Positions 1 to 64,000 of a DNA stretch of 64,000 nucleotides are shown piece by piece. Location of the stretch: the NCBI RefSeq assembly GCF_030684315.1, contig NC_081387.1, positions 1,778,497 through 1,842,496 on the forward strand, given 5' to 3'. The translations under genes were made by a program, and so were the position numbers. Under the pieces are notes generated by a model. It ran no database searches. It had not been told where the DNA came from and worked only from the letters and a program-made list of their open reading frames with translations. This stretch comes from Stegostoma tigrinum (lineage: Eukaryota). Numbering within the stretch: the stretch's first letter is position 1; every line of letters starts with the position of its first letter.

Positions 1-54
1 GAAGGATCAAACAAGCTACTCCTGCTTCTATTGTCTGTGTTTCTGTGTTAATTC

Positions 55-605
55 ACAAGATAATAACCAGCTTCAAACACACACGGTATTTACAACAGGA
101 AGTCAGAATCGACACCTCCCAGATGATTACATCTTAAAATCTAATTCAGGAATATGCCATCAACAAAACTCAGGCTGGAAATCAGAAGGGAAACGCTTCC
201 AATAAACACACTCAATATACAACACGCAGCTCCAGTCAAACAGCTCAGCACAAAGCACCGAGTAAACAGCTCTCTCAGCTGGATCTTCTCACACAGCATA
301 AGGGACATTTCCACCCCTGATTACCCACAGGACAGTCAGACTGCCTGAAGACTGGTGTGGATATTATGGGATACAATTTGTATAAAAGCTGCTCCTTCAC
401 TCACCATCTCCTCACTTGGTTTTCAGTCCCTGTAGGAAGTGAACCAGCTCTGGAAGAGGAAGAGGAGAGAATGGGCAGAGTGGGTGGGCTCTCTGATTGA
501 CGTCTCTCACAGCCAATCTGAATATTTCTGCAGCAACATGAGTTTCCTAAAGTTTGAAAAACTGACCGGTGAAATGGAGGTGACTTTCAGCAGCAGATCA
601 GGTTC
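55..605 (-). promoter_or_regulatory. ZNF promoter/exon-1 cassette, copy 1 (points out of the window)
   Basis: Homologous to 3020-3585, 30465-31465 and 37045-37725. On the - strand: CCAAT (gattgg), CRE-like gacgtca, GC/CACCC box, ETS acttcc, then ATG|GTGAGT (ATG at 405-407). TATAAAAG on + at 381-388. Confidence 0.65.
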
Positions 606-1049
606 AAAACACTCGGATGTGAACATAAGGAATAGATTCTTCACATTTTAAATGGAGTAGCTTTTTCATGTCGGTACCGTCCTTCGAACACACATGAGAA
701 GGTACAGCATGCGTTAGATAGAGTCAAACTCAGTCTAAACTACTTCTGGGCAGTTGGATTTACCCACGTCACTCATACCCGGTACGGGATCAAGACGCTC
801 TTGCTTCAGTCAATGCTGTATTACTAAATCTAATGTCATTGGAGGGCGGATGGTGTGCTGAAATAGGTAGTAAACGTTTACAGAACCAGGTGGAGATGAT
901 TCAGCTCCGCAAGACCAGTTAGAATTTGAATACATGACGGCTGATCCCTGCTAAATGTAGGAACAGCAGGAGGTCATTCAGACCCTCATGCCAATTCGAA
1001 TCTTACTGTCGTAAATCAATCAATTTAATCAATGCCTCGAAAGGGGAAT

Positions 1050-1685
1050 CGCAGGTAGACAGTGCGCTGAGTAGGCGTTTGGTACACTTGCCTTCATTGA
1101 TCAGTGCATTCAGTTTCGGCGTTGGAACGTCATATTGCGGCTGTCCATTGGTGAGGCCATTTTTAGAATAGCGCACACACTTCTGGTCTCCCCACTATAG
1201 GAAAGATTTTGTTCAGCTTGAAATAGTTTAGTAAAGCTTTACAAAGATGTTGGTGGGATTGGAGATCTTGAGCTACTGGGAGAGGCTTTTACCCTGGAGC
1301 ATTGGAGGTTGAAAAGTTACCTTTTAGAAATTCATAAAATCATGAGGGGCATAGTTGGGTGAATAGCCAAGTTCTTTTTTTCCCAGGTTAGGGGAGCCTA
1401 TAACTAGAAGGCATAATTTAAGGTGTCAGGAGAAAGATTTAAAAGGGTCTTGAAAGGCAACTTTTTCACACTAATGGTGGTGTATGTATGGTACAAGCTG
1501 CCAGAGGAGTTGGGTACAATTGCAATATTTAAAAGGCAGCTGCATAAATACATGAGTCAGAAGAATTTAGATGGATATAGGCCAAAGGCTGCCAAATGGT
1601 ATTAGATTAGTTTAGGATATCTGGTCATTGCAGACGAGTTGACTGAAGGTTATGTTTCCATGTTGTATGACTCTCTTACTCTATC
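1050..1685 (+). mobile_element. CR1-clade LINE 3' fragment, decayed
   Basis: ORF2 C-terminal motifs (LVRP.LE, FWSP, NFFT..VV..W..LP) and a gactct-type tail. Confidence 0.85.
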
Positions 1686-1945
1686 TGTGACTTTAACTGA
1701 CATTTCAAAATAGTGATTGTGCTGGGGTATTGGGAGATGACAGGATTTGTCTGGGAAGTGGTGTGGACATTATTCTGAGTGTTGTGCTAGTGTTCAGCTT
1801 GGGAGATGTATTGCATTACTTTGTATCCCTGGCAAGCAATTGGCAGAATGAGAATGGGCTGGATCAGAACTGCCCAGGTAGTTTCATCTGACAAACAGAA
1901 TGTGACGATGACTTTGAGATTTATTTCAAGGCAAACATTTTCTTT

Positions 1946-2013
1946 AACCCCAGAACTTGAACCCACAATCCTAGCTCAGGAGACTAGTGCCTTATTTACC
2001 AGGACACTGGGAC
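1946..2013 (-). pseudogene. tRNA-Arg(CCT) pseudogene
   Basis: Reverse complement GTCCCAGTGTCCTGGTAAATAAGGCACTAGTCTCCTGAGCTAGGATTGTGGGTTCAAGTTCTGGGGT aligns with vertebrate tRNA-Arg-CCT as recalled. The anticodon stem CTAGT/GCTAG around CT-CCT-GA is intact; the 3' strand of the T-stem is deleted. Confidence 0.8.
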
Positions 2014-2554
2014 TGTCCAAAATACGGATTTGGTGATTGTCAGTGGACCCTTTCTCTCCATGTAATCACTGCCAAATTTCACACCTTTTTATGTGCTGGT
2101 GGCTTCAATTCAAGCACAACCCAACTGGATCAATTCTAGGAGCGAGCTGACGAGGATCATGATTTGCATGTGAGCAATTAATGCCTCAAAGCATTATTTG
2201 TATGTGAGGAGCTATTGAAAACTTTCCTTGCTTGTCAACTGTCAGTTTCAGTGATTTTCCCGACCCTGATTCCTGGCCAACTCTGTGGTCTTGCTGTCTC
2301 AACCGGCCTCACTCTTGTCACATCAATCACAGAAAAGGCCATCTCTGATCACTTCTATGGATCACTCAGCACCCAAACCCCTCTTAAACATTCTAGCTGT
2401 ACCACCTACTGTGAACCTCCAGTAGAAATAACTATTTCACAATTCACTGACGATTGCACTGTCACAATCCTTAATGTCTCAGCCTTTCATCCTCCTTTCT
2501 CCACAACATTTCTGCAGTGGCTGATTTACTCAAAGCCAACCTCACCTCTGGATT

Positions 2555-2685
2555 TCGAGTCAGTGGATGTGAAACGTTAATTCGGTTCACTCTCCTCAAA
2601 TCTCCTCGACCTGCTGAGTTTCTCCAGCAATTTTTGTTTTTGTTTGTTTCAGGTCTCCAGAATCCACAGTTTTTATTTTGTTTTA
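2555..2685 (+). mobile_element. Penelope-like 3' terminal fragment (family B)
   Basis: gaaacgttaa...gacctgctgagtttctccagcaattt is shared with the ends at 10617-10750, 28555-28655 and 44130-44580. Confidence 0.65.
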
Positions 2686-3019
2686 AGTTTGGTGTGGGAT
2701 ACTACTCAGAGGAACTGGAGAAGTGAATAGACTGATATATCCTGGGAGAAGGGAACAGACTGAAACGTTTCAGGAGATGGGAAAGAACCAGGGCATCCTG
2801 AGAGAGGAACTGGGCAAATTAAAGGTTGAACATTACAAATTGGAGTTGCGGAGAGCTGAACTTCCACGGGAGTCGAACCTTCAACAGGGCAGTGCAGTCA
2901 GACTCAACACAGCTGAGATTCACACAGCGAGCCCCAACTCTCTCCCTGGGTCACAGAGCAATATGTCATATTTCTCTCTCCTATTCTCCTCTATCTCTTC
3001 CTGGTATACTTTCTCTCCA

Positions 3020-3585
3020 TTGCCGTGTTCTTCTGTGGGTCTTCCTCTTCTGATCTGCTGTCAAAAATATCCGAAGCTGCGCATCCGACAGTGATGTCAT
3101 TTTGAAGGCTAACAAAAATAAACAAGCTATCCCTACACTAGAAATCTCGACACCAGCTGCAATAAGTGAGTTTTTATTCACATGGGACAATGCAAGTTTA
3201 AATCTCCACCTAAACCGCTGCTCAAAATCACCTCCATTTCACCGGTCAGTTTCCCAAGCTTCAGGAAACACATGTTGCTGCAGAAATAGAGATAACAAAG
3301 TGTGAAGCTGGATGAACACAGCAGGCCAAGCAGCATCCTGAGATGCTGCTTGGCCTGCTGTGTTCATCCAGTTTCACACTTTGTTATCTTGGATTCTCCA
3401 GCATCTGCAGTTACCATAATCATGGCTGCAGAAATATTTGGATTGACTGTGAGAGACGTCAATCAGAGAGCCCACCCACTCTGCCCACTCTCTCCTCTTC
3501 CTCTTCCAGAGCTGGTTCACTTCCTGTAGGGACTGAAAACCAAGTGAGGAGATGGTGAGTGAAGGAGCAGCTTTTATACAAATTG
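3020..3585 (+). promoter_or_regulatory. ZNF promoter/exon-1 cassette, copy 2; likely first exon of the ZNF at 8452
   Basis: 3425-3585 is near-identical to the other copies. Donor ATG|GTGAGT at 3554/3555; matching acceptor ttttacag| at 7946. Confidence 0.65.
3289..3424. mobile_element. Penelope-derived mini fold-back insertion
   Basis: 48-bp stem (3290-3337/3342-3389, one G-T pair) with a 4-nt loop; 12-bp TSD gctgcagaaata at 3277-3288 and 3425-3436. Confidence 0.9.
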
Positions 3586-4324
3586 TTTTCCGGCAGCTAC
3601 TCCGAGAGTTACTGCTGGTGAGCTGAGTCAATAATCAGCAGCGAGGTTCTGGTTTGAATTCGATACGTAGAGAGGAGGTGAGTGAAATTTGATTTGAAGG
3701 AGATAAATGTGTTATGCATCGCTTTGTCCTTTTCTCGATCATTCATTCACCTCTTGTGGAACTGCAGACAGCTTGTTGAACTGGAGACTTAGCCTTGCTC
3801 ACCAAGGCTGTTATATTCAGTCTGCCTTTTGGAGAGAGGTGGCCTGGGAAATGTTCAATGAAGAATTTTGGGGAGAACACAGAATAGATTTACAGGAATA
3901 GTTTCAAGATTGAGGAATTACAATTACTTGGATAGACTGGAAAAGAGTAGAGTAGAAGAGCCAATGAGTACACTTGGTAGATATATTTAAAATCCTGATG
4001 GGCAGGAGAGTCATTGTTTGTTTAGCCACTTCAGAGTCAATCATATTGTGTGGAACTGGAGTCACATGTAGACCAGACCAGACAGTTGTAGCACTTTCCC
4101 CTCCCTGAATGACAATATCTGGGATTTTGAGGTTGTCTAAAAAGCTTGCACAATTTTGTTTTGAATTTATTCTACAAATTTCAAATGGAATGGTTGAAGT
4201 AAAGAGCAGAGATGCCTTTAAGGGAATTAAACAAGCACATGAGGGGAAAGGAACAGAAGGACTTGCTGATAGTGTGAGATGAAGAGGAGTGGAGGGAGGT
4301 TCAATAGCATAAACAACCGTATAG

Positions 4325-7300
4325 ATCAATTGCTGCAAAAGCTCAGAAGGTTTGGCAGCATCTGTAAAGAAAAAATCAGAGTTAATATTTTAGGTGTGGT
4401 GACCATTCCTCAGAACTGATGGTGGCTGGGGAAAAGTTGATTTATAAACAGAAAACAGGGAGAGAGAGATGGGGTAGGGAGTAAATGATAGCTTAGAGCC
4501 AGAAAAGAGAGAAGAGCAGTTGGATAGACATAGGAGTTGATAACAATAGACAATAGATGCTGGAGTAGGCCATTCGGCTCTTTGAGCCAGCACCACCATC
4601 CATTATGATCATGGCTGATCATCCACAATCAGTATCCTGTTCCTGCCTTATCCCCATAACCCTTGATTCCACTATCTTTAAGAACTCTATCCATCTCTTT
4701 CTTGAAAGTATCCAGAGAGTTGGCCTCCACTGCCTTCTGGGGCAGAGCATTCCATATGTCCACCACTCTCTGGGTGAAGAAGTTTTTCCTCAACTCTGTT
4801 CTAAATGGCCTACCCCTTATTTTCAAACTGTGTCCTCTGGTTCTGGATTCACCCATCAGCGGAAACATGCTTCCTGCCTCCAGAGTGTCCAATCCCTTAA
4901 TAATCTTATACGTCTCAATCAGATCCTCTCTCATCCTTCTAAACTCAAGTGTATACAAGCCCAGTCGCTCCAATCTTTCAACATATGATAGTCCCGCCAT
5001 TCTGGGAATTGACCTCGTGAACCTACGCTGCACACCCTCAATAGTAAGAATGTCCTTCCTCAAATTTGAAGACCAAAACTGCACACAATACTCCAGGTAC
5101 GGTCTCACCAGGGGCCTGTACAGCTGCAGAAGGACCTCTTTGCTCCTATACTCAATTCCTCTTGTTGTGAAGACCAGCATGCTATTAGCTGTCTTCATTG
5201 CCTGCTGACCCTGCATGCTTGCTTTCATTGACTGATGTACAAGAACACCTAGATCTCGTTGTACTTCCCTTTACCTAACTTGACTCCATTGAGATAGTAA
5301 TCTGCCTTCCTGTTCTTGCCACCAAAGTGGATAACCACACATTTATCCACATTAAACTGCATCTGTCCACTCACCTAGCCTGTCCAAGTCACCATGTATT
5401 CTCATAACATCCTCCTCAGATTTCACACTGCCACCCAGCTTTGTGTCATCAGCAAATTTGCTAATATTACTTTTAATGCCTTTATATCATTAATATTGTA
5501 AACAGCTGCGGTCCCAGCACCAAACCTTGTGGTACCCCACTGGTCACCGCCTGCCATTCAGAAAGGGACCCATTTATCACTACTCCTTGCTTCCTGTCAG
5601 CCAGCCAATTTTCAATCCAAGTCAGTATTTTGCCCCCACTACCATGTGCCCTAATTTTGTTTACCAATCTCCTATGCGGGACTTTATCAAAGGCTTTCTG
5701 AAAGTCCAGGTACACTACATCCACTGGTTCTCCCTTGTCCATCTTCATAGATACATCCTCAAAAAATTCCAGAAGATTAGTCAAGCATGACTTCCCCTTC
5801 GTAAATCCATGCTGACTCTGACCTATCCTGTTACTGCTATCCAAATGAGTCGTAATTTCATCTTTTATAATTGACTCCAGCATCTGTCCCACCACTGACG
5901 TCAGGCTAACCTGTCTATAATTCCCTGTTTTCTCTCTCCCTCCTTTCTTGAAAAGTGGGACAACATTAGCCACCCTCCAATCCGCAGGAACTGATCCTGA
6001 ATTTATAGAACATTGGAAAATGATTACCAATGCGTCCACGATTTCTAGAGCCACCTCCTTAAGTACCCTGGGATGCAGACCATCAGGTCCCGGGGACTTA
6101 TCAACCTTCAGACCTAACAGTCTATCCAAAACCATTTCCTCCCTAATATAAATTCCCTTCAGTTCATCCATTCCCCTAGCTCCTTCAGCCACTATTACAT
6201 CTGGGAGATCACTTGTGTCTTCCTTAGTGAAGACAGATCCAAAGTACCTATTCAACTGTTCTGCCATTTCCTTGTTCCCCATAATAAATTCACCCGTTTC
6301 TGACTTCAAGAGCCCAATTTTAGTCTTAACCATTTCTTTTCTTTTCACATATAAAGATCTGGCTCGAAGGGTGAATAGTTGTTCATGGACAATTTAGTGA
6401 CTAACAGTAGGTAGTGTGTAATGGCAGAGTATGTGATAGCAAGACCTGGTGTGCGGGATGGCGGAGATCAGGACATGGGAGAGTTCAGGCCCTAAAACTA
6501 TTGAACTTGATATTGACTCCAGAGGGCTGCAGAGTCACCAAGTGGAAAATGAGGTGTTGTTCTTCCAGCTTTCGTTGAGCTTCGCTGGAACACTGCAGCA
6601 AGCCAGAGGCGGAGATGTTGGCCAGGGAATAAGGTGGTGTATTAAAGGGGCAGGCAACAGGTAGCTCAGGGTCTTTTTTTGCGAGCAGAATGTGAATTTT
6701 CTGTGAAGTGGTCACCCAGTCTATGCTTTTTTTTCCCCCAATGTAGGAGACCATATTGTGAGCAGTGAGTGCATTAGAACTAGATTCTGGGAAGTGCACG
6801 TGAAGTGTTGCTTCACCTGGAAGGTATGTTTGGGCCCTTGGAAAGTGGAGCAGGAGTAGGGAAATGGACAGGTATTGTTCCTTCGCTGGTTGCAGGACAA
6901 GGTGCTGTGGGGCTGTCGGGAGGTATTCAGGATGAAGGAAGAGTAGAGCAGGGTGTCCCAGAGGGAATGGTTCCTGTGGAAGTTGTACAAGTGAGGGGAG
7001 GGGAATATGTGTCTGGTGATAGCTGTCACTGGAGGTGGCAGAAATGGCATCTGATGAAAAGGGTAAGCCTATCGTTCTGTGGGAGGGAAGAGGAGGGTGA
7101 GGGTGGAAGTGCGGGAGATGGGTCGGAGCTGGTTGAATGCCCTGTCGAATACAATGCTGGGGAATCCTCAGTTGAGGAAGAAGGTGGACATTTCAGAGGC
7201 TTCCTTCTCAGTGGACTTCATCTGAACATATGTGACAGAGACGGAGGAACTGAAAGAATGGGATGGAGTCTTGAAAGGAAGCAGGGTGTGACGATGTCTT

Positions 7301-7625
7301 GTCCGGGTAGCTGTGGGAATCAGTGAGTTTATAGTGGATATTAGTGGCCAGTTCATCCCCAGAAATGGAAACAGAGACGTCGAGGAAGGGAAGGGAGGAG
7401 TCAGAGATAGACCAGGTGGAAGTGAAGGCAGGATGGAAATTGGAAGCAAAATCGATTAACTTTTCCAATGCCAGACAAGAGTGGGAAGTAGCACTGATGA
7501 TGTCATCAATGTATTGGAGAAAGAGTTGTGGGTGGGGGCCAGAATAGGGTTGGAACAAGGAATGTTCCACATACCCCACAAAGAGACAGGCATGACTGTG
7601 GATACCCAGCCACCCCTCTGACTTG
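4325..7625 (-). mobile_element. Penelope-like retroelement (family B), decayed RT and GIY-YIG, split by a CR1
   Basis: ORF pieces YIDD, LPFLDVSV, HYKLTDSHSY, CNQRRNNTC, SYIG, KLEEQHLIFHL. The 3' end (4325-4540) resumes at ~6351 after the insert. Confidence 0.9.
4541..6350 (-). mobile_element. CR1 LINE, 5'-truncated, relatively young, nested in the Penelope
   Basis: ORFs 5482-6348 (KSPGPDG, YLDFQKAFDKVPH, GVPQG) and 4629-5228 (LVRPYLEYCVQFW, FFTQRVV); (ctattgt)n tail. Confidence 0.97.
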
Positions 7626-8451
7626 AAGAAAATGAGAGCTCATAGCGATTTACTAGCGTGTTTTACACTCTGCCCGACTTTATTGCAATGCCCTTATGGT
7701 GCCTGGGAAGATGTGGTGGGGCGGGGTAGGTCTGAGTGGAGGAGAGATATTTTATATATATATTGTCTCCTCCTGGTTCCAGACAGGTGAGGTAAAAGAA
7801 AAGACTTGCACCTGATTCCCTCCCTCAGACTGGGAATAGCAAACTGGCACTCACTGTGGAACCGTCTCGAACTAAGGAGTCAGTCCCCTACAGCAAAGGA
7901 GGAAAGGGAGTTGGAAGAAATCATGTTTCCTTTTACTGTTTTACAGAAGGACTGCACTGTGCTACACCAGAGAATACAGAGAAGATAAACATTGCAAATA
8001 GATCCTGACGATTACCCAAGGAATAACTGATGAACTGCTGGAAGACATCCAATCTCTTCATAGCCTTGCTGAACCAAGAGGCGGTTGGTCAGTGAAACCA
8101 CAATCTGGAAATTGGTCGGGTCAGAGGAACTTTGACATATCATCAGATCTGAAACTGGTCAGAGCCTTATATCAGAACCAGCCTTTCTGAAGGTTCGGCT
8201 GAGGGTGATCAGTCGGGGGAGGCTGGGAAGAAGTGTGTGTGGCTCCAAGTGTGGTGAGATCATTCATTGAGCCTTAAGAGACTTATTCCTACAAGTGAGA
8301 GGTTGAACCTCTTGTGTTTGAGGTGTACAAAGAAGGTTCACAGTTTGACAATATTTCTAGACACACAAGGTATATCTGTTGTGTAACAGTTAACACAACT
8401 GAAGCCATCTGGAAAAGAAACCAATCACAGTTTGATGCACAATCAAGGCTC

Positions 8452-9408
8452 ATGACTAACCGACGTACTCACCTGAGAGAGAAACCATTCACGTGCGAGG
8501 TCTGCAACAAAACATTCTCAGAATCCTCAAACCTCCGCAGACACCGACGCATTCACACAGGGGAGAAACCGTTCACATGTGACGTGTGTGATAAATCATT
8601 CTCGCAGTCAGAGAACCTGCTGAGACACCAACGCATCCACACAGGGGAGAAGCCATTCACTTGTGAAGTGTGTGACAAATCATTCTCAGAATCAGAAAAC
8701 CTTCGCACCCATCTACGTACACACACTGGGGAAAAACCATACACGTGTGAGGTGTGTGACAAATCATTCTCCCTCTCCTCTACCCTCCGCAAACACCAAC
8801 ACGTTCACACAAAGGAAAAACCATTCAAGTGTGAGGTGTGCAACAAATCATTCTTAGACTCTTCGACTCTCTGCTCACACCAACGCATTCACACAGAGGA
8901 AAAACCATTCACGTGTAAGGTGTGTGACAAATCATTCTCTAACTCATCAACTCTTTGCAAACACAGACGTATTCACACAGGGCAGAAACCATTCAGATGT
9001 GGATTTTGCGAGAAGGCTTTCACCAACTCCTCTGATCTGCTGAAGCACCAACACATTCACACGGGAGAAAAACCATTCACTTGCAAGGTGTGCTGTAAAT
9101 CATTCTCGGCATCATCATCCCTCCGCACACACCAACGCTTTCACACAGGGGAGAAACCATTCACGTGCAACATTTGTGAAAAGGCTTTCACCATCTCATC
9201 TGATCTCCTGAAACACCAATACATTCACACAGGAGCAAAACCATTCCCGTGCAAACTGTGTAATAAATCATTTTCACAGTCGACAAATCTCCGCAGACAC
9301 CAACGTGTTCACACAGGAGAGAAACCGTTCACATGTGAGGTGTGTGACAAATCATTCACGGAGAGATCAAATCTTCACAGACACCAGCGCATTCACACTG
9401 TGGAGTAA
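8452..9408 (+). CDS. Tandem C2H2 zinc-finger protein, 11 fingers (ZNF-A)
   Basis: Uninterrupted ORF with 11 CxxC-12-HxxxH units and TGEKP-type linkers. First in-frame ATG at 8452; the frame is open from 8314. Confidence 0.9.
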   Translation: MTNRRTHLREKPFTCEVCNKTFSESSNLRRHRRIHTGEKPFTCDVCDKSFSQSENLLRHQRIHTGEKPFTCEVCDKSFSESENLRTHLRTHTGEKPYTCEVCDKSFSLSSTLRKHQHVHTKEKPFKCEVCNKSFLDSSTLCSHQRIHTEEKPFTCKVCDKSFSNSSTLCKHRRIHTGQKPFRCGFCEKAFTNSSDLLKHQHIHTGEKPFTCKVCCKSFSASSSLRTHQRFHTGEKPFTCNICEKAFTISSDLLKHQYIHTGAKPFPCKLCNKSFSQSTNLRRHQRVHTGEKPFTCEVCDKSFTERSNLHRHQRIHTVE

Positions 9409-9599
9409 CTTTACAACTGTGAGGTTTGTAATAAAGGAAATGTGATGTCTTCAAACGTCCTAGGATATCAGAGGATTCACAAAGGGTCGGAAGTTCTTCA
9501 GGTTTGGTGTTTGCAACCAGGCTGTTACCCACTCCTCTCCCACTCTCTTTAAACATCAGATCTTACAGAGGTTAGAAACCATTCGGGTGTGTGACAACT

Positions 9600-10615
9600 G
9601 AGTGTAACTTTTAACGGAATGCTGACACTTGGGCGAGCAAAGGAGTTTTTAATCTCTGTTTAGAAATTTATTTGTATTTAACATTTAACTAACTTACTGT
9701 TTAAAGTCTAAAATTGCATCCAGCTTTAAGCCAGGATGTACAAGCTCTCTGAGACCTGTTCATTAAGTTATTTAATTAAGTGAAGTTAGTTGATTCAGAA
9801 AACTAGCTTAAAATTTCCTTTCCCTTACCTGGGGCTGAGCTAACTCACATCCAGGCATCTCAGTGTGACCTTGAATAGAGTGCTGGAAGTTAGTTGAAGA
9901 ATGGGAGAAAGTGCTGCTTTGCTTTTACTAACTTTTCACTATATAGGAATTGGTTCTAACTGAAGTACAGGGGAAGAAGCTAGCCATTCGGTGAATACTT
10001 GGTTAGTAATTCAGGACTGTTCTAATGCTATGGTTTAAATTTGTCCAGAAGAGGTGAGAAGATTAATAAATATTTCAAAGGAAACTAACTTATTAAATTA
10101 AAATCATTAAGAAGTTAATTCAAATACATTAAGGATGGGAGGACGAGTGACACGTCACAGGTGTAGCAATGTGGGAGCTGCTGGATGCCAACTTGATCCA
10201 GTGTGAACACATCACAAGAAAGTTTTTGGAAATCAAGCGGCTTTAGTTCAGGGTTTATGAGCAGGAGACAGAACTATAGAGACTGATGCATCAGGTTGGG
10301 GGAAATTTACTTGGACAGTTTATTCCAGGACACAGTCACACCTCTTAGAATATGGTCTTCTGAAAAAATTATTGGAAAAGGAAACGAAAAAGAAGATGTG
10401 ACTACAACTTAAGCGAGTAAAAAGATGAAGAGGACAAGAATGCAGGAGCTTCAGCTTTTGTAATTGTCCAAGAGGCATGAGGTTCATTCAGCACATACCA
10501 TCAGAGTGAGAGTGGATAAGCTAACTGACTGTAGCACTGTAACACGAAAAATTATTCAAGCGGAGACAGTGCAAACAGGAACATCGTGATGATAGGGGAT
10601 GGTAAAGTCAGGGAA
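9600..10615 (+). mobile_element. CR1 5' UTR and ORF1 fragment, decayed
   Basis: From ~10135, a MGG.V.C..C.MWEL-like N-terminus; a V.IGD..VRG esterase (GDS-like) motif at ~10590. Confidence 0.7.
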
Positions 10616-10616
10616 C

Positions 10617-11045
10617 AACCAAGAGAACTGCAGATGCTGTAAATCATAAACAAAAAAAAACACAAATTGCTGGAAAAGTTCAGCAGGTCTGGCAGCGTCT
10701 GTGAAGAGAAATCAGTGTTAACATTTCAGGTCTGGTAACCTTTCATCATAACTGACGGTAGTTAGGAAAATGTCGGTTTTCATGCAGAAGATAGGGTGGA
10801 GAAGGGGGTAAGGAGTAAGTGGTAGTTGGGGATAGAGCCCAAAGAGAGAAGAACAGTTGGGCAGAAAAAAGAGTGGGTAATGATCTGGCTAGGAGGGTAA
10901 ATAGCTGTTAACGGAGACTTTTAGTTGCTAACAATGGGTTGTGTGTAATAGCAGACTGTGGCTGGGGGCTGGGGCAAAGGAGAGCGCAAGCCCTAAAATT
11001 GATATTGAGTCCAGAGGGTTGCATGGTCCCCAGCGGAAAATTGGT
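10617..11045 (-). mobile_element. Penelope-like 3' end (family B)
   Basis: Colinear with 4325-4540 joined to 6351-6560. Confidence 0.8.
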
Positions 11046-11049
11046 GCCC

Positions 11050-13600
11050 CTTTATTTTGAGATTATACTGCTAGTCTGAGACTCTCACATGAGGGAAATT
11101 ATCTCTCAGCAATTACTCTGTCAAGCCCCCTGATATTCCTACATATTTCAATGTGATCACCTTTGATTCTTCTAAACTCTAGTGAGTAGCCCCCAACCTA
11201 TTTAGCCTAGACTCATAAGACAATCCCTCCATACAAGGGAACATCCTTAATGAACCTTCTCTGAACTGCCTACAATGAAATGATGCCTTTCCTTAGATAA
11301 GTGGACCAAAACTGCTCATAGTACTTCAGATGCAGTCTTACCAGCACCTTGTACAGTTGCAGCAAGACTTCCCTACTCTTCTCATCCAACCCCTTGAAAT
11401 AATTACCTGCTGCACCTGTGCGCTAGCTTTCTGTGTGCACAGGTACCCCAAAGTTGTAGCCAAAATGTACAGCTTTCTGCAGTTTTTCACCATTTAAATA
11501 ACATCATGTTCTTTTGTTCTCCCTTACAAATGAACAATGTATATTCCCACATTATACTCCCTTGTGCCAACTTTTTACTCACTTACTTAACCTGTCAATA
11601 TCTCTTGTCCACCCTCTTTGTATCCCTCTTGTAGGTGGCTTTTCCACAAATTTTCATGTCATCTGCAAATTTGGCTACAGTATGCTGAAGGATTGATGAA
11701 GGGTCCAAACCCAAGATGTCGACTTTTCTGCTCCTCAAATGCTGTCTGACCTGCTGTGCTCTTCCAGCTCCACATTTTATCGTTCCTGACTTCCAGCACC
11801 TGTAGTCCTTTCTATATCCTTGTCACAGAAATGTACATTTAACAGCAGTGAACCCCGTAAAGTCCCACTGCATATAGGTTACCAACCTGAAAAAGAACCC
11901 TTTATACCCACTCACTGTCATTTGCCCAGCCAAATATACCCCTAATATATTTTCTTCAAATCTGTGGGGACTTAAGACTTAGCCTTTTGTGAGGTACTTT
12001 GTTAAACACCTTCTGGAAGTCAAAATACAACATTTCTACTAGCTCCCCTCTATCCAGTTTGGTTGAGATATCCTCAAAAAACATCCTCAAAATAAATTTG
12101 TCAGGCACAATTTCCCTTTCATGAAGTCATGTTGACTCTGCTTGATTAGATTATGATTTTCCAAATGTGTTGCTATTTGTTACTTAATAATTGATTCCAA
12201 AATTTCTACAAAATTGATGTTACCTGCTTTTTGTCTTTCTCCCTTTTACAAGAAGGGTGTCACATTAGCAATTTTCCAATCCTGCAGGACTTCACTAGCA
12301 TCCAAGTAGTTATAGAAAATTACAGTGAATGTATCCACTATCTCTGTAGCTACTTCTTTTAGGATTCTAGCGTGCAAGCTTTTGGGGCCAGGGCACTTAT
12401 TTGCCATTAGTCCCATTAGTTTGTCTAATACTATTTTCTACAAACAGTGATGGTATCCTCCCCTGTATTCTTTAATATTAATAGGATGTTTCAAGTAACT
12501 TCCACTGTAAAGACTGATGCAAAATATCTTTTTAACTCCTGTCATTTCCTTGTTTCCTATAACCATCTCCCTGGATTCAATTTCTAAGGGGTCACAGAAT
12601 CATACAGCACGATATAGACCCTTCAGTCTGACATCCCAATCTGACCTTGTCCTATTCGGCCCATATGTCTCCAAACCCTTCCTATTTGTGTACCCATCCA
12701 GATGCCTTTTAAATGTTTTAAAAGTTAGGTGATAGCCTAGTGGTATTATCACTAGACTATTAATCCAAACACTCCGGTGATGTTCTGGAGACTTGGGTTT
12801 GAATCCCCCCTTGGCAGATAGTGGAATTTGAATTTGAAATAATAATCTGGAATTAAGACTCTAATGATGGCCATGAAACTATTGCTGATTGTCAAGGGAA
12901 AAAAATTGATCTGGTTCACTAAGGTCCTTTAGGGAAGGTAATCTGCTACCCTGCCTGGTCTGGCCTACATGTGACTCCAAACCCACAGCAATGTGGTTGA
13001 CTCTTAACAGCCCTGTGGGCAATTAGGGATGGGCAATAAATGCTGGTCTAGCCAGCGGTGCCCACATCCCATGAATGAATATTTAAAAAATTGTACCAGC
13101 CTCCACCACTTCCACTGGCAACTTGCTCCATGCATGCACCACCTTCTGCATGAAAGTGTTATTCCTCCGGTCTTTCGCCACCCACCTTAAACCTATGCTG
13201 TCATGTTTTGGACTGCCCCTTGCGAGGAAGAAGACCTTGGCTATTCACCCTATCCATGGCTATTCACCCTATCCATGCCCCTTATGATTTTATAAACCAT
13301 TGTAAGGTCACTCTTGGCCTCCATTGCTCCGGGGAAAAAAGCCCCAGGCTATTTCAGCCTCTGCCTAAAACTCAAACCCTCCAGTCTCAGCAACATCCTT
13401 TTAAATGTTTTCTTCACCCTCTGGGTCAATGTTCATTTTGACGTCTGTCTTCTTTTTTCTTTATTTAAAGAAACTCTTATAGTCACTTTCTTTATTCCTC
13501 ACTAGTTTGCCCTCCTAGTTTATTCTCTCAGTCTTCTTTATCGTTTTAGTCCTTTTTTACTAGATTCTGAATTTATCCCAGTCTTTGGAGCTTTCACTGA
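11050..13600 (-). mobile_element. Stack of decayed CR1 ORF2 fragments with nested short inserts
   Basis: KFADD, DFQK.F, QHDFMKG motifs on the - strand. Confidence 0.8.
12725..13080 (+). mobile_element. tRNA-headed SINE (non-HE1) with LINE-type tail
   Basis: A/B-box-like head, core ggttcactaa.gtcctttagggaagg...tgactcca, tail aataaatgctgg...atgaatgaat. Related copies at ~4030-4200(-), 39980-40170(+) and 54170-54500(-). Confidence 0.8.
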
Positions 13601-13746
13601 TTTTGCCTTTTTGTATGCTTGGTTTCCTAGGTAATTTGTGCTTAACTTGTGAGTGGATTTATTGGAAGCACTTCCTTTCTGGTTTAGAGATTGAGGTTTG
13701 TTGATGGTTCATTCTTAATCTGAGAAGGTGAGATTGAGATGTCATT

Positions 13747-14068
13747 AGGGCGGCACGGTGGCTCAGTGGTTAGCACTGCAGCCTCACAGCGCCAGGGACC
13801 CGGTTCAATTCCAGCCTCGGGTAACTGTCTGTGTGGATTTTGCACATTCTCCCCGTGTTTGCGTGGGTTTCCTCCGGGTGCTCCAGTTTCCTCCCACAGT
13901 CCAAAGATGTGCGGGCTAGGTGGTTTGGCCATGCTAAATTGCCCATAGTGTTCAGGGGTGTGTGGGTTATATAGGGATGGGGATGGGTCTGGGTGGGATG
14001 CTTCAAGGGGCAGTGTGGACTTGCTGGGCCGAAGGGCCTGTTTCCACACTGTAGGGAATTTAATCTAA
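13747..14068 (+). mobile_element. HE1-type V-SINE, full length
   Basis: Head ggcggcacggtggctcagtggttagcactg; V-domain gtgggtttcctccgggtgctcc.gtttcctcccacagtccaaaga; CR1-derived tail. Confidence 0.93.
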
Positions 14069-14400
14069 TGTATTATCTGGGAGGTACAGAGTGTCTGAAG
14101 ATACTTCCTGATTTCAATTGTATGTGTGTGAGAGAGAACTGGTTATTACTCTTTGGACTGTGAATGATCAGTTCTGATTGTGTATTTGAATCAGAATGTT
14201 AACTTTTGTCAAATCTCGCCAACACCCACCACGACCAAATCTCTGTAACCGTCTCTGAAAAGGAAATGAAGATTTACAACATGAAGAGCCTTTCACGACC
14301 ACCAGATGTCCCAGAGTGATTTTCAGCCAAAAAAGTACTTTTTAAAATATCGTCACTCTCGATATGAATTCCTTTGAGTTTTGCCCTGGCTGGTCCGAGG

Positions 14401-14534
14401 ATCAGAGATGATGGGAACTGCAGATGCTGGAGAATTCCAAGATAATAAAATGTGAAGCTGGATGAACACAGCAGGCCAAGCAGCATCTCAGGAGCACAAA
14501 AGCTGACGTTTCGGGCCTAGACCCTTCATCAGAG
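14401..14534 (-). mobile_element. Solo Penelope terminus (family A) with intact hammerhead core at 14505-14532
   Basis: Near-identical to 50488-50620; reverse complement CTGATGA-agggtctaggccc-GAAACGTC. Confidence 0.88.
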
Positions 14535-14716
14535 GCGGTATTATTTGTGAATGGCTGATGAACTGGGTCAGAGCTCAGAACTTTATGAAATTGAAGTCTG
14601 GAGAGGAGATCAATTGAATCTTATTTAATTTTGGGAAATGCGTGATGCACTGCTTCGTCCTGTTTCCTGATTATTCAGCTGTCTTGTAGAAATGAAAGCA
14701 GCTGGTTTGTAGTCTG

Positions 14717-15043
14717 AATCACAGAATCCATAGTGTGGAAACAGGCAATTCAGCCCAACAACATGCTGACAGCATCCCATGTAGACCTATCTCCCAACCC
14801 TTTCCCTGTAACCCTATTTATTTCTGATTGGCTAATGTACCTGACCATACGTCCCTGAACACTGGGCAATTTAGCATGGCCAGTGCACCAAATCTGCACA
14901 TTTTTGGACTGCCAGGAAACCAGAAACCTACATAGACATGGGGAGAATGTGCAAACTGCACACAGACAGTTGCCTGAGAGTGGACTTGAACCAAGACACT
15001 GGCAATGTGAGGCAGGACTGCTAATCATTGAGCCACTATGCTG
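14717..15043 (-). mobile_element. HE1-type SINE
   Basis: Homologous to 13747-14068. It interrupts a segment paralogous to 3620-3940. Confidence 0.85.
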
Positions 15044-15819
15044 CCTTGCTCATGGAGACAACATAGAGTTTGTTTGTTCCAGAGAGGCTGAGCTAGCCTG
15101 GGGAATGTTCAGTGAAGGTTTTTGGAGAATGTTTAGAAAATATTTACTGGAAAACTTCTAGGATTGAGGGATTAAATTACTTGGAGAGATTTGTTTGCTA
15201 ACTTTCACATTTATGTTGCCCCATAATGTTTCTCTGAAGATACTCATTTCCTCACTTCTAAGCTCTATGTTCTGAATGAAACTTGTGTTTTCTGCTGTGA
15301 AGAGAAATAAAGCAGTAGTTCAGTACTTCGGCCATTTCCAAATTCTCCATAACATTTTCTGCTATCTCTGCTTTGAAGGAACTAATATATATGAGATCTA
15401 CTCTCTTCCTCTTTAAATATTTACAAAAACTCTCCCATCTGTTTTACTTTTTTTTAAATCAGTTTTTTTGGCAGAGCTTTGCTAGTTTCTAAATAAACTC
15501 CCAATCCTCAAACTGGGTAGTTTTGTTCTTCAATAATGCAAGCCTCTTCCTTTAATCTTGATACTATCCTGAACTTCCTGAATGAGACACTGAGTGGGGA
15601 TTTCTTGCTTATTTTTCACTGCGTTTTTACAACCATATCTCTGAGTCTATTTACCCAATTAGCCTGAACTGTGCCTCCCTTGTACCAACATAATTGGCTT
15701 CAAGTTTAGAGTTGTTAGGAAATTGATATTTTCAGACTCCTGCTGGAAATCAAGGATAGTGTGATCATTGTTTCTTGGTGGTTCTTTTTCCATTATGTTA
15801 CTAATCAATGCTGCTTCAT

Positions 15820-17100
15820 TACATCGCAGATAGATCCTGACCATTACCCGAGGAACAGCTGCGCAACTGTGGGAAGATATACAATCCCTTCACAGTACTG
15901 ATGAACACAAAGAAGGTTGGGCAGCGAAACAACCATCTGGAAATCTTTTGGGTCAAGGGAGCTTTGACACATCATGAGATCTGAAATTGATCAATGGTCT
16001 GCAGCCTCCCATCAGCACCAACCTTTCTGAAGATTTAGCAGTGGATGGTTGGTCAAGGTGAAGCTGGGAAGAAGAGTGAGTGGCTCCAAGTGTAGATAAA
16101 GCTTCAATCATTCATTCAGCCTCAGGAATCATTTCTACAGGTGAGAGGCTATTCAAATGTGAGGTGTGTGAAGAGGACTCCAAAGGCTTGTAAAATCTCC
16201 TGACACACAACGTGCATCTGTGGAGTAACTATTAACAAATGAATAGTTACACGGAAGAGAAACCTTTCAAGTGTGAGTTGTGTGATCGAGCTTTTAAATA
16301 GTCATTGATGTTTCTAAATTACCGTTGCATTCATGCAGGGGAGAAACCATTCAAATGTGATGCGTTGAACCAGAGCTTTGCCTATTCACATGGGGGAGGA
16401 ATCATTTAGGTGCATGGTGTGCAGTAAATTATTATCACAGTCACTGACACTCCTCATACGCCAACATGTTCATATGGGGAGAAACCACTTATGTGCAACG
16501 TGTGCAACAAATCATTCTCAACATCATCAGACCTTCGAATATACCTTATATATTCTTACAGGGGAGAGACCAAACTGTGGGAAGAGTCATTCTTGTCATC
16601 ATCAGTTCTCCATGTGCATCAATGCATTCATACAGAAGAGACTGGTCAGATATAAAGTGTGTAACACGTTGTTCTCACAGTCAGGAAATCTCTGCACATA
16701 CCTTTGCACCCACACAGGGGAGAAACTGTTCAACAGTAAAGTGTCCGAAAGATCAGTTTCTGCTTCACCAGAGAATTCAGACAGGGGAGAAACTATCCAC
16801 TGGGCCATGTGCAGTAAATCATTCACAAAGTCATAGAATCTCCTGTTCCCTCACAGGATCCACATAGGAGCGTGAAGGACTTATCATGGAACTTTCATGA
16901 TGTCTTCGCTCATCCAGAGCACCACAGGATTCAAACAATGGAGAGAGTCTACAGGTGCAGTGTTTGTGACAAGGTTTTTGTACAGTCAGCATTTCTCTTC
17001 ATCAGTACAGCCACCCGGGAGAGAAACCGTTTAGTGTGACTTTTGTAATTAAATATTAACAGTTTGTAAACCTTATGGAACATGAATGAGTCCACAAAGG
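15820..17100 (+). pseudogene. C2H2 ZNF pseudogene 1, with part of the shared leader
   Basis: 15820-16250 is homologous to 7990-8420. It is followed by frameshifted, stop-containing fingers; ACG occupies the start-codon position (~16250). Confidence 0.88.
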
Positions 17101-17139
17101 AATGATCAACCTATATTTTTGCCCATCTTGTCCTCAGAG

Positions 17140-19270
17140 TGTTTACCAGTACACAGGGTGTTCAGTGCGCCTGGGACACAGAACAAGAAGCAGCTTTCAC
17201 TCCCATCAAACACCTAGTGATGACATCACCTGTGCTGAAGGATTATGATGTCAGCAATGGAGCCACCCTGCAGTGTGATGTCAGTGACACAGGACTTGGA
17301 GTAATCCCCATGCAGTGAGGGCAACCCATTGTGTTTGTATCCAGTTAACACAGACTGAACAACACTGTACACTGATGGAGAAAGACAGCCTTGCTTTTGA
17401 ACCTTTCAACTATTATCTGTTTGGGGAGACAGAAAGCAATCTGACCACAAGCTGTTCAAAGCATCTCTCTCAAACCACTTGTGTTAGCACTAGGGCATTT
17501 GCACAGGATGTTGTTTTTCTTGCAGAGTCGATACTTGGAAATAAAGTACAAGCAAGGGAAGCAGATGTACATCGTCAACACACTGTCGAGACCTGCTGTC
17601 ACTTTCAAGTTGATGGTACGAAGTGTGAAATTTTTCAGATTTACCACAAGAAGCAATAGTATGACATGCTGAAGAGTCATCAATCCAGTTGACATTGAAC
17701 CAGATCTTCTGGTCTCTGACTGTCATAGACTGGAGGTAAGATTTTGGAGCTGCTCACACTGACACACTGTTCTATAGCAAATGTGTAGAAAATTTGAACA
17801 TCTAATAAGTCAGGACCCTCCAGAAGTTCAGACAGTCCATCCCTGAGACTTGAGATAGTTCCAAAGTATTCGCCTGGATAGTTACCAGGAAATTTTAGGC
17901 AGGAAGAAACTTTGTATATCTGCTGGGTGTCCATGCAGTTCGTCACACTGACCGTGCAACTATCCCACTACCACAACCCTCTAACTCCCTGAGATCTGAC
18001 CTGATGACACCATCACTCCAGCAGACTCAACTGTCCAGCTTTCATCACCCGACTACCCATTAAAAACCAAACTTATCTAAGACCTGAACCACCAACTCAT
18101 TCACCAGATCACCAGGTACCACCTGTACTCATTCTCTTCACTGCTGTCTGTGTGGATTCCTGCAATAATTTTCTTTTTCATGTAGATTCCTGTAGTGAGG
18201 GAGTTCATCTCACTGCTGCATCAGAGGTTTGATCAGAAAACCAAACGAGGTAACGGATAATTTTCTGTCTAGTGTCAAACACAGGGGCTCTGACTCAGAG
18301 TCAAAGGTTTGGGACGAACCTACCAAACCAAGCATTTACACGAGGTGTAATTCTTCAAATGCTAGAGAAAGTCGAGGTAAAAGAATGGCCTGCATCCATG
18401 AAGGACAGACATGGTACTGTAAGAGAGTAAACAGAGATGAAGTGATCACCAAAGATGGTGATACGCCATGTACAGAGGAAGAAGGATCATTAACCTGGAA
18501 AAGATGAGAAAAGACATACTGAAGCACATCCTACACAAACTATAAAAGAAGTGAGTCTAGTCTATGGAAAAAAAGAGAAGTGCTGTACTGGCTAAAACAA
18601 GAATGAGGACCACATCAGCAAGTGCTATGTTTGTAATAAACATCAAACTAAACCAGATAAAGAGCTATTCATGACTCCTGACATCCCAGACAGCCCATGG
18701 ATAAAGCTTGGAGTAGATCTCTTCATTCTCACTGGAACTATCCTGTCACAGTCAACTGCTATTCAGGTAGCAGGAAGTTACAGCAGTGACATCAGTGACT
18801 CCCAGTGAGACTGTAGAATGTCTGAAAGCATACTTCAGTCATTGTGACATTCCTGACATTGTGATAAGTGAGAATGACCGTAATTCATGAGTGATAAATT
18901 CAGACAATGATTTGAGAAATTCAGCCCCACATATCATTTCCACAGTATCACCAATATAATAGAAAGGCTGAAGAACTGGTGAAAATTGCTGAAGGGATAA
19001 ATGTGTACGAAGTGATCTTCAAGTGGAGAAACACACCTACCAAAGGCAAGAAAAGTTGCCCAGTCCAGCAAGTAATGTCACGTGGTACACAGCTTGCTCT
19101 TCCAATTGATAAAACTTGACTGAGGTCAGAAATAGGAACAGGATTGAGTGACAAGATCAAAGTGAAATGACAGAAAGCCAAATGTTACTTTGACCAGTGT
19201 GCTAAATCATTGTCAGGATTGAGAGTTGGACAACCAGAGTGCAGATGTTCAATATGTTCACGAAAAGGCA
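17140..19270 (+). mobile_element. Decayed Gypsy/Ty3 pol (RNase H and integrase) with an internal insert at ~17720-18380
   Basis: EQEAAF..IK..V.SPVLK.YD..LQCD.S..GLG; YKQGKQMYIVNTLSR; C..CNKHQ...IPDSPWIKLGVDLF. No LTRs found. Confidence 0.85.
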
Positions 19271-20029
19271 GCCTGCATGGTAACTTGAAACTTGTGTGCA
19301 GAAGTTGTCACTGTGATCATTAACAGTGAAAGGAAACTGTAAGATCTGTTGTTAAAACAGCAGTCACCTAAATGCAGCCAGAGAAGGCGCATCTTCGTTG
19401 CAAATAGATGAAGAGGCAATTGAGTGAAGAACCGAATGACCATCAGTGTCAGAGGCAAGCCGGCCCCGCAACAAATGCAATCTATCTGCCACAACAGTTA
19501 TCACAGTAACAATGACTTCCTAAGAACACGATGGGTATACTGACACCACCATAGCCTGCTTCAAGAAGCTCACTACCATTTTCTAAAGGTCAGCTGGGAA
19601 CTCTGCAACAAATAGTGGCCTAGCAAGTGATGTCCACATCCGAGAAACAATTTTTAAAAAACCTACCAGCGTAGCCGCTATATTCCCCAGAGAGACCGTG
19701 TCACCTCAAAAACCAGAAAACATTAACATAAACAGCCAACAGTTAACCTAACAGAAGACCTAAACAATTTCATGTGTGTATAGACACAGAAGAAATTGGA
19801 AGAGGTAAAGAATAAAGTTATTTGTTCATTTCATAATTTTCTGTATTGACTGTGAATATAGAGTAATTTTTAATTAAATACTTTTTCAATATGAAGTGGG
19901 TGATTGAAGTCAGTATCTTTAAAAACTGTGAATTCCCATATGATTGTGATCTCTGATGTTGATTGTAAAGAAAGATTTGATGGAAATAGCAATTTTACAC
20001 GAAACATGGGTCTTTGTTTATGATTCTGA

Positions 20030-20330
20030 TTGCTCCAAATACATTCAAATGAATTTCCAGAAGCTTGAGAAAATTTACTGGTGAAACAGGGGTGACTCTC
20101 AGCAGCAGATCAGGTGTGGATTTAAACTTGTCATTGTCCCATCTGAATAAAACCTCAATGACTTATTACAGCTGTTGTCCCAGTTCCCCTGGCAATCATT
20201 TAACAGAAATGGCTAGTGTGACAGAAGCATTCTTCGTCCTCAAAGACTTTCAAACTGACATCAATGTGGGATGTGTAGCCTCAGATGTGTTCAGATCAGA
20301 AGAAAAAGACCCACAGCATCCAAGGCAATG
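20030..20330 (-). repeat. Partial cassette, copy 3 (upstream arm only, no core)
   Basis: ggtgaaacaggggtgactctcagcagcagatcaggt...ctgaataaaacctc...aagacccacagcatccaaggca matches the reverse complement of 37045-37300. Confidence 0.85.
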
Positions 20331-20884
20331 ATGACGTGCAGTGGTGGATACTGCACATACACAGGAGAGGGGGGCATAGAACAGAGACGTATGGGAGTAA
20401 TGGGGTCCAGGAGAGAGCAAGGAAGGTAGAAGCAATTAACTCTTTTCTCCTCCATTTCTGCCCAAACCACCTCCACACTCTCTTCTACCTGATCCTGTTT
20501 CCTACCTCTGCTTCCTTCCAAATACTCTATTTTACAGGCTTTCTCTGTCTCTTTAATATGTCCTCCTCCAGCATGAGAAATATGACAGAGGAATAAGGGC
20601 AAAGTTCACTGCTTTGAATTCCATTGTAAGTGAGAAAAAAGACTGCAATATTATTGAAGTAATAATGGAATTGTAACAATATTAAACCATTTTAAAATAT
20701 GTCTTTTGTTTACATTTCACAACTGAACTAAACTGTTATCTGTGGGCCTGTAATTTGGTGAATAGCTATAGTTTATCAACTGCTGTGATGAATATGACTG
20801 ACTCTTGGTACCTGAATAACCAAAAACTCGGAATGTAATTTTAAGAGGCCCCCTCAAACAGGCGCAATTAGCAGAAACTCACCA

Positions 20885-21225
20885 CTTGGCAGGACAGTGG
20901 TTAGTACTGCCACCTCACAACACCAGGGACCTGGGTGTGATTCCAGCCTTGGGTGACTGTCTCTGTGGAGTTTTCATGTTCTTCCTGTGTCCACATGGGT
21001 TTCCTCTGGGTGCTCCGTTTTTCTCCCAGTCTAAAGATCTGCAGGTTAGGTGGATTACTATGGTAAATTGCCTGTAGTGTTAGAGATGTGCAGGCTAGGC
21101 AGATTAAGCCATGGTAAATGCGGGGTTTCAGTTTAGGGTGAAGTCTGTGTGGGATGTTCTTCGAAGTGTCAGTGCGGACCTGGTGGGCTGATAGCTTCTT
21201 TCAACATTGTATAGTCATTTCTATG
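20885..21225 (+). mobile_element. HE1-type SINE, older
   Basis: Diverged head and V-domain match. Confidence 0.85.
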
Positions 21226-21583
21226 GTTGCTACCAGCTTCCCGACTGACATTTAATGAAACAGTGTTAAAGATCTCAAAAATTTAATTTACACTTGATGT
21301 AATTGACAATTAAAATTCTATTTTAGCAAGATTGGATGAAACTCTCTGCCAGAAGCTATGCTGTTGCAGTTGTTATACATTTAACAAGTTTTACTGAAGC
21401 AAATATTGAAACAAAAATTTTTTTTGAAGAATGGTAAGTTGTGACCTGATTGGCTTTATGATCAATGCAGCATGTAAACCGGATAATTTTGTGATGAAAC
21501 GGTAGTTGATGAGAAAAGTGACTGAAGAAATCTGCAATGCATGATCAGTACTTTGTGGTCATGGGGTCAAAAAGATGTGGTTT

Positions 21584-21900
21584 TAGAACATAGAACAATA
21601 CAGCGCAGAACAGGCCCTTCGGCCCTCGATGTTGCGCCGACCTGTGAACTAATCTAAGCCCCTCCCCCTACACTATCCCATCATTGTCCATATGTTTATC
21701 CAAGGACTGTTTAAATGCCCCTAATGTGGCTGAGTTAACTACATTGGCAGGCAGGGCATTCCACACCCCTACCACTCTCTGAGTAAAGAACCTGCCTCTG
21801 ACATCTGTGTTAAATCTATCACCCCTCAATTTGTAGCTATGCCCCCTTGTTCAAGCTGGAGTCATCATCCTCGGAAAAAGCCTCTCACCGTCCACCCTGC
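21584..21900 (-). mobile_element. CR1 3' end
   Basis: (tagaaca)n tail and a LFTQRVV..WNALP motif on the - strand. Confidence 0.88.
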
Positions 21901-22579
21901 TACAAAGATCTGCAAGGACTTGTTAACTGCATGTGACAATGTGAGAGCTAAGATTATTTGTCTTTAAGAAGGCCTTGGATAGTAAGTGTCAAAGTTGTGC
22001 TTTCCTAACTATAGTTCAAACAGTTATAAAACTGAATAAGACTATCTTAAAGTGAGAGAAAGCTGCAAGATAGAGAGGAGCAAAAGTAAATACAACTGCT
22101 TGGCAACAATCACAGGCTATGTAATTAACATGATAAACATTAAGAACTTGAGTGGGGTGAGTGTGATCATTGAGGGAACTGAGCTGGTTCGCACTGAGGT
22201 CATGGAAAGGTCTCGTTCAGCAATTTTACTACCGAGGACAGATGCTAATCTACAAGAAGGCCAATTGTCAGTATGTGAGTTTACTTGTAGTAGCTCCACC
22301 TACACACACATGCAAATAGAGACTCAGTACAGAAACTTGATAATGCCACACACTTGTTCTGCATCCTTGTCTATCCAGGGGAAGACCAGAATCTAGATGG
22401 TGGACAGTCCTGGTAAAAGAAGGGGTGTCTACACTTCCTTTATTTGTTTTACAACATGGGCTGTGTTTCAATCGACAGAAGTCCAGAATGGGGCGAGGGC
22501 AACGGAGCTACGCTCAGAAAGCCCAGAGCCTCAGGAATTTCTCACATGACCCCGATAATAACATTAATCCATATCTGTG

Positions 22580-23610
22580 AAGAATCCATCGTCAGACGAA
22601 CTATGCTTCAAAGAACATTTCTTTTGTTGTAAAATATTTTCTGGCTCCTTGTGTTTGTGGAATTTGATATATAAATGCAAGTCTTTCCTTCTTAGAGAAA
22701 CATTTTGCTTCCTGTGAACTGAAAATTAGAAACCCATTGATGGAGACTATATCCAGCCACAGTGACACTGAGCAATAAATTCTGGACAGGACTTACTAAA
22801 GTTTGAGAGTGTTTCAGTGAATAGAAACATACTAAGCTAACAGATCAGGGAGGTTGGATAAAAGTTAAATTTATTGGAGGTTCTAAATCTATACAAAAAT
22901 TAATAAACATCAGATGAAAATAATTACATCCTGAACCTTGAATCAATTAAAATAACAAAAGGTTTGAAAATAACTAAGATTTTTCCTCAAACATAAAATG
23001 TATCTTGAAAGTGTGGAAATTGAATATATCACACCATTATTACACTGACGTATGATGACCAGAGGGAATTTAGGTCTGGAGAGATTCACCCCCATTCTCT
23101 CACCATACACAGAATAATCGACGTCCTGGATTGCACAGTACATGCATTCTCCATGGTAATAGTCAAACACCTGTTTGTACACACACATACATCTCTCCAT
23201 TCACCAGAATGTTTCTGTCACCATCAATCTGGTAAACCAGATCTCTCATATCCAATTCCTACAGCCTTGTTCCCAAAATTATATTCCTCTCTTCCTTCCT
23301 GCTTGATATCCCTGTTTCTCAATTCCAGAAGAGAACAGACACCTTCTCTCCAAAACCAATTGTGTCCTTGTGGAATAACTGTTCCAGCTGCACAGAGCTC
23401 TGTTTAGACCCGACTTGGAGAACTGAGTTCAATTCTCATTAGTACGTTTCAGGAATGCCTTGGAGGGAGTGCACTATAGATTCACAAGAATGTTCCTGGG
23501 TCTTAAACTGGTTCTATTTAGATAACAGGATACACAGGCTAAGCTTGAATTTGCCTGAACATGGAAACTTATAGAATAATTATGATGCTTAAAATGATTC
23601 ATCTAGTTGA
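22580..23610. repeat. Segmental duplicate: 3' flank of ZNF-B, paralogous to 34540-36000
   Basis: Colinear blocks tgcttcctgtgaactg, aaacccattgat, tgtttcagtgaatag, aaaataacaaaa, ccaaaaccaa and a shared old CR1 piece. Confidence 0.85.
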
Positions 23611-23749
23611 CAGAGAAAACCAGAGTTGACCAGAGAAAACACCATCACCCACCTCTAACATCCCCTCCTCAAACCTCTCTGATGTTTATCTTTCTCTTTT
23701 TATTTCATACTACCCTCATTTCCACTTCTTTGAGCAAACTTTTAATTGT

Positions 23750-24660
23750 AAGACCAGAAGGTGTAGGAACAGAAGTAGCCCATTTGGCCCATCAAGTCTA
23801 CTCTGCCATTCAATGGGATTGTGGCTGATCTTATAATCCTCAAGTCCACTTTTGCTGTCTCTTCTCCATATGTTTGTTTCTCTTGCTAATAAAAATCTGT
23901 CTTTCCCAACAACTCATTCTCAGCAGACCTGCACAGAAAAGCATTCACGGATTCTAGGTGGCATGGTGGCTCAGTGGTCAGCACTATTGCCTCACAGCAC
24001 CAGGGCCCCAGGTTTGATTCCACCCTTGGGCGACTGTGTGTGCAGAGTTTGCACATTCTCCCTGTCCCTGCGTAAGCTTCTGCCAGGTGCTCCGGTTTCT
24101 ATTCACAGTCCAAAGATGTGCCAGTTAGATGGATTGGCCATGCTAAATTGTCCAGGGATGTGTAGGTCAGGTGCCTGAGCAAAGGGAATGCAGGATTAGG
24201 GTCTGGTAAGATGGTTCAGATGGTCTGTGTGGAGTCAAAGAACTGAATGTCCTACCGTACACAGTGGGGATTTTATGACAGATTCACTATCCTCTGAGAG
24301 AAATATTTTATTACTGTTTTAAATGGGTGACTCTTCACTCTAGGATTATACATTCTCGATCTAGACACTCCCACATGGGGAAACAACTTTTCCACATCTA
24401 CCCTGTCAAGTTACTCAGAATCTTGTATGTTGAATAGGTCTCCACTCACTGTTCTAAACACCAACGATACAAGCCCAACTGACTCAACTTCTCATACGAA
24501 AATCCATCCATACCTGGAATCAAATTACTGAACCTTCTCTGGACTGCATCCAATGCTGGTAATTTCTTTCCTTAGTAAAGTCACCAAAACTGTTCGTGGT
24601 ATTCCTGCTGAGATCTGACTAGAGCCTTGTACAGTTTTAACAAGACCTCCATATTTCTAT
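23750..24660 (-). mobile_element. CR1 3' fragment with a nested HE1 SINE (+, ~23957-24277)
   Basis: CR1 C-terminal homology on both sides of an HE1 head and V-domain. Confidence 0.8.
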
Positions 24661-25249
24661 GAAACACCTTAGAATGTTTCACTATATTAAGGCGCTCTGT
24701 AAATGCAATCTAATGTCCTCTCACGTTCCCTCCAATCCTCAAGGAACTGACCCGGAGGACAGATTGCGGACACTGACTGGCCCTTAGTCGTCTATGCAAG
24801 CAACCATTCAGCATGTGGAGAGCTAGACAGTGAATGTTTTTAAACAATGGAGACTGTTACAGCCAAGCCACATCTCACCCTCCCCTGACTTCTCAACTGG
24901 GGTCATTGATGAGAAATGGGATTCCTGGCTGATTCTCCCCCTCCACAGATCAGCGACACTGAGGCTATTTAAGGGACCTCCTTTATTACCCCAGGAATGG
25001 CTCCTCCCTTGTGTGCTTGGTCATAAGCTGAAGCCTTTCTAACCACTGAGTGTTTGACTGTCTTCTTGGTCAGAGCGAGAGTCAGTGACTGACTTATACC
25101 TGTCACTACACTGAAAGGAAGCAGAGTTTATGCAGGAGTTTCTACACATATTGTCTCCTTTTTGTGACATTTCATGATCTAGTCAAAGGTTCAATTGACC
25201 TTCTCGAAATAATTAGCTGCATGGAGGAAGAAGTTCGATACAGATGCTG

Positions 25250-25807
25250 CTGAGATCAAAAGTACTTTGGAATAACAGCTCCCCTGTGTGAGCACTGGTG
25301 GGCAAACAACAGTCAACTCTCAATGCAACAGAAGCAAGTGACCCGGCTTCACATCCACGTGGTAATGACAGCGTCTGATGAGAGAGGAGGAGGAGGAGCA
25401 GGTAAAACAAGATTTGCATGTCACACTGGAAGGATTTGACTCTGTTTGCGTTCACTGATCTTCCAGGGGGTCCGATAACTGTTCAAAGGTTTTACTGACA
25501 CGGTTCCTTGTAGTCATGAATTCATGGACGGGGAGATACGTGAGCCACGTGAAAGTCTTGTTGCTCACCTCACATGTGGAAGGATTCTCTGAATCTGCCA
25601 GTGTTCCGAGCGGGTCCGAGAATTCAGGAGAATGTTATCATAAATGTCTTCCTTAAATCATTGGCCCCCTTTGTGGATCCTCTGATGGATTGAGGCTTTA
25701 ACAAGTTGGTGAAGGCTTTCTCACACAGCTCCCGCCGGAACAGCTTCTCCAAAGTATGTCAGTGTTTCATGAGTATTGATGTCTGTGTGCAGGCTCAGTC
25801 ACACACC
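25250..25807 (-). pseudogene. Decayed finger repeats downstream of the ZNF-B stop
   Basis: Out-of-frame KPFKCEVCD*, CEKAFT.LL and F.CEV-like remnants continue past the stop. Confidence 0.7.
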
Positions 25808-26671
25808 TCACATTTGAAAGGCTTTTCCCGTGTGAATGTGCCGGTGATTTAACAGGCCTGATAACTGTGCAAAGCCTTTATTACACACTTCACATGTGAA
25901 AGCTTTCTCTCCTGTGTGAAGGCGAAGGTGTTCACGGAGAATAGAGGATCGTGAAAATGACTTGTCACACTCTGTACATCTGAATGGTTTCTCTCCAGTG
26001 TGAGTGCGTTTGTGTGTGTGAAAGTGAGATGAACGTGAGAAAGACTTGTCACAAACCTCACATTTGAATGGTTTCTCCCCAGTGTGAATGCGTCGGTGCT
26101 GTATAAGTGTTGATGACTGCGTGAAGGCTCGGTCACAAATCTCACACTTGAAGGGCTTCTCCCCTGTATGTATCCTCTGGTGTGTCAGGAGATCTGACAA
26201 TTGGACAAAAGATATCTCACAAATCTCACATTTGAAGGGTTTGTCCTCTGTGTGAATCCTCTGGTGTGTGAGAAGCCTTGTAGACGTTGCGAAAGCCTTT
26301 TTGCAAACATCACACTTGAAGTGTTTCTGCCCTGTGTGAACTGCCTGATGGACCAGGAGGTTTGATGACTGTGTGAAGGATTTGTCACACACTTCACAGG
26401 TGTACAGTTTCTCCCCTGTGTGAATGCGCTGGTGAGCGCGCAGTATCGATGACTGTGAAAATGATTTGTCACACACCTCACATGAGAACGGTTTCTCCCC
26501 TGTGTGGATGCGTTGGTGTGCACGGAGGTTTGAAAAATGTGAGAATGGTTTGTCACACACCGCACACATGAACGGCTTCTCCCCTGTGTGACTGCGTTGG
26601 TGAAGGCTGAAGTGGGATGAGCGTGAGAATGATTTGTCACACACTTCACATTTGAATGGTTTCTTTTCCAT
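25808..26671 (-). CDS. Tandem C2H2 zinc-finger protein, 10 fingers (ZNF-B)
   Basis: ATG in strong context (aagATGG), MEKKPF start, 10 intact fingers. Predicted intron 30834-27145 links it to cassette copy 4. Confidence 0.92.
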   Translation of the reverse strand: MEKKPFKCEVCDKSFSRSSHFSLHQRSHTGEKPFMCAVCDKPFSHFSNLRAHQRIHTGEKPFSCEVCDKSFSQSSILRAHQRIHTGEKLYTCEVCDKSFTQSSNLLVHQAVHTGQKHFKCDVCKKAFATSTRLLTHQRIHTEDKPFKCEICEISFVQLSDLLTHQRIHTGEKPFKCEICDRAFTQSSTLIQHRRIHTGEKPFKCEVCDKSFSRSSHFHTHKRTHTGEKPFRCTECDKSFSRSSILREHLRLHTGEKAFTCEVCNKGFAQLSGLLNHRHIHTGKAFQM

Positions 26672-27910
26672 CTTGCTTCTTGAGTTTACAGTAGATGCGA
26701 AAGATGTGCCTTGTTTGTTGGGAAATCTTACGAGACTGTGCAGTCCTCCTCTGCATCACCTGAACAGCCTCTCACCTGTTAAAAAAGTCAGTAGTTCATG
26801 AGGCTCAATGAATGATTGAACCTCTTGCCACACTACGAACACAGTCATACTTCTTCCCAGCCTCACCCTGACTGGTCACTTACAGCCGAATCTACAGAAA
26901 GGCTGGTTCTGATGGAAGGCTCCACAACACTGACCAGTTTCAGATCTGATGATTAGTCAGAGCACCCGCGACCCAACCGATTTCCAGGATGATGGTTTTA
27001 CTGCCCGACCTTCTGTCGTGAGCAATGCTGTGAACAGACTGGATATCTTCCTACGGTCTTGCAGTTGCTCCTTGGATGATGGTCTGTATCCAGCTGCAGT
27101 GTTTCTCCTCTCTGCATTCTCTGATGTCGTACAGTGCAATTCTTCTGTAAAACAGGAAAAGGAAACATGATTTTCTCCAACTTCCTATCCTCCTTTGCTG
27201 AAGGGGTTGACTCCTCAGTTAGAGGCTGTTCCACAGCGAATTCCGGTCTCCTATTTCCTGTGTGGGGAGATGGGGGGAATTCATATGTAATTCCTCTTTT
27301 TTTCCTCATTGTCACAATGCTGTTTCCAACAGGGACACTGGATACTGACCAGGACCAGACAATATGGCTACTTTCTTTTGTCCGCCCAGACCCCATCTTC
27401 CCAGACAAGATGAGCACAATGATTTAGGTGGAACATCAAAAAAGCCATCTATTTGCTGTGAGCTTGCATCACTGAATCGTACCAATCTGGAAACACCTGA
27501 GACTCCTCTGCCACCATCCCTGGGAATGTCGCATCCCACTGGCATGTGGGAAGTCCTTAGTGTTGACTGCATGGTGTTTCATGCCTTCAGGTCAAATAAG
27601 TTCAAGAAAAATTACCACTCCCTTCCCATTTTAATGAGTACTTCACCGTGTTCATTATCACCAGGGAAGCAGATTGAGGACAGATCCCCAAGCTGGGGGT
27701 CGATGAGATGTATTGATACATCAGCAGCAGCAGGATTGTATTCCACTACAATGTAAACAGCCTGCTACGGTCTCATTCCATGATTATCATCAGACTACTG
27801 GATGGACATCAGCAGTGATCTTATTGATGGCAGGGTAGGATTGGGAGACCAAATGAACTACTTCTGATCTTAAGACATGTATGTTCATAGCAGAACACAT
27901 TGCATTGTTG

Positions 27911-28099
27911 ATGACAAAGTGTGAAGCTGGATGAACACAACAGGCCAAGCAGCATCTCAGGAGCACCTGGATGAACACAGCAGGCCAAGCAGCATCAGAG
28001 GAGCACAAAAAAATGCTGCTTGGCCTGCTATGTTCATCCAGCTCCACACTTTGTTATCTTGGATTCTCCAGCATCTGCAGTTCCTGTATTATCTCTGAT
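27911..28099. mobile_element. Penelope-derived mini fold-back insertion (two tandem arms plus one inverted)
   Basis: 15-bp TSD cacattgcattgttg at 27896-27910 and 28100-28114; same terminus as family A. Confidence 0.9.
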
Positions 28100-28554
28100 C
28101 ACATTGCATTGTTGGACTGGTTCCTGTAAAGACAATAATGCTGCAGATGGCACAACATTAAAGTATACCTAGCATAGATGACTGTTATGTGAGAAATTGA
28201 AAAGGGTTTTGTTTTCTTGTAAAAAGTGCTGCAAAGCACATTTACTCAATGTTAATTTTCAAGTCCAGTGACTCCTCAGACAAAGGTCAGTTCTGATGAG
28301 GAATCACAGGGCTCAATATTAGCTCTCTTATTCTCTTCATGGATGCTGTCAGACCTGCTGAGTTTCTCCATCATTTTCTATTTTTGTTTGCTTCAGATCT
28401 CCAGCATCTATAGTTGTTTATTTTACTTTTTACTGTTGGGTCAATGTTGATTTTAGTTTGTTTTTTTAAAGAATAAAAGCCTTAGAATGGGAAATTACAT
28501 AGTACAATTACTCTTCAGTGATCACTGGGAAGAAGGATCTCTTTTAAATATTAA

Positions 28555-30120
28555 ACAAAAACAGAAATTGCTAGAAAAGCTCAGCAGGTCTGGCAGCACC
28601 TGTGAGGAGAAATCAAAGTTAACATTTTGAGTCCACAGTCCCTTCCTGAGAACTGATAGTCACGAGGAAATGTTGGTTTTTATGCAGAAGGTAGTGTGGA
28701 GGGACAGGATAAGTAGTATATTACAGGTGGAGATACAGCCCAAAGAGACAGCAGAACAGTTGGGCAGACAAAGGAGTGGTAACAATCAGCCTAGGAAAAT
28801 GAACAGCTACCATAGAACATAGAACAATACTTCGATGTTGCGCCGACCTGTGAACTAATCTAAGCCCCTCCCCCTACACTATCCCATCATTATCCATGAT
28901 GGGAACAATTAGTGGCTAACAATGTCTGCAGTAGCAGACCATGTGATAACAAGGCCGAGTGAGTGGGAGTTGGGGTAACGAATTGGGAGGAGGCGTCTTA
29001 TGCTCTAAAATTGTTGAACTCAATATTGAGCCTACAAGGCAGCAGGGTTCCCAAGTGGAAAATGAGGTGCTGAGCTTCACTGGAGCATGACCGTAAGCTT
29101 GAGACAGAGTTGTTGGCCAGGTAACAAGGTTCTGTATTGAAGTGGCAGGCAATTGGAAGCTCAGGGCCTTTTTTTGTGGATAGAACAGAGGTGTTCTGCA
29201 AAGTATTCGCCCAGAATACACTTCAAATCCCCAATATAGATGAGACTACATTGTGAGCAACAAATACAGTAAACTAGATTGGGTCAATTGCAGGCAAACT
29301 TCTGCTTCCCCTGGAAATTGTGTTTGGCTCCTTGGAGAGTGAGAAGGGAGGAAGTAAATGGGCAGGTGTTATACTTCTGTGGCTGCAAGGGAAGGTGCCA
29401 TGGTACTGGGGATTTGTTGGGAGTGAAAGAGGATTAGATCAGGGTGTCTCAGAGGAAATAGTCCTTGCGGAAGACTGACAGGGGAAGAGAGAGGAATGTA
29501 CGTCTAGTGGTGGCATCGCACTGGAAGCAGTGGAAATAGCAGATAACAATCCTTTGGATCTGGTTGCTGGAAGAATGATAGGTGAGGACAAAGGGTCCTT
29601 ATCACTGTTGTGGGAGGGAAGATAGAGGTTGAGGCTGAAGTGAGGGCCCGTCTGATCGGTCTGTCTGGCAGCCCTGTCAACTAGTGCTGGAGAATCGTCA
29701 GTTGAGGAAGAAGGTGGACATTTTGGAGGCCACTTTGTCGAAGTTGGCATCATCAGAACAGATGTAACGGAGACAGATGAATTGGGAGAATGGAATACAG
29801 TTTTTACAGGAATCAGGGTATGAGAATGTACCAAAGTAATTGTGAGTATCGATTGATTTGCAGTGGATATTGGTGGCCAGCCTATCCCTAGAAATGGGGT
29901 TATTGAGGAAGGGAAGAGAGAACTCGGAGATGGACCAGGTAGAGATATCATTGGAATGGCAATTGGAATCAAATTGATAAACTTTTCCAATTGTGGACAA
30001 GAGTGGGAAACAGCACCAATGATACCATTGATTTACCAGAGAAAGAGTTGTGGGTGGGAGCTGGAACAGGACTGGAACTGTAATCCACAAAGAGACAGGC
30101 ATAACTGGGGCCCATGCAGG
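28555..30120 (-). mobile_element. Penelope-like retroelement (family B), decayed
   Basis: Colinear with 4325-7625 (LPFL, CIPFSQFICLRYICSD, YIG, HLIFHLGTL). Short CR1-tail insert at ~28812-28897. Confidence 0.9.
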
Positions 30121-30464
30121 TAATTGTATCTTTTATCGTATCTTTTTAAGAGCTTTTCAGTTTCTATGGAATCTGAGGAATCTCGCAAAAACACCATTAA
30201 AAAGGTGTATATCCAAAATATAACACTGAAATTGTGGGATTGTACTGTGCACAGCTTTACTGCCAAGTTACCTACACAGAAATAGTATCCACACTTACCA
30301 AAAAAAACTCATTACCTGTAAAAAGCATTGTGACATCTGGTGATGATTAGAAGTTCTATATAAATGTTTTATTATCTCAAGCGAGATGGGGTGGAGGTCT
30401 TGAAGCAATTTAAAAAAGGAAACATCCAGATCCGAACACACCCAGAGAACTAACCATTTCCAGT

Positions 30465-31465
30465 CCAGACGATAATAACCAGCTCCCAACACACACAAAA
30501 CTCCACAAGAGGAAATGACGAACAACCCTCAGACAGTCGGCACGTTCCAGATAGTTACACCTCAGCTTCTCATATTCAGGAATAAGCCATTAACAAAACT
30601 CAGGCTGGAAACCAGGAGGGAAATGTTTCCAATAAACACACTCAATATCCAACACACAGCTCCAGTCAAACAGTTCAGCACAAAGCACCGAGTAAACAGC
30701 TCTCTCAGCTGGATCTTCTCACACAGCATAAGGGACATTTCCACCCCTGATTGTCCACAGGACAGTCAGACTGCCTGAAGACTGGTGTGGATATTATGGG
30801 ATACAATTTGTATAAAAGCTGCTCCTTCACTCACCATCTCCTCACTTGGTTTTCAGTCCCTGTAGGAAGTGAACCAGCTCTGGAAGAGAAAGAAGGGGAA
30901 GTCGAGAAGCGCGAGCCCAGAATGGCTTGGCGCTTATGAGTTATGGTATTAAACTGTTAACAGCGTTTCTCGTTTTTCTATTTTTTCGTAAGAATGACTC
31001 CAATTTTTTTTAGCTTTGTTTTCATTGCTTTTCTGCTTTGTATCTTAGATTCTGAACCCCCTTACGATTCAACCTTAGAGGGCATGGTGGGTGGCAACTT
31101 GCAAACTTTAACATGTGACAATAAAACTCATTCCAAATTAATTAAAAGGCTATAATGGTTAGAGTGGGTGGGCTTGTGATTGACGTCTCTCACAACCAAT
31201 CCAAATATTTATGGAGCAACATGAGCTTCCTAAACTGGGAAACTGATAGGTGAAATGGAAGTCAGTTTGATTTAAAGGTAGGATTTAAAGTTGTCATTGA
31301 CCCATCTGAATAAACCCCCACTGATTGCTTTCTCAGTTCCCTTCGTGAATGTTTGACATAGATTTTCTGTATGGGAAGAGCATTCTTCAAGCCTGGGAGG
31401 TTTTCAAACTGACAATCGATGTGTGAGATGTGTGGCCATGGATGTAATTAACAGCAGATCAGAAG
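30465..31465 (-). promoter_or_regulatory. ZNF promoter/exon-1 cassette, copy 4; likely first exon of ZNF-B
   Basis: 30661-30888 differs from 231-458 at only 3 positions. ATG at 30835-30837 followed by GTGAGT; ~255-bp insertion at ~30897-31152. Confidence 0.65.
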
Positions 31466-32353
31466 ATTAATTGCCAACAACATCAGTGTTTTCTGCAAAT
31501 TATCACTTTGAAGAGAAAGGGTGATTGGAAATAGAATGGAATTGAAAGTATGGAAGGTGAACAGATTTTTTTTAGAAAGATGACAGAATCAGGTTCAAAA
31601 TGCAGAATACCTGAAGAGAGGGAACTGTGAACAACCTTGGTGAACATCGGGACCAGGAAGGGATGTTGAATGATCAGTTTAGTGAGAATCAGCTCGAAGG
31701 AACAGGAGATTGGTCTCATGGACACAATGAGCTCAGGGAGATAATGAGGGGAGATAGGAGACGAAGGTGAGCGTTCAGGGTTAGGCCAGTGGAGTGAAGA
31801 TTTCCCAGGTGGATTGGTGGCAGAAAGGGAAATGGTCTGAACAGAGAGGCCAATTACAAGGGAGCAGCGATTTAAAATCAGTGATGAAAGCATTAGAGGG
31901 CTGAGGGGTATATATTTTTCTCCGAGAAGGTGGTGAGGAATTGGAACTCATTTCAGAAATCATCATCACTCTGTTTAAAAAAGAGACTTGGATACAAGCT
32001 TGAACAAATAGCTTGTGCACATTTAAAATAAAATTGAAATAACTTTACAACATTCACACTGTCCAGCAACCACACACCTGGGAAATTACATAGTAGATTA
32101 CATTCAGAGTCAATCTCTATCTATACTGCCCCTGGCCTGTAGGATTAAACCAGGTCATTCTCACACCTGGAACAGGAACAAGACTCACTTACCGAAGCTA
32201 TTCAGAAGTTCCTATGTAACTGACCTTGATAGCATTGGATGTCATGTTTGAAGCAAGACCACTGCAAATTGGAGAGGGCAACTACCAGACGAGTGATGGG
32301 CGAACATACTGTAGCTCAGTCTCACTGAGGAATAACACAGATTTTCAGACAGT

Positions 32354-34050
32354 GATCAGAGATAATGGGAACTGCAGATGCTGGAGAATCCGACTTAACA
32401 AAGTGCAGAGCTCGATGAACACAGCAGGTCGAGCAGCATCTGAGGAGCACAAGAGCTGACGTTTTGGGCCTAGATTCTTCGTCAGAAAAGGGGCATGGGG
32501 AGAGGGTTCTGAAATAAATAGGGAGAGATGGGGAGGCGGACTGAAGATGGATAGAGGAGAAGATAGGTGGAGAGGAGAGTATAGGTGGGGAGGTAGGGAG
32601 GGGATAGGTCAGTCTGGGAAGGACGGACAGGTCAAGGGGGCGGGATGAGGTTAGTAGGTAGAAAATGGAGGTGCGGCTTGAGGTGGGAGGAGGGGATAGG
32701 TGAGAGGAAGAGCAGGTTAGGGAGGTGGGGACGAGCTGGGCTGCTTTTGGGATGCAGTGAGGGGAGGGGACAAGCTGGGCTGGTTTTGTGATGCAGTGGA
32801 GGGAGGGGAGATTTTGAAGCTTGTGGAGTCCACATTGATACCATTGGCATGCAGGGCTCCCAAGTGGAATATGAGTTGCTGTTCCTGCAACCTTCGGGTG
32901 GCATCATTATGGCACTGCAGGAGGCACAGGATGGACATGTCATCTGAGGAATGCGGGAGTTAAAATGGTTCACGACTGGGTAGTGCAGTTGTTTATTGCG
33001 AACTGAGCGTAGGTGTTCTGCAAATTGTTCCCAAGCCTCCGCTTTGTTTCCCCAATGTAGAGGAAGCCGCAACGAGTACAGCAGATGCAGTATACTACAT
33101 TGTCAGATGTGCAGATGAACATCCACTTGATGTGGAAAGTCATCTTGGGGCCTGGGATGGGGGTGAGGGAGGAGGTGTGGAGGCAAGTGTCGCACTTCCT
33201 GCGGTTGCAGGGGAAGGTGCCAGGTGTGGTGCGTTTGGAGGGGAGTGTGGAGCGGAAAAGGGCGTCCCGGAGACAGTGGTACCTTCCTCTGCAGCCGCAG
33301 GAAGTGGTACACTTGCCCCCACACCTCCTCCCTCACCCCCATCCCAGGCCCCAGGATGACTTTCCATATCAAGCGGATGTGGTATACTGCATCCGCTGTA
33401 CATGATGTGGCTTCCTCTACGTTGGGGAAACCAAGTGGAGGCTTGGGGACCGCTTTGCAGAACACCTACACTTGGTTCACAATAAACAACTGCACCTCCC
33501 AGTCGCGAACCATTTTAACTCCCCCTCCCATTCCTTAGATGACATGTCCATTCTGGGGCTCCTGCAGTGCCACAATGATGCCACCTGAAGGTTGCAGGAA
33601 CAGCAACTCACATTCCACTTGGGAACCCTGCAGCCCAATGGTATCAACGTGGATTTCACAAGCTTCAAAATCTCTCCTCCCCTCACTGCATCCCAAATCC
33701 AGCCCAGCTCATCCCCGCCTCCCTAACCTGCTCTTCCTCTCACCTATCCCCTCCTCCCACCTCAAGCCGCACTTCCGATGCCTATCTACTAACCTCATGC
33801 CACCCCCTTGACCTGTCCATCCTCCCCAGACTGACCTATCCCCTCCTTACCTCCCCACCTATACTCTCCTCTCCACCTATCTTCTCCTCGATCCATCTTC
33901 GGTCCGCCTCCCACTCTGTCCCTATTTATTTCAGAACCCTCTCCCCATCCCCCTTTCAGATGAAGGTTCTCGGCCCGAAACGTCAGCTTTTGTGCTCCTA
34001 AACTGCTGCTCGACCTGCTGTGTTCAACCAGTTCCACACTTTGTTGTCTC
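32354..34050. mobile_element. Penelope-like element (family A), inverted fold-back, older
   Basis: Arms 32354-~33280 (-) and ~33281-34050 (+), GIY-YIG remnants, 13-bp TSD attttcagacagt at 32341-32353 and 34051-34063. Confidence 0.95.
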
Positions 34051-34539
34051 ATTTTCAGACAGTTGCTGGTTCTTCTGCAGTGTGGCTGTACTTGAGCAAG
34101 TGGGATTTAGGATAGCTGTGTTTTTACTTGATGTGGGAATCCTTTATTAATATCCAGCCTGTAGGTTGTTCCTCTGTCTTAGTCTACCCACTTTGCTCTA
34201 ACAGTCTCACTTCTCCTGACAAATGGACTTTACCACCTTTCACAGCTTCAGGAACCCAGACACAAAGCCAACACTGACACCTGCAGCTCTAACCAGTTTC
34301 CACTTTAAATTGAATCAAACTTTCTGGGTCCCAATTTAGAGAGGGGGGAAAGCATTCACACAGCCTTGGGACAGCATCACGAAGAAGATGAATCTAACAA
34401 AAATGTCATGTTATTTTCAATCATGGGTTAGTTATCCCTGTTGTTTGTGAGTCACACCAGAGACCTGAGCTCTGAATCTGACATGTCACTGTGTGTTGGA
34501 GCAGTGAAGAAAATAAGGCATTCACAACAGTACTCTCCA

Positions 34540-36000
34540 AAAGGAACTTTATTGGCTATGGATGTTCTGGGGTTACAAAAGGTAATGTGAAAAAATAATT
34601 CTTTCTTTCAGTGTTCAGTAATGTTCTGCTTCCTGTGAACTGGTCATGATAAACCCATTGATAGAGAAAGTATCCCAGCCACAGAGACTTTGACCAATAT
34701 ATCGTATATAGGACACTTCCTAGAGGATCCTGAATGTTTCAGTGAATAGGAACACCAGGCTGGCAGATAATGTAGTTTGTTTTAAATTTTAAAAAGTATG
34801 TTCATTACAGATTATAAATCTGTACAGGAAGTTGAGCAAACAACAGATACACAACAACTTAATATTCAGCTTATGCCATACGTTGAATTAATCAAAATAA
34901 CAAAACATTTGAAAATTCTTCAAGATCCTTCTCCCAGCATGAAATGAAACTTGGAAGAGTACAAGATGAACATATTATACCGTTATTATATCGAAGTATG
35001 ATTGCTAAGGAAGCTCACCATATTCAAGACAGTAGTCTTCCCAATCAGGACAGTACAAACTCTATCCATGGTATTAATCAAAACATATGTCACTTGAAGA
35101 GGATTTGTTTATAAATCACCAACTAAAGCAGGATCTGATTCTATCGCACACCCTCTCGGAAAGTTGGCTCACTTTACCAACATACACACCCTCACATCAG
35201 GGAAAACTCTCAGAATACAACAGACACATTTTTTTTGTAAAATACCTGTGCTTTAGGCTTGCTCCCAATTCTGATGGTCAGAAATGACACCAAACTTCAA
35301 TGATACAGGATTGAGATTGGGGGTTCCATCATACAAACAGACCAATGGCCACAGAGAATGATAATATGGGTTCATAGAGCAAACAGTTTCCATTCCTTAC
35401 CCCAGATGAGTCGGACAGGACTTTGTAATTTGCAACTCTCTGTCCTCCATTGACCACAATCCTACTATCGCCTCCAACCTGCTTTAACCATTGTTGATTT
35501 CCACGCATTTTACTCTCTTGTAGTCAGTTTCCTTATTGATTCAGTCTACGAAAGAAAATTTGAGTATATCCAGTGCACAACTGATTTAACCATTCATCCC
35601 ACATCAAGCAGTAGTGATTCTGCTGACCTCTGTCAGAACTGTTTAGTATTCCAGGTCCATCCCAAAGAGAAAAGATAATCCACAACTTCCCCTTCCCAAA
35701 ACCAACTTTGTCTTGTGGAAGTTGTGTTCCAGCTGTGTGGAGTTCTGTTTAGACCCCGTCTAGAGAACTGTGTTCAGTTCTGGGTACCACTCTTCAGGAA
35801 GGATATACTGGTCATGGAAGAAGCAGAATGTAGATTCACCACAAGTGTTCCTGGGGTAAAAAGATTTATTTATGATAACAGGTCACACAGACTGAGATGC
35901 AATCCTTAGAGTGTGGAAAATTAAGGTGTAATCTTAATAGAGGTATTTAAGATGATTTAACAAGCTGATAGCAGCAATTGGAGAGAAAGTATTTGTCTGG
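34540..36000. repeat. Segmental duplicate: 3' flank of ZNF-C, paralogous to 22580-23610
   Basis: Same colinear blocks as 22580-23610, in the same orientation. Confidence 0.85.
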
Positions 36001-36105
36001 CAGGAAGGACAGGGGAGCAGTGTTTAGATCCAGGCTGTGTGGGGGTGATTCCCAATGTCAGTGACCATGTGAATACTTGTCACATTCTTACACTTAAATG
36101 GTTTC

Positions 36106-36981
36106 TCACATATGAATCCTCTGATGCAACAGGAGCTTTGAAGAGCTGGAGAAGGATTTGTTGCACATATCACATAAAAATGGTTTCTCCCCAGTGTGAA
36201 TGCGTTGGTGCACACGGAAACTGGATGACCTTGAGAATGATTTGCTGCACACGTCACATGTGAATGGTTTCTCACCAGTGTGAATGCGCCAGTGACTGAC
36301 CAAGGTTGATGACTGTGCAAATCCCCTGTTACACACCTCACACTTGAACGGTTTCTCTCCAGTGTGCATGCGTTGGTGCACACGGAGGTTCCCCGACTTC
36401 AAAAAACCTTGGTCACACACCTCACACTTGAATGGCTTCTCCCCAGTGTGGATACGTTGATGCTTGAGGAGTAGCGATGATTGTGTGAAGGCTCGCTCGC
36501 ATACCTCACACTTGAAGGGCTTCTCCCCCGTGTGAATCCTCTGGTGTATCAGGAGATCAGAGGAGCAAGTAAAAGATTTTTCACATTCTGTACATTTGAA
36601 TGGTTTCTCCCCTGTGTGAATCCTCTGGTGTATCAGGAGGCTTGTAGACTTCAAAAAGGTTTTATTGCAAACCTCACATTTGAACGGCCTCTCCCCTGTG
36701 TGAATGCGTTGATGTGTGCGGAGATTTGAGGACACTGAGAATGATTTGTGGCACACTTCACATGTGAACGGTTTCTCACCTGTGTGAATGCGCCGGTGTT
36801 TCACGAGAGCTGATGACTGTGTAAAACCCCTGTTACACACCTCACAAGTAAATGGTTTCTCCCCTGTGTGAATGTGTTGGTGATTCACAAGCGTTGATGA
36901 CTGTGTGAATGCGTGGTCACACACTTCACACTTAAATGGCTTCTCTTCCATTTGGCCGTCTTTGTATTTAACTTGGTACAT
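36106..36981 (-). CDS. Tandem C2H2 zinc-finger protein, 10 fingers (ZNF-C)
   Basis: 10 intact fingers. In-frame ATGs at 36981 and 36951 (MEEKPF, homologous to the ZNF-B start). Confidence 0.92.
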   Translation of the reverse strand: MYQVKYKDGQMEEKPFKCEVCDHAFTQSSTLVNHQHIHTGEKPFTCEVCNRGFTQSSALVKHRRIHTGEKPFTCEVCHKSFSVSSNLRTHQRIHTGERPFKCEVCNKTFLKSTSLLIHQRIHTGEKPFKCTECEKSFTCSSDLLIHQRIHTGEKPFKCEVCERAFTQSSLLLKHQRIHTGEKPFKCEVCDQGFLKSGNLRVHQRMHTGEKPFKCEVCNRGFAQSSTLVSHWRIHTGEKPFTCDVCSKSFSRSSSFRVHQRIHTGEKPFLCDMCNKSFSSSSKLLLHQRIHM

Positions 36982-37044
36982 AAGATGCAGCTTGTGGGTC
37001 AGGAGATTGTGTTGAGCTTGTGCAGCCGTCCACACAAACTTGAC

Positions 37045-37725
37045 TGCCTTGGATATGTGGGTCTTCTTCCTCTAATTTCCAGTTAAACACATACGAGGCC
37101 TCACTAATGTAAAAGCCTTTGAGGATGAAGAATGCTATTCCCACTCTAGAAATCGCTGTCAAATATTTACCAGGGGAACTGAGAGAGCAACTGCAATAAA
37201 TGAGGTTTTATTCAGATAGGGCGATGACAAGTTTAAATCCCCACCTGATCTGCTGTTCAAAGTCACCTCCGTTTCACCGGTCAGGAAACTCATGTTGCTG
37301 CAGAAATATTTGGATTGACTGTGAGAGACGTCAATCAGAGAGCCCACCCACTCTGCCCACTCTCTCCACTTCCTCTTCCAGAGCGGGTTCACTTCCTATA
37401 GGGACTGAAAACCAAGTGAGGAGATGGTGAGTGAAGGAGCAGCTTTTATACAAATTGTATCCCATAATATCCACACCAATCTTCAGGCAGTCTGACTGTC
37501 CTGTGGGTAATCGGGGTGGAAATGTCCCTTATGCTGTGTGAGAAGAACCAGCTGAGAGAGCTATTTACTCGGTGCTTTGCGCTGAACTGTTGACTGGAGC
37601 TTGTATATTGTGTTGGACATTGTGTTTGTTGGAAGCATTTCCCTTCTGATTTCCAAGCTGAGTTTCGTTGCTGGCTCATTCCTGAATATGAGAAGGTGAG
37701 CTGTATTTGGGAGCTGGTTATTATT
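37045..37725 (+). promoter_or_regulatory. ZNF promoter/exon-1 cassette, copy 5
   Basis: Core ~96% identical to copy 1. Donor at 37426/37427, matching acceptor ttttacag| at 38519. Its back end abuts ZNF-C. Confidence 0.65.
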
Positions 37726-38519
37726 CCTGCCAAATGTGGATAGTCAGTTCTTGTGTGTTGGCCTCTGAGTCTTGCTTGTCTTTTCAAACTCCTCCAAGAC
37801 AACTTGCAATGTCAAAGTGCTATAAGTGATGGACTTCATGTAAGGCAGAGCAGGTGGTTGTAGCAGGTTCCCTATTCTCAGGAACAATGTTTGGGGCCTT
37901 AAGGCAAGCTGAAAGTTTTTATATTCTTATTTTCATTCTGAAATTTCATGCAGTTGAAAGTAATATGAAATTTCAAATTGCATTAAATTCATATCCAGCA
38001 CCATAGAAATTCAGCTGCTAAACCTGGAGACACATGTCTTTTTATGCATTCTTTAAAGATTTAGAGCCTCAGGCTTTGCCAAAAACTTGGGCATGGATTT
38101 GATAGTTTTGCCCAATGGTATGACTGATACCTGAATTTGAGACATACAGTCAGAGCAAATGCAGTGTATCTAATTTCCCAAGAGAAAGCAGAACCCCTCA
38201 ATCAGCTACATTGAAGTAATATGGTAATACATTCCTTAGATTTTAGCACTTCCTGCCCAGTGTGTTTTCTTCAAATAAACTTTTGAGAAGTAAGTAGAGA
38301 ATTTCAAAATCTCAACTGAAGTGTCGTTTTTCTTGAGTGCTTTTTTTCTGTTAAACACATACTCCCAAAATAAAGCATTCACTAGCATAACTCAATTCAT
38401 AGTGAACTAACAGCCACTTATAGATTCCAACTGCACACTTTCTAACTGAGGAATCTGTCTCTTCAGCAAAGGAGATGGGGCAGTTGGAAGAAATCATGTT
38501 TCTTCTTCCTGTTTTACAG

Positions 38520-41045
38520 AAGGTTTGCACCATATTACACCAGAGGACACAGAGGGGATAGACACTGCAGATAGATCCCGACCATACCCCAAGGAATAAT
38601 TGCACAATTGTGGGAAGACATCCAGTCACTTTACAGCATTGCTCCACACAGAGAAGGTTGCACAGTGAAACCATCATCTGGAACTCGTTTGAGTCAGGAG
38701 AGCTTTGACACAGCATCAGATCTGAAACTGGTCAGTAGCATGGAGCCTTCCAATCGAAGCAGCCTTTCTGAAGGTTGGGCTGTGAGTGACTGGTCAAAGT
38801 GAAGCTGGGAAGAAGTGTGAGACGGTCCAACTATAATGACAGCTTCAATCAGTCATTGAGCCTTATGAACCACCAACTGATTCTCACGGGGGAGAGGCTG
38901 TTCTAATGTAAGACAGGAAGAAGGCTCTAGGACAGCGACACGGAAGAGGAAGTTCTCAGGTTTGAGATGTGTGAGAGATTTTGCAGAGTCTCATGAATCT
39001 TCGATGCATTCACAAAGCGGAGAAGCCATAAAAATGTGAGGTTTGAAACAAAGGCATCATGCAGTTATCAGTTTTTGTGAACCACCCAGAGAAAAAGCCA
39101 TATCAGGTGGCCAATATGTAATAATTCATTCTCGCAGTTGCCAAATCTTCACAAACACCACTGAATTTGCATGGAGGAGAAACGCTTTGTGCAACACATC
39201 ATTCCCCACTTCATCAAGACTTGGAGTTGGGTCAGAAGCCATTCACGTGAAAAATGTAATAAAGCAATTTCAGTGTCATCATGCCTCTCTGTACACCAAA
39301 GCATTGGCACAGTGAAGAAACCATTCAAATACAAGATATGCGACAAATCATTCCCATCAACATTGAAACTATGTAAACCAAAGCATTCACATGAGGGAGA
39401 AACTATTCATGTGTGAGGTATGCGACAAATCATTCCCATGATCAGAGCACCTCCACGTGCATCAAAGCGATTCGCCCAGGAGAGAAACTATTCCTTAATG
39501 TGTGCAACAGATTGCTCTTACAATTAGGTTACCTGTGAACACATGAATATATCCACATTGTTCAAGTGTGAGGCATGTGACAAATCATTCTCTGACTCAT
39601 CACAACTCCTGCGCAGTCAGAGGATTCACGGGAGAAACCATGTAGGTGACAAAGCATTCTCTATATTGTCCACCCTCCACAGAAACCAATGCATTCACAC
39701 AGGAAAGAAACCATTCATGTGCAAGGTATGTGACAAATATGCTCACCATCGTCCCAGCTCCTCATATATCAACATGACCACACGGGGGAGAAACCACTCG
39801 TGTAGGTTATGTAACTAATCATTCTCATGGTCAGACAGCCTTTGCAGACACTAGCAGTTTCACATTGTAGAGAAATCATGAGCATGGGATATCTGCAACA
39901 AATCATTCTCCAGGTGTTGCACTGTCCTGCATTATCAGAGGATCCAAATGGGAAGTAACCCCTCAACGCTATGGACATATGGTGGTGGTGTGGTGCTGTA
40001 CCGGATCAGTAATCCAGAGCCATAAACTGAAGTTCTGGGGTACATAAACTGAATACAATCTGGAACTAAAAACTCATCTAATATAATGTAAACATTGTCC
40101 GTTGTAAAAATTTGTGTTGTTTACTAAAACCCTTTAGGGCAGGAAATCTTCCCTTTGTACCTGGTTCGCCTTCTGAAATTGCCGAACAAGCCATTCAAAC
40201 TGCTACAAAACATAGGAAAATAAATAAACCAGACAGATCATCCAACATCGACTTGGCCAAAGCAAAGGAAAAACTGTCCACTCATTGGAGACGCTTATGG
40301 GTGTTGTCATCAACTCATCTCCAGGATATCTCTGCAAGAGTTCCTCAAGTGAGGCATTTTCTTATCAAACTGTGTAGCGATGTCATTACACACCTTTGCA
40401 AGAGGTAGGACTTGAACTCGGCCTCTTGGTTCAGAGGTAGAGATATTATCACTGTCCCTCAAGAGCTGTCGTTCTTCAGGTTAGAGTCCTAGGCCCAGCT
40501 ACCTTCAGCTGCTTCATCATGACATTCCCTCCATCACAAGGTCAGAAATGGGGTTGTTCCCCAATGGCTGTACAATATTCAGCATCATTTGTGACTCCTC
40601 AGATACTAAATCAGTCCACATCCAAATGCAACAAGACCTGGACAATATCCAGGCTTGGGTTGAAAAGTGGCAAGTAACATTTGCACCACACAAATGCTTA
40701 GAACTGACTATCTCCAATAAGAAATAATCTAACCACAGCCCTGAACATTTAATAGTGATACCATGTCTAAGTCCCCACTGTCATATAGCCTGTGTGTTAC
40801 CATTGAGTAGAAACTCAACTGGACCTGCCATATAAATGTAGGTGACAAAGCATTCTCTATATTATCCACCCTCCACAGAAACCAATGCATTTACACAGCA
40901 GAGAAACCATTCATGTGCAATGTGTGCAGCAAATCATTCTCGTAATCATGCAGCCTCCTGCTCTGTCAGCGCATCCACACAGGCAAGAAATCATTCACAT
41001 GCAAGGTATGTGACAAATTTGCTCAAATCTTCCCATATTCCTTGA
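38520..41045 (+). pseudogene. C2H2 ZNF pseudogene 2, with SINE/LINE inserts at ~39980-40835
   Basis: Shared acceptor and leader followed by heavily disrupted fingers (KKPFKYKICDKSF, HTGKKPFMCKVCDK). Confidence 0.88.
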
Positions 41046-41132
41046 GGTAGATTCCTATAAGTGTAAATCAAAGGTTAAGAATACAGCACGAAGTAACTCA
41101 TCTCCATATTTTCCAATGCTAGTACACGATGT

Positions 41133-41422
41133 GGGCAGCATGACGGCTCAGTGGTTAACTCAGCTCCAGGAGCCCGGTTTCAATTGCAGCCTTGAGAAAC
41201 TGTGGGCTTTGCATGGTTTTCCCTGTGTTTGTCAAGGTTTCCTCCAGGTGATCTGGTTTGCTGCCACAGTACGAAGATGTGCGGGTTAGGTGGATTGGCC
41301 ATGCTAGGTTGTCTCCTAGTGTCCAGGGATGTGCAAATTAGGTTCTGGTGGGATGCTGTTTAGAGGGTCGATGCAAACTTGATTCGCTGAATGACACTCT
41401 TTCTGCACTATGGGAATTCTAT
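41133..41422 (+). mobile_element. HE1-type SINE, older
   Basis: Head and V-domain homology. Confidence 0.8.
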
Positions 41423-41559
41423 ATGTTCTGTAGATCTTCAAGACAGTTGGGAGTGTGATAGAATGCATGACGATTCACCTCTGCAATCTGCATCTGTAAC
41501 TTCCCAACTTCATTTACTACAGTCCATTTATTTACAGACATTCACATTACTCTGATTTG

Positions 41560-42240
41560 GTCATCGCTTCTTTCTCCCTGACTCTAACTTCACCTATTCA
41601 ACTTACTGCTCTCTATGCTAGCACTAACTATGCCTTTCATTATTTTGCATGCCCTGGTATCTCCTACATTTTCTTGGTCCCCACTCCCCTGCCAAATTAA
41701 TTCGAAGCCTTCATAGTAGCACTAATAAAATATCACATAAGTAATTCAGTCCCAGTTCAGTTTAAGTACAACATAACTGTCTTCAAGGGGTGCCATCTTC
41801 CCAAGAGCCAGTTCCCAGAGAATCTAAAGCCCTCCCTCCTGCATCATCTTTCCAGCCTCATATTCATTTGCTTATCTGCCAATTTCTGTAATCACTAGCA
41901 CATGGCTCTGGACTAATCCCAAGACTGCTACAATGCTACTTCTGAACTTTCTGCCTCGCTCCCTAAATTGCAATTGTAGGACAACATCGCCCTCCATAAG
42001 CCATTGACACCAACATGGACCAGATGTCTGGATGGGCATTTTCCCCTCACAGAATATTGTGTAGCTAATCTATGACATCTTTAACCCTGGCACCAGGGAG
42101 GCAATATACGATCCAGGAGTCACATTGAGGGTCACAGGAATATGTGGCTGTTCTGATAACTAATGAGATACATATCACTGCTGTTCCTCCTTTCTCTGCC
42201 TCCCCTCTTGTATCTTCAGGCCACTTGTAGTGCAAGTACA
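41560..42240 (-). mobile_element. CR1 ORF1 (esterase) fragment
   Basis: DGTP..RQL/ARVK/HVGVNG-like SGNH remnants; homologous to 59900-60400. Confidence 0.65.
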
Positions 42241-42617
42241 GTCAGGAGCATTTATATGCTTAATAAACCAACAAACAAAGAAACTGGAGTCTTGTCTGAT
42301 CACTGTAAGTGAGGAGGGTGGGTGAACTCTCACTTCAGACCCATAAATGCATTTTACACTGGTTGATTTATGTTGTCTTTCAAAATTGTGATGTCAGAAC
42401 TTCATCTTAGATCTCAGTCTTAACCGGGATAGGGCCTAAATAGAAGTTCAGAGCTTCAGTACAAATGAGGGAGATTTTTTTGAAACTGGGAACATCAAGC
42501 CTCTATGATGTTACCTTGCCACCAGATACAGAAAACAAATGTAGAATTTATTTTGATAAAAGTCGGAGACAGTGCTTGGGGGTTGATCTAAAAGAGTCAT
42601 GGTGGTGCACTCTATCG

Positions 42618-42930
42618 GGGTGGCATGGTGGCTCAGTAGTCAGCTCTACCACCTCACAGCACCAGGAACCCAGGTTCAACCTCGGTCAACTGTCTGTGTG
42701 GACTTTGCACGTTCTCCCCGTGTCTTTGTGGGTTTCCAGCAGGTACTCTGTTTTCCTCCCACAGTCCAAAGATGTGCAAGTTAGGTGGATTGTCCATTGA
42801 GTTCAGGGATGTGTAGGTTAGTTGCATTCGCCGCAAGAAATGCAAGGTTACAGGGATAGGGTCAGGGAATGTGTCTGGGTAGGATACTGTTTGGAGGGGT
42901 CAGTGTGGACGTGAATGGCCTGCTATCACA
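42618..42930 (+). mobile_element. HE1-type SINE
   Basis: Head and V-domain homology. Confidence 0.85.
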
Positions 42931-43859
42931 TCGAGAAATGACTTTCCATGTTCTTCAATGTACAATACGACAAATTGAGGTACACCATCATGATAAACAC
43001 TGGCAAACTCTATCCTCTCATTCGTAAACTATTTCTGTAATTCATTAACACAAGACTCACCATCTGTAGAACTCCAAATTTGACAATGTTCCTAGATATA
43101 GAAAAAAATGACCTAAAAAAGACAAAAATAATTACCCTCATTAAAAAAATAACAGAATCTGAAGAGTACATAATATTTCTCCAAGAACCATGTGAGGATA
43201 TGTTTAACCGCCACAGGTCCAAGATGTAAAATCCAGGATTGTGGTGCACTCCCTCCTGCTATGCTCCGTACCTGGAGACCAAACCAACCTGGGATTCAGC
43301 TTCGAACCCTTCACCTTGCTGCTGAAATTATCGAGAAAGTCAAGAGGACACATTGACTATAAAAACTCATCAACAGATTGTTGGTTTTTAATGAGCCACT
43401 AACATGGGGATGTAATTTATCTGATGGGATGACAATAGACGTTGGACACTGACTATGTCTCTATAAAAGCTGTGACCACAACTTCCACATCACACTGACC
43501 ATTAGAGCGGGTTTCATACAAAATAGTCCAAAGTTTCGACTCCTTCTTCTGAAAAATATTCCTGTAATTTGCATTAAAATGGTTTAATATTGAAAACAAT
43601 CTTTCGAATGGAAAGATCTGTCCCAAAATCTCGTGGAAACCCAATATCTCCAAAAATATCTCGGACGTTACAGCAAAAACTCACATTTGGTGAGAAATTG
43701 TTGGAGAGATTTTCTCTGGAAGTGCCTTCCTGTGTTTGATGGAGTGAGGGACAGCCCATCTCCTCGAACATTAACTGAATTACAGCCCCAAACCCACAAA
43801 CCTCCCCCTTCACTGAGGTCGTTGAAAACCTCCACAGGGACTCAGCTCAATTCACCCAA

Positions 43860-44100
43860 ACCCCTCACAATCCCGCTCCGAACTACATTACCCATACTGC
43901 ACGTGGGGCCAGTGCCTGCGCAGCGAAGGCGGAAATAAAACAAATCGGCTGCATAAGGCCGCGGTGCCTGCCGGGGGTTGTAGTGCTGTTCCGCGCAGCA
44001 GCTGTTGTCAGGAGTTCAAATCTCAGCGCGCGGGCAGCGCCGCAGTCACGTGGGCGGTTTGGGGTTCCACGTGCGCTTTTGTCAATGGCGGCCTGAACCG
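43860..44100. promoter_or_regulatory. CpG-rich promoter-like element
   Basis: Local CpG enrichment; ZNF143-like actacattacccatactgc (43882-43900); three CACGTG (43900, 44047, 44068); tgcgca, cggaa, gggcgg. Confidence 0.65.
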
Positions 44101-44197
44101 GTTTATTTTAACGCTTTTCCTCTCGTTAAAAACCAAAGAACTACGGATGCTGGAAATCAGAAACAAAAGCAGAGAATTACTGGGAAAATGCAGCAGG

Positions 44198-44513
44198 ATT
44201 AGATTAGATTCCCTACAGTGTGGAAACAGGCCCTTCGGCCCTACAAGTCCAAACTGCCCCTTGAAGCATCCCACCCAGACCCATCCTCCCATAACCACAC
44301 ACCCCTGAACACTACGGGCAATTTAGCATGGACAATCCACCTAGCCTGCACATCTTTGGACTGTGGGAGGAAACTGGAGCACCTGGAGGAAACCCACGCA
44401 GACATGGGGAGAATGCGCAAACTCCACACAGACAGTAGCCCGAGGCTGGAATCGAACCTGGGTCCCTGGTGCTGTGAGGCAGCAGTGTTAACCACTGAAC
44501 CACCGTGCCACCC
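44198..44513 (-). mobile_element. HE1-type SINE nested in a Penelope terminus (44130-44585)
   Basis: Close to the 13747 copy; the flanks rejoin as cagcagg|tctggca of the family B end. Confidence 0.92.
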
Positions 44514-47500
44514 TGAATCTGGCATCATCAGTGTAGAGAAAGCAGAGTTTAACGTTTCGGGTCCAGTGACTGTCCTTCAGAAAGGTCCTCTCACTTCCTT
44601 CTTTAACCTTCGTGCCCTTCCATCACCTCCCATCGGCCTCATCCAGTCCCCATCACCTCCTTCCAACTCATGCTCTTCTCTCACTCCCCTTTGGCTCTCC
44701 CTTACGCATTCCCTTGTTGACAGCCCCACCACCTTCACCAGTCACCCTGTTCTCTCTCTCCCTCACCCTTGGGCTCAGACTCCTCACTTTGTGGATCGGT
44801 TATCTCTCAGTGTGGGTCCCCTCTGGAATGGAGCCCTTCACCAGCCTTTCCTGAGGAGCATTCAGCTGTAGGAAGATCCCAGAGCCCAGCTCAGCCACTC
44901 TGACCTATTCTCAGGCCAGTCCTTTGTGGATAGACACTCAGTCCCACCTTCTCTTTTAGATCGAAAGTGAGCCAGGTGGGGAATAGGAATTTCAATGTAG
45001 TCTCCATAATAGCAGCTTCTCCCTCTCTTTCACCTCCTTTCCCCCCTAATCCCAGGTTCTCAGTGTGAAAAATGGCGACTGCAAATACTCTGGGATCTTG
45101 TAGAGATCTCTGTCCTTTTGTACTAAAAAAAAACAAGCCCAAATTCTCAGAGAGTCACCACTGCTCCTAGCTGCCTCCACCTCACAGGGGATTAACATTC
45201 TTGGACCATTAATCTCTCGACCAAATTTTACCCAATTTACATCTCTCCCAGGCACATTCAACTTGCAGCTGACAGTATTTGCAATTTTATGTATCTGCAG
45301 AGAACCTGTTCTGTGGAGCAGCCTTTAAACACATTTGCGTATCATTCAGGTTACATTGTGACATAACACACAACGCAGAAAAGAGCTTCTCAATGTTCAA
45401 GTAGACGGCGACACATTTCCTGGAAGACTATGCCGTGGATAAAGTGAGAGCTGGACGTGTGTCTTATAAATGATGGTACATAATGTTTGCAGCATCAGAG
45501 ATCAGGTTTATGAGGGTAATTTTGGGAGACTGCGCTCTCAGAATTTTCAGTTGGTGGGAGTGAAGCCAGGGACAGATTTGCTTGGTCAGGAAGACTGATT
45601 GTCGAATGATGCTAAAACCTGGCCGTATGACCTTTTTACACCTCAGTTAAGAGGGGCCTCAGCTATCTGAACAATTTTTGGGTGAGTGCGTTTGCTCAGT
45701 TGGAATCCTTCCCATTCACTGGCACATTCTCAGGTTTTAAAATGGATCAGTAAACAAGACTATTCAGCCAGTTCTTTTCAGAACGCAAGTCTGCAAACAT
45801 TTTATTTAAATCGAAAGATGAATGAGTACAGTGTTTTAAGATGGAAGTTTGAAATTATATGGCTAATTAAGTTCAATTAAATCAGTTTCCTATATTTGAG
45901 CAATCAATTTTCCTCAGTTTAAGTCTCACAAAAAATATAACTGATGTAAGTTATTCAGTGTCTTCTTCATAGATCAGGCTAACAAAATAACACAAATGAA
46001 ACGTGCAGGGACACAATTTCCAATGGATTTTCACCACTTTTTTGCCAACCAAATCCACGCAAATAAATCTTCTTCTTCAGAACAGATACACAGCTTTTCC
46101 GCCCAGGACAATGTTTTCTAACGGTGTGTCTGGAGATGGACTTTTCAATCATGAGGGAAATTTCTCGACTCTTACTCTCCAGTTCGTAATGCACCTTGTC
46201 ACGATATGAGTGGCCAATATACTCTGTAATTTAACACAATTAGCCTTGCCATTTCTGCCTAATTCATTTAGATTAAGGAACAATAAACTGATCAGCGTGT
46301 TTCTTACTTTGATTTTGAAAACACATCTCAATGCAAATGGAACAAAGTTTTGTTTATGATTTACCACAATTAGATTTAAATGACTTCGAACCGAATTGTG
46401 CCTCAAATTCTAACCTGTAAATTCTCTTTGTAAGAAGGCCTTTTTTCTTTGAAAGTTATTTGCAAAATAAATACCTTACAGTCTGTTTGAGTTTAAAGAT
46501 CATTCTCATAATACAATTAACAAGTATTATTCATCATTTGCAGATTATATCACTGAAATTTTTAAATGTTGCGAAAAATCTGCCTTCTGAACTAGTATGC
46601 AACCACAGTTACTAACACAAATGTAAACTATTCTGAAGAATGTAACTTTTTAGTACACGTAATTGATGGAGTTAACAGAAGTTCAGTTTTATTTTCAAAA
46701 TGTGTGTGATTTAATCGTGTAAAAGTAAAAACGAGTTTTAACCAAACTTTTTAAAACAGCTGAAACATAAACACATATTGCTGAAGAAACTCGGGGGCAA
46801 CTGTGTAGAGAAAGTGGAGTTCAGAATCACTGGACCCACAACTTTGGCGGGTTTTTTTTTGTTTTATTTTAAAAGAGCTATTTGTCAATCCAATATATTT
46901 AATAACAATGTATTCAAGTTGGCGATTTGCAGAAATCATTGACAGTAGAATAATATGGCACGTGTTTACTGTCAAGAAATCACCTATTACTCCCCAAATC
47001 CTCTTAGCTCATTCAATAAATTTTAGCCCAATGATATTCGGGTAAATGAAGATCATTGATTCTCCAAAATACCACGTCAGTGATAAGACGGAAGAGATCC
47101 GCCCATACCATTGCTCGCAAGCAGTGAGTGATACATTTTCCCTGGGATAAGATCACAATAATTATATAATTATTCATAAAAAGAGAAACCATGAATCGCA
47201 AACAAGATTCACGATGAAACGAGTCAGTTTTGCAGTATTTTGGTGTAAATTGTAATTTAGTTCCGGATATGTTGATATATTTTCTGAAAATTACTGTGGC
47301 TGGAATTGCACATGCGAAGCGGTAGTAATATAAAATTGCAATCTAATAAATATGAATGAAATGTTTCAAAATAATCATTTCAGAAAAGGACGTGGAAAGA
47401 TCCAAACAGCTTCTTATAAAAACATAAATTTCCTTCAGCTGGAAACTTTCCGCGGCAAATCAAATGTGGTGTAAACTCAAAGGAAATTACTAGCCAGTAT

Positions 47501-47639
47501 TTTTTAAAATATGTATGTGAGGAATGAACATCAAAATAATGGGTTAAAATAATTGTAGGAAAGCCAATAAAAACTAAGAAAGTAAGCATAACTTTATTGA
47601 CTAAAAGTACTGAGAATGAAATCAGTGGGTCTCCTTTAG

Positions 47640-49500
47640 AGTCAATAGAGATTTGCAGCACAGGAAATGGCCCTTCAGCCCCTTGCATCTGCACTGGACA
47701 AAGAAAATTATTAAACAATTCTATAACTATTTTTTACCTTTTGACTCAAAGCCTTGGATGCCTTGGCCTCTAAACGTTACACCTAAATGTTTCTTAATTG
47801 TTATGAAGGTTTCTAGCTCTACCACAATTACAAGGACTGAGTTATGGATTTTTCCGACCCTCTACATGACAAAGGTCTTTTTCCTCACATTCTCCCTAAT
47901 CACTCTGCCCCTTAGCTATAAACTATGATCCCTCCAACCAGTAGAAAAGTCTCTTCTTATCTAACCAATCCCTCATAATTTGATATATCTTAAACATGGC
48001 TCCTCTCAATATTATCTGTTCTGAGGCAAGCAACTCCAGTCTGCGCAATCTGTCATTACAACTGAAAATTTCCTGCAGAGACATAATCTTGGTAAATCTA
48101 CTTAGCACCATCTCCGGAGCAATCACAGACGCCCCCCCGCCTACCCCCGTCATCATCACCACTCCCCCCCCCCCCCCCCACCCATAATGTGGACACTAGA
48201 ATCTGTACACAATTGCCTGGTTGTGGTCGTTTCAACAAATTTTAAGGCTCAACATAACTTCTGCTACTAAAGGTGGATTTACCGCATGAATTTTTAACAC
48301 TTTATCCATCTATCCTAATTCCTTGACATGAATGCCAGGATCTATCCGATCCTTATTACTTGTATTCCCTCGCCTAGTTTGCCTGCCAAAGTGCATCACC
48401 TCACATTGACTAGACTGAATTTCATTTGCCACGAATCAGCCCATCTGCCTAGCCCATCTACATTCTCCCATAATTTAAGGCTATACTCCTTATTATTCAC
48501 CAACTCAGCAATTTTGGTTTCATCTGCAAACTTACAGATCAACCTTCCTGCATTCAAGTCGAAAGCACTTCTATACACATATATAAAACAAGCAGCAATA
48601 GCCCCTATACCGACGCCGGTCTGCCTATCCTGGACACAGGCTTCACGTCAGGAAACCACCACTTTCTGCTTCCTGACACTTATCCAATTGTGGTTCTATT
48701 TTGCCAAAGTTCTTTGGATCCTATGGATTCTGTCAGTCTCACATTTCGGACCTTATGATAAGGCTTGGTGATGTCCAAGCAGTCAACATCAAAAACGTTT
48801 TTCTCATCAACCCACCTGGTTACGTGTTTGAAAAATTCAAATTGTTGAAACATAGCATCCCCTTTGCAAACCAATGTTGACTGTTCTTGATGAATCCAAA
48901 CACCACCAAGTTGAAATTAAATGATAATATTAATTATGACAGTCAGGATTGTTTCCAGTAGGGTCCCTACCATTGTTTGGCCTGTCGTTTCCGAATTTAT
49001 CTCTTGCTGCCTTCTTGAATAAAGAATAGAATCCCTACAGTGTGGAAACAGGCCATTTCGTCCAACAAATCCACGCCAAATCTCTGAAGACCATCCCACC
49101 AGAGTGATTCCTCCCCCAACCTATCCCTGTAATCCTGCATTTCCCATGGCGAAACCACCTAATTTATACAGGCCTGGATACCATGAGCAATTTAGCACGG
49201 CCAATCCACCTAACCCGCACATCTTTGAACCGTAGAAGGAAACCAGAGCAACGGGAGGAAAGCCAAGCGGACACGGGAAAATTGGCAAACTCCACTCAAA
49301 CAGTCGTCCAAGGCCTTGCCGGACTACTCAAAACCTCTTCTCTGTCACAACTAATTTCTTTAATTGTATTGCCAACTTTCTCACTGAATTCTATTCCGTT
49401 CAGAACTCCACATGCATCCTCTGGCTCAACACACGGCTTATTTTTTCCTTCATTAACCGTTTACCCTTAATGTACCTTAAAAGATCTTAGGATTATTTTC
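47640..49500 (-). mobile_element. Decayed CR1 with a nested HE1 (-, ~49025-49310)
   Basis: ICKFADETKI and WADSWQMKF motifs. Confidence 0.85.
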
Positions 49501-50591
49501 CTGCCGTTGTTCTTTTTAGCATTTTGCTATATTTTACCTGACAGAATCTTTTCACATTCACATTTAGTTGTAATTATCTCCCTTAAAGTTTCACCTGACA
49601 CATTTTAACCACCTCTAGGATTTCTGTTGTGTTTAGCCCTTGGTAACTGTCATATACGTCCTTCTATAATTTTTTGCCCTGCTGTTTACAAACCCGTCAC
49701 TTTTGCAATTTATGTAAATGCATTATGCCACTTATAAGTATCTGAACACAATGATGCGCAAGGCAGGTGTATGTAACCGAGCTCATAATTCAACTTTCCA
49801 AGCCCAGCCATTATTTCCTGAGTCTGCACTGAAACTTCCACCGATTACCCTCGCTCTGTCTACTTCCACTCTATCCAAACTCACTTTGGTAGTACTGAAA
49901 CATTGCCGTCCATCGCTTAATGTATGCAATTCTGTCGTCCTTCATCTTTAAAATAATCTGTGTGAAACTTTGATAAAAAGGCGCAGAGAAACTGAAACTT
50001 AGCAGTATGCAATTTGACCCCTCACTACATTTTTTCGAGAAAAATATAACGCAAACACAAACTGGATCCCTGGACATTCACCAAAATGACCAATCTGGAA
50101 CTTTCATGAGACGTTATAAACGCACTGTGATCCCGAATGGAACAGCTCACTGTACAATCGGAAACGTGGGAGCTATGGAGGTATGTAATACTGTATCATG
50201 ATCCAAAACTGAGGACGATGTTGGGCCGGGAGGGTGTGGGACGGTGGTTGAAGCTGGTGGAAATGGAATATATCTCAGAAGATAAAATTCTGATGTTGGG
50301 GGAGAAGCAGCAAAGGGGATAGTTCAGAAATCGTGACCGCTGAGTGCAAAGGGAAAACGCGGCACCTAACTGTTCAATGAGATTATGTTTCGTGTAAAAT
50401 CCCGAAGGTGAAAGCAAGAACTGCAATTCCCACCTGGAGCGGAAGTCTAGAGCGTTTTCCAAACCGAAACAGTCTTATTTAAATGGCATCAGAGATAATG
50501 GGAACTGCAGATGCTGGAGAATTCCAAGATGATAAAATGTGAGGCTGGATAAACACAGCAGGCCAAGCAGCATCTCAGGAGCACAAAAGCT

Positions 50592-50619
50592 GACGTTTCG
50601 GGCCTAGACCCTTCATCAG
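50592..50619 (-). ncRNA. Minimal type I hammerhead ribozyme core
   Basis: Reverse complement CTGATGA-A-GGGT(CTAG)GCCC-GAAAC-GTC. Confidence 0.75.
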
Positions 50620-52330
50620 AGAGGGGGATGGGGAGAGGGAACTGGAATAAATAAGGAGAGAGGGGGAGGCGGACCGAAGATGGAGAGTAAAGAAGATAGG
50701 TGGAGAGAGTGTAGGTGGGGAAGTAGGGAGGGGATAGGTCGGTCCAGGGAAGACGGACAGGTCAAGGAGGTGAGATGAGGTTAGTAGGTAGCTGGGGGTG
50801 CGGCTTGGGGTGGGAGGAAAGGATGGGTGAGAGGAAGAACCGGTTAGGGAGGCAGAGACAGGTTGGACTGGTTTTGGGATGCAGTGGGTAGGGGGGAAGA
50901 GCTGGGCTGGTTGTGTGGTGCAATTGGGGGTTGGGACGAACTGGGCTGGTTTAGGGATGCAGTGGGGGAAGGGGAGATTTTGAAACTGGTGAAGTCCACA
51001 TTGATACCATATGGCTGCAGGGTTCCCAGGCGGAATATGAGTTGCTGTTCCTGCAACCTTCGGGTGGCATCATTGTGGCAGTGCAGGAGGCCCATGATGG
51101 ACATGTCATCTAGAGAATGGGAGGGGGAGTGGAAATGGTTTGCGACTGGGAGGTGCAGTTGTTTGTTGCGAACTGAGCGGAGGTGTTCTGCAAAGCGGTC
51201 CCCAAGCCTCCGCTTGGTTTCCCCAATGTAGAGGAAACCACACCGGGTGCAGTGGATGCAGTATACCACATTGGCAGATGTGCAGGTGAACCTCTGCTTA
51301 ATGTGGAATGTCATCTTGGGGCCTGGGATGGGGGTGAGGGAGGAGGTGTGGGAACAGGTGTAGCATTTCCTGCGGTTGCAGGGGAAGGTGCCGGGTGTGG
51401 TGGGGTACGCATTATCCTCCGACACTTCCGCCATTTACAATCCGACCCCACCACCCAAGACATTTTTCCATCCCCTCCCCTGTCAGCTTTCCGGAGAGAC
51501 CACTCTCTCCGTGACTCCCTTGTTCGCTCCACACTGCCCTCCAACCCCACCACACCCGGCACCTTCCCCTGCAACCGCAGGAAATGCTACACCTGTCCCC
51601 ACACCTCCTCCCTCACCCCCATCCCAGGCCCCAAGATGACATTCCACATTAAGCAGAGGTTCACCTGCACATCTGCCAATGTGGTATACTGCATCCACTG
51701 TACCCGGTGCGGCTCTCTCTACATTGGGGAAACCAAGCGGAGGCTTGGGGACCGCTTTGCAGAACACCTCCGCTCAGTTCGCAACAAACAACTGCACCTC
51801 CCAGTCGCAAACCATTTCCACTCCCCCTCCCATTCTCTAGATGACATGTCCATCATGGGCCTCCTGCACTGCCACAATGATGCCACCCGAAGGTTGCAGG
51901 AACAGCAACTCATATTCCGCCTGGGAACCCTGCAGCCATATGGTATCAATGTGGACTTCACCAGTTTCAAAATCTCCCCTTCCCCCACTGCATCCCTAAA
52001 CCAGCCCAGTTCGTCCCAACCCCCAATTGCACCACACAACCAGCCCAGCTCTTCCCCCCCACCCACTGCATCCCAAAACCAGTCCAACCTGTCTCTGCCT
52101 CCCTAACCGGTTCTTCCTCTCACCCATCCCTTCCTCCCACCCCAAGCCGCACCCCCAGCTACCTACTAACCTCATCCCACCTCCTTGACCTGTCCGTCTT
52201 CCCTGGACCGACCTAACCCCTCCCTACCTCCCCACCTACACTCTCTCCACCTATCTTCTTTACTCTCCATCTTCGGTCCGCCTCCCCCTCTCTCCCTATT
52301 TATTCCAGTTCCCTCTCCCCAGCCCCCTCT

Positions 52331-52358
52331 CTGATGAAGGGTCTAGGCCCGAAACGTC
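52331..52358 (+). ncRNA. Minimal type I hammerhead ribozyme core
   Basis: CUGAUGA, helix II GGGU/GCCC, GAAAC, GUC triplet; palindromic ACGU in place of helix III. Confidence 0.75.
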
Positions 52359-52929
52359 AGCTTTTGTGCTCCTGAGATGCTGCTTGGCCTGCTGTGTTCA
52401 TCCAGCCTCACATTTTATCATATTTAAATGGCTGTCTCGATATCTGGCACTGTCTGTCACCGTGGTCCGGCGGCAGGGAGTGAGAGAGGGAGAGAGGGTG
52501 GGGCAGAAACCAACCTCCAGCGCCCCCCAAAACGCATCGTCTCAACTGTCTGGACAGAACAGAACTCCCCCTCGGCGAGCAAGGCGGTGGGAGTTGCTGA
52601 GAACAGGCTGGTGACAGAAGTAATTTAAAACAGCTCGTCGTATCAGACAGAGGCGGGCTTTCCATTGAAATTGAACCATCAGATAAAATCGAAAACAAAC
52701 GAAACAAGACCTGCACCCTTTGCTGGAGAGTGCCGTGATCTTGCAAAAGGCAACACATGAAACACTTGTGTCCACCACATAGAACGAGAAACACATTGGA
52801 TTTCTGCGTTTCAATGGGTGTGGGATAAACACACGCCGAAAATTAGAGTGACCCGGAAAAGAGCAGAAATAGAGGTTATCCATGATTATTCTTGAAAGCT
52901 GCAAATGTTCACAGAAACCCCTTTCAGCT

Positions 52930-53910
52930 AGAGTCATAATGTAATACAGCATGGAAATAGGCCCTTCGGCCCAAACGGGTCCATGCTGACCATGGTGCTG
53001 ACTCAGCTAGTTCCAATTACCCGCATTTGGCACATGTCCCGCTAAACCCTTCATCCATGTATCTGTCCAATATTTTTTGAAGCAGCTATTGTACCTGCCT
53101 GAATCATTTTCTCTGGAAGCCTATTCCATATACACACCACTCTGTGTGTGAAGAAGTTGCTCCTCACGTCTTAGATATTTCCCTTCTTACCTTTAAAGTA
53201 TTCTCGATGTTTTTTTTCAAATCCCCATTCCCGAGGAAAAGACTATATTCATTCATCCTATCTATATACTCTTGCTTTTATACACCTCAATAAGTTCATC
53301 CTTCACTCTCTTATGTTCCAAGGAATATGATGCTATTCTGGCCAACACTTCCCTCAAACTCAGGCCGACTAGCCCATGCAAAACTGTTGTAAATCTCCTT
53401 CGCACACTTCCCAGTTTAACTATGGTTTTCCTATAACAGGGTGATCAAAACTGTACACAATACTCCAAGTGCGGCCTCACCAATGACTTATACAACTGAA
53501 ACATAAAGCTCCAACGCCTATATTCAATGCCTCAACTAGTGAAGGCCAGCACGCTAAATGCCTTCTTCACCACCTTGTCCATTGTGATGTTGCTTTCAAT
53601 GAACTATGCACTTGGACTTCTAGGTCCCTCTGTTCCACAACACTCCTCAGGGCAATATCATTTATTGTAGAAGTCCTACCTAAGTTTGACTTTCCAAAGT
53701 GTGACATCCCACCCATATCTGCATTGAATTGCATTTACCAATCCTCAGCCCACCCCAGATCAAGATCCCTCTGTAATTTTTAATAACCTTCTTCACTATC
53801 AAATATTAGTCTTAATTTTTTTAACATTTGCAAACTTACTTGTACATGCCTTGTACATTCACATCTGATCATTTATATAAATAACAAATAACAAAGGTCC
53901 AAGCACCGAC
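52930..53910 (-). mobile_element. CR1 3' portion, decayed
   Basis: LVRPHLEYCVQF, FFTQRVV and KFAN motifs. Confidence 0.88.
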
Positions 53911-53919
53911 CCAATTGTC

Positions 53920-55200
53920 AATTTTCAGTTCAAACCTGGATGTGTTCCAGAACCTGTTGCCTTTCAAGAGTATCTGATGAATCGTGAATACTGGTAAACA
54001 AATGGTTTCATACACCTCGGCAAACATCATCACTTCTGATGTTATGATCAACGGAATGTTAAATATGAAACAGGTGATGATGGTTTGGTCTGGACCATTA
54101 CCCTGAGAATTGCCTGTAGTTGTGTACCGGAGCTGTGATAACCGATTGATAATAGGTATATTTTATTTTATTCATTCATGGGATGAGGACATTGCTGGCT
54201 AGGCAGCATTTATTGCCAATCCTTAGTTGCTACACTACTGCAGGCCAGGAGCCACATGTAATCCAGAGGATGGAGAGAATGGCAGTTTCCTTCCCTAAAG
54301 GACATTAATGAGCCAGACGGGTTTCCCCCCCCCCCCCCAACAATCAACAATGGATTCATGATTATCATTATACCCTTAATTCCAAATATTTATTGAATAC
54401 AAATTCCACCCTCTGCCATGGTGGGATTCCAACTCGAGTCCCCAGAACATTATTTGGGTCTCTGGATTAACAGCCCTCTGATGACCGTGGGCCATCTCCT
54501 CCCCTAATGATATGACTCCAACTGTGGAGTGTTTTTCATAATTATCATTGATTCCAGCTTTTCTATGTGCCCTTGATGCTACATTCGGTTAAGTGTGGCC
54601 TTGGTACCACGGCCTGTAAATATTACTTCACCTCTGGAAATCAGCTGTTTTGACCATGCTTGTACCGAGGTGTTAATAAAGTTAAGAGCTGAGTAGCCCT
54701 GATGGAACATGTACTCGGCATCACTGACCAGGTTATTGCTTAGGAGATGCTACTTGGTAGCACTGCTGATGCGATGGCATCTTCCAACACTTTAGTGATG
54801 TTGGAGAGTCGGTTGTTGCAGCAGTAATTGGTCTGGTTTGATTTGTTGCCCTGAACATACCCGAAAATTTTCCACAATGTTCGATAGATGTCATTGTCGT
54901 TAATCTTACAGAGCAGCTTCACTAACAGTGTGGCAATTTATGGAGAACAGTACTATTGTCAAAAAGATTTCATTACTATTGCAATTGCAGCATGTAGTGG
55001 CTCCAGCTGTTTCTTGATTTCATGCGGAGTGACATGAATTGGTTGAAGACATGCAACTGTGATACCGGAAATCTCTGGAGGAGGTGAACATGGATTATGA
55101 GCTCTGCACTTCTTGCTGAAGATTATTGCAAAAACATCATATCTTCATTGATGCACTGGGCACTTCTATCATCGAGTTTGAGTAGACTTGTGAAGCAAAA
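53920..55200 (-). mobile_element. Old LINE fragment with a nested SINE (54170-54500)
   Basis: RT-like remnants; the SINE is homologous to 12725-13080. Confidence 0.65.
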
Positions 55201-56174
55201 CTACAACATGAAGAGAGATTGGTTTGACTGTACCTGCATTCAACAGGTGTGATCTGATAGAAACATCAAATTATGACAGGATTATACAAAATACAAATGA
55301 GAATGAAGTCTCCCCTGGTTGGGGAGTTTGAAACAAGGGGTCATTGTCTCAAGATAATGAGTAGATCTTTAGGACTGAGGCAAGGAAGAATTTCTTCACT
55401 CAGAGCGAGGCCAACTACTGGAATTCACTTCTATATAAGACTGTGTAGGCCAGATTACTGCATGTGCTAGAAAATTATATGTTTTTCTTGTTAGACTTGA
55501 AATACACCAAGGACTATGGAGAGAGCACAGAGTATGATGTTGAAATTGATGATCACCCATGATTACACTAAATTGTAGGGCAATCTAAGGGGCTAATAGC
55601 CTTCTCGTCTTCCTTGCTTCTGTAAAATAAATTACTGCACTGACACTGAGCGTCTATGCATACCTGCACTATTTCTCCTTCACAAACTGTTTGTTATTAC
55701 AGCTGCTGAGCATTTGTAAGACTTTCCTTTTTTTCATTTCACTCACCAAGCTTGTGATGCTTTATCCTTTCACCTATGAGGCTGTTCTTTGCAAAGTCAA
55801 GAAACAGGAAACTGGTTTAGAATTCTTTAGCTGCATTGAGAATTGCTAAATCCCAGGTTCAGCAACTTGTTTAGGGTTATGAATGTAAATGAGGCACAAT
55901 CCAAAATTCTGAAGTCACTAGGATTCGAGGATTTTCACCACAGGTCCTGAAGTTTGAGTCCAATAATTCAAAGACTTCGGCCTCACTATTACCCCTCACC
56001 AATGCCAACATTCAAACCGAGGACTCTCAAGTGAAAGTTCTCTTTGCAGTTCATTGCACAGTCAGCCCAAGGCTTTTCATTGGAGGCACAACATCAATTT
56101 AATTTCTGAGTTATACTCAACATGGGAGTTAGAAATTAAAATAGAAGGAGTGAGAAAGCAAAATTCATTGGGTG

Positions 56175-56490
56175 GACAAGACGGGATCTGGGGACTCAAT
56201 TACTAAAGGTCATGATTTCAAGGTGAAAGGGGCAATGTTTAAGGGAGATATACGTGGAAAGTTCTTTACACAGAGGGTGGTGGGTGCCTGGAACACGTTG
56301 CCAGTGGAAGTGATAGAGTTGGGCATGATAGCATCATTTAAGATGTATCTAGGCAGATACATGAATGGGCAGGGAGCAGAGGGATACTGATCTTGGAAAA
56401 TAGGCTACAGATTTAGAAAGAGGCTTTGGATTGGTGCAGGCTTGGAGGGCTGAAGGGCCTGTTCCTGCGCTGTAATTTTCGTTGTTCTTC
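56175..56490 (+). mobile_element. CR1 3' end
   Basis: TKGHDFKV...KFFTQRVVGAWNTLP. Confidence 0.9.
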
Positions 56491-57049
56491 ATTCTTTGTT
56501 CCAGTCGGGGTTATCAGTTTTGAGCTTTCGGAAACCTTTTTCTGAACAGTTTACAGCAGGATAGTCTGTCTCTAGGACTGCAGAAGTCCTACAGATATAT
56601 CTGTACATGAAGTTTATTGACCATCCTAGGAGATGAATGAAATATCTACTAAGTTGAACCTGATAGTGAGAATTGCACATACGGAAAAGGATCATTCAGT
56701 TAGAACAGAAGACTCAAGAGACCAGATCCGAATAGTACAGACTTTAGAAGGCATTTCATTCAGAATTCCTGTGAATGGACATGGAATATCGCAGAACTTT
56801 GGGCCACACATATTGACTTTAATTTTATAAGAATTTATGTGTTTCATGAGTTGCACTGATCAACAATTGATTCTTTTTGTCAATCCAGGACGGAGGAAAA
56901 GAAGCCTTGGGAGGGTCTACAGTGACTAAAAGCAATTGCTGGGTAACAAGTAACAAAGTGGCAGGGGTTTTAGTACAGTAAGAATTGGAAGCAGTTTCTC
57001 TGGAAAGATCCAATTCTGAAGATAAGCCTTTAACATACCAGGGACATGG

Positions 57050-60000
57050 ACTACAAGATAGAAAGGCAGATGTAGTCCTTTCAGCTGTTTTGGCGTGCTC
57101 ACCTATTCAATAAGATCATGGTTAATCTGTTAACCATCAAATGCACTTTTCTGCTCCTCCATCTGCGCCCAATAACCATTGATTTCTTTTCTGATTAAAG
57201 ATCTATCTGCCTAAATCAACAAATTTTCCAGTGCAGTGAATTCAAATCCAAAAATGTTAACTTTAATTTCTTTCCACAGATATTGGCAGACCTGCTGAGC
57301 TATTCCACCAACTTTTTTTGTTGGTCCCTGATTTCTACCATCCACAGTCCGTTCAATTTTTATTTAGGAACATGCCTTGGCTATTCATTCCCTGGAGCCT
57401 GATCCATCTGGTTTGTCTGATCTGCCTGATAAACACATGGCTAATCCGACATTCCTTCAATTTCTTGCCCCTTCCAATAATACTTGATTTTCCCTGCTAA
57501 TCGTAAATCTATCTATCTCAGCCTTTAAAAAATAAATAACAACATCACGCCACAGCTTTCTACTGTAAGGAGTTCCAAAGGCTCACAACTGACAGAGTCA
57601 TTCTACCTCATCTCATTTTAAATTGGAACACACTGATCCTGAGACTACACCTTCAGGTGTTGACTGTCCCACCAGCAGAAACTTCCCCTCAGAATTTGCC
57701 CTGTCAAATCCCATAGGAATCACATACAGTTCATTGAGAGCAAGTCTTGTTCTTTAGAACTCCAAAGTGTAGAGTCACAACATGTTTAACCTTCACTCAG
57801 TTTCTCCATTCTGGGGATCATGCTCATGAACTTTCTCTGAACTATCTCCAATGAATTAAGATATTGGCTGAAATCAGGGGCCAAAAGTGCTCACACTATT
57901 CCAGATGTGGTCCCATAAGTACCTTATATTGTTACAGTAAGGCTTCCCTACTCTAATACACCAACTCCTTTGAAATAAGGGCTACCATTCCATTAACCTT
58001 CCCTATTACCTGTTGCACACGTGTGCTAGCTTCCTTCGTTCCATTTCCATGTACCCCCAAGAACCTGTGTGTTGCAGTTTTATGCAGTTAATTTTACACC
58101 GTTTAAATTGTATTGTGTTCTTCCTTCTCCTTTCCAAAACAAACAACTTGACATTTTCCTACATGATACTGCACTTGCCAATATTTTTGCCCTCTCACTT
58201 AACCAATCAATATTGCTCTGGAGGTGTTTGTATCCCTTTTGCAACTTTCCTTTCTACTGACTTTTCTGTCGTCTGCACATCTGGTTACAGTACTTTCAAT
58301 TCTACTTCTGATTCATTATTATTTATCATTAACAGTTGCAGTCTTAGCATAGAACCCCATTGGTAACCGATCGCGATCCTGAAAAATAATCCCTTAATCC
58401 CAAATTACACTTTCTGTGCATTAGCTAATTCTCTATCCATGCCAATATCCTACCTTCGACATCTTTAACTTTTATCTTATGTCTTAATCTTGTATGATGC
58501 ACCTTGTTGAATGTCTTCTGAAAGTCCAAACACAAGACTTGTGCTGGCTCCCTGGACCCACTCTGGTTGAGACACCCTCGAAAGTCTGCAGTGAATTACT
58601 CAGAAAATATGTTCCTTTCACAAAGCAGCAAATACTCTGTTTGGTTAAAATATGATTTTCCAGATGTTCTGCCATAACTTCCTTAATAATCGATTGCAAC
58701 ACATTTTCACAGTAGATATGAGGCTAATCGGACGAGAGCTACTTGCTTTTTGTTTCCTCGCCTTTGTGAATTGAGGCATCACATTGCCAGTTTTCCAATC
58801 CTCTGGTACTCTCCAGTATCCGAAGATTATTGGAAAGTTACAGTCAATGAACCTACTGTCCTTGTAGTTACTTTTGTTTTAGGATCCCAGGGTGCAAGAC
58901 ATCAGGACTTCTTTTCCTTTAGTTTTGCTAGTTTGTCTTATGCCACTCCGACAGTGATGGTGATGGTACTTATTTCCCCTTCCGTATTCTTTAGTATTAT
59001 TGGGATCTTATACCGTACACACTGATGCATAGTATTGTTTAACTCCTCCGCCATTCCTTTAATCTCATAATTATTGCCCAACGTTCATTTTCTAACAGTC
59101 TTACGTCCCGTTTGACTTTCTTCTTCCTTGTCATATGTTTAAAGAAGATCATAGTGTCTTGTTTTGTTTTAAGAAGTTTTTTTGTGTGTTCCTCGCCACT
59201 TTGCCCCCGTACTTTTCTTTTCTTTCTGCCTTTCTTGTCTTTTGTTAGCTTGCTTTGCACAGAATCAGAATTTAACTCAGTCTTCAGCGCTGTAACTGAT
59301 TTATGTCTGCTGAAGTGTTTTTCTTTCTTTCAACTTAACACTTTCTTAAGTTGTTTTGTGGCTATGGTTGAGTTTACACTTTCGACAGTTAGGCTACAGT
59401 TTAGGGGTCTTCATATTGCTTGTGCTAATTTCTTCTTTCCGTCGCTGTTCTTTCTTTTTGCCTCGATCCTAGCAGACCCTACATTATCCAAACTCGGATT
59501 GACTCTTACGAGGGTCCACATATCATCTCTAACTAACACTACCACCCTACTACTTTTTCCTCCTCTCCTGTTTTTCCATAAAGTCGTATACTCTTTAATG
59601 TTAAGTTCCCAATCTTGATTTTTTTAACCAAATTATCTTAACAGCTATGATATCAGATCAAAATACCACGATTTGCAATGTCAGATCATTTTCTTATTCT
59701 CAATGCTTCGTAAATTAAAATAAATAGCCTGATGGCTTTCCTTCTTGCCATTTTTAATATTTCGAACCTTTCTTTGTACTGTAACTGTATTTACTTCTCG
59801 ATCTTGTTTATACTGTTGAAAGTTTTCTTCATTGTACTATTTTTCTTTGATTACATCTTTGCTTCTATCTCCTTTGTCACACTGCTCAGGTTGCCATCAA
59901 CCTGCCATTCCAGTTTAAACTCGTCCCAAACACACTGGCAAATTCGGATAATAGTTCCTCTCCTGCGCAGGTGTAATCCATCTATTTTGCACCGGTCTCA

Positions 60001-61000
60001 CCTCAACCAGATCCGGTTCCAATGTCCTCGAAATCTGAAACCTTGCCCCTCTTTCCAGCCACATATCTTCCTACTTCTAAGCTGAGTAGTACACGGAGCT
60101 ACTAGTAATTCTGAGTTCACTACATTTGAAGTTCTACTTTCAACTCACTTCCAACTCCCTACATTCGTCGTTTAGGGCATCATCCTTTTTATTACGTACT
60201 ATATTGGTACCGATGGGTACCACGAACACTGTCTGCCCAAAATGTATGCCTTGCAACTGCTCTTAGTTATCCTTCTGGCGCCATCAAGCAACACAACATC
60301 CTGGAGGCTTGCTGTAGTGACAAGAACGCCAAACTACCGCATTTACCGTTTAATCTCCTATGACTTTTGCATTCCTACGCTTCCTACTCCACTCCGAGTA
60401 GTAGCGTCAACCGTGGTACAATGACTCTGGTATTTGCTGCTTTCCCGTGAGAGATCAATAGTGTCTAAAATGTTTTGCTTTGGAATGGAATGGCCAGACG
60501 GGTCTTGCACTGCCTGCGAAGTCGTCTTACGCCCCTCTGGTGGTCACTCATTCCCTTTCTCCCTAACGAGCACCCTGCACGTGCTATCTACGATCCTCTG
60601 AAATTTGCAGAATCTGCATCGTGTCGCTAACCGCCCCTCTCGTCCCGAATCCGAGTAGCCAGGAGATGCAGTTGGAGGCATTTCCTGTACACATGCTGCT
60701 CGAAAGAGGATGAGGGGCAAACCAGGGCTTTGGGTTCTCTTGCCATGGTTTACTCTTTGGATTAAACCTTGAAAGAACTCTTAAAATCATACACAATGCC
60801 CATTTCTTTCGGACAGTTCTTCCTTGAACCCATCAATAAAGAATATAGGTCTTGTAAACGTTAAACCACCAAGTAAAACGTTTGCAAACTATAAGCCATA
60901 ATGGTAATACAAGCACTTACCGCCTGCGCTTACTCAGACAGTAGCTTCCTCTTGTCATGCATCAATTTTGCATCTTGCATCGTCTCATTCGCTCCACTTT
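57050..61000 (-). mobile_element. Near full-span decayed CR1 (ORF1 esterase, partial APE, RT, 3' UTR) with deletions
   Basis: DGLHL-like ORF1 at ~59970, LQSIIKE..AEHLE, DFQK.FNKV, 3' tail at ~57055. Confidence 0.8.
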
Positions 61001-62242
61001 TGGAATGAACGAACAGTTTCGTCAGTGCGCTGGTCAGCTGCTCTCCGCCAGATTCAATCACTCTCTGACTTCGGGAAATTTGTACTGTTAAAAATTACTT
61101 AAAGTCCCTATTTTGCCTCATGCTTCAATTTTTCTAAGACCTTACATTTATTTTAAAGATCCGAAGTACTCACTAATCCAATTCACTAATCAGAGAGGAC
61201 CTGGCCATCTGTTCCTGCTCTCACCTAACTCCTTGTTTCACCAGTCCATAGCTGCATGCTAATGAAATCAAAGCCGCACTTCAACGCAGACTGCCTGCCG
61301 AAATTTCAAGGATGTTGGAAGGGGCGGGGGTGGAGGTGGGGGAGTCTGGTGGGGGTAGGAGGTTGGTCGTGATTGGTGCCATAACAGTGACAAATTTAAT
61401 CGAGGTAGAGTCAGCACCTTCAAATGAGAAAGAAACATCAGCAAAAAGAAAGCAATGTTCGAGACGTTTCGATATCTTTGAGTTTCAGTACAAAGAGGCA
61501 CTGTAGTTTGCAAAATGCTACTGCAGCATTGCATATTGAAGAGAGGAAAAATGCTCAATAAAATAGAGTTGGCTGGTCTGGACTTCCATCCTGTACTTTG
61601 GAGTAAAAATCATCTTTAATAATTAGTTTGCATATAATAATAAAACAATTGAACTTTGTTGATCTATTAACTAAGCATCTATTCTTCTTAATTAAAGTTA
61701 ATCTCGCATGATGTTCCCATGTGATGACAACATTCAACAAGATAATGACGCTTTATTCCCAATTTATAGGTGAAACATACCACACAGTCTAAACCGTGGA
61801 GCAAGCATCAGATTCTGCAGTTCAGTTTCAGAGTTATTGCAGTGAACACAGTGAATGTTGAAAACTCTGTTTCCAGGAACGGAGACTTCACCACAAACTG
61901 TCTTACCGTTAAAATTGATCTTCGATCTCAGGTACATAGAACTCAATAAAGATATAACAGAGTCCCCTGTTCTTTTTGACGAACGTCAGACTTCAAAAGG
62001 AAACATAAGAGCACTATCTATCACTTTCCTTTTGCAAGATTTAAGAAAATTGCGGAAGTCGCTTCGAATTACGTAAGAGCCTTTTTTTCCCATTTCTGTT
62101 TCTGCATATGTACCAAGTAAACGCATCCTGCTGCAACTTATATGTCTATTTTGCTAACAATAGCAGTGAGTTCAGTTGTCTGGCCAAGTGATTTGTTTTA
62201 ATAATTTTCTTTATAAACTGGTTTCATGTTCGCTGTGTGTGG

Positions 62243-62291
62243 ATATATAATATATTATATATATATATATATACACACGTATAAATATACA
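62243..62291. repeat. (TA)n microsatellite
   Basis: atatataatatattatatatatatatatata. Confidence 0.85.
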
Positions 62292-63259
62292 CAATGTCAT
62301 TCTGCATTTTTATTTTAAGTAATGGAGTGTTTGTATTGGGTTTTCTGCTTTTTTGTTATGTTCTTTACTTTTAATTAACTCATACAGAGATCTGGTAGGC
62401 GTTATGAAGCTTCTGTTATTTGTTTTGGAGACTTCAGATTTGAAAAATGATAGAAAATTGGTATATTTCAAGCTGTGTAAATACCTGAAATTATTTTTGT
62501 TTGGGTCACTGCAAGGTTGCTTTAGATATTGGGACAGTTTTGCTAATTTCCCAGACTGGTTTGCTGGAACCATTTGGCTTTCTTCTCCTCCTGACAGAGA
62601 GAGAGAGAGATCCTTTTTGAACAGCTTTTTGGGAGCAGTTATCTGTCCTTGTATGCAACCTATTGAAGAAAGGAAGTCTTCCAGCACCACAGTTTCTGCT
62701 AAAGCACTTGTTTGGTGTCAAATGTAATACCTGAAACCCTGATGAAGCTGTTATTTTGAGTGGGTTTGCCTCAAGGGTAACTGAATGATTGTCTACACCT
62801 CGTCAACTGCGCACAAGTACTGTGATGTCAGACTGACAATTGTGTGAATATTCCAGATATGTTCTCGTCTTTACCTTCAAGAAGTAATCCTTTGGCTGGA
62901 ATTGAGTATTTGGATTTCGTGAGTCTGTGCCTGTGCGTGTGATAGATATTTCTATTTTCATATTTCAAACTGTGTTAATCATCTTCACATTTGTTTTTCA
63001 TAAATCAGCACCTTTGTATTTAATAAATAACTTGTTTGATGTATCTTCTTATTCTCAAATTATTATGGTTAAAATATGACCTTGGCCATATCAGAAACCT
63101 GGTGAGGCATGTAATTCTATGTTGAGAGCTGACAAGGACTAGAGAACAGAAGGCATTTGCCCCACATTGGCCACTTCAAATTCGACACAAGTGATAAGTA
63201 TGGTTGACCTTAAAATTAAAAGTCCTCTTATAAATAAAAGGTCTCCAAAATATACCATA

Positions 63260-64000
63260 GAAAGACAGAAAATATGAGCAGGTGTATGGTATTCTACCTT
63301 TCAAGTCTGTTCCAATATTCAATACAACAGTGGCTGATTATCCAAATGAGTACCCAGTTCCCAATTTCTCCTCATGCCTTTAGAATTCTTTTGCTTTAAG
63401 AATTATATCTTCATCTTGAAACTATTCAATGATTTGGTCTCAACCAATCTATGCTGTGAAAAATTCTACAAACACACGATCACCACTCTCTGGGTAAAGA
63501 AATTTCCCCTCGTCTCATGCCTAAACAGCTCTAATCTTCTCTTTAGGCTTTGACCATTGGTTTGGACTCTTGTGTCACCATGAACGTGGTTCCTCCAATT
63601 TACTCTGTCTAGTCCTGTTAGAACCTAATAGAATTCCTGAGAATCCCGTCTCCCATTCTTCTAAACTGCAGTAAATATAGTCCTAACTGATCCAACCTCT
63701 CTTCATTCTTCAGCTTTTCCATCCCTGAAATGATTCTGTAAAACCTTTGTCATACTCTTTCACGACCAGAACATGCTTCGCCAGTTAATATGCACACAAT
63801 AGCCCATGTGTTCTCTCACTGAGGCCCAGTAAAACTCAGCGGGCCCTCCTTGCTCCTGTACTTTAATCCCTTCATAATGAAGACCAACATACCATTTGAC
63901 ATTCTCACTGCCTCTTTGCTTACTGTCGTCTGCACGAGGACACCCACTTCCGTTGCTGAATCTATTATCATTTGGGTAGTAACCTGCCTCCCTGTCTTGA
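63260..64000 (-). mobile_element. CR1 3' portion, decayed
   Basis: NFFTQRVV and MLVFIMKG motifs on the - strand. Confidence 0.85.

Follow-up and report, generated by a model that had tools for sequence, protein, structure and literature searches.

A family of zinc-finger genes in Stegostoma tigrinum carries a non-coding 5' segment that was found to be nearly identical in four copies, A, B, C and D, of otherwise far diverged units. The window, the whole stretch of 64,000 nucleotides analysed here, appears to represent a cluster of zinc-finger units that arose through old duplications, both tandem and inverted, of a two-exon C2H2 gene without effector domain (Table 1). In the centre of the segment, which spans promoter, exon 1, donor and intron, the copies are diverged by 0-5%, whereas the exon-2 leaders are far less alike, as originally predicted, with 22.5-24.2% divergence in all six pairs of B, C, D and E. 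From the comparison of the paralogues of one genome, the probable cause of this homogenisation is gene conversion that recurs between the loci and begins at the open promoter.

Table 1. Features of the zinc-finger cluster, with positions in the window
Feature	Position	Strand	Remarks
Cassette copy A: distal intron 59-230, core 231-534, near flank 535-603	59..603	(-)	gene left of window
Far-upstream stretch of A	606..843	(-)	homologous to C 31981-32239, 77/238 differences
Upstream flank, copy B	3018..3276	(+)
Young Penelope-end hairpin insertion 3289-3424 with target-site duplications	3277..3436	(.)	at -130 of B
Core copy B: motif block, exon 1, donor 3554/3555, 32 nt of intron	3425..3586	(+)	then non-homologous
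B intron end, acceptor (exon from 7947), non-coding exon-2 leader	7867..8451	(+)
Gene B: intact ORF, 11 C2H2 fingers	8452..9405	(+)	without effector domain
Remnant E: cassette distal intron only, core absent	13620..14207	(+)	SINE inside at 13747-14069; left edge approximate
Gene E: leader without acceptor, decayed array	15821..17100	(+)
Remnant G: upstream flank only	20049..20330	(-)	stops just short of core
Gene C: intact ORF, 10 C2H2 fingers	25811..26671	(-)
C intron end, acceptor (exon from 27144), exon-2 leader	26672..27223	(-)
Copy C: exon 1, donor 30835/30834, homogenised intron to 30661	30414..30888	(-)	decaying to 30414
Insertion of ~254 nt in C	30890..31154	(-)	separates exon 1 from motif block
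Displaced motif block of C (31155-31217) and upstream flank	31155..31470	(-)	8/63 versus each of A, B, D
Gene F: intact ORF, 10 C2H2 fingers	36109..36951	(-)
Own leader of F, last ~100 nt	36952..37049	(-)	joined to D upstream flank
Cassette copy D: flank 37044-37296, core 37297-37600, donor 37426/37427, decaying intron	37044..37790	(+)
Gene D: intron end, acceptor 38520, leader, decayed array 38844-39953, duplicated piece 40836-41027	38441..41027	(+)

The alignment revealed the order of a unit as upstream flank, TATA-less promoter, short non-coding exon 1, intron and exon 2, the latter consisting of a long leader and the finger array. Putative promoter motifs are an inverted CCAAT box and CRE-like, CACCC and ETS motifs, while a TATA box is absent. 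Promoter activity, transcription and splicing of the units are predicted from these sequence features. The splice sites named in the original prediction were identified in the sequence, the donors (404/405 in A; Table 1 for B, C and D) with a canonical GT and the acceptors of B, C and D with a canonical AG and pyrimidine tracts. The units have diverged to about 23%, and the alignment and the star tree of the leaders indicate a radiation that was about simultaneous.

Between A (231-458) and C (30661-30888), 3 mismatches were identified in 228 ungapped nucleotides, which given the 23% background has a binomial probability of 7e-22. The inverted copy D (37375-37600) differs from A at 9 positions, namely 7 substitutions and two 1-nt deletions within the tract, and in 169 alignment columns B (3420-3586) shares 95.3% identity with A and 97.0% with D. 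While these values agree with the original prediction, the flanks are not uniformly 75-80% identical as it had assumed; instead, identity falls off gradually away from the core. In a pooled profile, which left out C upstream of its insertion, divergence is 0% at +1 to +32 (0/192; positions counted from the donor), 1-5% out to -130 and +175, 11-12% in the next stretch and 23-43% further out. The minimum is located at the splice donor and divergence rises on either side in the shape of a tent. This gradient is two-sided and smooth, with a centre near +20 and a decay of about 75 nt, and a tent was preferred over a step (AIC 980 versus 1010, for non-independent pairs and with C upstream of its insertion left out). 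Homogenisation of about 170 nt of predicted intron, also claimed originally, was found for A, C and D but not for B, where it covers 32 nt only.

At four-fold sites, the finger arrays show 44-68% divergence over the registers tried, compared to 0-5% in the core. Core 16-mers are present in the window at the four copies alone, and all three testable copies lie sense-upstream of a zinc-finger leader, the gene of A being outside the window. The G+C content is 47-52% in the core, 40-43% in the flanks, 44-48% in the leaders and 42.9% in the window; the core is low in CpG and is not a CpG island.

The closest relative of a copy changes between adjacent segments. For D, this is A at -200 to -131 (3/54) and B at -130 to -67, the motif block (0/64), while the D intron differs from both A and C at 5-6 of 140 positions; A is identical to C across 134 nt starting at -54. 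All three informative core sites group A with C and B with D, whereas the leaders of B, C, D and E form a star (5/6/6), data which cannot reject a short B+D branch and do not include the leader of A, located outside the window. The change at one of these sites leaves B and D without a canonical CCAAT box. One of the three, at -28, lies within a quasi-palindrome prone to repeat mutation, and when it is dropped p=0.017, assuming an internal branch of 3%. In C, the motif block beyond the insertion is diverged by 12.7%, compared to 3/228 downstream (p=3e-4).

The remnants E and G, which have lost the core, are at full background distance from the copies. Where three core copies agree, E and G together differ at 18/94 sites versus 30/282 in controls (one-sided p=0.028; taken singly, the test is weak, with p=0.052 for E and p=0.20 for G). 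This excess suggested that the shared core sequence has shifted from the ancestral one and is not frozen. No excess of breakpoints at the core is claimed, since the introns are without homology almost everywhere.

The core of D persists beside a dead gene, in line with the original observation, being 2-4% diverged from the other copies while its array is heavily decayed. About 18 frameshifts and 8 stops were counted across 13 finger remnants in D, and about 17 frameshifts and 6 stops across 11 in E; these frameshift counts, obtained by roughly aligning one finger after another to non-orthologous ones, are probably overestimates. In the last 60 intron nucleotides, B and C have 2 private changes each and D has 6, a proportion which, set against 33/311 in its leader (30/311 in both B and C), indicates that the D acceptor is drifting at the neutral rate. 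At -54 to +174, D has 6 private substitutions and 2 deletions, A has 1 private change and C has 2.

Gene F has lost its own 5' end and has no sense cassette of its own. Its leader is joined head-to-head to the flank of D at 37046-37049, at a shared 4-nt motif, AGGC, an arrangement which appears to result from a deletion that removed the 5' end of F. A common criterion for a bidirectional promoter is that two head-to-head genes lie within about 1 kb. D and F lie within this distance, the ATG of F at 36951 being located about 350 nt from the D motif block. Going by sequence, the chance that the copy of D drives gene F in antisense is about even, and the fusion of F to the D promoter gives a second reason for this copy to persist.

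Insertion of a young transposable element (SINE, MITE or solo LTR), bringing a promoter and donor to zinc-finger 5' ends, is hardly credible as the origin of the core, although high-identity copies are dispersed in both orientations in a window rich in young elements. The core is not bounded by a target-site duplication or terminal inverted repeat, it passes gradually and in register into homologous flanks in all four copies, remnant E retains an old, diverged distal part, and no Rfam or tRNA match was found; moreover, within the window the core 16-mers are confined to the four copies, of which the three testable ones lie sense-upstream of zinc-finger leaders. The core is rather the shared 5' part of duplicated zinc-finger units, and the dispersed-element origin that would have spoken against the original prediction was not borne out. 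An assembly or polishing artefact, in which the reads of one copy overwrote the others, is nearly as improbable: repeat collapse does yield near-identical short tracts, but it presupposes near-identity and cannot bring 77% to 98%, and each copy has private differences and insertions along a smooth gradient in a window free of Ns. Only slightly more credit is given to a single recent exon-1 replacement or short duplication that pasted one promoter over several old units. The sharp loss of homology in B at +33 resembles one event, but neighbour switching between adjacent segments and graded sides need several events of varied extent and age.

Purifying selection alone, keeping a promoter and first-intron module near-invariant in each unit (in D through F) and giving co-regulation, is unlikely, though less so than these. 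It is favoured by the CRE-like, CACCC and ETS motifs of the core, which are uncommon across the window (expectation 0.014-0.059 per 130 nt), by the consensus donor, by the fact that constraint, too, declines away from a start site, and by the possible function that D's copy gains from F. Dead D has the most private intronic changes, an excess that relaxed selection would also predict and that counts against conversion, as do, mildly, the only slightly raised G+C content and the low CpG. However, selection would have to remove about 90-95% of mutations over 228 nt, mostly intron, compared to an about 3-fold constraint at the acceptor. The identity peak lies on donor and intron, off the factor-binding motifs; the broken CCAAT box is common to B and D; the core has no RNA structure (z -0.74 and +0.25); and the motif block of the intact gene C is decayed. 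Gene B is intact without +33 to +175, so this stretch is dispensable. Of the two causes put forward originally, gene conversion and strong selection, conversion fits the core better in view of the gradient, the neighbour switching and dead D. It is favoured by effect size, the acceptor constraint being modest against 3/228 and 0/192 in the core; by D, neutral at its acceptor yet near-identical in the core; by the two-sided gradient, the mosaic neighbours and the C block cut off by an insertion; and by the outgroup result for E and G and the dispensable stretch in B. The uniform module with cluster-wide co-regulation that had been proposed is not supported, as all three intact genes have a disturbed or missing module: B carries the Penelope-end insertion and a non-canonical CCAAT box, the C block is displaced and diverged, and F is without a sense cassette.

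For gene conversion, it is strongly inferred that about 300 nt around exon 1 and the donor have been overwritten repeatedly from other loci in tracts of a few hundred bases, which would start near the donor. The likely trigger would be breakage of the DNA where promoter chromatin is open, with a paralogous copy as template for the repair. The similarity probably goes back to ordinary selection on promoter and donor and may then have become self-sustaining, while insertions and deletions would detach pieces from homogenisation. A recipient does not have to be functional to be converted, so that the copy of D can survive beside a dead gene. In human duplicates, conversion is reported to stop usually as divergence grows (10.1101/135152), and its persistence in units diverged by 23% therefore needs a local hotspot or selection. 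A doubtful extension is that in cartilaginous fish germline breaks have long been concentrated at the promoter of this zinc-finger family, a hotspot which homogenises promoters and swaps, inverts and re-wires them among arrays, these being shielded and free to diversify. If true, F would have been captured by D, G and E would be halves of one unit broken at the core, and the tent profile of a single genome would record, like a fossil map, promoter-directed recombination in sharks. Mouse KZFP clusters are reported not to be enriched for meiotic breaks (PMC11952569).

This kind of phenomenon is already described in mammals. The BGW element of the BEX/WEX/GASP genes is reported as a converted segment, a few hundred bases long, that spans the first non-coding exon (Winter and Ponting 2005, PMC1274310), with 383 nt at 91% identity between BEX2 and GASP4, participation of pseudogene copies and a restriction to eutherian Xq21-22. 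As far as described there, both systems have clustered paralogues in both orientations with a single coding exon and fast-diverging coding sequence, much closer similarity in the first exon and promoter than elsewhere in the genes, and mosaic ancestry (at few sites here). The likeness is a functional analogy and implies no common descent. In contrast to BGW, the shark case concerns C2H2 array genes, with 95-100% identity, a mild G+C rise only, a resolved two-sided gradient and a head-to-head fusion; conversion of BGW rests on cross-species trees, that of the shark core on paralogues of one genome. The mean tract of 250 bp given for human non-allelic conversion (Harpak et al., 10.1101/135152) fits the width of the shark island, which persists locally in units 23% apart, whereas conversion in the human duplicates fades with divergence.

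Like mouse KZFPs and rGUs (PMC5363842), zebrafish FiNZ-ZNFs (10.1101/2022.11.29.518450) and the genes of a poly-ZF survey (PMC2604467), the shark units are clustered lineage-specific C2H2 arrays among transposons, with divergent helices and many pseudogenes. Short conversion tracts among poly-ZF paralogues were reported (PMC2604467), and FiNZ genes have such similar first exons that a single morpholino can target 447/684 of the genes (10.1101/2022.11.29.518450). Unlike the KRAB-ZNF and FiNZ genes described, the shark units have no KRAB or other coding first exon; promoters in mouse cluster 10 are called 'markedly divergent' despite homologous units (PMC5363842), the reverse of the shark pattern. 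Promoter-directed hotspots, reported for vertebrates without full PRDM9, are a possible cause of promoter-centred breaks (Baker et al. 2017, PMC5519329), but the shark core, by contrast, is not a CpG island. The same source gives for elephant shark a KRAB-SET PRDM9 orthologue without rapid finger evolution or detected expression, and for whale shark just a weakly predicted SSXRD domain. ABCA17P and ABCA3 are described as a dead and a live gene sharing one 5' region (PMC1579226), as are D and F, where, unlike there, the arrangement appears to be born from a deletion that removed the 5' end of the live gene.

A literature search, covering mostly open-access papers, gave no account of this pattern in sharks or zinc-finger promoters; the new point is the F/D fusion, a candidate for gene rescue through the promoter of a dead neighbour, used in reverse. 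The 5' ends of a zinc-finger family can stay alike even as the DNA-binding arrays drift apart, and non-coding identity of 97-99% between paralogues does not have to indicate selection or co-regulation, even next to a pseudogene. Should the gradient reflect promoter breaks, such clusters would allow the sites of recombination in sharks, and whether PRDM9 directs it, to be studied from sequence alone.

The finger helices differ among B, C and F, as predicted, and KRAB is absent from the Pfam matches listed (best 25 per protein) for the finger proteins. An exon-1 ATG as protein start was rejected, since only upstream frames of 14-49 codons exist at the acceptors, as was a coding role of the leader, which has no third-position excess (41/157). 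The 92-codon antisense frame of the upstream flank (20053-20328) has no Pfam match, a third-position count of 68/181 (p=0.13) and no homologue among 56 candidates of 162-2000 aa, which is weak evidence. Conversion between finger arrays was dismissed, the longest exact shared stretches being 24-27 nt only. A structured RNA was likewise rejected, with 0 Rfam gathering matches in the window and the z values given above; a sub-threshold sR55 match at 37196-37250 lies outside the core. A fixed transposon-like 5' end of the unit at about -410 is contradicted by sequence that A and C share further upstream, and G and E as halves of one inversion-split unit are unproven, their outer ends being without homology joining them. 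The ~254-nt insertion of C has no second copy in the window. None of seven proteins was present in the collection by exact sequence, and for gene F the best 120 of 2294 hits are generic zinc-finger proteins, the named ones including no cartilaginous fish. The hairpin insertion in B has a perfect 12-bp target-site duplication (3277-3288 and 3425-3436) and arms differing at 2/49 positions, one of these at the edge, and matches Penelope element ends. GIY-YIG was confirmed by an Atlas search.

The core, comprising promoter, exon 1, splice donor and the start of the intron, was identified by alignment as the centre of a larger duplicated unit. This unit consists of an upstream flank, a motif block (-130 to -67, counted like all core positions from the splice donor), exon 1, an intron, an acceptor, a non-coding leader at the start of exon 2 and the zinc-finger array. 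Exon 1 terminates in an ATG at a consensus donor and, joined to the tabulated acceptors, opens upstream frames of 14 (B), 49 (C) and 14 (D) codons and no others. Of the C2H2 arrays in the window, three are intact ORFs (B, C and F) and two have decayed (D and E). The Pfam matches listed for the B, C and F proteins include neither KRAB nor any other effector domain. A coding signature is absent from the leader, the start and end of which look like decayed fingers in B, C and D, and from the antisense strand of the upstream flank. In the live genes B and C, the acceptor carries 2/60 private changes each, compared to 30/311 in the leader. It appears to be under constraint in both genes, which supports the predicted splice.

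Features of the zinc-finger units and of dispersed elements in the window
Feature	Position	Strand	Remark
Core A	231-534	-	gene left of window
Core B	3425-3586	+	
Core C	30661-30888	-	
Core D	37297-37600	+	
Gene B ORF	8452-9405	+	intact, 11 C2H2 fingers
Gene C ORF	25811-26671	-	intact, 10 C2H2 fingers
Gene F ORF	36109-36951	-	intact, 10 C2H2 fingers; no sense cassette
Exon-2 acceptors of B, C, D	7947-7990, 27101-27144, 38520-38563		tandem AG sites 3 bases apart
Penelope-end hairpin	3277-3436		young, perfect 12-bp target-site duplication; upstream edge of B's motif block (-130)
Insertion in C	30890-31154		near -60, ~254 nt
Remnant E	13620-14207		distal intron only
Remnant G	20049-20330		upstream flank only
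SINE-like copies	13747-14069, 14845-15045, 20895-21090, 23950-24198, 41133-41343, 42615-42868, 44198-44519, 49112-49314		

The identity proposed in the original prediction was reproduced: a recount gave 3/228 differences between cores A and C, 7 substitutions and two 1-nt deletions between A and the inverted D (about 9 had been predicted), and 95-97% identity of the B segment, described as similarly close, to A and D. The leaders, predicted to be 75-80% identical, differ at 22.5-24.2% in all six pairs of B, C, D and E, and their informative sites split 5/6/6, as in a star. Divergence at four-fold sites of the arrays is 44-68% across the registers compared. For the four cores, pooled divergence from the donor into the intron is 0/192 at +1 to +32, 2/141 at +33 to +80, 6/151 and 7/138 out to +175, 28/231 at +175 to +260 and 21/81 beyond; upstream, moving outward and omitting C above its insertion, it is 4/168, 8/192, 8/192, 21/192 and 17/74. 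A tent centred near +20 with a decay of about 75 nt was preferred to a block (AIC 980 versus 1010), an advantage which is overstated because the composite likelihood uses non-independent pairs. The longest identical run was significant in the six core pairs (p 0.0002 to 0.010, permutation of mismatches). Elevation of G+C in the core is mild, a point against conversion. Core 16-mers are confined to the four copies within the window. A transposon was rejected as the identity of the core, since terminal repeats and a target-site duplication are absent and the edges are gradual; so was a structured RNA or tRNA, with Rfam, ARAGORN and folding all negative.

A motif scan of A, B and D identified, by their consensus sequences, a CRE-like site (-100), a CACCC box (-84) and an ETS site (-36) in all three copies; an inverted CCAAT (-113) is present in A and absent from B and D, and none of the three has a TATA box. 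Homology of B to the other copies ends at +33. Past this break (3587-3690), position 3678 has another donor-like site, which does not align with the core and could be that of an alternative first exon. The insertion in C is single-copy within the window and lacks a clear target-site duplication. Co-regulation of the whole cluster, as originally proposed, is not supported, because the module is disturbed or missing in each of the live genes B, C and F. The homogenisation may be a side effect and not adaptive.

Gene conversion is the likely explanation of the core identity, with ordinary selection on the promoter as its probable starting point. The nearest neighbour of a copy changes from segment to segment. 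Among the points against conversion, D has more private intron changes than the other copies, which relaxed selection also predicts. The D core, correctly described as intact beside a dead gene, is 0-4% from the others despite a ruined array and an acceptor drifting at the neutral rate (6/60 private changes versus 33/311 in the leader). In addition, the motif block, which selection should protect most, is diverged in C behind the insertion (8/63, versus 3/228 in the C exon and intron, p=3e-4). Maintenance by selection alone is improbable. Compared to the agreeing core copies, remnants E and G together show 18/94 differences versus 30/282 in controls (p=0.028; weak for each remnant singly, p=0.052 for E and 0.20 for G). 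This excess, about twice the control expectation, would be as expected if the shared core sequence keeps evolving. E and G are complementary cassette halves in opposite orientations, jointly lacking only the most homogenised ~270 nt, and are possibly a single unit split by inversion.

All three informative core sites pair B with D, including loss of the canonical CCAAT; one of them is quasi-palindromic. A short branch separating A and C from B and D, instead of a pure star, may also lie behind this grouping, because far-upstream sequence is common to A and C and a mid-intron piece to B and D, both ~30% diverged, and A's leader lies beyond the window. A dinucleotide flanked by short inverted repeats (432-433, 3526-3527, 37398-37399) has the opposite orientation in A and C to that in B and is a perfect palindrome in D; it appears to be a template-switch micro-inversion.

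Gene F lies head-to-head with D. Homology of F to the other leaders extends up to 37049, and D flank homology reaches down to 37044-37045; at the junction (36952-37049) the two overlap in a 4-nt motif, a microhomology. Because the leader homology stops where the D flank begins, F appears to retain only a small part of its leader and to be missing its own promoter, exon 1 and intron. F starts about 350 nt from the D motif block on the opposite strand, and a polyadenylation hexamer is located ~240 nt past its stop. Between the D core and the F array there are four ATGs, 4/4 in the array frame and two closed by stops. To the right of D, the window contains no further cassette or leader copies. 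Since all 10 fingers of F are intact, either the fusion would be recent or F is expressed. Expression from the reverse side of the D promoter, a promoter capture, would be the simplest route, with about even chances.

The alignments display unit homology, a star radiation, a graded island, mosaicism and loss of identity past insertions. Breaks in open promoter chromatin would be mended from a paralogue, with conversion tracts spanning a few hundred bases; the mean for human non-allelic gene conversion is 250 bp (10.1101/135152). Across mouse zinc-finger clusters, H3K9me3 lies over the 3' finger exons and spares the promoters (PMC5363842), therefore only promoters would be exposed if sharks behave like mouse. 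Promoter-directed breaks are plausible here, since cartilaginous-fish PRDM9 orthologues look partial in both species examined (PMC5519329). However, mouse KZFP clusters are described as lacking meiotic break enrichment (PMC11952569). It is doubtful that the family promoter is a long-lived germline break hotspot.

The core identity is real and well resolved, probably representing a known process in an example new by family and lineage. Short conversion tracts are known in poly-zinc-finger paralogues (PMC2604467). A comparable case is the BGW element of the mammalian BEX/WEX/GASP family, a cluster of divergent genes with one coding exon each, in which conversion keeps the 5' exons and the sequence upstream of them alike (PMC1274310). 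The shark core is not related to BGW by descent. Mouse cluster 10 has the reverse pattern, with divergent promoters on similar units (PMC5363842). A literature search gave no description in sharks; 'gene conversion' does not occur in the accessible text of the whale shark genome paper (PMC8455134), nor 'shark' in that of a metazoan ZNF preprint (10.1101/2022.11.29.518450).

Other elements were also identified. A 135-codon frame upstream of B (2687-3091) resembles a decayed coiled-coil exon and has no Pfam match, and LINE reverse-transcriptase fragments (RVT_1) lie on the minus strand within the B intron (4632-6393). The dead D array contains an internal duplication (39640-39819 and 40836-41018), nearly identical over the first ~80 nt. 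The SINE-like dispersed family has about eight copies, the closest pair with 21/316 differences. Penelope elements with GIY-YIG ORFs are inverted at 50526-52424 and 32355-34042, with an 881-nt inverted pair differing at 15 sites; the cartilaginous-fish origin of the window follows from the best named matches of the ORF, which belong to Hypanus, Leucoraja, Chiloscyllium, Rhinoraja and Heptranchias.
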